DNA of 64,000 nucleotides from positions 288,001 through 352,000 of the forward strand of contig CAWDVE010000017.1 of NCBI GenBank assembly GCA_963805625.1. Direction: 5' to 3'. A program made the position numbers and the translations under genes. Below are positions 1 through 64,000 of this stretch, one piece after another; positions within the stretch are counted from its first letter, which is position 1; each line of letters starts with the position of its first letter. The notes under the pieces were generated by a model. It was not told the origin of the DNA. It worked only from the letters and a program-made list of their open reading frames with translations, and ran no database searches. This DNA is from an uncultured Candidatus Rokubacteria bacterium. GTDB lineage: Bacteria; Methylomirabilota; Methylomirabilia; Rokubacteriales; DASRDR01.

Positions 1-792
1 CGCGGGCGCCCTCGCGGCGACCCGGAGCACCTCGAGGGCGAGCCCGGGGACCAGCGTGTCGCCCACCGCGGCCACCAGCGGGACCCGACGTACGATTGCC
101 CCCGCATCGTCCGCGCTCAGGAGGGCGTGCCCCGCTGCGCCGCCGTCGACGTCGGGCACGCTACGGAGGACTGCCCGGTAGCGCCGAACTCGCCCCGACG
201 GATCCGCGCCGCGAACGACTGCGGGCGTGAAGCGGCCCCAAGGTGACACGGCAGCCGGCCCGTCGAGCCCGGCCAGCCCGATCACGCTCGGCGCGCCGCC
301 GAGCGCCTGGCCGAGCGCGCGGTCGCCGTCGGGCACCGACGCGACCCAGGCCGCGGTCCGCGCCGCCAGGCCCGGGAGGCGGCTGGCGAGGCTCGCTCCG
401 GAGAAGCCGTCTGCTTCCGGGAATAGGAGATTGAGTCCCACGGCGGCGGGTCTCGCCGCGCGGATGTGATCGACGAGCTGGGCCAGGAGCTGGCGGGGCC
501 AGGGCCACTGGCCGTACCGGGCGAGGCTCGGCTCGTCCACGGCCACGATGACGGCGGGCCCCGAGATCCGGACGCGTGGCGCGAGCCGCTGGCAGAAGTC
601 GAACCAGAGCCCACGCAACCGGGCGTCGGGTCCCCAAACGAGCAGGAGAATGGTGAGGGCGACGAGGGCCAGCGCGCCGACCGATCGGCCCGCGCTCCCC
701 AGCCGCGCGATGCGCGACCAGGTGCCCGCCGGCCCGTCGGGCGCCTCGGCGGGCCCGCGTCTCGCCCCGCCGGGCTCGGCGTCAGCCCCCAC
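1..792 (-). CDS. CHASE2-domain membrane protein, probably an adenylate/guanylate cyclase or related sensor; runs off the window edge
   Basis: Not in the ORF track. Manual translation from GTG 792 (GGAGG upstream) gives a TM helix, then IVAVDEPSLARYGQWPWPRQLLA and IVRRVPLVAAVGDTLVPGLALEVLR, typical CHASE2 motifs. The output domain lies outside the window. Confidence 0.85.
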   Translation of the reverse strand, partial: MGADAEPGGARRGPAEAPDGPAGTWSRIARLGSAGRSVGALALVALTILLLVWGPDARLRGLWFDFCQRLAPRVRISGPAVIVAVDEPSLARYGQWPWPRQLLAQLVDHIRAARPAAVGLNLLFPEADGFSGASLASRLPGLAARTAAWVASVPDGDRALGQALGGAPSVIGLAGLDGPAAVSPWGRFTPAVVRGADPSGRVRRYRAVLRSVPDVDGGAAGHALLSADDAGAIVRRVPLVAAVGDTLVPGLALEVLRVAARAPA

Positions 793-807
793 GCGAGCCT
801 CCGGCCG

Positions 808-1767
808 TCAGACGCGAAGCTCGAGGCCGTCGTACGCGGCCGTGATGCGGAGGGGACGCTCACCCCGGGTCAGCTCCTCGAGGCGCTCGGTCTCCTGCCA
901 AATGGCCGTCAGCTTCTCGTCGTCGTACGCCGGCTCGTGATGGAACAGGCACAGGTGCCGGACGCCCGCCATCTGGCACAGCTCGACGCCCACGATGTTG
1001 CTCGAGTGACCCCAGTCCTCCTTGATGGAGAACGCGTCGGCCAGGGAGTACATGGCGTCGAAGATCACGAGGTCGGCGTCCCGGAAGAAGGCGGCGAACC
1101 CGCGCGCGCTCGCGGGGTCGTCGAGCTTGTGCTCGGAGTCCGTCGAATAAACGACGGCCTTGCCGTCCCGCTCGAACCGGTACGCGTAGGAGTCGCCGGA
1201 GTGGAACTGCCGCTTCCCGGTGACTCGAAGGCCCGCGACCTCGTAGGTCTCACCCGGGACCAGGCGGACGAACTCGATGGTGGACGGGAGCTGCGAGAAG
1301 TTCACCGGGAAGCTCGGCGCCCCGTGCTGGCGCCGGAACCCCGCCTCGATGTCCTCGTGACAGCCGTGGACGACGATGCGGTTGCCCGGGATGTAGGCCG
1401 GGACGAAGAAAGGGAAGCCCTGGATGTGATCCCAGTGCAGATGCGACAGGAAGACGTGGAAGACCTGGGCCACGCCGGGCCGATACCGGGCCATCGCGGC
1501 GAGCCCGAGCTCGCGCGCGCCCGAGCCGAGGTCGCACAGCACGTACTCGGGGCTGCCCACGTCGATCTGGACGCAGGCCGTGTTGCCCCCGAATGTGTGG
1601 GAGGTGGCGAAGTCGAGCTCCTCCGCGACGAAGCGCTCGAGGGCTTCGTCGGTGTCGAGGGGTCGTCCCGCTGCCTTGCGAAGGGCTCGGAGCAGCTTTC
1701 GTCGGAGGCCGGCCGTGCCGAGAGGCGCCGGCAACGACCCGCGGGTGCCCCAGAAGCGGATCAGCAT
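808..1767 (-). CDS. MBL-fold metallo-hydrolase (putative cyclic phosphodiesterase)
   Basis: N-terminal RFWGTRGS, FGGNTAC, metal motif SHLHWDHIQG, WGHSS, LFHHEP. Confidence 0.9.
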   Translation of the reverse strand: MLIRFWGTRGSLPAPLGTAGLRRKLLRALRKAAGRPLDTDEALERFVAEELDFATSHTFGGNTACVQIDVGSPEYVLCDLGSGARELGLAAMARYRPGVAQVFHVFLSHLHWDHIQGFPFFVPAYIPGNRIVVHGCHEDIEAGFRRQHGAPSFPVNFSQLPSTIEFVRLVPGETYEVAGLRVTGKRQFHSGDSYAYRFERDGKAVVYSTDSEHKLDDPASARGFAAFFRDADLVIFDAMYSLADAFSIKEDWGHSSNIVGVELCQMAGVRHLCLFHHEPAYDDEKLTAIWQETERLEELTRGERPLRITAAYDGLELRV

Positions 1768-1815
1768 GGGATCAGCTTTGGCGTCGCGGTGCGCTCCGGC
1801 GGCCGGCCGCGCGGC

Positions 1816-2211
1816 TCACCGGCCCGCAGCGCCCGGTTGCGGTCGCGCGGCGGAATTCGCGAGCGCGTCGGCCACGCTCGCGAAGCACGGGAACACCAGG
1901 GTGAACTTGCTGATCTCGAAGATCTCCCGCACGAGCGGCTGGAGCGCGGCGACCGCGATCGTCCCGCCCTGCGCCCGGGCCTGCCGGGAGGCGAGCATGA
2001 GGACGCGGAGCCCTACGCTGGCGATGTAATCCACCCCGCCGAGGTCGAGCACCAGGGTGTGCCCGGGACCCGCCTGGGCCAGGTGCGGCCCGAGCGCCGT
2101 CTTGAACGCTTCGGCGCTGGCGTGATCGATGCGTCCCCGCGGGCTCAGGACGACGGTGTCACCGTGGCGGGCGCTCGAGAGTTCCATCGCTGGGTCGGCA
2201 GACGGAGGCAT
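1816..2211 (-). CDS. STAS-domain anti-sigma factor antagonist
   Basis: LSPRGRID...LVLDLGGVDYIASVGLRVL with the phosphorylatable Ser. Start is ATG 2211 or 2187; the ORF-track extension to 2343 runs into the IS end. Confidence 0.88.
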   Translation of the reverse strand: MPPSADPAMELSSARHGDTVVLSPRGRIDHASAEAFKTALGPHLAQAGPGHTLVLDLGGVDYIASVGLRVLMLASRQARAQGGTIAVAALQPLVREIFEISKFTLVFPCFASVADALANSAARPQPGAAGR

Positions 2212-2232
2212 GGCTATTCGTCGGTGCGGCCT

Positions 2233-2261
2233 AGGGTAGCAGAAGGCCTTCGGGCGGGTAA
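2233..2261 (-). promoter_or_regulatory. Putative sigma70-type promoter for STAS-MBL-CHASE2
   Basis: Minus strand TTACCC-17 nt-TACCCT with extended TG, about 20 nt before ATG 2211. Confidence 0.55.
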
Positions 2262-2278
2262 GGGGCGCCCGGAGCGAT
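2261..2278. repeat. 18-bp target-site duplication AGGGGCGCCCGGAGCGAT (second copy 3771-3788)
   Basis: Exact direct repeat flanking the IS. Confidence 0.92.
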
Positions 2279-3770
2279 TCTTGCTGCGCTATAGAAATGT
2301 CCTCCCCTAACTGCGCTGTAGAAATGTCCTCCCATGGAGACATGGGAGATCGTCACGATGAGCCGCAAGGAGGCCCGCCGGCCGGGCCTGGTGCAGTTGG
2401 CCATGACCGGGAAGATCACGACCGCCGAAGGGGCCGGGAGCTTGAAGATGACCCCGCGGCAGTTCCGGCGTCTCAAGGCCCGGTATCGGGCCGAGGGCGT
2501 CCGCGGGCTGGTCCATCGCTTGCGGGGCCGGCCCTCGCCTCGGGCGCTGGATGTCCAGATCCGGGATCGCGTGCAGGAGTTGATCCAGACCACCTACCGC
2601 GAGTTCAATGACTGCCACTGCACCGAGAAGCTCCGCGAGGTCGAGGGCCTCATGGTCGGCCGCGAGACCCTCCGCCGCCTCCGGCGGGCCCTCGGCCTGC
2701 CCCCGAAGCGGCGCCGCCGGCCCCGCCAGCACCGGACCCGCCGCCCCCGGCAGCCGGCCATGGGCCGCCTCGTCCTCGTCGACGGCAGCCCGTTCGACTG
2801 GCTGGGTACTGGGACGCCCCTGCTCCTCCTGGGCGCCATCGACGACGCCACCAGCACCGTCCTCGCCCTCCACCTTCGCCCCGCCGAGGACCTGCATGGC
2901 TATCTCACCCTGCTGCAACGGCTGGCCGAGCAGCACGGCCTGCCCGTGACCCTCTACGGGGATCGCCTCGGCGTCTTCGTCCGCAATGACGCCCACTGGA
3001 GTCTCGAGGAAGAGCTGCAGGGCAGGCAGCATCCCACCCAGTTCGGCCAGGTCCTGCGGGACCTCGGGATCGGCTACATCGCCGCCCACTCGCCCCAGGC
3101 CAAGGGCCGCATCGAGCGCCTCTGGGACACCCGCCAGGATCGCCTCGTCGCCGAGCTCCGCCTCCGCCGGCTCACCACGGTGGCCGCGGCCGAGGCCTAC
3201 CTGCCCACCTATCTCGCCGATCACAACCGCCGCTTCACGCAGCCGCCCGGCGAGCCCCTGGCCGCCTGGCGCCACCCGCCCCGCGATCTCGCCGACCGCC
3301 TGAGCTGCGGCTACACGCGCCGCGTCGCCCGCGACAACACCGTCCGCCTCGGCCCTCGCCTGATCCAGATCCCCCGCGGCCCCCACGGCCGCTCCTACGC
3401 GGGCTGTCGCGTTGAGCTCCGCGAATGCCTCGATGGCCGCGTGCTGGTCGACTATCACCGGCGGCGCCTGGTCACGGATCCGCCCCCGACGGCCGAATTC
3501 GTCCTCGTCCCTCGCCGGGCGCAACGCCTACGCGCCTCCAGGAGCGCGTCCAAGGAGGGGGGCCGCGATCTCCCCCTGGGCCAACACGCCCGATCTTCGG
3601 CGATCGCCGCCCTCACCGCCTTGGCCCGCGACCTGCGCCGCCCGGCGCGTCCACACCCCTGGCGGCGGACCTTCTCGCGCCGCCAACGCGAGCGGAACCG
3701 TCAGCACACCCTCCCCGAGGGCGGACATTCTCACTGAGCAGTTAGGCGGACATTTCTACTGGACAGCGAC
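2279..3770 (+). mobile_element. IS1202-like (ISNCY/IS481-related) insertion sequence, copy 1
   Basis: Transposase, imperfect IRs with doubled subterminal motifs (CTGCGCTRTAGAAATGTCCTCCC x2 left; GGACATT x2 right), 18-bp TSD. Confidence 0.85.
2334..3737 (+). CDS. DDE (rve) transposase, IS1202-like
   Basis: HTH N-terminus, VDGS..DW, IDDAT, YGD, PQAKGRIERLW, C-terminal HPWRR motif. Confidence 0.92.
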   Translation: METWEIVTMSRKEARRPGLVQLAMTGKITTAEGAGSLKMTPRQFRRLKARYRAEGVRGLVHRLRGRPSPRALDVQIRDRVQELIQTTYREFNDCHCTEKLREVEGLMVGRETLRRLRRALGLPPKRRRRPRQHRTRRPRQPAMGRLVLVDGSPFDWLGTGTPLLLLGAIDDATSTVLALHLRPAEDLHGYLTLLQRLAEQHGLPVTLYGDRLGVFVRNDAHWSLEEELQGRQHPTQFGQVLRDLGIGYIAAHSPQAKGRIERLWDTRQDRLVAELRLRRLTTVAAAEAYLPTYLADHNRRFTQPPGEPLAAWRHPPRDLADRLSCGYTRRVARDNTVRLGPRLIQIPRGPHGRSYAGCRVELRECLDGRVLVDYHRRRLVTDPPPTAEFVLVPRRAQRLRASRSASKEGGRDLPLGQHARSSAIAALTALARDLRRPARPHPWRRTFSRRQRERNRQHTLPEGGHSH

Positions 3771-3791
3771 AGGGGCGCCCGGAGCGATGCG

Positions 3792-5222
3792 TCAGAAGCT
3801 CAGGCCGAATGCCACGGTGAGGTTGGTGCCCTCGTCCGAGAAACCCAGATCCGCGCGGAAGACGGCCAGCCGCTCCAGCGAGATCCGGAGCCCGACACCG
3901 TAGCTCGCGTGGATGCGGGCCTCTGGCAGGTCGCCGAGACTCGGGGCCACGGTGCCGAGCTCTCCGAAGAGCGCCAGGCCGACCCGCTCGATCCGGATCG
4001 TGCGAGTCAGCCGGAACCCGCGCGGGATGACCCAGAACCGGTACTCGGCCACCGCGTGCCACGCCGAATCGTCCGTGAAGCGATTCGCGATGTACCCGCG
4101 AAGCGTAGAGGATCCCCCCAAGCTCGGGAGGTCGTAGAAGGGCAGGTCGCCGACCGTCGTGTCCACCTGGAACCCGAGCGCGATCGTGTCAGTGGGTGGA
4201 TTCTCCTCCCGGCCATCGCCGCCCGAATGAAAGAGCGGCGGCATCGGGAAGACGATGCTGCCATAGGCCGTCAGGACCGCGCCCAGGCTCCCGTCGCTCT
4301 GCCACGGCGCCGCGTCGGCGATCACGCCCACGCGCCAGCCGCTGTACGGCTGGTGCTGGCTGTCACGCGTGTCGTAGCGGAGGCCTGCCGTCACGTAGGT
4401 CGCGCTCAGGCCGTCCGCGTCCTTGAAGAGGACGGGGTACGCGTCCTCGGTGCTGGGCACCCCGGAGACCCGGCCACGCGCGAGGTTGTGGTGGTCGCCG
4501 CGGAGTCCGGCGGTCGCGATCCAGCCCCCCCCGGGCCCCGGCAGAGCGAGATCCGCGCGGAGGCCCGCGTCCGCGACCTCGTCCGTGTAGCTCGACTCGG
4601 CGCTCTCTTTTGTGTCGGGCCCGAGGCCGAAAAACCGCCGCGTGAGGGTCCGCTGGTACCCGCCGGAAGCGGCGAGGTAGCTCCGCTCCTCCACGGCAAC
4701 GCCGCCGTCGGGGAGCTCGCGATGATAGAGCCACCGTCGCCAGACGAGGCGGTACCGCTCCTGGCCCTCGGTCGTGTAGGTGACAAAGGCGCCCAGGAAC
4801 TCCCGGCGCCGCTGCTCCCGGAAGTCGATGTCCGTGAGCGCGATGCCGCCCCCGAGGCCCACGTCCTCCTGAAAGAAGATCTGCGGCGACGCGAAGCTCG
4901 TGACGAGCCAGCGCTGGAACACGTTCCCCGGCATGATCCGGCCCTCGGGGATGTAGCGCCAACGTTGGGGCTCTGGCAGATCTTCCGGGAGCGGGACCTT
5001 GGGAATCCGGCCGCTCTCGTCCATGCCGAGGAGGGGGTCGTAGAGCGGGCGGAGCTCCCGGTCCCGGTCCACGCGCTGGGCGACGGCCGGCGGGGGCGCG
5101 GCGAGACCGGTGAGGACGGCGGCGAGGCCGAGCGCGAGACTCAGGCCGGGCCGCCGCCAGCACACGGGGGCCCACGTCGATCGGGCGCGCCCCCACCCTC
5201 CTCCGATGGCCGTGAGCGTCAC
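3792..5222 (-). CDS. Omp85/BamA-TamA family outer-membrane beta-barrel protein
   Basis: Signal-like N-terminus, LGGSSTLRGY (loop 6 motif), SYGVGLR, C-terminal FGLSF. Start uncertain. Confidence 0.85.
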   Translation of the reverse strand: MTLTAIGGGWGRARSTWAPVCWRRPGLSLALGLAAVLTGLAAPPPAVAQRVDRDRELRPLYDPLLGMDESGRIPKVPLPEDLPEPQRWRYIPEGRIMPGNVFQRWLVTSFASPQIFFQEDVGLGGGIALTDIDFREQRRREFLGAFVTYTTEGQERYRLVWRRWLYHRELPDGGVAVEERSYLAASGGYQRTLTRRFFGLGPDTKESAESSYTDEVADAGLRADLALPGPGGGWIATAGLRGDHHNLARGRVSGVPSTEDAYPVLFKDADGLSATYVTAGLRYDTRDSQHQPYSGWRVGVIADAAPWQSDGSLGAVLTAYGSIVFPMPPLFHSGGDGREENPPTDTIALGFQVDTTVGDLPFYDLPSLGGSSTLRGYIANRFTDDSAWHAVAEYRFWVIPRGFRLTRTIRIERVGLALFGELGTVAPSLGDLPEARIHASYGVGLRISLERLAVFRADLGFSDEGTNLTVAFGLSF

Positions 5223-5238
5223 CTCGGCCCGGCCGGGC

Positions 5239-6450
5239 TCAGGCCGGCGGCCCCGAGGCGGGCCGGCGGCCCCCCCCGGATTCCGCCGTGGCCGCCCCGG
5301 TCAGCGCGCCCAAGCGCTCCTCGGCGGTCCGGGTGATGGTCGCCTTGAGACTGGGGTTATTCTCGAGGAGGCGGCGGAAGTCGGCGACGTCGAGGGAGAG
5401 GAGCTGGCACTCGGCGAGCGTGGTCACTGTCGCCGTGCGTACCGTGTCGCGAATGAGGGCGATCTCGCCGAAGTACTGGCCGCGGCCGAGCCGGACCGGC
5501 GTGGGCGTGATGTCCACTTGGACCTCGCCGGCCATGATGAAGAACATCGCGTCCGCTGGATCGCCGCGCCGGACGACGGCAAACTGAGCGGGGACCACCT
5601 GGCGCTTGAGGAGCCGGGCGATCTCGGCGATCCGCGCGGCGTCCAGGCCGGCAAACAGTGGGACGTTGGCGACCGTCTGCCAGGTGACGACGAAGTCACG
5701 CTTGCGGATCTCGCTCGCGAACCCCGTGGCGAGGATGCCCGCCGGCACCGCGAAGACTGCGATCCCGATCACCATCACCATGCCGCCGAAGATCCTGCCG
5801 AGCGGCGTGATCGGGAACATGTCGCCGTAGCCGACCGTCGCGATCGTCACGATTGCCCACCACATGGCGTGAGGGATGCTGGCGAAGACCTTGGGCTGCG
5901 CCTCGCGCTCGAGGACGTACATGATGGACGCCTCGAGGACCAGCAGGACCACCACGACCAGGAGCGTGGCGAGGAGCGCGCGGCTCTCGTTCCGGATCAC
6001 CGCCGCGAAGAGGGGGAGTGCCGGCGTGTATCGGGCCAGCTTGAGGAGCCGCAGCACCCGCAACAGACGGAGCGCATCCGTGGGGATGGGAACGACCGCT
6101 GCCACCAAGGCCGGGAGCACGGCCAAGAGGTCCACGAACCCGACGAACGATGTCGCGTAGTGGAGCCGGGCGCGCCAGGGCTCCCGCGCCCCGATGGCCT
6201 CGCGCTCGGGCGCGGCCCAGAGGCGAAGCGCATACTCGACCGCCATCACCGCTACGGCCAGCGCCTCGACCAGGCGGAGGAGCCAGCCAATCCTCGGCGG
6301 GAGCTCCTCCAGCGTCTCGACCACCACCGCCACGACGCTCACGAGGACGAGGGCCACCAGCATCCCGTTGACGAGCCGGTTCGACCACGGCGGGCTCTCG
6401 GCCGAGGCTAGCAGGCGATCGATCTGGGCACGCCACGCGGGCGGTTTCAT
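5239..6450 (-). CDS. Cyclic nucleotide-gated potassium channel (MloK1/SthK-like)
   Basis: S4 segment RLLRVLRLLKLARY, selectivity filter TVGYGD, cNMP-binding domain FGEIAL...RTATV. Confidence 0.92.
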   Translation of the reverse strand: MKPPAWRAQIDRLLASAESPPWSNRLVNGMLVALVLVSVVAVVVETLEELPPRIGWLLRLVEALAVAVMAVEYALRLWAAPEREAIGAREPWRARLHYATSFVGFVDLLAVLPALVAAVVPIPTDALRLLRVLRLLKLARYTPALPLFAAVIRNESRALLATLLVVVVLLVLEASIMYVLEREAQPKVFASIPHAMWWAIVTIATVGYGDMFPITPLGRIFGGMVMVIGIAVFAVPAGILATGFASEIRKRDFVVTWQTVANVPLFAGLDAARIAEIARLLKRQVVPAQFAVVRRGDPADAMFFIMAGEVQVDITPTPVRLGRGQYFGEIALIRDTVRTATVTTLAECQLLSLDVADFRRLLENNPSLKATITRTAEERLGALTGAATAESGGGRRPASGPPA

Positions 6451-6826
6451 GGAACGACCTCCGGGAGATTCTACAGGATGGGTCCCGCCAGCCCCGAGCC
6501 TTCAGGCAGCGGGCATCCGGGGCGATTCCACGGATGGCAGACCCCCTCAAGGATGGCGGCCAGATGCCCGGGACCGGCTTGCAGAAGGCGGCAAAGCGCG
6601 GCATGGTCCGCAACCTCCCCGCGACCTGCATCGCACGGAGGGCGCCGCCCGCCCCGCAACCTATCCGCAACCGGCGTCGCGCGTCTTTCACCACCGAGGG
6701 CTCGGCCTGCCGCGACCCACTACCACCGTGGCGACCTCTCCAGGGGCACCTTTGCTGGCGCGGGGCCCCATTCCGCACCACGGAGCCTGAAATTGCTGGT
6801 CCAACCGCCGCCGCCTGACCCGCCAT

Positions 6827-7030
6827 GCTCCATGGACGTTCACCGTCGGATTGCCCGGACCGTCCGGGGGCGCCGCCGCGGCCCCTTTCTTCTTGAAGCT
6901 CTTCAGGCCCAGGCCTCAATCAGGGTCCCGTCGACAGTGAAGTGCTCCGCGGACAGGAGCGGCCGCGCCTTCGCCTGGGCCAGCACGCGCGCGAAGAAAG
7001 CCCGGGCGATGTCCCCCTGGAGCGGCGGCT
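6827..7030 (-). pseudogene. IS5-family transposase fragment
   Basis: Manual translation GDIARAFFARVLAQAKARPLLSAEHFTVDGTLIEAWA / frameshift / LKSFKKK...GNPTVN. Confidence 0.75.
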
Positions 7031-7077
7031 CTTACAGCCTCGTCATCTCGAGCCCGGGACCGGTCCTCGGGAGCTGG

Positions 7078-7520
7078 TTGGCCAGTGGCGCCGGCCCCGG
7101 GGGCGGCCCCCACGTCAGCCTGATCGACGTCGCCACCGGCGTCTCCGTCCGCGGCTTCTTCGCCTCCACCTCCGGGTTCACCGGTGGCGCGCATGTGGCC
7201 GTCGGCGACGTGAACGGTGACGGCTTCCCCGACGTGGTGACGGGAGCGGGGCCGGGCGGTGGCCCCCACGTCAAGGTCTTCGACGGTGTCACCGGGGCCG
7301 AGATCCAGAGCTTCTTCGCCTACGCTCCGGGTTCACCGGTGGCGTCTACGTGGCCGCCAGTGACGTCAACGGCGACGGCAAGACCGACATCATCACCGGC
7401 GCCGGCCCGGGTGGCGGCCCCCACGTCAGGGTCTTCGACGGTGTCACGGGGGGCCGAGATCGAGGGCTTCTTCGCCTACGCCCCCGGGTTCACGACGGCG
7501 TCTTCGTCGGCGGCCAGTGA
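7078..7520 (+). pseudogene. FG-GAP/VCBS-like beta-propeller repeat protein fragment
   Basis: Repeats [28 protein letters not shown] and [11 protein letters not shown], broken by frameshifts near 7330, 7450 and 7495. Confidence 0.8.
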
Positions 7521-7547
7521 GGTCGGTGACGGCCGCCGTCGAGCGCA

Positions 7548-7650
7548 GTGCATTTTGGCACCAGGGTGATGGCCGCCGCGCAAGCAGGTGAGGTTTTGGT
7601 TTCCAGCACGGTACACGGCATCCTGAGGGGCTCGCGCTGTTTATTCGCTA
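7548..7650 (+). pseudogene. Class III adenylate cyclase C-terminal fragment
   Basis: HFGTRVMAAAQAGEVLVSSTVHGILRGS resembles the (V)HxGARVxAxAxPGEVLVSSTV tail of class III cyclases. Confidence 0.55.
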
Positions 7651-7734
7651 CGACAGTGACCATCCCTTCGGGCGGCTTCCTCATCAGCCTGGCGGAGACC
7701 TACACCCAAGGCGGAAACGTGCCGCCCCGGCGCG

Positions 7735-8209
7735 CCATCATCACGGGGGCGGGGCCAGGCGGCGGGCCACGTGCGCCTCGTCAACGCGGTTACAGGAGCG
7801 GAAATCTTCAGCTTCTTCGCTTACGCGCCGACCTTCGCCGGCGGCGTCCGGGTCGCCAGCGGAGACGTCAACGGCGATGGCGTACCCGACATCATCACGG
7901 GCGCCGGTCCGGGTGGGGGGCCCCACGTCCGGGTCTTCGACGGTGCGCCGGCTGTGGCCGGGAGTCTCGTGGAACTCTTGAGCTTCTTCGCCTACCACTC
8001 GAGCTTCACCGGGGGCGTCTTCGTCGGTGCCGCGGACCTCAACGGCGATGGCAAAGCGGACATCATTACGGGGGCGGGCAGCGGCGGCGGCCCGCACGTG
8101 AGAGTGTTCGATGGGGGCCACCGGGGCGCCGCTCGTGCCGCCCGATGGCGGCTTCTTCGCCTACGACCCGAACCTCACCGGCGGTGTCTTCGTAGCCGGA
8201 TTTCGCTGA
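7735..8209 (+). pseudogene. Second FG-GAP repeat protein fragment
   Basis: Same repeat unit ([28 protein letters not shown]), with frameshifts near 7770 and 8115. Confidence 0.8.
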
Positions 8210-8545
8210 GGTCCGGCCCCGGCGGCCCTCGAGCGCCCACGATCGCGGTTCGGGCCCCCCAGCCGGATCGTCCGACACTCCGACACACCCACCGCGCGCG
8301 AGGCTCCCTGTCGGCCTCGGACCTGGACCTCGCCCGGCTGGCTTGCCGGCGCGAAGATCCAGAGGCGCTCGGGACCCGGCTGGTGAACTTCTGCCGCTGG
8401 CCGTCCTGGCTTTGGGCCCTCCCGAGGTGCGGCCTTGGCAGGTCGGGGGCCAGGAGATGCGGGCCCTCTTTCCGGTCGAGACCCCCCCAGCGGTCGCGGC
8501 ACTGATCCGAGCCCGCCGCCGCCGCCGGGCGAACGCTGGAAGCGA

Positions 8546-8857
8546 GAGGTGCGCACGCCCGAGGACATCGCCCGGGGCCTCGGGGGACTCGCGGAAGCGG
8601 ATGCGCTACTCGAAATCCCCGGCGGCCTGCCCTCGGGGCACGTGGCTGACATGATTCGAGCGGCACACGCAAGGCGTATTGCTGACACGGCGCAAGAGGC
8701 TGCGCGACTGGTGGTCAAGATCCAGCGTGGGGCGAACGCGGGGGACCTGCCGGTGGAGCGGCCGACGAAGATCAGGCTCGTCACTAACCTCGAGACCGCG
8801 AAGGCCCTCGGCCTCACGATCCCGCCGGCGGTGCTCGCGCGGGCGGATGAGGTGATT
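8546..8857 (+). pseudogene. ABC transporter substrate-binding protein (TrpX-like family) C-terminal fragment; last codons displaced to 10214-10219 by the IS
   Basis: GDLPVERPTKIRLVTNLETAKALGLTIPPAVLARADEVI, continuing R-stop after the IS. Confidence 0.8.
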
Positions 8858-10206
8858 GGCCAGGTGCCACACCATCTCGGTCGGAGAAGAGACGACTCGA
8901 GGGAAGGTGCCACCGCATCTCGGTCACTCGTGGAAGGGCTTGTGGGGAAAGACATAGGGCGCCTCACGCAAGAGAGGCTGCTGATCCGGCGCTCGACGCC
9001 GCAGGGCGTAGAAGCGGAGCATCCCGGCGGTGAGATCCAGCTCGCATCGCACCAGGCGGTGGGGCCAATGGGGCGCGACCTCCAGGGTGCGATTGAGCAG
9101 GCGCACCGTCCCCGCGTCCGAAGTGCGTCGCAGGAACAAGACCTCACCCTGCAGGCGGGCTTGCAGATCGGCCTGCCAGGCGACGGGGAACGGGCGGCGC
9201 GGCGGGGCGGCCTCGATCCGCGCGGCCGCCCGCTGATGGTAGGCGCGGATGTACCGGTCGGAGCGCTCCTGCAGGGCGGCCAGCGATTCGTGATGGAATC
9301 GGGTCCAGACCTTGGCCTGCCAGCGGCCGTTGAAGTTCTCGATGGCGGCTTGGAAGCCACTTTCCTGGGGTGGGGCGAAGACCGGGCGGACGCCCAGGCG
9401 CAGGCACGTGCGGACGACGCGACCCAGCGCATCGGGCCAGCGGTGCGTCCCGGTGAAGATGCTGTCATTGTCAAATTGGGCGTATGCCGGCAGGCCCCAT
9501 GTGCGCCAGTGCGCGACGAGCGCCGCCACCGCGGTGCTCGCCGTCACGAGCGGCTGCGGCCAGGCCCCGGGCAATCCCCCATACAAGGACACGACGGTCA
9601 GGACCTCCAGCTGCAGCCCCCCGGTGAGCGCCAAGCCCTCTACAATGTCGAAGCTGTCGAGCTCCCCCCGTCCCGGGGTGCCCGGGAGGTACCAGCCGGG
9701 GCGGGGCGGGGGCCGACGCAGCCGGCGAACACGATCCAGGACCCCCCGGCGGTACAGAATCCGGCCGATGGTGCGCACGGACGGCACGGCCGTCGCCGGC
9801 CGACGCGCCGCGAAGGCGCGGTGGATGGCCCGGGCGCCATACTCGCCCAGATCGCTGGTCGTCCTCAGGTCGTGCCGCAAGGTCATCACCAGCTGCTCCA
9901 CCGCCTCGGGGATCCGGTGGATGCGCTTGGCCACCCGTGGCTGATCGCTCCAGTCCACGTCGTCCAGGGCCTGCGCCCCGGCCCGGCGGTGCCACCACTG
10001 CACCGTGGACAGGCTCACTCCATGGGCGCGCGCCACCGCCCGCATAGAGGCCCCGGCCCGGACCTTCGCCACCAGCGTTCGCCGCGTCGCCTCTCGTCGC
10101 CGCCCCTTTTCGCCATGGCTCCCCCTCGCTCACAGGCTTTACTCCAGTATCACCGTGACCGAGATGCGCTGGCACCTAACCGACCGAGATGGTGTGGCAC
10201 CTGGCC
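8858..10206 (-). mobile_element. IS481-like element
   Basis: Perfect 27-bp IR GGCCAGGTGCCACACCATCTCGGTCGG (8858-8884 / 10180-10206), internal second binding motif at each end, 7-bp TSD GGTGATT (8851-8857 / 10207-10213). Confidence 0.88.
8924..10072 (-). CDS. rve/DDE transposase (IS481-like)
   Basis: HTH (MRAVARAHGVSLSTVQWW), QFDNDSIF, AAIENFNGRW. The RBS-bearing ATG at 10116 is out of frame by 1 nt. Confidence 0.8.
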   Translation of the reverse strand: MAKVRAGASMRAVARAHGVSLSTVQWWHRRAGAQALDDVDWSDQPRVAKRIHRIPEAVEQLVMTLRHDLRTTSDLGEYGARAIHRAFAARRPATAVPSVRTIGRILYRRGVLDRVRRLRRPPPRPGWYLPGTPGRGELDSFDIVEGLALTGGLQLEVLTVVSLYGGLPGAWPQPLVTASTAVAALVAHWRTWGLPAYAQFDNDSIFTGTHRWPDALGRVVRTCLRLGVRPVFAPPQESGFQAAIENFNGRWQAKVWTRFHHESLAALQERSDRYIRAYHQRAAARIEAAPPRRPFPVAWQADLQARLQGEVLFLRRTSDAGTVRLLNRTLEVAPHWPHRLVRCELDLTAGMLRFYALRRRAPDQQPLLREAPYVFPHKPFHE

Positions 10207-10261
10207 GGTGATTCGGTGACGATCCTTGGGGTCCTGGGCTGACCCGCTAGGAGGCAACGGC

Positions 10262-10623
10262 GTGGCACACGAGGAGATCCGTTCTCGCTGGCGACCCGGA
10301 CAACCGGGGGCACCCTGGTGCACATCTCTGGGCAGGTCGCTCGGGGTGCGGATGGGCACACGGTCGGCCAGGGAGACATCGAGCGGCAGACCACCCAGGT
10401 TCTTGAGAATATCAAGGCGCTCGTGGAGGCAGCTGGGGGGACCCTCGCTCACGTGGCGCGGATTGTCGTGTACCTCACGAGCCGGAATCACCTTCCAACC
10501 GTCCTGAACGTACGCCGCCGGTACTTCCAGGAGCCGTACCCCGCCTCGACGGCGGTGGTCGTCGTGGGGTTGGCGGACCCGGAGTGGCTCGTCGAGATCG
10601 AGGCTACCGCCGTCCTGCCGTGA
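10262..10623 (+). pseudogene. RidA/YjgF family protein, 5' end apparently frameshifted or partly deleted
   Basis: HISGQV...GDIERQT..VLENI...YPASTAV...LVEIEATA. The AGGAGG+GTG start at 10262 is out of frame with the body (10318-10623). Confidence 0.75.
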
Positions 10624-10769
10624 ACACCGCATCGCGGCGCTGACCACTATGCCGATCCAGCGACTCCCGGGCCCGCCCCACGCGGTGACGCCCACGGCGA
10701 GGAACCAGGTGCTCTACTCGTCGAGCTAGTGGCCTACGGCGGACGACGGCCTGGCTAACCGAACGATGG

Positions 10770-11171
10770 ATGAGGCCAGCGCTCGGTGTCCTACTCGCTA
10801 TGCTCGGTGGCGCGGTGAAGACATCCGGGCCGCTCTCTTTCGGCGCGACAGCAATCTCCATTGCCCCGCTCGCAGCAGTCGGCGTCATCCTCGTCTACGG
10901 AGCCACCGCCATAGCCAGATGGTCCGATAGGAGCCTGATATTTGGTATCGTGGGCGTGGCTAGCGGCGCTCCTCTCGTCCTCCTCGGCCTCATCTTGAAG
11001 TTCGGGATTCCAGACAGCCCATCGGACGTGGCGGAGGCGGCGCGCCCGTTCCTGAGCGCCGGCGGTGTCCTCCTCGTAGTCGGAGCTGTGCTCATTGACG
11101 ACCTCGAGCCCGCATCCATCCGCAATCCCCGCGCAACCGCCGAGCCTGCCACCAGCCCGGCCGGTCGATAA
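10770..11171 (+). CDS. Hypothetical membrane protein
   Basis: 133-aa ORF with several hydrophobic segments; no recognisable motif. Confidence 0.4.
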   Translation: MRPALGVLLAMLGGAVKTSGPLSFGATAISIAPLAAVGVILVYGATAIARWSDRSLIFGIVGVASGAPLVLLGLILKFGIPDSPSDVAEAARPFLSAGGVLLVVGAVLIDDLEPASIRNPRATAEPATSPAGR

Positions 11172-11215
11172 ATCTAACTTAACTTAGGCCTTCGGAGAGC
11201 CCGGGGCGATTCCAC

Positions 11216-11244
11216 GGGACAAGCCCAACGGCGGGCGGTAGGCT
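11216..11244 (+). promoter_or_regulatory. Putative promoter of prmA (leaderless transcript)
   Basis: GGGACA-17 nt-TAGGCT, then GTG start 6 nt later with no SD. Confidence 0.5.
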
Positions 11245-11250
11245 ACGGGC

Positions 11251-12171
11251 GTGCTGCCGAAGCCCGCCGACCCGGCGGCCGCCGCCTACTGGGATCTGAC
11301 CGTGACCCTGGGGACCGATGCTGTCGACACGGCCGAGGCCGTCACGAACCGCCTGTGGGAGCTGGGCGCCGTCGGCGTCGTCGAGGAGGTCACCCCGGGC
11401 GCGGCCGCGCTCCGCGCCTTCTTTCCGCCCGGCACCGATGCAGCGTCGCTCGCGAAGGACCTTGGCCACTACCTCGGCGATCTCGCGCCGCTCGCGCTGC
11501 CGGGTGCGGAGGCGAGCGTGCGGATCGCGCCCCTTCCCGACGAGCCGTGGGCCGATGCCTGGCGCGCTCACTTCCGGCCGGTCCCGGTGGGGCGGGGACT
11601 GCTCGTGTGCCCGCCGTGGGAGGTGCCGTGGCCGACGCTCGCGCAGGGCCGGCTGGTGGTGCTGATCGAGCCCGGGCGCGCCTTTGGCACCGGCGGCCAC
11701 GGGTCGACCAGGAGCTGCCTCGAGCTCCTCGAGCGGGCGCTCGCCGGTGGGGAGGTGTCCCACGCCCTCGACGTCGGGTGCGGGTCGGGCATCCTCGCGA
11801 TCGCCGCGGCCGCCCTCGGCATCCTGCGGGTGGACGCGATCGACCTGGACCCCGACGCGGTGGCCGCGACGGTGGAGAACGCCCGGCGCAACGCCGTGGC
11901 GGACCGGGTGCGCCCGGCGGTGGCGGGCGTCGACGGCTGGGCCGGCCCCGCGGCGCCGCTCGTCCTCGCGAATCTCCTCGCGTCCGCCCACGTCACGCTC
12001 GCGCCCACGCTTACGGCGCTGGTCGTGCCGGGCGGGAGCCTGATCGCAGGCGGGCTCCTGGCCCACGAGGTGCCGGCAGTGGCGGGCGTCTTCGCGGCGG
12101 AGGGCTGCTGGCTCGTCGAGCTCGCCGAGGACGACGGATGGGCCGCGCTCCTCCTGCGCCGAGGGAGATGA
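11251..12171 (+). CDS. prmA: Ribosomal protein L11 methyltransferase
   Basis: IEPGRAFGTGGHGST, LDVGCGSGILAIAA, adjacent to rsmE. Confidence 0.92.
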   Translation: MLPKPADPAAAAYWDLTVTLGTDAVDTAEAVTNRLWELGAVGVVEEVTPGAAALRAFFPPGTDAASLAKDLGHYLGDLAPLALPGAEASVRIAPLPDEPWADAWRAHFRPVPVGRGLLVCPPWEVPWPTLAQGRLVVLIEPGRAFGTGGHGSTRSCLELLERALAGGEVSHALDVGCGSGILAIAAAALGILRVDAIDLDPDAVAATVENARRNAVADRVRPAVAGVDGWAGPAAPLVLANLLASAHVTLAPTLTALVVPGGSLIAGGLLAHEVPAVAGVFAAEGCWLVELAEDDGWAALLLRRGR

Positions 12172-12203
12172 GGGCGCATGCCGCACCTCGTCCCGCCGGG
12201 TGA

Positions 12204-12986
12204 GTGAACGTGCCCCGGGTATTCGTCCGCCCTGAGGCCGTCGGCGCGGACCGCGTCCGGTTCGACGCCGACGAGGCTCATCACCTTCGCCGCGTGCTGA
12301 GGCTCCGGCCCGGCGCCATCGTCGATGCGACCGACGGGACTGGCCGTCTCTACACGGTCCGGCTCGTGGCTCTTGAGGCCGAGGGCGGGTGGGGGGCCAT
12401 CGAGGCACGCGCCGAGCCGGAGCGGGAGTCGCCGTGCGCGATCACCCTCGCTCAGGCGATCCTGAAGGGGGACCGCATGAGCTGGCTCGTCCAGAAGGCC
12501 ACGGAGCTCGGCGTGTCGCGGATCGTGCCCATGGAGACCGCGCGCGTCGTGGCCCGCCGCGCCGCGGGGGGGGCGGCTCGCCACGCCCGTTGGGAGCGGA
12601 TCGCCCGCGAGGCCGTCAAGCAGTGCGGGCGGGTCGTCGTGCCGGTGATCGACCGGCCGCGAGCGTTCGGGGAGGTGGCGGGTGAGATTGCGGGGCACGA
12701 CGCCGCGTGGGTCTTCTGGGAGGGCGGCGGCCAGGCGCTCGCCGCGACGGCTGCGGAGGCAGGCTCGCCAGCCCGTCTATTGCTCCTGGTCGGCCCGGAG
12801 GGGGGCTTCACGTTCGAGGAGGTCGGCGTGGCCGAAGTGGCGGGGGCGCACCTCGTGAGCCTCGGCCCGCGGATCCTCCGCGCCGAGTCGGCGGGGCTCG
12901 CGGCGGTTGCCCTCTGCCAGTTCCTCTTCGGGGACCTGGGAGGACGGCGGCACGGGTCCGGGCGGAGAGGGGAGGGTCAGCCGTGA
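12204..12986 (+). CDS. rsmE: 16S rRNA m3U1498 methyltransferase
   Basis: HHLRRVLRL, QKATELGV, VGPEGGFT, LGPRILRAES. Confidence 0.95.
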   Translation: MNVPRVFVRPEAVGADRVRFDADEAHHLRRVLRLRPGAIVDATDGTGRLYTVRLVALEAEGGWGAIEARAEPERESPCAITLAQAILKGDRMSWLVQKATELGVSRIVPMETARVVARRAAGGAARHARWERIAREAVKQCGRVVVPVIDRPRAFGEVAGEIAGHDAAWVFWEGGGQALAATAAEAGSPARLLLLVGPEGGFTFEEVGVAEVAGAHLVSLGPRILRAESAGLAAVALCQFLFGDLGGRRHGSGRRGEGQP

Positions 12987-13405
12987 CGCCCGAGGGCTAC
13001 GAGTACTTCGATGTGGCGGCGGAGGTCGGCGTTGCGGCCTGGGGGGAGGATCTTCCAGGGTGCCTCCGGCAGTGCGCCCTCGGGGTCTTCAACCTGATCG
13101 TGCCGACCGCCGCAGTCCAGCCGCTCGAGGGCCGCGAGGTGGCGGCACGCGGGGTGTCCGTCGAAGCGCTTCTCGTGAACTGGTTGAACGAATGCCTCTA
13201 CGTTCACGATCTCGAGGGCTTCGTCGTCTCCGACGTGGTCCGGCCCGAGATCACGCCGACTGGGGTGCACGCTCTCCTTCGCGGCGAGCCCGTCGATCCA
13301 TCACGGCACCCTCGAGGCACGGTCGTGAAGGCGGCCACGTCTCATGGTCTCGAGGTTTGCGAAACGCCAGGTCGGGTGAGTGCCCGTGTCTTACTCAACA
13401 TATGA
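12983..13405 (+). CDS. Archease family protein
   Basis: GTGA overlap with rsmE; YEYFDVAAEVG, LLVNWLNECLY, VKAATSH. Confidence 0.8.
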   Translation: MTPEGYEYFDVAAEVGVAAWGEDLPGCLRQCALGVFNLIVPTAAVQPLEGREVAARGVSVEALLVNWLNECLYVHDLEGFVVSDVVRPEITPTGVHALLRGEPVDPSRHPRGTVVKAATSHGLEVCETPGRVSARVLLNI

Positions 13406-13555
13406 TGGTCATATTACGTGTGAGAAACATCGGGGTGTTGTGCCATGCTGTCACGATGCAACGATCCAGAACTTGGCCCGAGTCCAGTGGCGACGTCCCG
13501 ACATCGATAGATCGAGATTTCGGATAGTTACGGCTTGGCAAAGAGCCAAGATCGA

Positions 13556-13572
13556 TTGGCATTCGGCTTGCT
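13556..13572 (+). promoter_or_regulatory. Sigma54 (-24/-12) promoter upstream of lpxC
   Basis: TTGGCATTCGGCTTGCT matches TGGCAC-N5-TTGCW with exact GG-N10-GC spacing, 38 nt before the lpxC ATG. Confidence 0.7.
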
Positions 13573-13610
13573 TCCCTCCCCCGCCCGGGACTATGGAGGG
13601 TCCCCGATCA

Positions 13611-14531
13611 ATGGAACTTCAGCACTCGATCCGGAAGCCGGTGACGTGCGAAGGAGTGGGCTTGCACACCGGCGTGCCGGTGACGATGGCGCTCCTGCCC
13701 GCTCCCCCGGATCACGGTGTTGTCTTCATCGTCGGCCCCGAGCGCGTTCGCGTCCCGGTCTGCCCCGAGTCGCTCCTCAATGGTCACTACGCGACGACGA
13801 TCGGCGCCGAGGGGATCCAGATCCAGACAGTCGAGCACCTCCTGGCGGCGGTCCGCGGGCTCGGGATCGACAACCTTCTGATCGAGCTGGACGGGCCCGA
13901 ACTACCCGCGATGGACGGGAGCTCGGCGCCATTCGTGTCGCTCCTCTACATGGCGGGGCGCGAGGCCCAGGTCGCCGTACGGCGCGCGCCGCTTCGGGTG
14001 ATCGAGGCGATCCGGGTCGGTGACGAGCATCGCTGGCTGCAGATCTTGCCGGCGGCCGAGTTCCGCGTCAGCTACACGCTTGATCACGAGCACCCCGCCG
14101 TGGGGGTGCAGGTGGCGTCGTTCGTGCCGACCGAGCGGATCTTCGTCGAGGAGCTCGCGCCCGCGCGGACGTACGGCTTCCTGAAGGATCTCGAGCTGCT
14201 GCGGCAGCAGGGGCTCGCACTCGGCGGCTCCCTGGCCAACGCCGTCGTGGTGGGGCAGGAGCGGATCCTGAACGGTGCCCTGCGGTTCCAGGACGAGTTC
14301 GTGCGCCACAAGATCCTCGACGTGGTCGGGGACCTGACGCTGGTCGGCCGCCCGGTGCTAGGCCACGTCGTGGCGCGAAATGCCGGGCACGCGCTGAACC
14401 ACGTCCTGGTGCGGGAGCTCGTGAAGACTGCGCGACGATGGGAAGATGCGGCGTCGCCCCGTACCCCGCTCCGCGTCGAGGCGCCCTGGGAAGGGGCGAC
14501 CCGGCGACGCTCCCGCGTCGCCGCCCACTGA
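13611..14531 (+). CDS. lpxC: UDP-3-O-acyl-N-acetylglucosamine deacetylase
   Basis: GVGLHTG, TVEHLLAA, MDGSS, ARTYGF, RHKILD, GHALN; ATG 13611 with GGAGG upstream. Confidence 0.95.
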   Translation: MELQHSIRKPVTCEGVGLHTGVPVTMALLPAPPDHGVVFIVGPERVRVPVCPESLLNGHYATTIGAEGIQIQTVEHLLAAVRGLGIDNLLIELDGPELPAMDGSSAPFVSLLYMAGREAQVAVRRAPLRVIEAIRVGDEHRWLQILPAAEFRVSYTLDHEHPAVGVQVASFVPTERIFVEELAPARTYGFLKDLELLRQQGLALGGSLANAVVVGQERILNGALRFQDEFVRHKILDVVGDLTLVGRPVLGHVVARNAGHALNHVLVRELVKTARRWEDAASPRTPLRVEAPWEGATRRRSRVAAH

Positions 14532-14619
14532 AGGGGCGCTCTCCCCGGCCCGCTCGTCCTCCTCGCCGCCGCGCCCGCGGTGGAGTCCTCTCCGGAGCCA
14601 GGGGCTATAATGCTCTGCT

Positions 14620-15210
14620 ATGTCCAGGCGGCGCTGGCCGACCGGGATCCTGGCGGTCGCGCTGGGTCTCCTACTCGTGGCGGGAGCGGCATCGGGCGCC
14701 GTCGCGCCCCTCCGGATCTCGAACTTGGTCGTCACGAATTCGGACAGCACGCTCCTGGTGACCCTGGTCCTGCTGGGCGCCATGCCCGACGGCATCGTCG
14801 AGGGACTGGGGACGGGGATCCCGGCGGCCGTGCGCTTCCAGGTCGAGCTCTGGCAGTACAACTCCTGGTGGGTGGATCGCCGGGTGGTGGCCAAGCTCGT
14901 GGAGCGCCAGGTCGTCTACGACGTCCTGACGAAGGAGTTTCGCGTCGCCGCTCTTCAGGGCGAGGAGCGCGAGCCCTACGTCACGCGTGACGTCTGGGAG
15001 GCCGAGCGGGTGCTGTCGGAGCTCCGTGGCTTCAAGCTGACGCAGATGACGCATCTCAACCTGGACGAGCTCTACTACGTGCGAGTGCGGGCCGAGGTCC
15101 GGTCCGGCGCGCCGGACTCCTCCGTCTCCAGGATCCTGCCCTTCGTGTCCTCTCGGGCGGAGACGCCCTGGGAGCAGACGCCGCTCCTCACGCTCCGGCG
15201 GGCCCGATGA
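14620..15210 (+). CDS. DUF4390 family periplasmic protein
   Basis: Signal peptide, W/Y pattern (YDVLTKEF), conserved position upstream of ntrY. Confidence 0.75.
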   Translation: MSRRRWPTGILAVALGLLLVAGAASGAVAPLRISNLVVTNSDSTLLVTLVLLGAMPDGIVEGLGTGIPAAVRFQVELWQYNSWWVDRRVVAKLVERQVVYDVLTKEFRVAALQGEEREPYVTRDVWEAERVLSELRGFKLTQMTHLNLDELYYVRVRAEVRSGAPDSSVSRILPFVSSRAETPWEQTPLLTLRRAR

Positions 15211-17534
15211 GCACGACAGGGCCGGCGCCGGGCGGAGGGCCGATGGCCCCGCAGGTCCCGCCGATCCCGGCGCCGGCTGTTCGGCCGCCCGACGACCGGG
15301 AGAAGCGGAAGCGCAACCTCGTCATCATCGTCGCCGTGCTCTTCGTGCTCGTGGTGGCCACGGCGGTGGAGGTCGGGGTCCGGCTCCCGGACATCCCGGT
15401 CGCGTCTAACGTCGTCGTCATCGCGCTGTTCAACCTGAACCTGATCGTCTTCCTGCTGCTCCTGATCCTTCTGTTCCGCAACCTCGCCAAGCTCTGGTTC
15501 GAGCGCCGCAACAAGGTCCTGGGCTCTCGATTCAAGACCAAGCTGGTCGCCGCCTTTCTGTCGCTGGCACTGGCCCCCGCTATCCTGATCTTCCTGATCG
15601 CGTCCAACCTCATCAACACGTCGATCGAGGGGTGGTTCAAGATCCAGGTCGAGCGCCCGCTCGACGAGTCGATGCGGGTGGCCCAGACGTTCTACGAGCG
15701 CGTCCAGGACGAGGCGGTCCGGCACGGGCAGTACGTCGCGCGGACGCTGACCCGCGACGGGCTCCTCCCCGACGACCGGCGCGAGGATCTGATCGAGTTC
15801 CTCCAGGAGCAGGCCGAGCAGTACGGGCTGGCCGGTATCGCGCTCTACGGCCCGGGCGGCCACGAGATCGTCCACGTGAACGATCCGGTGCTGGTGCCCT
15901 CCCTGGAGACGGTCGTCAACTCGGAGCAGGTCCGCATGGCTCTCGCCGGACGAGAACTCTCCACGCGGCGCGAGATCTCGACCGGCGACCTCATCCAGGG
16001 AATGGTGCCCGTGCTGGCGCCCGGCGACCCGCCGCAAGTGGTCGGCGCGGCCGTGGTGGCGATCCACGTGCCCCAGCGGCTCGAAGCGCAGGTGCGGGGG
16101 ATCGCCCAGGCGTTCCAGGAGTACAAGCAGCTCAAACTCCTCCGGCAGCCGATCAAGGGCATCTACATCCTGCTGTTCCTCCTGATGACCCTCGTCATCG
16201 TGTTCTCCGTCACCTGGTTCGGGCTCTACCTCGCCCGCGGCATCACGGTGCCGATCCAGCTGCTCGCCCAGGGGACGCGCGAGGTCGCGGCCGGCAACCT
16301 CGACTACCGCGTCACCGCCCAGGCGGACGACGAGGTCGGCATCCTGGTGGAGTCCTTCAACCAGATGACGCAGGACCTCAAGTCCTCGAAGGCCCAGCTC
16401 GAGCTGGCCTATGCCGACCTCCAGGCCAAGCACGCCGAGCTCACCGAGCGGCGCCAGTACACGGAGACGGTGCTCGAGGCCGTGGCGACGGGCGTGGTCT
16501 CGGCGGACGCGGAGGGGATCGTGACGACCGTGAACCGCGCCGCCAGCCGAATGCTCGGTCTGGCGCCGACCGCCGCGGTCGGCCGGCACTACACGGTCGC
16601 CTTCGGCGCCCCGGCGTACCTGGATCTCGTGACCCTCATGCAGCGGATGGAGCGCATCCGGGCCGGCACCGTCGAACGTGAGGTCCAGCTCCCGCTCGAC
16701 GGGAAGAGCCTTACACTGCTCGCGAGCCTCACCGCGCTCGGAGGTCCGGAGGGCGAGCACCTCGGCATCGTGCTGGTCTTTGACGACCTGACGGAGCTGC
16801 TCGACGCCCAACGGCTCGCCGCCTGGCGGGAGGTTGCCCAGCGGATCGCGCACGAGATCAAGAACCCGCTCACGCCGATCCAGCTGTCCGCGCAGCGGCT
16901 GCGACGGCGGCTGGCGGGCCGGCTCCCCGACGACGGGGGCCTGCTCGAGGAGTGCACCGCGACGATCATCGGGGAGGTGGAGGGGCTGCGGCGCCTGGTC
17001 GACGAGTTCTCGCGATTCGCGCGCATGCCGAGCTTCACGCCGAGATCGACGGACCTCCACCGGTTGCTCGAGAGCGTGCTGGGGCTCTACGGCGAGACGC
17101 ATCCAACGGTCCTCCTCCGCGCCGATTTCGCCGCGGAGCTTCCGACCCTCGACGCCGACGTCGACCAGCTCAAGCGGGCCATCCTAAACCTCGTCGACAA
17201 CGCCGTCGAGGCGGGCGCGATGGAGGTCGCGATCGGGACGCGCTGGAGCGGGGAGGGGCACGTCGAGGTCACGATCGCCGACAACGGCCCCGGGATTCCC
17301 GCTGATCTGCGCGATCGCGTGTTCCTGCCGTACTTCTCGACGAAGACGACGGGGATGGGGCTCGGCCTGCCCATCGTGCACCAGATCGTGTCCGACCACG
17401 GCGGGCGCATCCGGGTCGAGGACAACCCGCCGCGGGGGACCCGCTTCACGATCGAGCTGCCCGTGCTGCGCGGGAGCGCCCCGGCGATCGCGGCGTCCAC
17501 CATGGACGTGGCACGGCAGTCAGGCTCGGCCTAG
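15207..17534 (+). CDS. ntrY: NtrY-like HAMP/PAS sensor histidine kinase
   Basis: TM helices, HAMP, PAS, AWREVAQRIAHEIKNPLTPIQLSAQRL, G-boxes. Confidence 0.9.
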   Translation: MSTTGPAPGGGPMAPQVPPIPAPAVRPPDDREKRKRNLVIIVAVLFVLVVATAVEVGVRLPDIPVASNVVVIALFNLNLIVFLLLLILLFRNLAKLWFERRNKVLGSRFKTKLVAAFLSLALAPAILIFLIASNLINTSIEGWFKIQVERPLDESMRVAQTFYERVQDEAVRHGQYVARTLTRDGLLPDDRREDLIEFLQEQAEQYGLAGIALYGPGGHEIVHVNDPVLVPSLETVVNSEQVRMALAGRELSTRREISTGDLIQGMVPVLAPGDPPQVVGAAVVAIHVPQRLEAQVRGIAQAFQEYKQLKLLRQPIKGIYILLFLLMTLVIVFSVTWFGLYLARGITVPIQLLAQGTREVAAGNLDYRVTAQADDEVGILVESFNQMTQDLKSSKAQLELAYADLQAKHAELTERRQYTETVLEAVATGVVSADAEGIVTTVNRAASRMLGLAPTAAVGRHYTVAFGAPAYLDLVTLMQRMERIRAGTVEREVQLPLDGKSLTLLASLTALGGPEGEHLGIVLVFDDLTELLDAQRLAAWREVAQRIAHEIKNPLTPIQLSAQRLRRRLAGRLPDDGGLLEECTATIIGEVEGLRRLVDEFSRFARMPSFTPRSTDLHRLLESVLGLYGETHPTVLLRADFAAELPTLDADVDQLKRAILNLVDNAVEAGAMEVAIGTRWSGEGHVEVTIADNGPGIPADLRDRVFLPYFSTKTTGMGLGLPIVHQIVSDHGGRIRVEDNPPRGTRFTIELPVLRGSAPAIAASTMDVARQSGSA

Positions 17535-17549
17535 GGGTCGGGGCGCGCC

Positions 17550-18933
<1,384 letters not shown>

Positions 18934-18941
<8 letters not shown>

Positions 18942-20565
18942 GACCCGCTGGCCCGCCGCCCTGGGGCGCCGCGGGATCGTCGCCTCCCCCCATCCGCTCG
19001 CCACCGTCGCCGGGCTCGAGGTGCTCCTCCACGGCGGCACCGCGGTCGACGCCGCCGTGGCCGTCGGCGCGACGATCGCTGTCGTGTATCCCCACATGAC
19101 GGGTCTCGGCGGCGACAGCTTCTGGCTCTGCTGGGACGCGCGGGCGGCCCGGCTCACGGCGCTCCAGGCCGCGGGCGCCGCCGCGGCGAGGGCGACCCCC
19201 GATCTCTACCGCCGGCACGGGCTCGCCCAGATCCCGACCCGGGGGCCCCTGGCCGCGCTCACGGTGCCCGGGGCCACCGACGGTCTCTGGACCGCTCACC
19301 GCTACAGCCAGGAGCGCCTCGGCTCGACGATGCCCTGGGGGGATCTCCTCCAGGCCGCGATCCGCCACGCGGCCGACGGCATCCTCGTCTCGCCGTGCCA
19401 GTCGCGCGTCACGGCGGGGGCAACCGACTTGCTCACGGCGCGGGAGCCTGCGTTCGCGCCCTTCCGCACGATCTATCTCGACGGCGACGCGGCGCCGGCC
19501 GCGGGGCGGCCGCTCGCCCAGCCCGCTCTCGCGCGTACGCTCGAGCGCCTCGCCCGCGAAGGCGGCCGCGCGTTCTACGAGGGGGACCTCGCGGCCGAGA
19601 TCGGGCGCGCGTGCGAGGCGGCCGGGAGCCCGCTGCGCGCGGGGGACCTCGCCGCCCACCGCTCGCGCTTCGCCGAGCCGGCGACCGTGCCGTACCGCGG
19701 AGGCCTGGCCGCCACGGTCCCGCCGCCCTGCCAAGGGCTGGTCGCACTCGCGGTCCTGGGGATGCTCGACGGGACCGACCTCCGCGCCTGCGCCCGGGAT
19801 CCGGCCGACTACGTCCACGTCGCCGTCGAGGCCACGAAGCTCGCCTTCGCCGATCGCGACCGCTGGCTCGCCGATCCGGAGCACGTCGCCGTGCCGCTCG
19901 GGCGTCTCCTCGCCCCGGCCTATCTCCGGGACCGCGGCCGGCGCATCGCGATGGACCGCGCCGCGCCCGCGACGCTGCCCTCCGGAATCGAGCGCGGGGA
20001 CACGATCGCTTGCGTTACGGCCGATGCGGCGGGGAACTGCGTGTCGCTGATCCAGAGCATCTACCACGAGTGGGGCTCGGGCGTGGTGGCGGGCAAGACG
20101 GGCGTGGTGCTCCAGAATCGTGGCGCGGGCTTCACGCTCGACGCCGCCCACGCGAACGTGCTCGCGCCGGGCAAGCGCCCCTTCCACACGCTCACGCCCT
20201 TCATGTACCTCCGCGACGGGAAGCCGCTCCTGGTTGCGGGAACGATGGGGGGAGAGGGCCAGCCCCAGACGCTCGTGGCGGTCACGACGCGGGTCGTCGA
20301 CCTCGGCCTCGACGTCCAGTCGGCCGTGGAGGCGCCGCGCTGGGTCTACGGCCGGACGTGGGGCGCGCCCACGCGAGCCTTGTCGATCGAGGGGCGGTTC
20401 GGCGACGCGGTGGCCGCGGACCTCGCCCGCCGCGGGCACGTCGTGCGGATGCTCGACTCCTGGAGCGACACGGCCGGGCACGCGCAGGCGCTCCAGTTCG
20501 AGCCGGGTGGGCTTCTCGTCGGGGGTGGCGACCCCCGCGCCGACGGGCCGGCTCTCGGCTGGTGA
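18934..20565 (+). CDS. ggt: Gamma-glutamyltransferase family protein
   Basis: GGTAVDAAVA, GLGGDSF, autoproteolysis GDT, PGKRPFHT, GTMGGEGQPQ, DPRADG. Confidence 0.9.
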
Positions 20566-20714
20566 GCGTGGAGCCCGACGCACAGCGCATTCCCTTCGGT
20601 CCCGGTGACGTGCTCTTCGCCGCCGCCCAGGTCGAGCACCGTTTTGAGGGCTTCTCCGGCGACTTCGCACCCTGGGTCGTTTTCTACGGCCCGCCGGGCG
20701 GCGAGCGCACATAA
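20562..20714 (+). pseudogene. Cupin domain C-terminal fragment
   Basis: RIPFGPGDVLFAAAQVEHRFEGFSGDFAPWVVFYGPPGGE; N-terminal half absent. Confidence 0.6.
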
Positions 20715-20747
20715 GACCCCGTCACGACCCGGGTGACCAGCCCCCCT

Positions 20748-22439
20748 TCACGTGGGTTCGCGCGCGTCGCGCTCTGGGCGGTCACCCGCCGCTGCCACCA
20801 CCGTTGCCAGCCGCGCCACATCCCGGAGCGTGCTCGCGGTCTCGGGCCGGCGATCCGGGCGGACTCGCACGATGCGCGGGAAGCGGAGCGCGTAGCCGGA
20901 CGTGTGTCGCGAGGACTGCTGGAGGTGGTTGAAGGTCACCTCGAGAACGATCTCGGGCCGCACGGTGCGGTAGTGCCCATGGTCCTCGACGGTGAGGGCG
21001 AGGAGTCGCTCGGTCATCGCACGGATCTCGACGTCCGTGAGGCCGTTGTAGGCCTTCCCGATCGTCACCAGGCGCCCCGTGCCCTCGTCGCGCACGGCGA
21101 AGGTGAGATCCGAGAGGACGGCCCGGCGCTTCCCGTGTCCCCACTCGGCGCCCACCACGACGACGTCGAGGGTGTCGAGCGGACGCTTGACCTTGAGCCA
21201 CTGGGCGCCGCGGCGGCCCGACGCGTAGGGCGCCTCCGGCTGCTTGGCCATCAGCCCTTCGTTGCCCCGGGCCTGGGCCGCGACGAAGAGGGCGTCGAGC
21301 TCCTCCGCGCTCGCCGCGGTCCAGACGGGCGCGAGGGTCTGCCCCGGCGGAAGGGCGAGCGTCTCGAGCATGGCGCGCCGGGTCCGCAGCGGCTCCTCGA
21401 GGAGCCCCTGGTCCTCGTGGACCAGGCAGTCGAACGCGACGAAAGCGACGGGGTGCGCGGCCACGACGTCCGGGGCGGGCTCGAGCCGGCCCAGACGCTG
21501 CTGGAGGCGGAGGAAGGGGAGAGCCCGGCCTCCCTCCATCGCGAGAACCTCGCCGTCGAGGACATACCTCCCGGGAGCGGCCGCGAAGGCGGCCACGACT
21601 TCGGGGAACTGCGGGGTGAGCTCGCGCCGATCCCGCGAGAAGAGCCGGACGTCCTCGGACGCCTTGTGGAGCTGGCACCGGACGCCGTCGTACTTGTCCT
21701 CGACCCAGAGCGGCGTGCCCAGGCGCCGGACCGCGTCCGCCGCGTCCGCGGCCGGCTGGGCGAGCATGGGGTCGACGGGCGTGAAGTACGTGAACCGGGC
21801 GGGCTCGAGGCGTCCCCAGCGAGCCTCGAGCGCCACCGCGCCGAGGTCGGCGCGGTGGCGGTTCGCGGCGCGCACCGCCTCGATCGCCTGGCCGGTCGTG
21901 TGGGCGACGGCGTCCTCCAGCGTCTGCTCCTGCACGCCGATCCGTGCGTCGCCGAGCATCGCTTTGACGAACGCGCGGATCGCGCGCCCGTCCATCCGGC
22001 GAAAGGCTTCCCCGAGCAGCGCGGTCTTGGCCCGGGGGCCTCGTGCGGTGTGGAGCGCCTCGAAGCGCGCCGCCACGTCCGTCAGCGGGACGGGGGCCGG
22101 GTCAGCCGGCACGGCGCCGGTCCAGAGCTCGGCGGCGACGTCGCCCGCGTCGGCGTGGCGGCGCCAGGCGGCCGTGACCGTCTCGTCGGTCAGCTCCGGC
22201 CGGGCCGCTCTGAGCGCGGCGTCGAGGGTCGCGCCCCCCACCGAGAGGGTGCGGCCGTCTCCGCGGGGAAAGGGTCGCCCGCCGAGGTAGGTCACTGCGA
22301 GCGGCAGGGCCGCGTCCGGAAGCGCCTGGAGATAGCCGACCAGTAGCCGGCGCTTCTCGAGCCGCGAGCGCGTCGCGCGCAGCGCCTCGAGCACTTGGGC
22401 GAGCGCGTCGAGGGAATCGGGGGTGGACATCAGCGCCAC
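20748..22439 (-). CDS. ATP-dependent DNA ligase (LigB/archaeal-type)
   Basis: PMLAQ, EDKYDGVRCQLH, EGLMAK, WLKVK, ALRFPRI. Confidence 0.93.
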   Translation of the reverse strand: MALMSTPDSLDALAQVLEALRATRSRLEKRRLLVGYLQALPDAALPLAVTYLGGRPFPRGDGRTLSVGGATLDAALRAARPELTDETVTAAWRRHADAGDVAAELWTGAVPADPAPVPLTDVAARFEALHTARGPRAKTALLGEAFRRMDGRAIRAFVKAMLGDARIGVQEQTLEDAVAHTTGQAIEAVRAANRHRADLGAVALEARWGRLEPARFTYFTPVDPMLAQPAADAADAVRRLGTPLWVEDKYDGVRCQLHKASEDVRLFSRDRRELTPQFPEVVAAFAAAPGRYVLDGEVLAMEGGRALPFLRLQQRLGRLEPAPDVVAAHPVAFVAFDCLVHEDQGLLEEPLRTRRAMLETLALPPGQTLAPVWTAASAEELDALFVAAQARGNEGLMAKQPEAPYASGRRGAQWLKVKRPLDTLDVVVVGAEWGHGKRRAVLSDLTFAVRDEGTGRLVTIGKAYNGLTDVEIRAMTERLLALTVEDHGHYRTVRPEIVLEVTFNHLQQSSRHTSGYALRFPRIVRVRPDRRPETASTLRDVARLATVVAAAGDRPERDAREPT

Positions 22440-22880
22440 CAGCCAGTTACCCGGAGGCTACACCAGGGACTGCCGTGCGGGCCACCCGCGACGTTCGCGC
22501 CAGCAAGATGTATCGGACAGCTCGGTACCGATCATCACCTCGCGCCCGTACGCCTCGAGAAGCGCTGCACCAGGGACGGGGCCTCGAACGCTCCGATCGC
22601 CAAGTGCGCGAGGCCACGGATCCCACCACATGCGGTGATCGACCACCGTCGGTCATGGCGAATGGGGCGGGATCTCGGGGAGTGCTGGTGGCCGCACGAG
22701 TAAACTCGACCGATATAACGAGCAGTTCGAGACGGTGCGGCGCAGGTCGCATCGTGGTATGGTGAACTATGTTTGCGGTCCCGCGCGCGTGACGAATGCG
22801 ACGAAGGTGTGGGTGCTCGTCGTTTGCGGCTCGCGGCCGCGTGGAGATCAGCTCATGAGTCGGAAAGGAAGGGTCGAAAG

Positions 22881-23327
22881 ATGATGAGCCGTCGGTTGAT
22901 CGCGGCTGTCGTCCTTGGAGGTCTCGTGGTTCTGCTCGCTGGGTCCGTCCCGGCCCAGGATGCCAAGAAGCCCGATGCCACCGTGAAGCTCTCGGAGGGG
23001 ACAGTAGCCGCGGGTATCGGGTGGAGCTGGGGCAAGGGCACTCTCACGTACAAGGGTAAGGCTCATCGCTTCAAGGTCGAGGGCCTCAGCGTGGGCGACG
23101 TGGGTATCACCAAGGCGGAAGCGACGGGCAACGTGTTCAACTTGAAGAAGGTCGAGGACTTCAGCGGCATCTATCGCGCCGCGGCCGTCGGAGGCACAGC
23201 GGTCAAGGGAGCCGGAGCCACGGCTCTGCAGAACGAGAAGGGTGTGGTGATCGAGTTGAAGAGCGCGACCAAGGGTGCTGAGCTCAAGATCGCGCTGGAA
23301 GGATTGAAGCTGGCCCTCGACAAGTAG
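22881..23327 (+). CDS. Secreted DUF1134-like protein
   Basis: Signal peptide, GIGWSWGKGTLTYKGK..FKVEGLSVGD. Confidence 0.65.
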   Translation: MMSRRLIAAVVLGGLVVLLAGSVPAQDAKKPDATVKLSEGTVAAGIGWSWGKGTLTYKGKAHRFKVEGLSVGDVGITKAEATGNVFNLKKVEDFSGIYRAAAVGGTAVKGAGATALQNEKGVVIELKSATKGAELKIALEGLKLALDK

Positions 23328-23471
23328 TCCGAGTACGGCCCGGGAAGCCGGGCCACCACTGTCCCCGCGATTCTTGGGGCTTCGTTGGGGGCGGGCTCGC
23401 GCTGCGCGCCGTACGCTGCGCCCGGCGCTCACCGATTTCGAGATTGACGTGCACGAGGACCGGGCGGGATC

Positions 23472-24002
23472 ATGCCGCCCGTGAGCTCGCCCCTGCCCGG
23501 CATCGCGATGGCCCGCAACGGCACCGAGTTCGGGATCCGCCTTGCGGGGTGCGGGACCCACTGGTTCACGGCACCCGTGGAGACGCCCCGCGGGCTCTTC
23601 TTCCCGGGATTCGGGCCCGACGACGCGAACCCCGATCTGGGCGATTCGGCCATCGTCGAGACGATCGGGCTCGGCGGGATGGCCATGGCCGCCTCGCCGG
23701 CGGCCGCGCGCTTCGTCGGCGCCGGCGGGCTCGATGCGGCGCTCGCCGTCACCGCCGACATGCACGGCATCACGCTCGGGGAGCACCCGCACTTCCGCAT
23801 CGCGACGGACGGAGACCGTGGCGCACCCGTTGGCATCGACGTGCGACGCGTCGTGGAGACCGGAATCACGCCGCTCATCAACACCGGCATCGCGCGCCGC
23901 CGGGCCGGCACCGGCCAGGTCGGCGCCGGGACGGTTCGGGCGCCGCTCGGCGGCTTCACCAGGGCTCTCGAGGCGCTCGCCCGGTCCCGCGGGGCGGCGT
24001 GA
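23472..24002 (+). pseudogene. DUF1116 (YlbE/AllG-like) C-terminal fragment
   Basis: MARNGTEFGIR, DANPDLGDSAIVETIGLGG, INTGIA; much shorter than full-length members. Confidence 0.7.
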
Positions 24003-24946
24003 GCCTACCGCGCGATCCCCGATTGCTTGTCGTTGCGCTCGGGGGCCGGGCGCTCCAGGGCCCGGGCCGGCCCCCCGGGCACGCTGCATGGCTTCGGGCG
24101 CTCGAGCGGAGCCTCCCGCCCCTCGTCGACGTCGCGGCCGCCGGATTCCGACTCGTGCTGGTCCACGGGGGCGTGCCGCCCGGAGAGGGCGGCCGCCGCG
24201 CGGGGCCGGGCCGCTCTACGCCCCCGCCGCTCGCGCTGGATCTCCGCGCCGCGGAGACCCAGGGCGCGGCCGGCTACGGGATCCAGCAAGCATTCGGAAA
24301 CCTGTGCCGCGCCCGAGGGATCGCGATACCCATCGCCGTGGTCGTGACGCGCGTGGAGGTAGCCCCGGACGATCCTACCTTTCACCGGCCAACCCAGCCC
24401 GTCGGGCCGCCCTACTCGGCGGCCCAGGCGAGGCGGCTCGGGCGCGAGAGGGGCTGGACCTTTCTCGGGAGCGCCACCGCGCGCCGTCGCGCGGTGCCCT
24501 CGCCCCGGCCGCGGCGCGTGCTCGAGGCCGACGTGATCCGCCGGCTAGCGGACACCGGCGCGCTCACGATCGCCGCCGGCGGCGGCGGAGTGCCGGTGAT
24601 CGAGACGGCCGAAGGCTATCGGGGCGTCGAGGCGATCCTCCAGGTGGACGCGACAGCGGGACTTCTCGCGACGGCGCTCGCCGCGGACCGCCTGGTCTTC
24701 CTCACTGGCGTCGACCAGGTCGAGGTGGGCCACCGCACGGAGCGCGTGATCGGGATCGAGCGCCTCTCGCTCGCGGAGGCCCGCGCGCTCCTGACGGCGC
24801 GCGAGTTCCCTTCGGGCTCGATCGGCCCGAAGATGGAGGCGGCGGTCGCCTTCGTCGAGGCGGGCGGCCGCGAGGGGATCATCACGTCGCTGGCGGCTGT
24901 CCACGCGGCGCTCGACGGCCGCGCCGGCACCCGGGTCGTGCCCTGA
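23999..24946 (+). CDS. Carbamate kinase-like protein (divergent)
   Basis: VVALGG, RRAVPSPRP, AAGGGGVPV, GSIGPKMEAA, AGTRV; several catalytic motifs altered. Confidence 0.8.
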   Translation: MSLPRDPRLLVVALGGRALQGPGRPPGHAAWLRALERSLPPLVDVAAAGFRLVLVHGGVPPGEGGRRAGPGRSTPPPLALDLRAAETQGAAGYGIQQAFGNLCRARGIAIPIAVVVTRVEVAPDDPTFHRPTQPVGPPYSAAQARRLGRERGWTFLGSATARRRAVPSPRPRRVLEADVIRRLADTGALTIAAGGGGVPVIETAEGYRGVEAILQVDATAGLLATALAADRLVFLTGVDQVEVGHRTERVIGIERLSLAEARALLTAREFPSGSIGPKMEAAVAFVEAGGREGIITSLAAVHAALDGRAGTRVVP

Positions 24947-24997
24947 TGCCGCCCCGCCCCGAGATGACGGGCGCCGCGCGCCCGTAGTACGCTCGCG

Positions 24998-25537
24998 ATG
25001 ATGGCCAGCTGGTGGGTGACCCTCGTCGTCGGGCTCGCCGTCCTCCTGTTCGGCCGGCGGCTCTTCTGGCTCTTCGTCGGAGCGGCCGGCTTCGCGGTCG
25101 GGCTCCACTTGGCGCCGGCCGCGCTCCCCGACAGCCCCGAGTGGCTCGTCGTCGTGGCTGCGCTCGTCCTCGGGATCATCGGCGCGGTGCTGGCGATCGT
25201 GCTCCAGTGGCTGGCCGCCGCCCTGGGCGGGTTCGTCGTCGGGGTCCACGGCGGCCTCGCCGCGGCGGCCGCCCTCGGGCTCGACGGACCGTGGCTCTGG
25301 GCCGGGGTGTTCGCGGCGGGGGTCGTCGTCGCTGCCCTCGTCCTCTGGCTGTGGGATCCGGTCCTGATCCTCCTCTCGGCGCTAGTCGGCGCCGCACTGC
25401 TGACACCGCTCCTCCCGGTTCCTCCGGTCGCGCGCCCCTGGCTGTTCCTCGCCCTCGTCATCGTGGGCATCGCCGTTCAGGTGAGCGTCCTCGCCCCGCC
25501 GGCTGGCGCGGCGCCGTCGCGCGGGCGGCGCGCCTGA
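24998..25537 (+). CDS. DUF4203-like membrane protein
   Basis: Highly hydrophobic; LLFGRRLFWLFVGAAGF, GIAVQ. Confidence 0.7.
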   Translation: MMASWWVTLVVGLAVLLFGRRLFWLFVGAAGFAVGLHLAPAALPDSPEWLVVVAALVLGIIGAVLAIVLQWLAAALGGFVVGVHGGLAAAAALGLDGPWLWAGVFAAGVVVAALVLWLWDPVLILLSALVGAALLTPLLPVPPVARPWLFLALVIVGIAVQVSVLAPPAGAAPSRGRRA

Positions 25538-25557
25538 GCAAGGAGACCTGAAAAGCC

Positions 25558-26613
25558 ATGCGCGGAGTCGTGTTTCTCGGTGAGCGCCAGCTCGAGCTGA
25601 GGGAGTTTCCCGACCCCAGGCCGGGGCCGGGCGAGGTCGTGCTGGCCATGAAAGCGTCGGGGATGTGCGGGAGCGACCTCCATCCCTACCGGGCATCGCG
25701 GAGCGGCGGTGCGGCCAAGAGCCTCGGGCTCGGTGGCGCAGGCGGCCCCTGCATCGCCGGTCATGAGCCGTGCGGCGTGGTGGTCGAGCGGGGGCCGGGT
25801 GTGCTCGACGCCGACGCGCCGACGGGCGCCCGCGTCATGAACCACCACTACAAGGGGTGCGGGCACTGCAAGCACTGCCGTGCCGGCTGGGCGCAGCTCT
25901 GCCCTCGCGGGATCGTGGTCTACGGCATGACCGGCCACGGCGGCCACGCGCCGTTCATGACCGTCCCGGTCTCGACCCTCGTGCCGCTGCCGGAGGAGCT
26001 TTCCTTCGAGGAGGGCGCCGCCATCTCGTGCGGCACCGGCACCGCGTACCAGGCGCTCCGGCGCCTGGACGTTTCCGGCCGGGACACGCTCGCGGTCTTC
26101 GGCCAGGGGCCGGTCGGTCTCTCCGCCACCATGCTCGGGGTGGCGATGGGAGCGCGCGTCGTCGCGATCGACGTGGGCAGCGAGCGTCGCGAGCTCGGGC
26201 GGCAGTTCGGCGCCGATGCCGTCGTCGATCCCGGCGCGACGGACGTCGTGGCGGCCCTGAAGACCTTCACCGACGGCGAAGGCGTGGACGCGGCGCTCGA
26301 CTGCTCGGGGCAGCCGGACGCCCGCCTGGCGGCGGTGCGGGCCACGCGGACCTGGGGGCGAATCGGGTTCGTCGGCGAAGGCAACCGGGTCACCTTCGAC
26401 GTCAGCCCGGACCTCCTACGGCGCCAGCTGACGCTCCACGCATCGTGGACCTTCAGCACCTTGATCCAGGAGGAGTGCGCCCGGTTCATCGTGCGGCGCC
26501 AGGTGCCGCTCGCGCGTCTCCTCACACACCGCTTCCGGCTCGCCGAGGCGACCGATGCCTACCGGCTCTTCGACACGCAGACGACCGGCAAGGGCGTCTT
26601 CGTCTTCGACTGA
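25558..26613 (+). CDS. Zinc-binding alcohol/polyol dehydrogenase
   Basis: CGSDLH, GHEPCG, CxxCxxC...C, GQGPVG. Confidence 0.92.
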   Translation: MRGVVFLGERQLELREFPDPRPGPGEVVLAMKASGMCGSDLHPYRASRSGGAAKSLGLGGAGGPCIAGHEPCGVVVERGPGVLDADAPTGARVMNHHYKGCGHCKHCRAGWAQLCPRGIVVYGMTGHGGHAPFMTVPVSTLVPLPEELSFEEGAAISCGTGTAYQALRRLDVSGRDTLAVFGQGPVGLSATMLGVAMGARVVAIDVGSERRELGRQFGADAVVDPGATDVVAALKTFTDGEGVDAALDCSGQPDARLAAVRATRTWGRIGFVGEGNRVTFDVSPDLLRRQLTLHASWTFSTLIQEECARFIVRRQVPLARLLTHRFRLAEATDAYRLFDTQTTGKGVFVFD

Positions 26614-26618
26614 GCCAG

Positions 26619-26742
26619 ATGATCGGGCGCATCGTCCAGATCAACGTCTCGTCGGGCGGCGTGCCGAAGCGCCCCGTGCCCCGCGCCCGTGTCATGCGCT
26701 CGGGGATCGAGGGGGACGCCCACCGTCGGGCTCGGAGGCTGA
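26619..26742 (+). pseudogene. MOSC (YiiM-like) N-terminal fragment
   Basis: MIGRIVQINVSSGGVPKRPV...GIEGD, then truncated. Confidence 0.65.
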
Positions 26743-26745
26743 GGG

Positions 26746-27417
26746 GTGACGATCGTCGACCTGTCGATGCCGATCCGTCCGCACGTCCGCTGGAGGACGG
26801 AGGTGACGGTCCTCTCGGAGTTCGAGGATCCGTCCCATCCGTTCCGCTCGAGTCGCCTCGCGATGCCCGGGCACGGCTTCACCCATTGCGACGGCTTCAA
26901 CCACTTCATTCCCGACGGGACGACCGTCGACCGGATGCCGATCGAGACCTGGGTCGGCGACGCGGCGGTGGTGGATCTCACCCACGTCGGAGCGAACACG
27001 GCGGTCGACGCGGCCGATCTCGAGGCGCGAGGCGGGCACGTGCGCCGGGGAGACATCGCGCTCCTCCGGACCGACTGGCCGCTCCGGCGGTCGTGCGAGA
27101 CGCTCGCGTTCTGGACGGATGCGCCCTGGACGAGCCTCGCGGCCTGCCGGTGGCTCGTCGCGCGCGGGGTCAAGGCCGTGGGGTACGACTACCCGCCGGA
27201 CCAGCCGGTCCGTGAGCTCGTCACCGGCCTCCGGCGCCCGATCGCGCCGGAGGAGTGGGCGACCCACCACACGTTCTTCCCCGCGGGGATCGGCGTCATC
27301 GAGTACCTGGTGAACCTCGACCGTCTGGGCCGCGACCGGGTGTGGTTCGCCGCGCTCCCGCTCAAGCTCGATGGCGGAGACGGCGCGCCTGCTCGTGCCA
27401 TCGCGATCCTGGACTGA
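26746..27417 (+). CDS. Cyclase family metal-dependent hydrolase (KynB-like)
   Basis: IVDLS, HGFTHCDGFNH, IEYLVNL, LPLKLDGGDGAPARAIA. Confidence 0.88.
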   Translation: MTIVDLSMPIRPHVRWRTEVTVLSEFEDPSHPFRSSRLAMPGHGFTHCDGFNHFIPDGTTVDRMPIETWVGDAAVVDLTHVGANTAVDAADLEARGGHVRRGDIALLRTDWPLRRSCETLAFWTDAPWTSLAACRWLVARGVKAVGYDYPPDQPVRELVTGLRRPIAPEEWATHHTFFPAGIGVIEYLVNLDRLGRDRVWFAALPLKLDGGDGAPARAIAILD

Positions 27418-27489
27418 CTGCGCTCGCGGGCGGCCGCCGGGCTGGCCACCGCGCCGGTCACGCTGTGGGCCGGTCATGAAGTCGGGTCG

Positions 27490-27750
27490 CTACGTCTTCC
27501 AGGTGCGCGCCGTGCGGTCGAGCACCTGGGTGGCGAGCAGGAGGCAGAGCCCCCCGAGCGTGAGCCAGGCCGGGTCGACGCCGTGCCACGGCTGGGTAAT
27601 CCATCCGGCCAGGACGGCCAGCGCGACGAGCGCGGTGATCCGGTCGTTCCGGGATGGCAGGCCGAGCATCTCGAGCTGGGCGTGGAGGAGGGTCGCCCGC
27701 ATCGGGGTGGGCTCTGCCGGACGGTGGCGCCAGGCGATCCACGACAGCGC
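27490..27750 (-). pseudogene. DASS/SLC13 permease fragment
   Basis: QLEMLGLPSRND...WITQPWHGVDPAWL. Confidence 0.5.
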
Positions 27751-27843
27751 GCCCTAGAGGGAGGGGCAGGGTCTGTCAAGGCGCCCGCCGTCCCCGTCTC
27801 GGCCGGCCTCGGCAAGGCCGCGAGCCTCGCGTATCCTCGATCG

Positions 27844-29067
27844 GTGAGCCGCTCGGAGCCGTTCGACCTCGTGCTTTCGGGGTGCCGGCTGGCCCCCGAG
27901 GGCCGACCCGCCGACATCGGGATCCGCGGGGGCCGGATCGGCGCGCTCGGCGATCTCGCCGGGGCCGCCGCGCGGCTGCGTCTTGACGGGGAGAGGCGCT
28001 TCGTCGTGCCGGGCTTCGTCGATTCGCACCTCCACCTGGACAAGGCGTATCTCCTCGACCGCGCGCCGAGTCAGGAGGGAACGCTCGCGGAAGCCATCCG
28101 CGTCACCGCCGAGGCCAAGCGGACCTTCACCGTCGAGGACATCCAGGTCCGTGCCCGGAGGCTCCTCGACCGCGCCGCCGCGCTGGGCACGACGGCGATG
28201 CGCGGCCACGTGGAGGTCGATCCAATCGTGGGTCTCCGGGCCGTGGAGGCGGTCCTCCCGCTGCGCCGCGAGTACGCCGACCGCCTCGACCTTCAGGTCT
28301 GCGCCTTCGCCCAGGAGGGGATCCAGCAAGCGCCGGGGACGGAGGCCCTCCTGCGCGAGGCGCTCCGGGCCGGCGCCGACCTCGTCGGTGGGTGCCCCTA
28401 CAACGACACCGACGGCGCCGCGCACGTGGACCGCGTGTTCGCCCTCGCGCGCGAGTTCGCCTGCGACGTGGACTTCCACGCCGACTTCGCCGACGAGCCG
28501 GTGCATCGGCACGTGGAGGTGATCATCGATCGGACCGAGCGCCATGGCTGGCAAGGGCGCGTCGCGGTCGGCCACCTCACCGAGCTGGCCGCGTGCGAGG
28601 AGGCCGAGCAGGCGCGGATCGCGCGGCGGCTCCACACGGCCGGAATCGCCGTGATCACGCTGCCGGCGACCGATCTCTATCTCATGGGGCGGCGCGACAC
28701 CCGGAACGTCCGCCGGGGACTCACGCCGGTCAAACGGCTCCTCGCGGCCGGGGTGACGGTCGCCGCCGCCACGAACAACGTCCAGAACGCCTTCACGCCC
28801 GCGGGCAACGCCGATCCGCTCCTCCTCACGTACCTCCTCGTCGTCGGCGCGCACATGGGCGGGGAGACCGACATGGCGGCGGCGCTCGACATGGTCACGG
28901 TCGCGCCGGCCCGGATTCTCGGCCGCCGCGACCACGGGCTCGCGGTCGGATGTCGGGCCGATCTGGTCGTGCTCGACGCGTTGACGCTTGCGGAAACGGT
29001 CGGCGGCTTGCCGGCGCGGGCCCTCGTCGTCAAGGGCGGGCGCGTCCAGGCGCGCGCGGGCTGCTGA
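27844..29067 (+). CDS. Amidohydrolase family deaminase (cytosine deaminase-like)
   Basis: PGFVDSHLHLDKA, AFAQEG, DFHAD, GHLT, NNVQNAFTPAG; GTG start 6 nt after TATCCT. Confidence 0.88.
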   Translation: MSRSEPFDLVLSGCRLAPEGRPADIGIRGGRIGALGDLAGAAARLRLDGERRFVVPGFVDSHLHLDKAYLLDRAPSQEGTLAEAIRVTAEAKRTFTVEDIQVRARRLLDRAAALGTTAMRGHVEVDPIVGLRAVEAVLPLRREYADRLDLQVCAFAQEGIQQAPGTEALLREALRAGADLVGGCPYNDTDGAAHVDRVFALAREFACDVDFHADFADEPVHRHVEVIIDRTERHGWQGRVAVGHLTELAACEEAEQARIARRLHTAGIAVITLPATDLYLMGRRDTRNVRRGLTPVKRLLAAGVTVAAATNNVQNAFTPAGNADPLLLTYLLVVGAHMGGETDMAAALDMVTVAPARILGRRDHGLAVGCRADLVVLDALTLAETVGGLPARALVVKGGRVQARAGC

Positions 29068-29109
29068 GGGCCAGGCGCCTTGGGTGGCCGGACCGAGCCG
29101 GACCTCGCC

Positions 29110-29240
29110 GGACAGCGGTCCGCAGACGCCGCTCTCCGGGGCGGGCTTCAGGCTGGACTCGGTGGAGCTGCTCGAGGTCGTCGTCGCCTGCGAGTGTGAG
29201 TTCGGGATCATGTTCGACGCGACCCGGGACCTGGCAGCCA
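29110..29240 (+). pseudogene. Acyl carrier protein fragment
   Basis: TPLSGAGFRLDSVELLEVVVACECEFGI (LDS phosphopantetheine motif); no start codon. Confidence 0.5.
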
Positions 29241-29377
29241 AGATCGCCCGGCACGAGGCGAGGTCCCGCACGGGATCGCGGTCGGAGGGCGAGGGCCCGG
29301 TCTGCTCTGCTGGTCGAGGCATACGTCCGATACCTCGCGCTGGCGCCGTGGCCGACGCCCGCAGCGGGTGGGCGCAC

Positions 29378-30747
29378 CGTCGTAGCTCATAACTGAGGGT
29401 TACCCTCCGGTTCTCGTCAGCTCAAAACTCAGGGTTACCAGCGGCATCGTCTAGGCGCCTCCAGGAGCGAGCGTTGGGAGGGGGGTGGCGATCTGGGTAT
29501 TTCCCTCGGGCCGGTGAGGGTCGGGGGCCGCGAGGGCCCAGAGTCGGTCCAGTTCGCGCTCGAGGGCACGGCGGAGCTGGAGCGGGTTGAGCGACTGATA
29601 GAGCGCCTCGAGTTCCCGGCGGACATCGGGCGCCAGGACGCCGGCGGCGCAGAGGCGCTGGTAGGGTGTCTGGGCGCGATCATAGACTCGGTGGGTCCGC
29701 GCCCCCTGCCGGGTCTTGGTCACGAGCTTCTCCACGGGCTGGAAGAAGTTGACGTGCAGGCGGGCGAGGCGGTAGACGCGCTGGAGTTGCCCATAGGCGG
29801 CGCGGGCGGTGAAGCGATCATAGCCGACGAGTTGGCGGACGACGGCGCCGTTCTTCTGCTCGACATGGGCACTGTCGTTCTTCTTCCAGGGGCGGCTGCG
29901 CGTGAAGGTGATGCGATGGCGGCGACAATACGCCAGGAGCGCGTGGTTGATGAACTCGGACCCATTGTCGCTGTCGAGGCCGACGAGCGGCATGGGCAGG
30001 CGCGTCCGGACGCGATGGACGGCGCCGCCGACGCGCGCCTGGCCCTTGCCCCAGACGGGCTCCAGTTCGATCCACGCGGTGGCGATGTCCACGGCGCAGA
30101 GGGTGCAGAGGTAGAAGCCCTCGGTGCTCGATCCACAGTGGGCGACGAGATCGACCTCGAGAAAACCGGGCTGAGCGTCATTCCACTCGCTGAAGGTGCG
30201 GATGGGGATCTCGTGCTTCAGTGCCGAGCCCGGGCGCGTGATCGTTGCGCCGCGCAGCGGGTACTGCGCACGGGCGGGCCCCAACAGCCGGGCGAGCGTG
30301 GGGCGGCTGGCCTGCCGCACGAGCTTGTCGACCGCCGGAGGAAGGGTGAGCTCGCCGCACCGGAGGAGACGGTCGAGCAGCTCCGGCACGAAGGGATGGA
30401 GCCGATGGGCGCCGATCCGGCCGCTGGCCTGCCACAGGACCGCGGCCGCGGTGGCGACGTCCGGGCCGTAGGCGCGCGGGCGCCCGCCCGGCCCAGGCGT
30501 CGCCCGGGGCCGCGGCGCGCGGCGGAGGAGTCGGATGGCGGCCTTGCGGTGGATGCCGGTGACGGCCACGACCTCGTTCAAGAGCTGGCGTTTCTCGGCC
30601 CGGGTCGCGTGCCGATAGCGCTCCCGCTGGACGGCGGCATACTCCCGAAGGCTGGCTCGCGTCACGGGTCCCTCCTCGGGTGGATTGGTAACCGTGACTT
30701 CTGAGCTACAGCCCCCTCTCTGGTAACCGAAGTTTTGAGTCGATGCG
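29378..30747 (-). mobile_element. ISNCY-type (rve) insertion sequence
   Basis: Ends CGTCGTAGCTCATAAC..GGTTACC and GGTAACCGAAGTTTTGAGTCGATGCG, each with two motif copies; 5-bp TSD CGCAC (29373-29377 / 30748-30752). Confidence 0.8.
29451..30665 (-). CDS. DDE integrase-core transposase
   Basis: GTG 30665 with GAGGAGG; PGFLEVDLVAHCG, DSDNGSEFIN, KNDSAHVEQKN, TPYQRL. Confidence 0.9.
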   Translation of the reverse strand: MTRASLREYAAVQRERYRHATRAEKRQLLNEVVAVTGIHRKAAIRLLRRAPRPRATPGPGGRPRAYGPDVATAAAVLWQASGRIGAHRLHPFVPELLDRLLRCGELTLPPAVDKLVRQASRPTLARLLGPARAQYPLRGATITRPGSALKHEIPIRTFSEWNDAQPGFLEVDLVAHCGSSTEGFYLCTLCAVDIATAWIELEPVWGKGQARVGGAVHRVRTRLPMPLVGLDSDNGSEFINHALLAYCRRHRITFTRSRPWKKNDSAHVEQKNGAVVRQLVGYDRFTARAAYGQLQRVYRLARLHVNFFQPVEKLVTKTRQGARTHRVYDRAQTPYQRLCAAGVLAPDVRRELEALYQSLNPLQLRRALERELDRLWALAAPDPHRPEGNTQIATPLPTLAPGGA

Positions 30748-30752
30748 CGCAC

Positions 30753-30781
30753 TTGACAGCGGAGAGCACACGACGTAAAGT
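30753..30781 (+). promoter_or_regulatory. Sigma70 promoter of the pyr operon
   Basis: TTGACA-17 nt-TAAAGT immediately before the PyrR leader. Confidence 0.8.
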
Positions 30782-30792
30782 CCGGACCGTAA

Positions 30793-31524
<732 letters not shown>

Positions 31525-31541
31525 GAGGCCAAGGAGGAGGA

Positions 31542-32474
31542 ATGGGGCTCACGCGGAAGGACCTGCTGGAGATCCGGAGCCTCGAGCCCGGCGAGATCCA
31601 GACGATCCTGGACACCGCCGCCTCCATGAAGGAGATCGCCTCCCGGGAGATCAAGAAGGTCCCGGCGCTCCGCGGGAAGACGGTCATCAACCTGTTCCTC
31701 GAGCCCTCGACCCGCACCCGGACCTCGTTCGAGATCGCCGGCAAGTGGCTCTCGGCCGACGTCGTCAACGTCTCGGGGTCGTCCTCGAGCGTGGTCAAGG
31801 GCGAGACGCTCATCGACACCGCCCGGAACCTCGAGGCGATGAGTCCCGACTGCGTGGTGATTCGCCACGCGGCGTCGGGCGCGGCGCACATGCTGGCGCG
31901 GGCGCTCCGGTGCTCGGTCGTCAACGCCGGGGACGGGATGCACGAGCATCCGACCCAGGCTCTGCTCGACCTCCTGACGATCCGCGAGAAGCGGGGGCAC
32001 CTGGAAGGCCTCTCGGTCGCGATCGTGGGCGACATCGCCCACAGCCGGGTCGCTCGCTCCAACATCGCCGGGATGCGGAAGATGGGGATGAGTGTGACGG
32101 TCGCCGGGCCGCCGACCCTGATCCCGCCCGGGGTCGAGGAGCTCGGCGTCAAGGTCGCGCGCCGCCTCGAGGACGCGCTGCGCGACGTCGACGTGATCAT
32201 GATGCTGCGCCTCCAGCAGGAGCGCATGGCCACGAACTATATTCCCTCGCTCCGCGAGTACTCGCGTCTGTACGGACTCTCCCTGGAGAAGCTGCGCGGC
32301 GCCCGCCACGACGTCCTGATCATGCACCCCGGCCCGGTCAACCGCGGCATCGAGATGGCGCCCGAGGTGGCCGACGGGCCGTACTCGGTGATCCTCGAGC
32401 AGGTGGCCAACGGCGTCGCGGTGCGGATGGCGATCCTCTACCTCCTGGTGGGCGCCAAGAGCGGGGAGGCCTGA
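31542..32474 (+). CDS. pyrB: Aspartate carbamoyltransferase
   Basis: [32 protein letters not shown]. Confidence 0.97.
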
Positions 32475-32477
32475 GCG

Positions 32478-33782
32478 ATGGACCTTCTGATCCAGAACGG
32501 CCGTCTCGTCGATCCCGCGAACGGGCTGGACGCGCCCGGGGATGTGCTGATCCAGGCGGGCCGCGTCGTCCGGGTCGGGCCGCGGCTCGACGCGCCGGCG
32601 GGCACCGAGACGCTCGACGCCGGGGGGCGGGTGGTCGCGCCCGGCTTCATCGACATCCACGTCCACCTCCGCGAGCCGGGCCAGGAGTACAAGGAGACGA
32701 TCGCCAGCGGCACCCGGGCGGCGGCGGCGGGCGGGTTCGCCGTGGTCGCGTGCATGGCCAACACGCAGCCGGTCAACGACACCCGTGCCGTGACGGACTA
32801 CATCCTCGCCGAGGCGCGGGTCCGGGGCGTCGTGCGCGTGTACCCGATCGGCGCGGTGACGCGCGGGCTCGCCGGGCGGGAGCTGGCGGAGCTCGGGGAG
32901 CTCGCCGAGGCGGGCTGTGTCGCCTACTCCGACGATGGGCGGCCGGTCATGAACTCGGCCCTCCTCCGCCGGGCACTCGAGTACGCTCAGGCGTTCGGGC
33001 GTCCGATCATCTCGCACGCCGAGGACCTCGCGCTCAGCGAGGGCGGCGTGATGCACGAGGGCTTCGTGTCGACGGATCTCGGGCTGCGGGGGATCCCGGC
33101 GGCGGCCGAGGAGATCATGGTCGCGCGCGACATCGCCCTCGCCGACCTCACGGGGACCCCGGTCCACATCGCCCACGTGTCGACCGCGGCCGCCGTGCGG
33201 CTCCTCCGGGACGCGAAGGCGCGCGGCGTTCCCGTCACCGGCGAGGTGACGCCTCACCATCTGCTCCTCACGGACGAGGCGCTCCGCGCCTACGACCCCA
33301 ACGCGAAGATGGCGCCGCCGCTCCGGTCGAAGCGCGACGTGGAGGCCTGCCGAGAGGCTCTCGCCGACGGTACCCTCGACGCAATCGCGACCGACCACGC
33401 GCCCCACGCGCTCACGGACAAGGAGGTGGAGCTCGACCACGCGGCCAACGGCATCGTGGGGCTCGAGACGGCGGTCGCCCTCTGCCTGACGCATCTGGTT
33501 CGGGAGCGCATCGTGGATCTGCCCACCCTCATCGCGCGGCTGACGGTCGGGCCGGCGCGCGTCCTCGGGCTGCCGGGCGGGAGCCTCGCCCCGGGGGCGC
33601 CCGGTGACGTGACGGTCCTGGATCTGGCGCAGGAGCACGTCATCGAGCCCGCGCGCTTCCGCTCGAAGGCCCGGAACACGCCGTTCGGCGGCCGGGCGTG
33701 CGTCGGCGCCCCGTGGCTGACGGTCGTGGGCGGCCGCGTCGTGATGCGCGCCGGCGTGGTCGCGGGAGAGAGCGGGCCGTGA
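32478..33782 (+). CDS. pyrC: Dihydroorotase
   Basis: [25 protein letters not shown]. Confidence 0.95.
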
Positions 33783-34915
33783 TGCCGCGGGAGCAGGCGG
33801 TCCTGGCCCTGGCCGACGGCCGGGTCTTCGAGGGCGAGCCGTTCGGTGCCCGCGGGGAGACGGTGGGCGAGGTCGTGTTCAACACCGCGATGAGCGGGTA
33901 CCAGGAGATCCTCACGGACCCCTCGTACAAGGGGCAGATCGTCTGCATGACCTATCCCCACATCGGCAACACGGGCGTGAACGAGGAGGACCCGGAGTCC
34001 CGCCGACCGTGGGCGGAGGGCTTCGTGGTCCGCGAAGCGTCGTCTGTGGCCTCGTCCTGGCGGGCGACGGCGACCCTCGACGCCTACCTCCGGGCGCACG
34101 GGATCGTGGGGATCCAGGGCATCGATACCCGCGCTCTCACGCGGCATCTCCGGGACCACGGGGCGCAGGAGGGCGTGATCGCGACGGGCGACGTCGACCC
34201 GCAGGCGGTCGTCGCCAAGGCCAAGGCCTCGCCCGGGCTCCTCGGGCGGGATCTAGTCAAGGAGGTCACCTGCCAGGCGCCGTACGCGTGGGGCGAGTCC
34301 GTGTGGCGTCTGGGCGAAGGCTACGCGACCCCGCCGCCCGCGCGCTTCCACGTGGTCGCCTACGACTCTGGGATCAAGCGAAACATTCTCCGCCAGCTGA
34401 CCGCGGAGGGCTGCCGGGTCACGGTGGTGCCGGCCTTCGCCTCGGCGGACGAGGTGCTCGCGCTCGCCCCGGACGGGCTCTTCCTCGCCAACGGCCCGGG
34501 CGACCCGGAGGGCGTGCCCTATCTCATCGAGTCCGTGCGACGGCTGGCCGAGCGGCTGCCGACGTTCGGGATCTGCCTCGGCCAGCAGATCCTGGCGCTG
34601 GCGCTCGGGGCGCGCACCTTCAAGCTGCCCTTCGGCCACCACGGCGCGAACCACCCGGTGAAGGACCTCGGCACGGGCCGGGTCGAGATCACCTCGCAGA
34701 ACCACGGCTTCGCCGTGGATCCGGACTCGGGCGCCGCGTCGGGGTTCGAGGTCACCCACGTCAATCTCAACGACGGCACCTGCGAGGGGGTGCGCCACCG
34801 GAGCCTGCCGGTCTTCGCGGTGCAGTACCATCCGGAAGCGGCCCCGGGGCCGCACGATTCGCACTACCTGTTCCGGCGGTTCGTCGAGCTCCTCACGCAG
34901 TCGAGAGGCAGGTGA
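33782..34915 (+). CDS. carA: Carbamoyl-phosphate synthase small subunit
   Basis: [29 protein letters not shown]. Confidence 0.97.
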
Positions 34916-34919
34916 GAGG

Positions 34920-35183
34920 ATGCCCCGGTATTTCATCGCCTATCGGAAGACCGAGGAGGCCGGGCAGAAGCCCGAGTGGGCCTCCTTCACGACCGAGTCC
35001 ACCGCGGCGCTCGAGGCGCACGCCATCCGCGAGCGGGTGGACAGGCGGCTCGGTCTGTTCGGCGAGCGGCTGACGGGCGCGGGCGAGGTCCAGTTCCTGG
35101 GCTCGGCGCCGCTCGTCGAGTTCCTCGTGCGCCGAGAGGAGGCGCCCGCCGGCGTCTCTATCGTGTACGGCTTGCTCGAATAG
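34920..35183 (+). CDS. Hypothetical 87-aa protein inside the pyr operon
   Basis: GAGAGG-ATG; fills the carA-carB gap, stop codon abuts the carB ATG; host-like codon usage. Confidence 0.75.
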   Translation: MPRYFIAYRKTEEAGQKPEWASFTTESTAALEAHAIRERVDRRLGLFGERLTGAGEVQFLGSAPLVEFLVRREEAPAGVSIVYGLLE

Positions 35184-38100
35184 ATGCCGAAGCGCACGGA
35201 CATCCGCAAGATCCTGCTGATCGGCTCGGGGCCGATCGTGATCGGCCAGGCGTGCGAGTTCGACTACTCGGGCACCCAGGCCTGCAAGGCCCTCCGCGAG
35301 GAGGGGTTCGAGGTCGTGCTCGTGAACTCGAACCCGGCCACCATCATGACCGATCCGGAGATGGCGGACCGCACCTACGTCGAGCCCCTCACGCCCGAGG
35401 TGCTCGAGCGCATCATCGCCGTCGAGCGGCCGGATGCGCTCCTCCCGACGCTCGGCGGGCAGACCGGGCTGAACCTCGCCGTCGCGCTCGCTGACCGCGG
35501 CGTCCTCGAGCGGTTCGGCGTGGAGCTGATCGGCGCCAAGATCGAGGCGATCCGGAAGGCCGAGGATCGCGAGCTCTTCAAGGCGGCGATGCAGCGGATC
35601 GGCCTCGAGCTCCCACGCTCGGGCTACGCGCGCTCGATCGAGCAGGCGCGCGAGGTCGTCCGCGACGTGGGTTACCCGGCCATCATCCGGCCGTCGTTCA
35701 CGCTCGGGGGTACGGGGGGCTCCATCGCCTGGAATCCGGACGAGCTGGAGGGAGCGATCCGCTGGGGCCTCCAGCAGAGTCCGGTGGGCCAGGTGCTGGT
35801 CGAAGAGTCCGTCGTCGGGTGGAAGGAATTCGAGCTGGAGGTCATGCGGGACCTCCGGGACAATGTCGTGATCGTCTGCTCGATCGAGAACTTCGACCCG
35901 ATGGGCGTCCATACCGGCGACTCGATCACGGTGGCACCCGTCCAGACGCTGACCGACAAGGAGTACCAGCTGATGCGGGATGCCGCCCTCGCGATCATCC
36001 GCGAGATCGGCGTCGAGACCGGCGGTTCGAACATACAGTTCGCCGTCAACCCCGCGGACGGACGCCTCGTGGTCATCGAGATGAACCCCCGCGTCAGCCG
36101 CTCGTCGGCGCTCGCGTCGAAGGCGACCGGGTTTCCCATCGCGAAGATCGCCGCCAAGCTTGCCGCCGGCTACACGCTCGACGAGCTGCGGAACGACATC
36201 ACCCGCGAGACGCCGGCCTCGTTCGAGCCGACGATCGACTACTGCGTGGTGAAGATCCCGCGCTGGGCCTTCGAGAAGTTTCCCGAGGCCGACCAGACGC
36301 TGACGACCCAGATGAAGTCCGTCGGCGAGGTGATGGCCATCGGCCGCACCTTCAAGGAGGCGCTCCAGAAGGCGGTGCGCTCGCTCGAGCAGGATCGCGC
36401 CGGGCTCGGACTCGACCGGCCAGCCCCGGACGTTGAGATGCTCCGGGACCGGCTGCGGGTCCCGAACCCCGACCGACTCCTCTACGTCGCGGAGGCGATG
36501 CGGCGCGGCCTCGGGCGCGCGGAGATCGCCGGCCTGACGCGGATCGATCCCTGGTTTCTCGGCCAGATGGAGGAGCTGATCGCGTTCGAGGAGGCCTTCC
36601 GGCAGGCTCCCGACCTCTCGCACGAGACGCTGCGCCGGGCGAAGCGTCTGGGCTTCTCCGATCGGCGACTGGGCGAGCTGGCGGGCCGCCCCGAGGCCGA
36701 GGTCCGGCAGGCGCGGGTGGCCCTCGGTATCCGCGTCACCTTCAAGGTGGTGGACACCTGCGCGGCGGAATTCGTGGCGCACACGCCCTACCTCTACTCG
36801 ACCTACGAGGAGGAGGACGAGGCGCCGCCGACCGCGCGCCCGAAGGTGGTGATCCTCGGGTCGGGACCGAACCGGATCGGCCAGGGCATCGAGTTCGACT
36901 ACGCGTGCGTGCACGCGGCCTTCGCGCTCCGCGAGGCGGGCGTCGAGGCGATCATGGTCAACTGCAACCCGGAGACGGTGTCGACCGACTACGACACGTC
37001 CGACCGGCTCTACTTCGAGCCACTGACCCTCGAGGACGTCCTCAACATCGTCGAGAAGGAGCAGCCGCTCGGGGTGATCGTCCAGTTCGGAGGGCAGACG
37101 CCGCTCAAGCTCGCGGTGCCGCTTGAGCGGGCGGGCGTCCTGATCCTGGGGACGTCCCCGGACGCGATCGACCGGGCGGAGGACCGCGAGCGCTTCGCCG
37201 ACCTCCTCCGGAAGGTCGGCCTCCAGCAGCCGCCCAACGGCTCGGCGCGCTCCGCCGACGAGGCGGCCGGGATCGCGGACACGCTGGGGTATCCGGTGCT
37301 GGTGCGCCCGTCCTACGTTCTGGGCGGGCGGGCCATGGAGGTCGTCTACGAGGAGGCGCGGCTTCGCGAATGGATGCGGGAGTCGGCGCACGTCTCGCCC
37401 GATCACCCCATTCTCATCGACAAGTTCCTCGAGGATGCGCTCGAGATCGATGTCGACGCGCTCTGCGACGGCCAGGACGTTCTGATCGGGGGCGTGATGG
37501 AACACATCGAGAAGGCGGGGATCCACTCCGGCGACTCGGCGTGCGCCCTGCCGCCGTACTCGATCGGCGACGACCAGGTGGAGCGGCTCCGGGCCCAGAC
37601 GCGCGCCCTCGCCCTCGAGCTGGGCGTGGTGGGCCTGCTCAACATCCAGTTCGCGATCAAGAGCGACACGATCTACGTGCTCGAGGTCAACCCGCGCGCA
37701 TCGCGCACCGTGCCGTTCGTCTCGAAGGCCATCGGGCTGCCGCTCGCTAAGCTGGCGACCCGGGTGGTGCTCGGTGCCCGGATCGCCGAGCTCGGCGTGC
37801 GCGAGGTGTCCGATCTGCCCTACGTCTCGGTCAAGGAGGCGGTCTTCCCGTTCGTGAAGTTCCCCGGGGTCGACGTGATCCTCGGGCCCGAGATGCGCTC
37901 CACCGGCGAGGTGATGGGGATCGGGCGCGAGTTTGGCACGGCGTATCTGAAGTCGCAGCTCGCTGCGGGGTCGACCCTGCCGCGGGGCGGCAAGGCCTTC
38001 ATCTCCGTGCGGAACCGGGACAAGCGGCCGGTCGTCAACATCGGCCGGAGCCTCGCCGAGATGGGCTTTGCGCTCGTGGCGACGAAGGGCACCGCCAAGC

Positions 38101-38396
38101 TCCTCGAGCGGCACGGTCTCGGCGTCGAGGTCATCCACAAGGTGGCGGAGGGCTGGCGGCCGAACATCGTCGACCTGATGAAACAGGGCGAGATCGGCCT
38201 GGTCATCAACACCCCGGAGGACGGGCGCGCCCGGAAGGATTCGTACCTCATCCGCCGGACCGCGGTCATGCAGAACATCCCGTACTACACGACGATGGAC
38301 GGGGCGCAGGCGGCCCTCGAGGCGATCGAGGCGCAGCGGACCGGCGCGCTCGAGGTGCAGCCGCTCCAGGCGTACTACGAGAGCCTGAAGGCGTGA
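35184..38396 (+). CDS. carB: Carbamoyl-phosphate synthase large subunit
   Basis: [25 protein letters not shown], two ATP-grasp halves, MGS domain. Confidence 0.98.
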
Positions 38397-39127
38397 CCGG
38401 AGGCGGGAACGGCACGGGGTCCCTCGCGGCGCGCGACCGCCTGATCGTCGCCCTCGACACCCCGGGCTTGCCCGCCGCCGAGACGCTCGTGGAGCGGCTC
38501 GCGGGTGTCGTCGCGCACTTCAAGGTGGGGAGCGCGCTCTTCACCGCCGCCGGCCCGGCCGCGGTGGAGATGGTCCGGCGGCGGGGGGGGCGCGTCTTCC
38601 TCGACCTCAAGTACCACGACATCCCGGCGACGGTGGCGGGCGCCGTCGAGGCGGCCGCGCGGCTGGGCGTCGGGCTCCTCACCGTGCACGCCTCGGGCGG
38701 CGCCGCGATGCTGCGGGCCGCGGCGGAGGCAGCCCGGGCCGCCGGGCGCGACCGCCCGCGGGTCGTCGCGGTGACCGTCCTCACGAGCCTCGACCGGGCA
38801 GCCCTCCAGCGCGAGCTTGGCGTGCCGGTCGCCGTCTTGGGGCACGCGGTCCAGTTGGCCGTCCTCGCGCGCGAGGCGGGGTGCGATGGCGTGGTGGCCT
38901 CGCCCCGCGAGGCGGCGCGGTTACGGGCGATGCTGGGGCCGGAGGCGCTGATCGTTACCCCGGGCATCCGCCTGGCCGGCGGCAGCCTCGACGATCAGGC
39001 CCGGACCGCCACGCCCGCCGTCGCGGTGCGCGCCGGCGCGGATTACCTGGTGGTGGGCCGGCCGATCACGGGGGCCGCCGATCCGGCCGCCGCGGCCGCC
39101 GCGATCCTCGCCGAGCTGGCCGCGTGA
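38393..39127 (+). CDS. pyrF: Orotidine-5'-phosphate decarboxylase
   Basis: [32 protein letters not shown]. Confidence 0.96.
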
Positions 39128-41748
39128 GCGTGCCCGGCCACGCGGCGCTCGTGCGGCGGCTCCACGAGATCGGCGGCGTGCGCTTCGGCGAGTTCGTGCT
39201 GAAGTCCGGGATCACCTCGCCCTTCTACATCGACCTGCGGGTGGTGATCTCGCACCCGGAGGTGCTGGCCGAGGTGGGGCGGCTCATGGCTGCCGAGGTC
39301 GCCCGCTGCCGGGTCGATCGGATCGCGGGCATTCCCTACGCCGGGCTGCCGCTGGCCGTGGCCGCGAGCCTGGCGGGCGGCGTCCCGCTCGTCTATCCCC
39401 GGCGCGAGGAGAAGGCGTACGGCACGCGAAAGCGAATCGAGGGCGCGTTCCACCCGGGCGAGCGCGTCGTGGTGATCGACGACATCGTCACCGACGGCGC
39501 GTCGAAGCTCGAGGCGATCGAGCTGCTCGAGGCCGCGGGGCTCGTGGTGGAGGATCTCGTGGTCTTGATCGACCGCGAGCAGGGCGGGCGCGAGCGGCTC
39601 GCCGCGAAGGGGTACCGGCTCCACGCCGTGCTCACGATCTCCGCCTGCTTCGACGCGCTCGAGTCGGCCGGCCTTGTGGATGCCGCCGTGCTCGGGCGGG
39701 CCCGGGCCTTCGTCCACACCACCCGCCTCGCCTGACGCGCGCGGCCCCTCGGGGCCGATCTCGAAGATCTGGGCGTGCTCGAAGGCCGTGACTCGCGTGA
39801 CGCCCGGGGGCAGGCGCTCGAGCGCCGCCTCGAGCCGGGCGCGGGGTTCTGCGTGGTACTGGCCGAGGTCCACGACCACGTAGCGGACGTAGATCGTCCG
39901 AAGCCGGGCGACCGCGGCCGGGGCAGGGAACGTGTTCAGCGTGCTGACGTCGGCGGCATAGCCGGGCGGGAAGACGCCGGCGTAGCCGTTGACGAGCGGG
40001 CGCCAGTGCGCGGTCGAGGCGAAGAGGCGGAGACTTTCGAGGTGCGCCGCGTGCGGCTCGTACATCGGCAGCACGACCACGGCGTCCGAGCCGGGCTGGG
40101 CGGCCAGCCACCGGTCGGCGGGCCCGTGGTCCGGCGCGACGCTCATGAAGGGGAACGGCACGGTCCAGGTCTCGAGCACGGCGAGGGCCCCGATGGCGCC
40201 CAGCGCCACGGTCCGCAATCCGAGCGGGCGAAGCCGCCGCGCGATGGCCGCGGCGCCGAACCCCGCCAGGACTGCGAGACCCGTGGTGACGAGGATGCCG
40301 AAGCGGCCCGGAACCCGGAGCGCGTCGAAGGCGGGGACGAGCCCGTAGAGCTGCGCGTAGAGTGGCTGGAGGCTCCGCTCCCGGCCGAGCTCGAGCCGCG
40401 GCCCGAAGGAGGCGATCGCGCCCACGGCTGTCAGGCCGACGTAGTATCCCGGGGCGTTCGGCCACCCTAGCCGGCGGAGCCAGTCGAGCCCGCGGATGGG
40501 CCGCGGTCCGCCCTGGACGATTCGCCGCACGGCCAGCGCGATTGCGAGCGCGAGCACGGGCCAGCCGAAGTGCCGCTGCGACAGGCGGACCGGTCCCAGG
40601 TGCACGGAGAACCCGCCGACGAGAAGCCAGTTGGCGGCCGTCACGACGATGGCCACGGTCAGGGCGACGTCGAGCGCGCCCGGCCAACGGCGGCCGCGCG
40701 CCGCGCCCGATCCGGGCGCGCTCTCCGGCGAACGCCAGGCGAGAACGGCGCCCGGGAGCGCGAGGGCCAGCACCACCAGCCCCGGAAACAGGACCGCCTC
40801 CCGGGCCCGGAAGCGTGTCGTGGCGCTCCCGAGCCACCGGTTCTCCGCCGGCACCGCCAGATAGGACGTGGGCTCCGCGACGTAGTGCTCGACCTCCTTC
40901 AGGTCCCGGACCATCCCGATCTCGGCGCGGACGAACCGGTACGGGAGGAACAGGGGCAGCAGGAGGAGAGCGGCGAGGGCGCCGGCCAGGGCTCCGCGGG
41001 CGACCAGGCGGCCGAGGGGCGGCCGGGCGGCTGGCAGCCCGAGCCAGGCGACGAAGACAGCCCCGGCGATCGCGGCGAAGAACGCCTGATAGCCGGAGGA
41101 CAGGGCCTGGAGCGCGAAGGCCCCCGCCGCGAGACCAACGTCCCACCAGCGACCGCGGCTCCCGGCGGCGCGGTGGAGCCCCAGGAGCAGGAGCGGCAGC
41201 CACTGGTGGCTCAGCACCTGGACGTGGCCCAGTTGGCCGAACCGGAAGTGCGAGAAGGCGTAGAGCACCGCCGCCACCGTGGCCGCCCCGGCATGGCCGG
41301 TGAGATGCCGCGCCAGCCAGAACATGGCCAGCCCGGTCAGGGGGAACGTGGCGAGCCAGACGAGGTTGTGGGAGAGGAGCACGCCCGCGCCCGCGAGGCG
41401 CGGTAGCGCGACGAGGGGCACGAGCCCCAGGAGGTGCTCGGTGTAGGCGAGCGTCCAGCGGTGCGGGTGAAACATGTTCGCGTCGAGGAATCGGAGCGGC
41501 GTCGTCGTCAACGCGTGGACGTCCCACGCCAGGATCCACGTCGTCAGGAGCGGGTCTTCGAGATTGACGACGACGGAGCCGAGATGCGCCATGGCCGGCC
41601 ACGTCAGGACGACGGCGAGCGCGGTGAGAAGCAGGAGGACGAGCGCGCTCTGGCTCGCGCTTCGCCCCCGGCGCGGCGCGGCGCGCGTGTCGCCCGGGCG
41701 GGCCGCCGGCGAGACCGCGCCCGGCGCGAGCCCCCGAGTGTCAGCCAC
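39043..41748 (-). CDS. Polytopic membrane protein, GT-C/YfhO-like glycosyltransferase; homologous part ends near 39740 but the frame stays open across pyrE
   Basis: [44 protein letters not shown]. Confidence 0.75.
39124..39735 (+). CDS. pyrE: Orotate phosphoribosyltransferase
   Basis: [31 protein letters not shown]; GTGA overlap with pyrF. Confidence 0.93.
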
Positions 41749-42559
41749 GCGCCTGGTACTCGGGGCGCCAGCGGAGGAGGCGCGCCTCCACCTGGTGGAT
41801 GCCGAGCGCCAGGACGATCCCCGTGAGACCGAGGACCAGGAGGGCGACCATCATGTCGGCGGCGTTGAGGTTCCCGAGCGAGGCGATGATGAGGTAGCCG
41901 ATGCCTCCGCCGGACTCCCCGCCGATGAACTCGCCGATCACGACCCCAATGAGCGCGAACGACACGGACGGCGTCAGGGAGGCGAAGGTCCAGGCGAGCG
42001 CCGACGGCACGATCACCGTCCGCATCACCTGACGCTCGGAGGCGCCGAGGAAGCGCGCCGAGTGAATGAGGTCGGGGTCGACCCCGCGCGCTCCCTGGAA
42101 GGTGTTGAAGAAGACGATGAAGAAGACGATCAGCCAGGCAAGCACCACCTTCGCGAGGACGCCGAAGCCGAAGATCATCGTGACGAGGGGCACCAGCGCG
42201 ATCCGGGGCAGCGAGTTGAAGGCCACGATATAGGGGTGCAGCACCGCCGCCAGGCGCGCGTTCCGCCCGAGCACGAGGCCGGCGACGAAGCCGCTTCCCA
42301 CGCCTACCCCGAACCCGAGCAGCGTGGACTCGAGCGTCGAGATCAGGAGTCGCCAGAGCGGCACCCGCACGGCGCCGGAGTTCAGGTGCCAGAACCGGCT
42401 CCAGATCGCCGAGGGCCGGCTGATGAAGAACGGATCGACGAAGTAGACGACGCGCGAGACCGATTTCGCGATGGCGGGATGCGTCAACCCCTCCCACAGG
42501 CCGAGCAGCAAGACGAGAATCAGGAGCCGCCAGGCGTTCACGCGGGCGCGGTCGCTCAT
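41741..42559 (-). CDS. ABC transporter permease (NitT/TauT family)
   Basis: NSLPRIALVP, EAA-like ARFLGAS, GVVIGEFIG. Confidence 0.92.
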   Translation of the reverse strand: MSDRARVNAWRLLILVLLLGLWEGLTHPAIAKSVSRVVYFVDPFFISRPSAIWSRFWHLNSGAVRVPLWRLLISTLESTLLGFGVGVGSGFVAGLVLGRNARLAAVLHPYIVAFNSLPRIALVPLVTMIFGFGVLAKVVLAWLIVFFIVFFNTFQGARGVDPDLIHSARFLGASERQVMRTVIVPSALAWTFASLTPSVSFALIGVVIGEFIGGESGGGIGYLIIASLGNLNAADMMVALLVLGLTGIVLALGIHQVEARLLRWRPEYQARG

Positions 42560-43371
42560 GAGGCCCTTCGGGGCTCCTCGAGCGCCTCCGCCTGCGCGAA
42601 CTCCTCGCCGAGCACGTGCCAGAGGGCGCTGAACTCGCGGGCGTACTCGTCGGTCTCGCGGACGCGAATGACGTCACGCGGGCGCGGAAGCTTGACCTCG
42701 TGAACGTGCTTGATGCGGCCGGGCCGCCTCGTCAGGACGATGACGCGGTCGGCGAGGGTGATGGCCTCCGCCAGATCGTGCGTCACGAAGACGATGGTCT
42801 GCCGCTTCCCGGTCCAGAGCGCCAGGAGCTGCGCCTGGAGGCGGAGCTTGGTGTGAGTGTCGAGGGCGCCGAACGGCTCGTCCATCAGGAGGATATCCGG
42901 TTCGACCACGAGCGTGCGGATCAGCGCCACGCGCTGGCGCATCCCGCCGGACAGGGTCGCCGGGAATGCGTCCTCGAACCCCTCGAGCCCCGCCAGCCGG
43001 ATGGCCTCCCGGACCCGTCGCTCGCGCTCGGCTCGGGGGAGACCCCGGTACGCGAGGCCGAGCTCGACGTTCTGGGCGACGGTGCGCCAGGGGAAGACCG
43101 TGTCTTTCTGGAAGACGTACCCCACCTCTCGCGGGACTCCCGTGAGCGGTCGCCCGTCCAGCCGGATGGCGCCAGCAGTCGGGGCGACGAGACCCGCGAT
43201 CATGTTGAGCACCGTGGACTTGCCGCAGCCGGACGGGCCCACGAGTGCCACGAACTCCTTGTCCTGGACCTCGAACGACACGCCGGCGACGGCGTCGGTG
43301 GCGCGGCCACCGGCCGTGAACGTTTTCGCGAGGTCGCGGATCTCGATCCGGACGCGCGGGGGCGCGGTCAG
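42556..43371 (-). CDS. ABC transporter ATP-binding protein (NitT/TauT family)
   Basis: GPSGCGKS, LSGGMRQR, LLMDEPF. The N-terminus IEIRDLAKTF lies upstream of the first GTG (43281); start probably CTG 43371. Confidence 0.9.
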   Translation of the reverse strand: MTAPPRVRIEIRDLAKTFTAGGRATDAVAGVSFEVQDKEFVALVGPSGCGKSTVLNMIAGLVAPTAGAIRLDGRPLTGVPREVGYVFQKDTVFPWRTVAQNVELGLAYRGLPRAERERRVREAIRLAGLEGFEDAFPATLSGGMRQRVALIRTLVVEPDILLMDEPFGALDTHTKLRLQAQLLALWTGKRQTIVFVTHDLAEAITLADRVIVLTRRPGRIKHVHEVKLPRPRDVIRVRETDEYAREFSALWHVLGEEFAQAEALEEPRRAS

Positions 43372-44444
43372 GATCGCGGCGACGCCTTCCGGACGAAGGA
43401 CATGTCGACGGCCTTCTGGAAGGGGATGGGGCCGTCGAGCACCTTCGTCGCGAGGAAGATCTTCTGGACTTCCTGGTACTGCCGCTCGTCAACGAGGAAG
43501 TCCCAGTCGAAGATGCTCTTGTAGTACCGGATGGACTTCAGGATCTCGTCCCGGGAGAACGTGTCCATGTAGGGCTTGTGGAGGAGCTCGAGGATCTCGC
43601 CCTCCGCCGCCTTCTCGATCCACTTCTGCGCGCGGTAGCACGCGCTCACGTAGCCCTGCACGGCGGCGGGCTGCCTCTCGATGGTCTCGCGGAGGCAGTA
43701 GCCGACGGTGACGGGCAACGGCCCGCCGAAGACGCGGTTCCACGTCCGCTCGTCCAGGATGTCGTAGATCGTTTTGCCGAACCCCTGGTCCTCGGCGGCC
43801 CACATCCATTCCGGCACCGCCATGATCGCGTCGAACTTCCCGGCCTTGAGGCCCCCGAGCATGGTCGTCGAGGCGCCGCCGCCGACCCATTCCACGAAGT
43901 CGTTCAGCGACTTGCCCCCCGCCGTCTTCTGCTGCTCCAGGATGTGGCTCCCGTACACCCACGTGCCGGAGCCGATGGCCGTCGCCGCGACCACCCACTT
44001 GCCCCCGTCGGAGCGCTTCATCGTCGCGAGCCTGTCGATGCTGGTGAGCCCCGCGTCGTAGAGCTCCCTGCGCGCCACGATGTTCGCGTAGGAGCACCGG
44101 GTGTCGGTGGCGAAGAGGATGACGGCCTCTTTGCCCTTCTCGCTGATCTTCAGCGGATGATTCGAGTCGCCGAGCGCGAACATCGCCTGCCCCGCCGCCA
44201 GGGCCTGCACCACCTTGGCGCCTCCGCCCGGCACGATGAACCCCTGGTCCGCCGTGACCCCCTCCTCTTCGAAGAAGCGCTTCTCCCGCGCGACGAGGTG
44301 CTGCGCGTAGACGAAGGTGGAGATGCTGTGGGAGAGGGTGATCGGGCGCGCCGCCGCGTGGCTGAGCCGCGGCAGCGCGGCCGCGACTGGGAGGGCGCCC
44401 GCGGCGGACAGGAATTCTCGGCGTGTGAGCCGGTGCGTGCGCAT
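43368..44444 (-). CDS. ABC transporter substrate-binding protein (NMT1/SsuA-like, Tat signal)
   Basis: TRREFL twin-arginine leader, GAGGAGG RBS before ATG 44444. Confidence 0.88.
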   Translation of the reverse strand: MRTHRLTRREFLSAAGALPVAAALPRLSHAAARPITLSHSISTFVYAQHLVAREKRFFEEEGVTADQGFIVPGGGAKVVQALAAGQAMFALGDSNHPLKISEKGKEAVILFATDTRCSYANIVARRELYDAGLTSIDRLATMKRSDGGKWVVAATAIGSGTWVYGSHILEQQKTAGGKSLNDFVEWVGGGASTTMLGGLKAGKFDAIMAVPEWMWAAEDQGFGKTIYDILDERTWNRVFGGPLPVTVGYCLRETIERQPAAVQGYVSACYRAQKWIEKAAEGEILELLHKPYMDTFSRDEILKSIRYYKSIFDWDFLVDERQYQEVQKIFLATKVLDGPIPFQKAVDMSFVRKASPRS

Positions 44445-44480
44445 GGAGACCTCCTCGGATGGTCGGGATCGGCAGCCGGG

Positions 44481-44510
44481 ACTATACCGAGACGTTTCGG
44501 AGCCTGTCAA
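44481..44510 (-). promoter_or_regulatory. Sigma70 promoter of the ABC operon
   Basis: TTGACA-18 nt-TATAGT on the minus strand. Confidence 0.7.
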
Positions 44511-44539
44511 CGCCGCAGCGCTGCGCTGGGCGTGGCGTG

Positions 44540-44830
44540 TCAGTCGCGCCGCGTGCCGGGCGGCGACGGACTCGCCTGCGGGATGTGGAACCCGTAGCGC
44601 TGGCGCAGGAGATCCACCAGCGGCGTCGGAAGTATCTCGGTCGCGCCAAGGCAATACTGGCAGATCAGACGGACATCGCCCGTCCAGAAGTCGGACCAGA
44701 GGGCGACCTTGTGGAACATCTCGATCTGGTTCGTATGCGTGGTCCAGGACAGGAGGTGGAGGTGGCAGGACGGACAGACGTACTGCTTGTGGTTATCCGG
44801 ACTCGGCCGCCGCTCAGACTCGCTGTCCAT
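44540..44830 (-). CDS. Small zinc-ribbon-like protein
   Basis: GGAG RBS + ATG 44830; two CxxC pairs (CPSC, CQYC). Confidence 0.6.
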   Translation of the reverse strand: MDSESERRPSPDNHKQYVCPSCHLHLLSWTTHTNQIEMFHKVALWSDFWTGDVRLICQYCLGATEILPTPLVDLLRQRYGFHIPQASPSPPGTRRD

Positions 44831-45044
44831 CCCCACTCCCGGGGCCGGGTTCACCCCGTGTCCAGTAGTGCCAATGAACACCTCCTAATAGCGTAGAATG
44901 CGCCGGTCTGGCAAGAAGCGCCGCAGGGCGGTCCGGGCGGCTCGTCGGTACGCCCAGCCGTCGGCGGGTGGCATACCGATGGTAACCATACGTCGACATT
45001 GGTGTTTTGTGTTCGGGTCGGCTGCCACATCCATGCCGAGCGCG

Positions 45045-45074
45045 TTGACACCTCCGGACGGCATCGGCTAGCAT
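45045..45074 (+). promoter_or_regulatory. Sigma70 promoter of the yicC-gmk-rpoZ operon
   Basis: TTGACA-18 nt-TAGCAT. Confidence 0.65.
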
Positions 45075-45087
45075 CAAAGGAATTCCA

Positions 45088-45972
45088 ATGGGCCTGGTCG
45101 TGAGCATGACGGGGTACGGGCGAGGCGAGGCCCGGGGTGCGCGTATCGCCCTCATCGCCGAGGCGCGCTCCCTCAACCACCGGTTCTTCGAGACCAGCAT
45201 CAAGCTCCCGCGGGGACTCACCGCGAACGAGGCCGAGCTCCGGCGCCTGGTCCAGGGCCGGATCGCCCGCGGCCGCGTGGACGTGACCGTGACGCTGCGC
45301 CGGACGGCGGCGGCCGCGTCGAGCGTGCGGACCGATGTCGCGCTCGGCCTCGCGTACGCGCGCGGCGCGCGGGCGCTGGGCGAGGCGGCCGGGGTCCAGT
45401 CCGAGGTGTCGGTCGCCGATCTCCTGCGCCTCCCCGGCGTCGTGACGGTCGAGGAGACCGAGGAGGAGGACGGCGAGGGCGCGATCCTCCTCAAGACCGC
45501 CGCCGCCGAGGCGCTCGACGAGCTCTGCCGGATGCGCCAGACGGAGGGGGCGGCGCTGGCGCGAGACCTCGGGTCTCACGTGGACGCGCTCGCCGCCTGG
45601 ATGCGTGCGGCCGAAGCGCTGCTGCCGGCGGCGCTGGCCCGGATCCAGGCCCGGCTCCGGGATCGCGTCCAGGCCATTCTCGGCGAGACGACGGCGGATC
45701 CCGGCCGGCTGGCCCAGGAGGTGGCGACCTGGGCGGCGCGGAGCGACGTCGCGGAGGAGCTCGCCCGCCTCGGCTCGCACCTCGCACAATTCCGGGCGCT
45801 CCTCTCGGAGGGAGGCGCTGTGGGCCGGCAGCTGGACTTCCTGACCCAGGAGCTCCACCGAGAGGTCAACACCATCGCGTCGAAGGCGGACGATGCCGAG
45901 CTGGTCACACGCGTCCTGGAGGCGCGGACGCTCGTGGAGCGCATCCGGGAGCAGGTGCAGAACGTCGAGTGA
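45088..45972 (+). CDS. yicC: YicC/YloC family endoribonuclease
   Basis: SMTGYGR, SLNHRF, GRQLDFLTQELHREVNTIASK, IREQVQNVE. Confidence 0.93.
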   Translation: MGLVVSMTGYGRGEARGARIALIAEARSLNHRFFETSIKLPRGLTANEAELRRLVQGRIARGRVDVTVTLRRTAAAASSVRTDVALGLAYARGARALGEAAGVQSEVSVADLLRLPGVVTVEETEEEDGEGAILLKTAAAEALDELCRMRQTEGAALARDLGSHVDALAAWMRAAEALLPAALARIQARLRDRVQAILGETTADPGRLAQEVATWAARSDVAEELARLGSHLAQFRALLSEGGAVGRQLDFLTQELHREVNTIASKADDAELVTRVLEARTLVERIREQVQNVE

Positions 45973-46625
45973 CTGCTGCAGCATCGCGCCGGGGCATGCT
46001 CATCGTGGTCTCGGCTCCCTCGGGAGCCGGGAAGACGACGCTCTGTCGGGACGTCCGCAAGACCGTGGCGAATCTTGCCTACTCCGTGTCCTACACGACG
46101 CGCAGCCCGCGGCCGGGCGAGATCGAGGGTCAGGCGTATCATTTTCTCTCCGAGCCTGTCTTCCAGCAGATGGTCGATCGCGGCGAGTTTGCCGAGTGGG
46201 CCCGCGTGCACGGTCATCTCTATGGCACGGCCGCCCGGACGCTGGAGGCGGTGCTCGACCGCGGGGAGGACATCCTCCTCGACATCGACACGCAGGGCGC
46301 CCGGCAGCTCCGGGCCCGCTACCCTCAGGGCCTCTATGTCTTCGTGGTGGCCCCCTCGATGCGAGAGCTCGAGGCCCGGCTCAAGGAGCGGAAGTCCGAC
46401 GCGCCGCGGGAGATCGCCCGCCGCCTCGCGCGAGCCGTGGACGAGATCGCCGCGTGGCGTGAGTACGACTACGTGATCGTCAACCGTCATCTCGACGAGG
46501 CCTTACGGCAGCTCGCGTGCATCATCGAGGCCGAGCGCTGCCGAACGTCTCGTCTCACCCTGAGCCTGCCGGATCTCCCGGTGGGCGGGGGGGTCCAGGC
46601 GACCCTCCCAGGAGGCACCGCGTAA
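45969..46625 (+). CDS. gmk: Guanylate kinase
   Basis: SAPSGAGKTT, TTRSPRPGE, LDIDTQGA. Confidence 0.96.
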   Translation: MTAAASRRGMLIVVSAPSGAGKTTLCRDVRKTVANLAYSVSYTTRSPRPGEIEGQAYHFLSEPVFQQMVDRGEFAEWARVHGHLYGTAARTLEAVLDRGEDILLDIDTQGARQLRARYPQGLYVFVVAPSMRELEARLKERKSDAPREIARRLARAVDEIAAWREYDYVIVNRHLDEALRQLACIIEAERCRTSRLTLSLPDLPVGGGVQATLPGGTA

Positions 46626-46846
46626 TGTTCCCATCCCTCGAGAAGTGCCTCGAGCAGATCTCCAACCGCTACGTCCTCGTGGTGCTGGCGGCGAAGCGGA
46701 GCCGGCAGCTCAACCGGGGCGCCCAGCCGCAGGTCGAGACGAAGCGCCGGAAGTGGACGTCCGTAGCGCTGGAAGAGTGCATCGCCGGCAAGATCCAGCT
46801 GAAGAAGCCGGAAGAAGTGGACAAGGCGCCCGCCCCCGCGGCCTGA
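46625..46846 (+). CDS. rpoZ: RNA polymerase omega subunit
   Basis: NRYVLVVLAAKRSRQL, VALEE; TAATG overlap with gmk. Confidence 0.93.
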   Translation: MFPSLEKCLEQISNRYVLVVLAAKRSRQLNRGAQPQVETKRRKWTSVALEECIAGKIQLKKPEEVDKAPAPAA

Positions 46847-46874
46847 GCCCGGCGGGCACCCCGGGAGGCGAGCG

Positions 46875-48095
46875 ATGGCGCTGGCTGGCCGCGAGCTGAT
46901 CCTCGCCGTCACGGGCAGCATCGCCGCCTACAAGGCGGCCTACCTCCTGCGCGAGCTTCGGCGCGCGGAGGCGGGCGTCACCGTCGTGATGACTGCGCAC
47001 GCGCGCGAGTTCGTAGCGCCGCTCACCTTCCGGACGCTCTCCGGCCGGCCCGTCCTGACGGACCTGTTCGACCCGCAGGAGCTCGCGGCCGTGGAACACG
47101 TGGCGCTGGCCGAGCGCACCGACCTGCTCCTCGTCGCCCCCGCCACGGCGCAGGCCCTTGCGCGCGCGGCGCTCGGGCTCGCCGACGACTTCCTGGGGAC
47201 GATCCTCCTCGCGATGCGCGGGCCGGTGCTCTTCGCTCCCGCCATGGACGGTGGCATGTGGGAACACCCCGCGGTGCAGGCTCACGTCGGGACGCTCCGG
47301 GCCCGCGGGGCCACGGTGCTGGAGCCCGGGGAGGGTGAACTTGCATCCGGCCTCCGCGGCCGAGGACGGTTTCCCGAGGTCTCGGACATCGTCGAGGCGG
47401 CCGTCCGCCTCCTCTGGCCCCGGCGGGACCTCACGGGCGACCACGTCCTGGTCACGGCCGGACCCACCCGGGAGCCGCTCGATCCCGTGCGCTTCCTGAG
47501 CAATCGCTCGTCCGGCCGCATGGGATACGCGATCGCCGCGCAGGCCGTGCGCCGGGGCGCCGACGTGACGCTCGTCACGGGGCCGACTCATCTCGTGCCA
47601 CCGCCCGGCATCCGGGTGATCCCGGTGCAGACCGCCCTCGAGATGCGAGAGGCAGTCCTCCATGCGGCCGACACTGCAACGGTCGTGATCAAGGCCGCAG
47701 CGGTCGCCGACTACCGGCCGGGTCGCCTCGCGACCGAGAAGATCTCCTCGAAGCAGGACGGGCTCACGCTCGACCTCGCCCCGACCCCCGACATCCTCCG
47801 GGAGCTCGGGGCCCGGAAGGGCGCGCGCTTCCTGGTGGGGTTTGCCGCCGAGACGCACGAGCTTCGCGCGCGCGCCCAGGCCAAGCTCGCCGCCAAGGGC
47901 GCGGACCTCATCGTCGCGAACGACGTGAGCCGGGCCGACATCGGCTTCGACGTGGCCGACAACGAGGTCGTCCTGCTCGATCGCTGGGGCGGCGTCGTCG
48001 CGCTGCCGCGCCGGAGCAAGGTCGAGGTGGCCGACCTCATCCTGGACCGGGTCCAGGAGCTCCGTCGCGCGGTGCGCGAGCCTCAGGCGACCTGA
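46875..48095 (+). CDS. coaBC: Phosphopantothenoylcysteine decarboxylase/synthase
   Basis: [45 protein letters not shown]. Confidence 0.96.
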
Positions 48096-48096
48096 C

Positions 48097-48798
48097 GTGC
48101 CGAGCGACCCCGGCGCACTCGCGGACGCCGTGCGCGCCCTGGCAGATCACTTGCGTTTTCAGCAGGCGCTCGGGACCCGCGATCTGCCGCTCACCGGCGA
48201 GCCGCTCGGCGGGTCGACCTCCGCCCTCCGGCGCGTGGAGGCGGCGAGCGCCGGGTGCACGAAATGCAAGCTCTCCCAGGGGCGCAACACGATCGTCTTC
48301 GGCGCTGGCGACCCGGCGGCGCGGCTCGTGATCATCGGCGAGGGGCCCGGCGAGGAAGAAGACCGCCAGGGGAAGCCCTTCGTGGGCCGTGCCGGCCAGC
48401 TCCTCACGAAGATGCTCGAGTCGGTCGGCATCACGCGCGAGGAGGTCTACATCTGCAACATCGTCAAATGCCGGCCGCCGGGGAACCGGAATCCCGAGCC
48501 CGAGGAGATCGCGGCGTGCGCGCCGTACCTGGCGGGCCAGCTTGCCGCCATCCAGCCCGGCGTGATCTGCGCGCTCGGGACGTTCGCGGCCCAGCAGCTC
48601 TTGAGGACGCGGGAGCCGATCAGCCGCTTGCGCGGCCAGCTCCATCAGCTCGGCGGCGCCGTCGTGGTTCCGACCTTCCATCCGGCGTTCCTCCTGCGGA
48701 ACCCCGGTCCCGCCTACCGGCGCCAGGCGTACGATGACCTCAAGCTCATCCGGCGTGAGCACGACCGGGTCCGGGGCCAGGCGTCCGCCGGCGCCTGA
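48097..48798 (+). CDS. Family 4 uracil-DNA glycosylase
   Basis: CxxC, GEGPG, PFVGRAG, KCRPPGNR, TFHPAFLLR. Confidence 0.93.
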   Translation: MPSDPGALADAVRALADHLRFQQALGTRDLPLTGEPLGGSTSALRRVEAASAGCTKCKLSQGRNTIVFGAGDPAARLVIIGEGPGEEEDRQGKPFVGRAGQLLTKMLESVGITREEVYICNIVKCRPPGNRNPEPEEIAACAPYLAGQLAAIQPGVICALGTFAAQQLLRTREPISRLRGQLHQLGGAVVVPTFHPAFLLRNPGPAYRRQAYDDLKLIRREHDRVRGQASAGA

Positions 48799-50645
48799 GG
48801 CCGGACGTCCTGCTCGCGCACGTCGTCACCGACCTTCCCGTTCCCCGCACCTTCACGTATCGCATCCCGCCCGAACTGGAGGAGCGTGTCGCCCCGGGGC
48901 AGCGCGTGCGCGTGCCCTTCCGCGGCCGTCCCCGTCCGGGGGTCGTGGTGGCGGTCGAGCCCGGCGCGGGCCCAGAGGATGAGAATCTCGAGCCGTTGGC
49001 AGCCGTCCTCGATCCCGTGCCTGCGTTGACCCCGGCGCTGCTCGAGCTCACACGCTGGGCGGCGGCGGAGACGGCGAGCACGTGGGGGGAGGCCGCGTTC
49101 CGAGCGCTCCCGCCGGGCATCCGCTCGGGCGCGCCGCCCGCGCTGGCGCCGCTGCCGCCCGCGTGTCCGCCCGGCCCCGCGGGCCTCGTCACCGGCCGGG
49201 ACCGCGGAGACCGCGTCGAGCGGCGGATCGGGGAGACGCTCGCGAACGGCGCGAGCGTCCTAGTCCTCGCCCCGGAGATCGACCTGGCGCGGGCCTGGGC
49301 CGCTCGGCTCGAGACGCGCCTCGGCGAGCCAGCGCGGCTCGTCACGAGCGCCGCTTCCCCCCGGGAGCGCTGGGCCGCGTGGTGGGCATGCCGCCAGGGG
49401 CAGGCCCGGCTGGCGGTCGGGACGCGGACGGCCGCGTGGCTCCCGCTGGCGCCGCTCGGCCTGGCGGTCGTCGTCGACGAGGAGGATTCCGCGCACAAGT
49501 CTCCCGATACGCCGCGCTGGCATGCTCGGGACCTTGCCCTCGAGCGCGTCCGTCGCGAGGGCGGGGTGAGCCTCCTCGCGAGCCCCGCGCCGAGTCTCGA
49601 GAGCTGGGTGGCCACCCGAAGCGGCGCGCTCGCGTGGGACCCCGGCGCGCGGGGTGCGTGGCCGACCGTCGAGCGCGTGGCCCTGGGCGCCGAGGAAGCC
49701 GCGGCGGCGAGCCTCTCACCGGGACTCCGCGACACGGCACGCGCGGCGCTCTCCCGCGGGCGCTCCGTTCTCCTTGTTCTCAACCGGCTCGGCTTCGCCC
49801 GGACCTTGACCTGCGCAGACTGCGGGACCGTGCGGCGCTGCGGGCACTGTCGCCTAGCGCTCCTCTACCATCGGGAGACGCGGGCGCTCACGTGCCGGCT
49901 CTGCGGCCGCCGGGTACCGGCGGCGAGCCTCTGCGGGCGCTGCCGCGGCCGGCGGCTCCAGCTTCTCGGCTGGGGCACGGAGCGGCTCGAGGCGGAGGCC
50001 CGGCAGGCGTTCCCCGAAGCGCGGGTCGTTCGATACGACTCGACGGTCGCCCCGCCCGACGCCGAGGCGGCGCGGACTGCGTTCCGGTCGGGCGCGGCGC
50101 GGGTCCTCGTGGGCACCGCCATGGCGCTCCGTCTGGCGGAGGAGACGCCGGTCGCGGTCGGCGCCCTCGTGCTCGCCGACGCGACACTCAACCTGCCCGA
50201 TTTCCGCGCGGCCGAGCGGACCTTCCAGCTCGGATGGCGTCTGGCCGAGGCCGTCGAGCCGGGCGGCAGCGTGTGGCTCCAATCCTTGCTGCCGGAGCAT
50301 CCGGCGCTCGTGGCCATCGCGCGCGGCGAGCCCGAGCGCTTCTACGAGCCGGAGTGGGCCGAGCGCCAGGAGCTCGGGTACCCGCCGGCCCGCCGGATGG
50401 GGCGGTTTCTGGTCGAGGGCCGGGACGCTGCCAGGCTGGCCGAGGATCTGGCGGCCCGCGGCCGGGCGGCGGGGGCGACGGTGCTGGGGCCTGCGATGCT
50501 CGCGGGGGGGCGGGTCCAGGTGGTGCTCCTCGGCGGGCCCGAGCTCCCGGCGACCGTGACCGGCGTCCTCGAGCCCCTGCGGGGCCGGCGCCGGCTGGGG
50601 GGCACCCGGCTCACGGTCGACATCGATCCGGTCGAGCTTCCGTGA
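48795..50645 (+). CDS. priA: Primosomal protein N' (short form with degenerate helicase motifs)
   Basis: FTYRIP...GQRVRVPF, LNRLGF, four CxxC pairs, GWGTERL, PDFRAAER, DIDP. Start probably CTG 48795. Confidence 0.85.
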   Translation: MRPDVLLAHVVTDLPVPRTFTYRIPPELEERVAPGQRVRVPFRGRPRPGVVVAVEPGAGPEDENLEPLAAVLDPVPALTPALLELTRWAAAETASTWGEAAFRALPPGIRSGAPPALAPLPPACPPGPAGLVTGRDRGDRVERRIGETLANGASVLVLAPEIDLARAWAARLETRLGEPARLVTSAASPRERWAAWWACRQGQARLAVGTRTAAWLPLAPLGLAVVVDEEDSAHKSPDTPRWHARDLALERVRREGGVSLLASPAPSLESWVATRSGALAWDPGARGAWPTVERVALGAEEAAAASLSPGLRDTARAALSRGRSVLLVLNRLGFARTLTCADCGTVRRCGHCRLALLYHRETRALTCRLCGRRVPAASLCGRCRGRRLQLLGWGTERLEAEARQAFPEARVVRYDSTVAPPDAEAARTAFRSGAARVLVGTAMALRLAEETPVAVGALVLADATLNLPDFRAAERTFQLGWRLAEAVEPGGSVWLQSLLPEHPALVAIARGEPERFYEPEWAERQELGYPPARRMGRFLVEGRDAARLAEDLAARGRAAGATVLGPAMLAGGRVQVVLLGGPELPATVTGVLEPLRGRRRLGGTRLTVDIDPVELP

Positions 50646-50722
50646 GGGCGGTACAATGCCAGACGTGCCAATTGGGCCAGGCGGGCCCGTCTGCCAGGTG
50701 GGTCCGTCTGAAGGAGGGACAC

Positions 50723-51250
50723 ATGGCGGTCCTGGAGGTACGGCTCTACGGAGACCCGGTCCTGCGGCGCCGGGCGGCGCCGGTTCGCGAGGTCACGCCG
50801 GAGATCGAGAGCTGGCTCAGCGACATGGTCGAGACGATGCACACCGAGGTGGGCATCGGCCTCGCGGCGACCCAGATCGGCATCGAGCTCCGGATGCTCG
50901 TCATCGACGAGGACCGGGGCACGGGGGGGCGAGCCTACCTCAACCCGGTGATTGTCGAGCAGGGTGGCGAGCAGGTGGGCGAGGAAGGCTGTCTGTCGCT
51001 CCCCGGGATCTTCGCCGATGTGCGCCGCGCCGAGTGGGTCGTGGTGGAGGCGATGGACCGGACGGGCGCGTCCTTCCGGCGGCGCGCGTCGGGGCTCCTG
51101 GCCCGCGCGCTCCAGCACGAGATCGATCACCTCGACGGCATCCTGTTCATCGACCGCTTGGACAAGGTCGCGCGGGATCGGCTCAAGCGGCAGATCAAGC
51201 GCGAGGGCTTCCCGGCGCAGTCCGTCGCGGCGGGCGGGGTCAGACTTTGA
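50723..51250 (+). CDS. def: Peptide deformylase
   Basis: GIGLAATQIG, EGCLS, QHEIDHLDG. Confidence 0.96.
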   Translation: MAVLEVRLYGDPVLRRRAAPVREVTPEIESWLSDMVETMHTEVGIGLAATQIGIELRMLVIDEDRGTGGRAYLNPVIVEQGGEQVGEEGCLSLPGIFADVRRAEWVVVEAMDRTGASFRRRASGLLARALQHEIDHLDGILFIDRLDKVARDRLKRQIKREGFPAQSVAAGGVRL

Positions 51251-51339
51251 CTTCCAAACATTCGCCGGGACCCTGTCGCGGGCGACCCGGAACTCGGCCG
51301 CTTGCGGGGGGAATTGCTTAGAAGTCAAAGTCTGACCCC
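51236..51339. repeat. 104-bp palindromic REP/MITE-like element with GGGGTCAG ends
   Basis: Perfect 19-bp IR GGGGTCAGACTTTGACTTC (51236-51254) / GAAGTCAAAGTCTGACCCC (51321-51339). Confidence 0.8.
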
Positions 51340-52269
51340 ATGCGCGTGCTGTTCTATGGCACTCCCGCCTTCGCCCTTCCCACGTTCCAGGGTTTGCTCG
51401 CCCGCCATCGTGTGACGGCCGCCGTGACGCAGCCGGACCGGCCCGCCGGCCGCGGGCAGCGCGCGCAGGCCTCGCCCGTCAAGGCGCTGGCGCTCGAGCA
51501 CGGGATCCGGGTGCTCCAGCCGGTCCGACTCCGCGACCCCGGCTGGCCCGAGCGCCTCGCCGAGCACGCGGCGGACGTCGCGGTCGTCGTGGCCTTCGGT
51601 CAGATTCTCCCGCGGGCGGTTCTCGACGTGCCGGCGCGCGGGTCGATCAACGTCCACGCGTCGCTGCTCCCGCGGTATCGCGGCGCGGCCCCGATCGCGT
51701 GGGCCATCATCTGCGGCGAGCGCGAGACGGGGATCACCACTTTCCAGATGGATGCCGGGATGGACACGGGACCGCTTCTCCTCCAGCGGCCGACGCCCAT
51801 CGGCCCCGAGGAGACCGCCGGGGAACTCGCCGAGCGTTTGGCCGTGCTCGGGGCCGAGGTGCTCCTCGAGACGCTCGACCGCCTGGACTCGCTCACGCCA
51901 CGCGCGCAGGAATCCCAGGCAGCGACGCTGGCGCCCCGGCTCCGCAAGGAGGACGGCCTGCTCGACTGGACGCAGCCGGCCGCGACCCTGGCCGCGCGAG
52001 TTCGCGGCTTGAACCCGTGGCCCGGGGCCACCACCGTCACACCCGGTGGTCGTCTTCTGATCTGGCGCGCGCGAGCGATCGTTGGCCGGGGCGAGCCGGG
52101 CGTGCTCACGGCCGTCGAGGGGCGGCTCGTCGTCGGGACAGGAGCGGGCCTTCTCGAGCCCCTCGAGGTCCAGCCCGAGAACCGACGCGCGATGGATTGG
52201 GACGCGTACCTCCGGGGCGCGCGGCTTGGCCTGGGAGCGCCGCTTGGCGCGACGGTCCCGCGCTCCTGA
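51340..52269 (+). CDS. fmt: Methionyl-tRNA formyltransferase
   Basis: FYGTPAFA, TQPDRPAGRG, NVHASLLPRYRGAAPI, GMDTG. Confidence 0.96.
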   Translation: MRVLFYGTPAFALPTFQGLLARHRVTAAVTQPDRPAGRGQRAQASPVKALALEHGIRVLQPVRLRDPGWPERLAEHAADVAVVVAFGQILPRAVLDVPARGSINVHASLLPRYRGAAPIAWAIICGERETGITTFQMDAGMDTGPLLLQRPTPIGPEETAGELAERLAVLGAEVLLETLDRLDSLTPRAQESQAATLAPRLRKEDGLLDWTQPAATLAARVRGLNPWPGATTVTPGGRLLIWRARAIVGRGEPGVLTAVEGRLVVGTGAGLLEPLEVQPENRRAMDWDAYLRGARLGLGAPLGATVPRS

Positions 52270-53670
52270 CGCTGGCCGCACCGCCGTCGCGCCGGCCACG
52301 GGCGGCGCGGACGGGCCCCGCGCGACCCGGGGGCGGCGGGGTTCGGCGCGCGGCGTCGCGCTCGAGGTCCTCGTCCGGACCGAGACGACGGACGCCTATG
52401 CGGACCGCCTGCTAGAGGTGCTCACGGACCGGGCCGGGCTCGATTCGCGGGACCGCGCGCTCGCCACGGAGCTCGCTCTGGGGACCCTTCGCTGGCGGCG
52501 GCGTCTGGACTGGACGCTCGCGCGTGCGTCGCGGCGCCCGCTCGAGGACCTGGCGCCCTGGGTCCGCGCGCTCCTCCGGCTCACCGCCTACCAGCTCGCA
52601 TTCCTCGACCGGATCCCGGCGTGGGCCGCGGTCCACGACGCCGTGGAGCTTGCCAAGCGGCGGCGATCTGCAGGGGCGACCGCCTTCGTGAACGCCGTGC
52701 TCCGGGCGATCGCGAGCGCGCCGCGTCCCTGGCCCGCCCCGACGGCGGCGGACCCGGTGGAGGCGCTCGCGCTCCGCGCGTCGCACCCGACGTGGCTCGT
52801 CGAGCGCTGGTGGGCCCGCTACGGGCCCGAGGAGACGGAGGCGCTCGCGCTCGCGATGAACGAGGCGCCGGCGGTGGTGGTCCGCGCCAACACGCTTCGG
52901 CTGGCGGTCGGTGCGGTGGCCGCGGCCCTTCACGCGGCGGGAGTCGGCGCGACGCCCACGCGGTTCGCGCCCGAGGGCTTCTCGCTCGAGCGCGTGGGCG
53001 ATCTTCGGCAGCTCGCCGCCATCCGGGGGGGAGTGTCGCCGTCCAGGACGAGGCGGCCATCCTGGTGGGACACGCCCTCGGACCTCTCCCCGGAGAGACG
53101 GTCGCGGACGTCTGCGCGGCGCCGGGGACCAAGACCACGCACCTGGCGGCCCTCATGGCCAATCAGGGTCGGATCGTCGCTGCCGACCCGAACGCGGCCC
53201 GGCTGGAGCTTCTCCGGGTGGCGTGCGCCCGCCTCGGGGCCAAGATCGTCGAACCGCGCCTGGCCGATGCGCACGCCCTCGTGGAGGACCTCGGGCCGAC
53301 GTGCGACCGCGTCCTGGTCGATGCCCCTTGCTCGAACCTCGGCGTCCTCCGGCGGAACCCCGACGGCAAGTGGCGGCGGCAGCCCGGCGACTTCGCAACC
53401 CTCGTTCCCACTCAGTCGAGCATCCTCGAGTCCGCCGCGGCACTGGTCCGGCCCGGCGGGGTCCTCGTCTACGCGACCTGCTCGCTCGAGCCCGAGGAGA
53501 ACGAGGCGGTCGTGGCTGGGCTCCGGGCGCGCCGGCCGGACTTCTTGCCCGACCCCCTCCCGCCCGCCGTCCCCGAAGCATGCCGGGCGGCGCCCGACGT
53601 GTTCCGGATGACGCCACACCAACACGGCTCCGACGGCTTCACCGCGCATCGCCTCAGGAGGCGCGCATGA
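52244..53670 (+). pseudogene. rsmB: 16S rRNA m5C967 methyltransferase, split by a 1-nt frameshift in a G7 run (53025-53031); possibly a sequencing error
   Basis: NusB-like N-terminus and SHPTW in one frame; VQDEAA, DVCAAPGTKT, DAPCS, YATCS in the other. G8 would restore the frame. Confidence 0.85.
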
Positions 53671-54329
53671 TCAAAATCGCCCCGTCGATCCTCTCGGCCG
53701 ACTACTCCGCCCTCGCCGACGAGATCGCGCGGGTCGAAGCGGGCGGCGCCGACCAGATTCACATCGACGTGATGGACGGGCACTTCGTGCCGAACCTCAC
53801 GGTCGGCCCGCCCGTCATCGAGGCGATCCGGAAGCGCACGCGGCTGCCGCTCGACCTCCACCTCATGGTGGACAACGTCGATCCGTACCTTGAGACGTAC
53901 GTCCGGGCGGGCGGAAGCGCGCTCACCGTCCACGTGGAGGCGTGCCTGCATCTTCACCGGACGCTCGGGCGGATCCGGGAGCTGGGCGCACGCGTGGGGG
54001 TGGCGCTGAACCCGGGGACCCCGACCGCCATGCTCGACTACGTGCTCGACGCCGCCGATCTGGTCCTGGTCATGTCGGTCAATCCGGGGTTCGGCGGCCA
54101 GACCTTCATCCCCGCGACCTACGCGAAGCTGGTGGACCTGAAGAACCGCCTCGGCGAGCGGTCGCTCGATGTGTCGGTGGACGGTGGCGTCAAGCTCGAG
54201 CACTGCCGCCCGCTCGCGATGCGCGGGGCCACGACGCTGGTGGCCGGCTCGGCGATCTTCTCGGCGACCGATCCCGCGGCCGAGGTGCGCCGCTTCCGGG
54301 CCGCCGCGCTCAGCGTGGCCACCACCTGA
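53667..54329 (+). CDS. rpe: Ribulose-phosphate 3-epimerase
   Basis: IAPSILSAD, HIDVMDGHFVPN, MSVNPGFGGQ, VDGG. Confidence 0.97.
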   Translation: MIKIAPSILSADYSALADEIARVEAGGADQIHIDVMDGHFVPNLTVGPPVIEAIRKRTRLPLDLHLMVDNVDPYLETYVRAGGSALTVHVEACLHLHRTLGRIRELGARVGVALNPGTPTAMLDYVLDAADLVLVMSVNPGFGGQTFIPATYAKLVDLKNRLGERSLDVSVDGGVKLEHCRPLAMRGATTLVAGSAIFSATDPAAEVRRFRAAALSVATT

Positions 54330-54382
54330 GGCGGGGCGCGCCCAGCGGACCGGCCCGCAGGTCGGCCAGGGTATCGGATCGG

Positions 54383-55102
54383 ATGGTCCACGTCGGCACA
54401 TCGGGCTTCAGCTATCCCGAGTGGCGGGGCACCTTCTATCCCGAGCGCTTCCCGCCGGCCCGGATGCTGCCCTACTACGCGGAGCGCTTCGACACGGTCG
54501 AGCTCAACAACACCTTCTACCGGATGCCAACCGCGAAGACGATTACCGGCTGGGACCGGGACACTCCGGTGGGGTTCGTCTTCGCCCTCAAGGTCCCGCA
54601 GCGGATCACCCACTTTGCCCGCCTGCGCGACGTCGCGGAGCCCCTCCGCCACCTCCTCGACACGGTCGGAGGGCTTGGCGCCAAGCTCGGTCCGCTTCTC
54701 CTCCAGCTGCCGCCGAACTTCCGGAAGGATACCGGCCGTCTCGGCGACTGCCTCGCGCTGGTGCCTCCGTCCGTCCGTATGGCTGTCGAGTTCCGCCACG
54801 CGTCGTGGCTCGACGACGAGGTGTACGGCGTCCTCCGCGCCCGGAACGCGGCCCTTTGCGTCGCCGACACCGAGGAGGGCACCACGCCCGTCGTCGTGAC
54901 GGCGGACTTCGGCTATTTGCGCCTCCGCGACCGCGCCTACGGGCCAGACGAGCTCGACGCGTGGGCGAGAACGGCCGCGCGGATCGAGTGGCGCGACGCG
55001 TTCGTGTACTTCAAGCACGAGGAGTCGGGGACGGGGCCCGCGCTGGCGCGAGAGCTGGTCGCTCTTCTGCCAGGCGCTGCTTCGCTCGAGCACCCCTTGT
55101 GA
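54383..55102 (+). CDS. DUF72 family protein
   Basis: VGTSGFSYPEW.G.FYP, TVELNNTFY, LLQLPP, EFRHASW. Confidence 0.9.
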   Translation: MVHVGTSGFSYPEWRGTFYPERFPPARMLPYYAERFDTVELNNTFYRMPTAKTITGWDRDTPVGFVFALKVPQRITHFARLRDVAEPLRHLLDTVGGLGAKLGPLLLQLPPNFRKDTGRLGDCLALVPPSVRMAVEFRHASWLDDEVYGVLRARNAALCVADTEEGTTPVVVTADFGYLRLRDRAYGPDELDAWARTAARIEWRDAFVYFKHEESGTGPALARELVALLPGAASLEHPL

Positions 55103-55132
55103 CGTCCGCGGCCCGAACCACGTAGCGTAGCG

Positions 55133-55451
55133 GGCCGTTCGAGAACACCCTCGACAACGCCCTGTCCTTCTCGCCGCGAGGCGGGACGGTGCGCATCGAG
55201 CTCACTCACCATGCCGGATGGGCGGTCGCCACCATCACGGACGAGGGGCCCGGACTCCCGGCGGGAAGCGAGGAGCTGATCTTCTCGCGCTTCTACAGCT
55301 ATTGACCCGGCGAGGGGAAGAGCGACGACGGCCACACCGGGCTCGGTCTCGCGCTCGTGAAAGCGATCGTCGAGGGATACGGTGGCTCGGTCGGTGCCGC
55401 CAGCCGGCCCGACGGGGTGCCGTCTTCACGGTGCGCCTGCCAGGCGCGTGA
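55133..55451 (+). pseudogene. Histidine kinase HATPase_c fragment
   Basis: DNALSFSP, DEGPGL, in-frame TGA at 55303, GHTGLGLALVKAIVEGYGG, frameshift before FTVRLP. Confidence 0.75.
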
Positions 55452-55464
55452 CTCCCTCGCCGGC

Positions 55465-58143
55465 TCAGCGGCGCGACTGTCCTCCTCGTTGGCCCCCGCG
55501 CCGGCCCGGCGCCGGTGGCGGCAGATGCTCGCGCTCGGCCGGCCCCGCTGCCTGAGGGGCGGGTGCGCGCATGGCGAGCCGCCCTTCCAGGCGCGCCAGC
55601 ACCGCGGCCATCTCGATCCCCGCTCCGAGCACGGGCAGGAGCGGGTCGGGGCGCCGCGCGAAGCGGCGCGGCACGGTGCGAATGGTGAAGCGCGCGGGGT
55701 CGAGCCGCGCGGTCACCTCCCTCCACTCGAGCGGGCAGGAGACCGGAGCGCCCGGCAGCGGTCGGACCGAGAACGGCGCGGCGATGGTGCGACCGTGACC
55801 GTTCTGGCCGAAGTCGACGTACACCTTGCCGCCGCGGGCGCCGAGCGGCCGGGCGAGCGTGGCGATCGCCGGCTCGGCCTCGACGACCAGGACGGCGAGG
55901 AGGCGGGCGAGGGTGCGCGCCTGCTCGTGCGTGTACCGGGCGCCGAGGGGGACGAGAACGTGGAGCCCGGTGGCGCCGGACGTCTTCGCGTGGCTTGGGA
56001 GATCGAGATCGTCGAGGAGGCGATGGACCGCCTGTGCGACGCGCACCACGTCGGTGAACGGCGCGCCCTTCGGATCGAGATCGAGGACGAGCCAGTCCGG
56101 GCGCTCGAGCGCCGGCACGCGCGCGCTCCAGGCGTGGATCGGAATCGTGCCCATGTTGGCCACGTACCGGAGCATCTCGGCGTCGTCCACGACGAAGTAG
56201 TCGATCTCCCGGTCGGTGTCCTTGGAATAGACCCGCTCCGTCCGCACCCAGTCAGGCGCGAACTCCGATGCGTCCTTCTGGAAGAAGGTCTTGCCGGCGA
56301 TGCCGTCGGGATAGCGGGTGAGGACGATCGGCCGGTCGCGGAGGTACGGAAGCATCACGGGCGCGATCGTGTCGTAGTAGCGGATCAAATCGCCCTTGGT
56401 ATATCCCTCGGCCGGCCAGAAGACCTTGTCGAGGTTGGTGAGGCGAACCCGCGGCGCCGGCGCATCGCGCGGCCCGTCCCCGGCCGTCGCGAGGGGAGTC
56501 GCGGCCTCGACCACCTCGGCCTCGGCCCGGATGGGCTCGGTCTCATCGGGCCAAGCCCCGGTATCCGGTGCCTCGCGGCGGCAGTCCTCGGGACGGACGT
56601 CGTCGCGGAGCCGGAGGTACGTCGGGTGGCGGACCCCGCCGTCCCGGGTCCACTCCGCGTACCGCACCTCCGCGACGAGCCGCGGCTCGACCCAGTGGTG
56701 CCCGCGCCCCGCGGGCGTGCCCACCTCGAACGGTGACGTCTCCCGGCGGAGCGGCTCGAGCTGCCGCCAGAGCCGCTCGAGCTCGGCGCCGTCGAAGCCC
56801 GAGCCAACCTTCGACACGTAGACGAGGCGGGCGCCGTCGTAGAGGCCCATGTGGAGCGCGCCAAAGCGGGCCCGGCTGCCCTGGGGGTCGGTGTAACCCC
56901 CGATCACGAACTCCTGCCGATGTTGGCACTTGATCTTGAGCCACGCGTCCGAGCGGCGCGCCACGTAGGCGCTCTGGGCCCGCTTGGCCACGATGCCCTC
57001 GAGCCGGGCCTCCGCAGCGGCCTCGAGGAAGGCGGGCCCCGCGCCCGCCACGTGGTCCCCGTAGCGCGCGACTCCGAGCGGCGGCAGGACGCGCCGGAGG
57101 CAGGTCTTGCGCGTGACGAGCGGCACGCGCCGGAGGTCGTGACCCTCGAGCGCGAGGCAGTCGAAGAACACGGCCTCGACCGGGACCGTGGCCATCGCGC
57201 GGGCCACATCTCCGGGGCGGGTGAGACCCATGCGCGCCTGGAGTCGCTGGAAGCTCGAGACGCCCCGTGCGTCGAGGGCCACGATCTCGCCGTCCATCAG
57301 GAAGCGATCGAACGCGAGCGCCCGGAGCGCCGACACGATCTCGGGGTAGCGGCTCGTGACGTTCTGGCCGCTCCGGCCGACGAGGGTCACCGCGTCGCCC
57401 CGGCGCTCCGCCAGGACTCGCACCCCATCGTACTTGATCTCGAAGAGCCAGTCCGCGCCCTTGGGGGCCTGCTTGGCCAGGGTCGCGAGCATGAAGCCCT
57501 GCTTCCGGACCGGCACCTCACTGACCGGCAGGTCCAGATCCCGGAGTCGCGCCCGGAGTGCGTCCCGCACGGCGCCCGCGTCGCGCATCTCCTCGAGCGT
57601 CAGCCCGGAGCGGACCGACCGGGGGTAGCGCTCGGTGGCTTCCTCCACCGGGATGGGTTCGCCGGCCTTCCGGATCAGGAGCCACTCCTTGGCCTTGCCG
57701 CTCATCCGCGCGAGGGTCCAGCGGCCGCGGAGTTTGTGGCCGTGGAAGTCCACCTCGACCAGCCCGCGCGCGAGCTGGGCCCGGAGATCCTCGGGCTTCG
57801 CCGAGCGGTAGCGCCCGTGGTCCCAGACGATGACGGCACCGGCTCCGTAGTTGTCCTTCGGGATCACGCCCTCGAAGTCGGCGTACTCGAGCGGGTGGTC
57901 CTCGACGTGGACCGCCAGGCGCTTGACCTCCGGCCGGACCGACGGCCCCTTGGGGACGGCCCAGCTCTTGAGCACTCCGTCCATCTCCAGGCGGAGATCG
58001 TAGTGGAGGCGTCGGGCGGCGTGCTGCTGAACGACGAAGAGCCCACCCGTTCCTGGCTGCCCACCCCCGAAGGGCTCGGGGGTGGTGTCGGGGTCGCGCT
58101 TCCGCCGGTAGGCGTCGAGCTGGGGCGGCCGCTCGTCGATCAC
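55465..58143 (-). CDS. ligD: NHEJ DNA ligase D (PE-LIG-POL)
   Basis: FVVQQHAARRLHYDLRLE (PE), EIKYDG and EGIVAK (LIG), RYPDGI and KTSGATGLH (POL); GTG 58143. Confidence 0.95.
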   Translation of the reverse strand: MIDERPPQLDAYRRKRDPDTTPEPFGGGQPGTGGLFVVQQHAARRLHYDLRLEMDGVLKSWAVPKGPSVRPEVKRLAVHVEDHPLEYADFEGVIPKDNYGAGAVIVWDHGRYRSAKPEDLRAQLARGLVEVDFHGHKLRGRWTLARMSGKAKEWLLIRKAGEPIPVEEATERYPRSVRSGLTLEEMRDAGAVRDALRARLRDLDLPVSEVPVRKQGFMLATLAKQAPKGADWLFEIKYDGVRVLAERRGDAVTLVGRSGQNVTSRYPEIVSALRALAFDRFLMDGEIVALDARGVSSFQRLQARMGLTRPGDVARAMATVPVEAVFFDCLALEGHDLRRVPLVTRKTCLRRVLPPLGVARYGDHVAGAGPAFLEAAAEARLEGIVAKRAQSAYVARRSDAWLKIKCQHRQEFVIGGYTDPQGSRARFGALHMGLYDGARLVYVSKVGSGFDGAELERLWRQLEPLRRETSPFEVGTPAGRGHHWVEPRLVAEVRYAEWTRDGGVRHPTYLRLRDDVRPEDCRREAPDTGAWPDETEPIRAEAEVVEAATPLATAGDGPRDAPAPRVRLTNLDKVFWPAEGYTKGDLIRYYDTIAPVMLPYLRDRPIVLTRYPDGIAGKTFFQKDASEFAPDWVRTERVYSKDTDREIDYFVVDDAEMLRYVANMGTIPIHAWSARVPALERPDWLVLDLDPKGAPFTDVVRVAQAVHRLLDDLDLPSHAKTSGATGLHVLVPLGARYTHEQARTLARLLAVLVVEAEPAIATLARPLGARGGKVYVDFGQNGHGRTIAAPFSVRPLPGAPVSCPLEWREVTARLDPARFTIRTVPRRFARRPDPLLPVLGAGIEMAAVLARLEGRLAMRAPAPQAAGPAEREHLPPPAPGRRGGQRGGQSRR

Positions 58144-58276
58144 TAGGGGCTGGCCCTCGCCGGCGGGACGACCCCAAGTGGTAGGGCGCCCGCGGGCGCT
58201 TTGAAGCATAACGGGCCCCGTGGTACGGTGCAAAACGCTCCATCACGTCGAGATTTCCGGGCCGGGAGGGCGCGTC

Positions 58277-59152
58277 ATGCCACCGCATTCGATCGGGTCG
58301 GGGACGATCTCCTTCGGACTGGTGTCCATCCCGATCCGCCTCTACACCGCCGCCTCGTCGGCGGGCGTGAGCTTCAACCTCCTCCACGCCAAGTGCGGGA
58401 GCCGCATCCGCCAGCAGACCTATTGCCCGGTGTGCAAGGAGGTCGTCGACCGGACGGCCCTGGTCAAGGGCTACGAGGTCCAGAAGGACGAGTACGTCCG
58501 GTTCACCGACGAGGAGCTGAAAGGCCTCGAGGGCGAGGCGTCCAAGGTGATCGACATCGCCGAGTTCGTCCCGCTGGGGAAGGTGGACCCCATCTACTTC
58601 GAGAAGACGTACTACCTCGGACCGGACAAGGGCGGGGAGAAGGCCTACCGGCTCCTCGCCGACGCGATGGCCCGGACCGACCGGGTGGCGCTCGCCAAGT
58701 TCGTCATGCGCGGCAAGGAGAGCCTCGTCCTCATCCGCGCCGCCCAGGGCGGACTCATGCTCCACACGATGTACTTCGCGGACGAGGTCCGGGACTTCGG
58801 CGAGATCGAGAAGGGGCAGACCGCGAAGATCAAGGACGGCGAGCTCGACCTGGCGGTGCGGCTCGTCGACGAGCTGTCGCACGAGGAGTTCGCACCGGGG
58901 CAGTATGAGGACGACCACCGCCAGCGGGTCCTCGCCGCCGTCGAGCAGAAGGTGGCCGGACGGGAAGTCACGGCGGCCGGCCCCGAGGCCCAGCGCGCCC
59001 AGGTGATCGACCTCATGGACGCGCTCAAGGAGAGCCTCGCCCGGCGGCCCGCGCCCGCCAAGAAGCCGCCGGTTAAGGTCGAGCGCCCCGCCGCGGCCGC
59101 TTCCGCCAGGATCGAGCGCGCCGAGAAGAAGGCTCAGGCCGGGCGGAAGTGA
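58277..59152 (+). CDS. ku: NHEJ Ku protein
   Basis: GTISFGLVSIP, LVKGYE, IYFEKTYYL, VIDLMDALKESL; divergent from ligD. Confidence 0.95.
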   Translation: MPPHSIGSGTISFGLVSIPIRLYTAASSAGVSFNLLHAKCGSRIRQQTYCPVCKEVVDRTALVKGYEVQKDEYVRFTDEELKGLEGEASKVIDIAEFVPLGKVDPIYFEKTYYLGPDKGGEKAYRLLADAMARTDRVALAKFVMRGKESLVLIRAAQGGLMLHTMYFADEVRDFGEIEKGQTAKIKDGELDLAVRLVDELSHEEFAPGQYEDDHRQRVLAAVEQKVAGREVTAAGPEAQRAQVIDLMDALKESLARRPAPAKKPPVKVERPAAAASARIERAEKKAQAGRK

Positions 59153-59171
59153 CCGCCGTCTCCGAGGAGGG

Positions 59172-60893
59172 GTGAACCCTTCGCGAGAGAATCGGGCCGG
59201 GCCGTCCGCCGCCATCGTCTTCGCTGTCGCCCTTGCCCTCCGGCTGGGTCACGTCCTCGCGCTGAGGGACAGTCCATACTTCGCGCGCCCCGTCCTCGAC
59301 GCCGAGACCTACTACTGGGCGGCCCGTGCCCTGGCGGCCGGGGAGGGATGGGCGGAGGCCGTGTACTGGCAGCCGCCCGGCTACCCGTACTTCCTCGGCG
59401 CGATCCTCCGGCTCGCGGGTCCAGGATTCCTCGCGCCGCGCCTCGTCCAGGCGGTGCTGGGCGCGCTGACCGCCGCGTTGACCTGTGCCATCGGCACCCG
59501 CGTGTTCGGCCGGGCGGTCGGGCTCGGCGCCGGAATGGCCGTGGCCCTCTACGGCGTGCTCATCTACTACGATGGCGAGCTGCTCGCGCCATCCCTGGCG
59601 ATCTGCCTCCAGATGGCGACCCTCTACTGCGCGGCGCGGGCGCCGGCGGAGCGCGGCGGGCGCGGCTGGCTCGCCACGGGTCTCCTGGGCGGCTTGACGG
59701 CGGTCGTGAACGCGCCGGCCCTCGTCCTCCTCCCGATCCTGGCGATCGCGGCCCGCCGGCGGGCCGTCTGGCTCTTCCTGGGGGCGGCCATCGCGATCGC
59801 GCCCGTGACGCTCAGGAACTGGACCGAGGGCGGGGAGCTCGTCCTCATCTCGTCGAATACCGGGATCAACCTCTATCTTGGCAACAATCCCCGGTACGAC
59901 GCGACAGTGGGAATGCGCCCCGGCCGCGACTGGCAGGCGCTCCTCCGAGCGCCGCGACTCCACGGCGTGTCGGGCGCGGGCCCGGCGTCCCGCTTCTTCG
60001 TGGAGCGCGTCACGGCATATGCCGCGCGCGAGCCCGTCGGGTTCCTCTTCCTCCAGGTCCGGAAGCTCCGGTTGCTCCTCGGTGGTACCGAGATTCCCCG
60101 GAACCAGGAGCTGTACCCGGCTCGCGCCTGGTCCCCCGTTCTCCGGGTGCTGCTCTGGAAGGGGCCGGGGCTTGCGTTCCCGTTCGGCGTGCTTCTCCCG
60201 CTCGCCGTCGTCGGGCTCGGCGTGGCCTGGCGGCGGGCGCCGGTCCTCGCCGCCTCGGTCGTCCTGCTTGGACTCGCGGTCGTCGCGTTCTTCGTCACGG
60301 GACGCTACCGCGCGCCTCTGGTCCCGCTGCTGGCGCTATTCGCGGCGGCGGGTGTCCGATGGGCGGCCATCGAGGCGAGCCTGCGGGCGCGCGTGGCGGC
60401 GGGCGTCGTCGCGGTGGCCGTCTATCTCCTCGCGAATCTCGGCCAGGGACCGATGCCGCTTCGGATGAATTCCGACGCCGAACAGAGTCTGGCCCACTGG
60501 CTCGAGCGCGAGGGCCACCGTCCGGAGGCGTTCGCGCTCTACGGACGGCTCGCGCACGAGACGCCGGCCTCGTTCGACGCGTGGTACGGGGTCGCCCAGC
60601 TGGCGAGGATGCTCGGGCAGCCGGCCGAGGCCGCCGCGGCGCTGGCGAGGATCCGCGGGCTCGAGCCAGAGTTCCTCGACACCGCGCTCCTCCTGGCGCG
60701 CGCCGGGCTCGGGGCCGGGTGCGGGGCCGAGGCGGAGGCCTTCGCCCACCGCGCGATGGCGCTCGACGGCCGAAGCGATCTGGCCCGGGCGCTCCTCCGG
60801 GAGGCCCAGGCGCTCCGGGCCGCTCGACTCGCGGGGCCTTCGGGCGGCTGCCCCGACCAGGTCTTCGTCGCCCCATTCGCGCTCGCGTCGTAG
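59172..60893 (+). CDS. GT39/PMT_2-like membrane glycosyltransferase with C-terminal TPRs
   Basis: LDAETY, QPPGYPYFL, GINLYLGNNP, GRYRAP, TPR-like helices. Confidence 0.8.
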   Translation: MNPSRENRAGPSAAIVFAVALALRLGHVLALRDSPYFARPVLDAETYYWAARALAAGEGWAEAVYWQPPGYPYFLGAILRLAGPGFLAPRLVQAVLGALTAALTCAIGTRVFGRAVGLGAGMAVALYGVLIYYDGELLAPSLAICLQMATLYCAARAPAERGGRGWLATGLLGGLTAVVNAPALVLLPILAIAARRRAVWLFLGAAIAIAPVTLRNWTEGGELVLISSNTGINLYLGNNPRYDATVGMRPGRDWQALLRAPRLHGVSGAGPASRFFVERVTAYAAREPVGFLFLQVRKLRLLLGGTEIPRNQELYPARAWSPVLRVLLWKGPGLAFPFGVLLPLAVVGLGVAWRRAPVLAASVVLLGLAVVAFFVTGRYRAPLVPLLALFAAAGVRWAAIEASLRARVAAGVVAVAVYLLANLGQGPMPLRMNSDAEQSLAHWLEREGHRPEAFALYGRLAHETPASFDAWYGVAQLARMLGQPAEAAAALARIRGLEPEFLDTALLLARAGLGAGCGAEAEAFAHRAMALDGRSDLARALLREAQALRAARLAGPSGGCPDQVFVAPFALAS

Positions 60894-60957
60894 GGGCGGG
60901 CGCCGGGGTCCCCGACAGGCCTCACTCGGGCCGTCCGGCGGGGCATTTCGGGCCACG

Positions 60958-60975
60958 ACTTTGCCGCCGCTTCCT
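60958..60975. repeat. 18-bp target-site duplication ACTTTGCCGCCGCTTCCT (second copy 63976-63993)
   Basis: Exact direct repeat flanking IS1202-like copy 2. Confidence 0.92.
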
Positions 60976-61000
60976 GTAGCTGTCCAGTGAAAATGTCACC

Positions 61001-62416
61001 CTAACTGTTCCGTGAGAATGTCACCCCTGTGTGAGGGGTGTGGCGACGGAGGTTGAGTGAGCGGCGCCAGGGATGCGTGGCGGCGGGGCGAGCCGTCTGG
61101 GTGGTCGGGGTGAGGCGGCGCGCCGAGGGGCGCGCAGGCGGTTTCTGGGGAATACTCTGATGGCGGCCCCCCTCCTCCGACGCAGTCCTGGAGGCGCGTA
61201 GGCGACGCGTGCGCTCCGCGTGGGGCTTGCTGCGGGGCGTGAGGACGAAATCAGGCCCCGGCGAGGGCTGACTGACGAGTCGCCCGCCGGCGCGGACGAC
61301 AAGGAGCCGGCCGTCGACACACTCGCGGAGGTCGACACGGCGGCCCGCGGAGGAGCGGCCGGAAGGACCGGGGGGGATCTGGGCCCAGCGGGTCCCCAGG
61401 CGGACGGTGTTGTCGGGGGCGACGACGCGGGTGTAGCGGCAGCTGAGTTGGTCGGCGAAGTCCCGCGGCCGCGGCCGCCAGGCGGCGTGGGCGTCGGTGG
61501 GGGGATGAGCGAAGCGGCCATTGTAATCGGCGAGGAACTCAGGGAGGAAGGCGTTGGCCGCCGCGCGGGTCGCGATCCCGCGCAGGCGGAGCTCGACGAC
61601 GAGGCGATCTTGCAGGGTGCGCCAGAGCCGTTCGATGCGCCCCTTGGCCTGGGGGGAGCCCGCCGCCAGGAAGCCGATGGCGAGGTCTCGGAGGATCTGG
61701 CCGAAATGGGTGGGGTGCTGGTGGCCTTGGAGTTCTTCCGCGAGCGTCCAGTGCGGGTCGTTGCGGACGAAAACGCCGAAACGATCGCCGTACAGGGTCA
61801 GCGGGAGGCCGTAGGCCAGACCGATTTGCTGGAGCACGGTGGCGTAGCCGTGCAGGTCCTCGGTCGGCCGAACGTGCAGGGCCAGGACCGTGCCGGTGGC
61901 GTCGTCGATCGCGCCGTGGAGGGTCAGGGCGGGGCCCCGGTCTTCGAGCCACGCGTGGGGGCTGCCGTCGAGCTGGACGAGGACGCCCATGCGGGCTTCC
62001 GGGGTCCGGCGAGCCCGGTGCTGGCGGGGCCGGCGGCGATGCTTGGCCGGCAGGTCCAGGGCGCGGCGGATCCGCCGCACGGAGGCCCGGCTGACGCGGA
62101 GGCCCTCGACCTCGCGCAGCTTCTCCGTGGCGTGGCAGTCATTGACATCGAGGTAGGTGGTCTGCAGGAGCGCCGCCACCCGCGCCCGGACGTCGGCCGG
62201 CAGCCGGCGGGGGGAGGGTCGCCCCCGCAGGCGGTGGCACAGGCCCGACGCCCCGGCGGCCTGGAAGCGATGCTTGACCCGGATGAACTGCCGGACGCTC
62301 AGGTGCAAGGCCCCGGCTCCCTCGGCATTGGTGAACTTCCCGGCCAGGGCCGCCTTGAGCAGGCCGGGCCGCGGGACTTCCTTGCGACTCATCGTGAGAG
62401 GCTCCCATGTCGGCAT
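61001..62416 (-). CDS. IS1202-like DDE transposase
   Basis: QLDGSPHAWLE, IDDATG, PQAKGRIERLW, HPWRR; clear but diverged homolog of 2334-3737. Confidence 0.92.
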   Translation of the reverse strand: MPTWEPLTMSRKEVPRPGLLKAALAGKFTNAEGAGALHLSVRQFIRVKHRFQAAGASGLCHRLRGRPSPRRLPADVRARVAALLQTTYLDVNDCHATEKLREVEGLRVSRASVRRIRRALDLPAKHRRRPRQHRARRTPEARMGVLVQLDGSPHAWLEDRGPALTLHGAIDDATGTVLALHVRPTEDLHGYATVLQQIGLAYGLPLTLYGDRFGVFVRNDPHWTLAEELQGHQHPTHFGQILRDLAIGFLAAGSPQAKGRIERLWRTLQDRLVVELRLRGIATRAAANAFLPEFLADYNGRFAHPPTDAHAAWRPRPRDFADQLSCRYTRVVAPDNTVRLGTRWAQIPPGPSGRSSAGRRVDLRECVDGRLLVVRAGGRLVSQPSPGPDFVLTPRSKPHAERTRRLRASRTASEEGGRHQSIPQKPPARPSARRLTPTTQTARPAATHPWRRSLNLRRHTPHTGVTFSRNS

Positions 62417-62418
62417 GG

Positions 62419-63915
62419 GGCCGTGTCCCGAATGATGTGGAAAAGGCTTCTCGGGGATCGGAGCACGTTGGGCTCGGATCGCGGGCGACGCCCGATTTCG
62501 GGGGATACCAGGATATGGGTCGCCCCGTCAAACGGGATCCTGAGGCAATTGTGCGATTGCGGAATTGAGGCCATTGGCGTCAGGCGGCCTCTTCCGCCTT
62601 CGGCGCCGGGATCGTGAACGCGAGGGCCATGTCGTGCCAGCCCTCGAGCTTCCGGAAGGAGATCTGCCCTGAGGCCATGAGGCCATAGAGCAGAGCCAGG
62701 GCGGCATCCGCCGTGGGAAAGCTCCCTTGAGTCTTCACCCGACGCCGGAACTCGAGATGCAGACGCTCAATGCTGTTCGTCGTGCGCCAGCTCTTCCACT
62801 GGCTCCGGGGGTAGCGGAAGAACGTGAGCAACTCGGCCCCCGCCTCCTCCAGGCTGGTGACAGCCGCCAGGCAACCCTTGGTCCACTTCTTCACGAAGGC
62901 CAGGTACGCGCGCCGGGCGGCGGCCCCGTCTTCGGCGAAGACGATCGCGTGGTAGTCGTCGCGGAGCTCGTCATGGAGCCGCCGCGGGGCATGGGTCAGC
63001 AGGTTCCGGAGCTTGTGGACGGTACACCGCTGGATCGCCGCCGCCGGCCACGTCCGTTCGACCGCGGCGCGCAGCCCCTTGCCCCCATCGAGGACGCAGA
63101 GCTGGGGCGCGCGCACGCCCCGAGCGGCCAGGTCCTCGCAGACCGCCGCCCAGGCCTCGGCACTCTCGCTCCCGCGGAGCGACAGATGCACCAGGACCTT
63201 CTGGCCGCTCCGCTGCACTCCCAGGACGGCCAGCACCGGGACCGGGCTCACGCGCCCGCCCAGCCGCACCCGCAGGTGAAAGCCATCCAGGTAGAGGGCG
63301 ACGAGATCGAGATCGGACAGCGTCCGCGCCCGCCAGGCCTCGAGCTGGGCTTTCAACCCCTGGACGATCCGGCTGATCGCGCTCTTCGACAAGGCCCGGC
63401 CCTGCAGCAACGGTTTCAGGGCGCCACGGATCCGGCGTGTGTTCGCCCCGCACAGGTAGGCCTGCAGGACGGCCTCGTTGACCTGCCGCATCCGCCGAGC
63501 GTAGGCCGGCAGGACCTGGCTCTGCCATTCGGTGGCGGCGCTGGCTCCGGCCTGCAGACGGGCCCGGGGCACGGTCAGCGTCACGGCGCCCACCGGGCTG
63601 GTGATCGTGCGCACCTTCGACCCGTGGCGATACCCCACCCGGCTCCCGCCACGCGCGTACGGGGGACCGAGCACCGCGGCGAGCTCCACGGCCACGAGGT
63701 GTTCAATGGCCTGCCGCACCACGCTCAGCATGTCGGCCTGCAGGGCGGTGGCCCAATCGATGTCGGCCGGCTTGTCCGCGGTCGTCTTCTGTGGCAACGT
63801 CGGCATCGGCGTATCTCCTCTCGGTGCGCCCCGCCAAGGGCGTCAACGGTTGGTGGTCTCCAATCCACCGAGAAGATACGCCATTTCTCTTTTCCACAAC
63901 TATCGGGACGCCGCC
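62419..63915 (-). mobile_element. IS256 family element
   Basis: IRs GGCCGTGTCCCGAATGATGTGGAAAAG / GGCGGCGTCCCGATAGTTGTGGAAAAAG; 8-bp TSD CGGCATGG (62411-62418 / 63916-63923). Confidence 0.9.
62580..63806 (-). CDS. IS256 family (Mutator-like) transposase
   Basis: LYLDG, LDGGKGL, QRCTVHK, TTNSIERLHLEFRRR. Confidence 0.93.
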   Translation of the reverse strand: MPTLPQKTTADKPADIDWATALQADMLSVVRQAIEHLVAVELAAVLGPPYARGGSRVGYRHGSKVRTITSPVGAVTLTVPRARLQAGASAATEWQSQVLPAYARRMRQVNEAVLQAYLCGANTRRIRGALKPLLQGRALSKSAISRIVQGLKAQLEAWRARTLSDLDLVALYLDGFHLRVRLGGRVSPVPVLAVLGVQRSGQKVLVHLSLRGSESAEAWAAVCEDLAARGVRAPQLCVLDGGKGLRAAVERTWPAAAIQRCTVHKLRNLLTHAPRRLHDELRDDYHAIVFAEDGAAARRAYLAFVKKWTKGCLAAVTSLEEAGAELLTFFRYPRSQWKSWRTTNSIERLHLEFRRRVKTQGSFPTADAALALLYGLMASGQISFRKLEGWHDMALAFTIPAPKAEEAA

Positions 63916-64000
63916 CGGCATGGGGTGACACTCTCACTGAACAGTTAGCCCATGACATTCTTATGGACCAACAGCACTTTGCCGCCGCTTCCTTGACGCC

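Follow-up and report, generated by a model that had tools for sequence, protein, structure and literature searches.

Two distantly related families of DDE transposases appear to insert with the duplicated target (TSD) ending just where a predicted sigma70-type -35 position begins. The insertion sites compared here show a constant register, a fixed orientation within clades, an intact promoter and a spread across phyla. The pattern is robust and wider than the window (the whole stretch of 64,000 nucleotides that was analysed, positions 288001-352000 of contig C17 in genome G000, which has a GC content of about 70%). Promoter targeting is a known phenomenon; the part that these two families play in it seems new, and the mechanism is what we infer. 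Working with promoters called from motifs, we put the probability that both families insert by docking on promoter-bound sigma70-RNA polymerase at roughly 65%.

Results

Three insertions in the window, those of elements A, B and C, lie flush with a promoter motif and are real. Element A (2279-3771, plus strand, 1493 bp; left IR 2279-2302, right IR 3748-3771) encodes a transposase at 2334-3737 on the same strand that matches NF033594 with 330.6 bits (cut-off 250). Its TSD is an exact 17-bp repeat, with the promoter-side copy at 2262-2278 and the far copy at 3772-3788. The base immediately past it opens the -35 of a promoter-like site on the minus strand (2233-2261), in which TTACCC (2261-2256) is separated by 17 bp from the -10 TACCCT (2238-2233); as a motif call, this site is directed at an anti-sigma-antagonist (STAS) gene. 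Element B (60975-63976, minus strand; right IR 60975-60997, left IR 63954-63976) is 1497 bp long without an IS256-family element that sits within its left end. The nested element (62419-63915, minus strand, 8-bp TSD 62411-62418 and 63916-63923) lies outside the promoter pattern. Transposase B (61001-62416, minus strand) scored 336.7 bits against NF033594, with the same cut-off of 250. The 16-bp TSD (60959-60974, repeated exactly at 63977-63992 on the promoter side) directly adjoins a putative plus-strand -35, TTGACG (63993-63998).

An earlier note on this DNA had predicted a -10 box past the end of the window, near 64016-64021. TAGCCT is found exactly there on the continuing contig, 17 bp past TTGACG, and downstream of it lies a 449-aa ORF, which we take to be Ffh-like. 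The note was also right that both insertions are flush with a -35, but the 18-bp TSDs that it assigned to them were too long, having taken in terminal bases of the IRs (in element A, the A that closes the right IR).

As is typical of IS1202, A and B each encode a single DDE transposase of 400-500 aa, with an extra DD between the first two catalytic D residues and, seven residues past the catalytic E, a Q. In the IS1202-type alignment (A3), D142, D163-D164, D203, E254 and Q261 are invariant. The right ends of A and B begin with TGT and their left ends with TCT (A) and TGC (B), the IS1202 norm being an IR of about 24-26 bp that begins with TGT.

Element C (29378-30747, minus strand, 1370 bp, CG ends, left IR 30722-30747) is an unclassified IS related to ISBj12. 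Its transposase (29514-30665, minus strand, about 384 aa, with an rve DDE core) is about 42% identical over 361 aa to that of ISBj12, the nearest named relative, and the two elements have the same IR core. Since it has no NF033594 match and carries CG rather than TGT ends, element C falls outside the IS1202 family. In a predicted model of its transposase (pLDDT 85), N-terminal helical domains lead into an RNase H core and a beta-hairpin, and three helices make up the end; the nearest folds are integrase and IstA, and the RNase H core is of the integrase type. As previously claimed, the 5-bp TSD CGCAC (far copy 29373-29377, promoter-side copy 30748-30752) is flush with the TTGACA of the predicted pyr operon promoter (30753-30781, plus strand, TTGACA-17-TAAAGT, 10/12 matches). 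Exactly 1375 bases (1370 + 5) are absent at this locus in contigs from three of four other metagenome runs, indicating that the site also occurs empty, with the promoter present and element C absent. None of A, B and C matched an IS256-type family in the same family-model search that did detect the nested IS256. Flanks of the xrs/dif kind, raised earlier as the competing account of these targets, were not seen at A-C.

A fourth instance had been proposed at the prmA gene. The island at 6517-11217, bordered by a 17-bp direct repeat (6517-6533 and 11201-11217), is a true insertion: its site is empty in relatives, in which the predicted prmA promoter, GGGACA (11216-11221), 17 bp and TAGGCT (11239-11244), is conserved. 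However, the repeat shares 2 bases with the GGGACA hexamer and does not enclose inverted ends, so this case cannot be assigned to the promoter-flush mechanism, and it was rejected as an IS insertion. An IS481-like element in the island has five copies in the genome, none of which abuts a promoter.

The pattern was then scored over the whole genome, where tblastn and IR searches gave eight IS1202-type and ten C-type left ends. Three weaker IR-motif matches were omitted, two with no adjacent transposase match and one that did not start with CG. TT stood at the TSD edge after 16 of the 18 left ends; a flush -35 with at least four of six matches to TTGACA was present at 13, TAnnnT 16-18 bp past the -35 position at 13, and both together at 10. 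TSDs were exact in all 15 copies with two ends, and none of the 15 right ends scored on any promoter measure. In the genome background, a -35 (at least 4/6) with TAnnnT 16-18 bp away occurs at a rate of 0.000165 per position, compared with 10/18 at these left ends, and the fixed-offset enrichment foreseen in the earlier note is thus present. Nine other multi-copy IS-like families of this genome (28 copies), selected and named from ORFs by the analyst and with ends estimated from BLAST, gave one match in 55 flanks at offsets 0-24. The host carries a canonical RpoD. Bacteroidota have promoter motifs other than the TTGACA/TAnnnT type.

In other genomes, 121 IS1202-type loci yielded 58 unique sites at which a TSD was found along with both ends, after one false call had been excluded; matches from the plasmid search (mostly enterobacterial, Acinetobacter and rhizobial elements) were kept out of the counts. 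Together with window copy B, 55 of the 59 sites had a TSD of 15-18 bp. On the left side of these 55 long-TSD sites, a -35 stood at offset 0 in 34 and at offset 1 in none, and both motifs were present in 25. The right side had a -35 at nine sites and both motifs at eight, the right-side cases coming from two spirochaete-phylum genomes and locus L289. Read by eye, TTG lay 16-18 bases out from 15 of 20 right ends in genome G190. Counting either side, 33/55 sites had a full promoter; the other 22/55 fell short of one, including all four G617 sites, L273, L302 and L305. A held-out metagenome set, in which 10 of 80 loci had both ends and nine of these had sufficient flank, showed a left-side -35 at 6/9, a -10 at 7/9 and both at 5/9, with none of the three on the right. 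Three short-TSD members (L300, L316 and L325) lay beside sequence that was judged by eye to be dif-like, in keeping with published work.

Insertion was oriented and the promoter intact in A-C and in further copies. Orientation is fixed within a clade, but not universally as had been supposed, for one clade has its promoter at the right end. The suggestion that an HPWRR tail serves as the targeting module was not borne out. Many promoter-flush IS1202-type elements (about 395-410 aa) have no HPW tail, one right-side element does have it, and HPWRR is missing from the entire family with 5-bp TSDs; the tail therefore sets neither target nor orientation.

Of the 8000 candidate proteins that were scored, 7694 matched this 5-bp family, to which element C belongs, at E<=1e-20. 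A generic search for IRs and TSDs was discarded because of many chance calls for short TSDs, and was replaced by family-specific calling of ends from IR motifs and TSDs, blind to promoter motifs. After mis-called ends (three), duplicates and unpublished genomes had been taken out, 167 unique sites were retained. At the 44 sites where both ends were present and the 5-bp TSD was exact, the left side had a -35 in 30, a -10 in 37 and both in 27, and the right side of the same sites had none of these (0, 0 and 0). Of 131 sites, 80 carried the -35 signal at offset 5, against a single site for each of offsets 4 and 6.

A quick-method tree of the 5-bp family (86 rows, of which three with mis-read frames formed long branches) split off, with support of 98, a 31-row clade that includes ISBj12. 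Element C lies outside this clade. Unlike C, its members are about 500 aa long with an IstA-like tail, they adjoin IS21-like ends, and a promoter signal was present at 0/45 of their sites (a few assigned by cluster or by eye). Once two sites nested in another IS had been excluded, 120 sites remained outside the clade: 81 had a -35, 99 a -10 and 67 both, where shuffles gave expectations of 3.3, 3.6 and 0.11, the split having been drawn after the flanks were known and related elements not being independent, each site a separate insertion. The hosts of the 120 sites belong to the phylum of our own host and to records labelled Chloroflexota, Acidobacteriota, Spirochaetia and Actinomycetota. That the motifs mark real promoters has indirect support from the surroundings of insertion sites: of 69 sites, 45 had ORFs departing on the promoter side and 29 on the other, and tRNA genes started 40-96 nt past the edge at 6/163. 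No clear peak of leaderless-ATG enrichment was seen at insertion sites.

The two families can be aligned in the DDE core alone (profile comparison, E=0.05), and the promoter-side edge of the TSD is constant regardless of whether the TSD is 5 or 16-17 bp long. In G190 the same promoters served as targets for both families: after each of five right ends of IS1202 type comes the 12-bp left end of an element from the 5-bp family, and TTG stands 5 bp further on in four of these five tandem cases, all as read by eye.

The edge also holds where the -35 sequence does not. Among 39 sites of the 5-bp family with a weak -35, TAnnnT was still in register in 32 (1.35 expected). One clade had a -35 at 1/18 sites and a -10 at 14/18, and one of its hosts, G158, has 237 full TTGACA promoters versus 81 in a reversed control. 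The mean -10 match rose as the -35 match fell (3.96, 4.69 and 5.23 of 6), a trend confounded by genome GC. That the position stays fixed about 28 bp from the -10 where there is no -35 sequence is best explained if a protein, namely the bound holoenzyme, serves as the ruler.

A bound polymerase could also act without being touched, if the transposase captured bent or exposed DNA at its upstream edge. Such DNA could give the identical register without protein contact and would account both for the -35-less sites and for one boundary common to two unrelated families. It also fits with the fact that no protein signature common to the targeting elements was found: in the 5-bp family, only two positions differ between the promoter-targeting clades and the ISBj12 clade, which is not convincing. 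We nevertheless consider this explanation unlikely, because the register is exact to a single base, the orientation is fixed by clade, and the nine other IS-like families of the genome scored only the one match in their 55 flanks (offsets 0-24). Less probable again is direct reading of promoter DNA, in which TTGAC would be recognized where the TSD stops, perhaps by being taken for a pseudo-end. That idea comes from TTGACA being TGTCAA on the opposite strand, and TTG is indeed the strongest edge signal (85/120 sites in the 5-bp family and 32/55 in long-TSD IS1202). Yet the -35-less sites retain the -10 box in register, 28-29 bp from the element end, which argues against reading of TTGACA and for docking on sigma70-RNA polymerase; moreover, a pseudo-end would be expected to be attacked on the opposite side of TGT. 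Near-random insertion followed by survival of harmless upstream copies, or a hybrid promoter made by the element, is hardly credible: IS elements do generally lie between genes (accessible text of 10.1101/2025.07.22.666184), but a one-base register (80 versus 1 and 1) is beyond what selection can give, a single spirochaete genome with 28 near-identical copies has a -35 at 17 and a -10 at 21 of its 26 scored sites, and the -35 is outside the TSD, differs among copies and is present in the empty site.

We therefore favour docking, in which a transposase-DNA complex would settle on the RNA polymerase holoenzyme already bound at a promoter. The constant promoter-side edge, taken with standard DDE chemistry, points to one strand transfer at the -36/-35 boundary of the template strand. 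This cut would be common to both families, and the second would fall 5 bp or 16-17 bp upstream. The contact may be made with the upstream face of the holoenzyme, through sigma region 4, the beta-flap or alpha-CTD. The element would gain an intergenic site that spares both the gene and the core promoter.

Discussion

The earlier note knew of no description of promoter targeting in bacteria, but it has been published. According to the accessible text of PMC3942029, the Mutator-like elements TnGBS, ISLre2 and ISKra4 insert in a fixed orientation 15-17 bases upstream of sigmaA -35 boxes, and contact with the initiation complex has been proposed for them; promoter targeting as a phenomenon is thus known. 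The elements described here resemble them in that insertion is oriented and lies a set distance upstream of the -35. They differ in lineage, being of IS1202 type and of an rve-core ISNCY type as against p-MULT 3 (ISLre2/TnGBS) and p-MULT 4 (the ISKra4 group), and in the end that faces the promoter, usually the left IR here and the right IR there. In our cases the element end is 16-17 or 5 bp away and it is the TSD itself that is flush with the -35.

Within IS1202, elements A and B resemble the ISTde1 subgroup, as far as it is described in the accessible text of 10.1101/2022.12.17.520857 and PMC10132070, in size, 16-17 bp TSD, the DD pair, the Q at the seventh residue past the catalytic E and, in part, IR type; the ISTde1-type label rests on these features, the tree having contained no named ISTde1 members. 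The same accessible text gives a target for the ISAba32 subgroup alone, and the word 'promoter' does not occur in the main text of PMC10132070. The ISAba32/ISAjo2 subgroup likewise has its left end toward the site of a host protein, with the TSD in between, and encodes no helper protein. Its targets, however, are XerCD dif/pdif sites (xrs) with a TSD of 5-6 bp, whereas A and B have a promoter and a TSD of 16-17 bp, and element C lies outside IS1202 altogether. IS1202 is not mentioned in the accessible text of two IS surveys (10.1101/2025.07.22.666184 and PMC9208149). A literature search that drew mostly on sources other than subscription journals, ISfinder and TnPedia found no report of promoter targeting by IS1202/ISTde1-type elements or by the ISBj12-related family.

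A broader reading, to which we give about even odds, is that small single-gene DDE transposases repeatedly evolved docking on sigma70-RNA polymerase, cutting flush with the -35 position even without a -35 sequence. Their address would have been swapped in the course of descent, for XerC-bound dif sites in IS1202 and, via a captured IstA domain, for IS21 ends in the ISBj12 lineage.

With these results, the one large IS1202 subgroup that still lacked a target is given one, and so is an unclassified family of great abundance. Counted with the Mutator-like cases, at least three transposase lineages would have given rise to promoter targeting. Since the elements have a single gene, some targets have no -35 and sister clades have other targets, docking lends itself to direct testing. 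In uncultured phyla the insertion sites also serve as markers of promoters, and the insertions part genes from upstream activator sites. If the broader reading is true, repeated docking and address swapping would amount to a natural toolkit of protein-guided, retargetable integrases.

Results

At some IS1202-type elements the promoter lies at the right end, so that the transposase gene is directed toward the promoter. These elements were found at L264, L280, L287 and L353 (genome G190), L265 (genome G176) and L289, and several of them are stacked on members of the 5-bp-TSD family to which element C belongs (the 5-bp family). In one clade of this latter family (L113, L114, L196-L222 (genome G158) and relatives), only 1 of 18 sites carries a -35, although the host has many TTGACA promoters. 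This clade appears to favour promoters that lack a -35.

A hot spot lies next to the prmA promoter, on its upstream side. The promoter itself is conserved and apparently leaderless (site and promoter together span 11201-11244 in the window), and the site immediately upstream holds different DNA in several relatives (L504, L506 and L515). In two cases this DNA is the end of a gene that, judged by eye, is of the ABC substrate-binding type. Within the island inserted at this site in the window is an IS481-like element (8858-10206), present in five copies in the genome; its ends were checked for a promoter and none was found. The island also contains degenerate repeats of about 155-171 bp (7087-8193), which lie in a frameshifted repeat-protein gene, and host contig C21 bears related arrays.

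In the leader of the IS1202-family element B, a nested IS256 (62411-63923, 8-bp TSD) splits the left end from the transposase gene. A segment of 50-60 bp near the transposase 3' end, 73-86% alike, is common to elements A (3521-3571), B (61147-61209) and C (29444-29505), even though element C belongs to a different family from A and B.

The host has a second RpoD-like sigma factor scoring below the family cut-off (contig C13:267956-268660), and most relatives likewise show a similar second match.

In the ISBj12 clade, the C-terminal tail (loci within L061-L165, for example L063:2632-3003, L086 and L139) matched positions 33-115 of the IS21 protein IstA in four of six tested tails. The flanks of ISBj12-clade elements resemble IS21 terminal repeats, and a scan of the flank ORFs at 42 loci found istA or istB at 8 of them. 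Together, these sequence features suggest that the ISBj12 clade may have switched its target to IS21 ends via domain capture.
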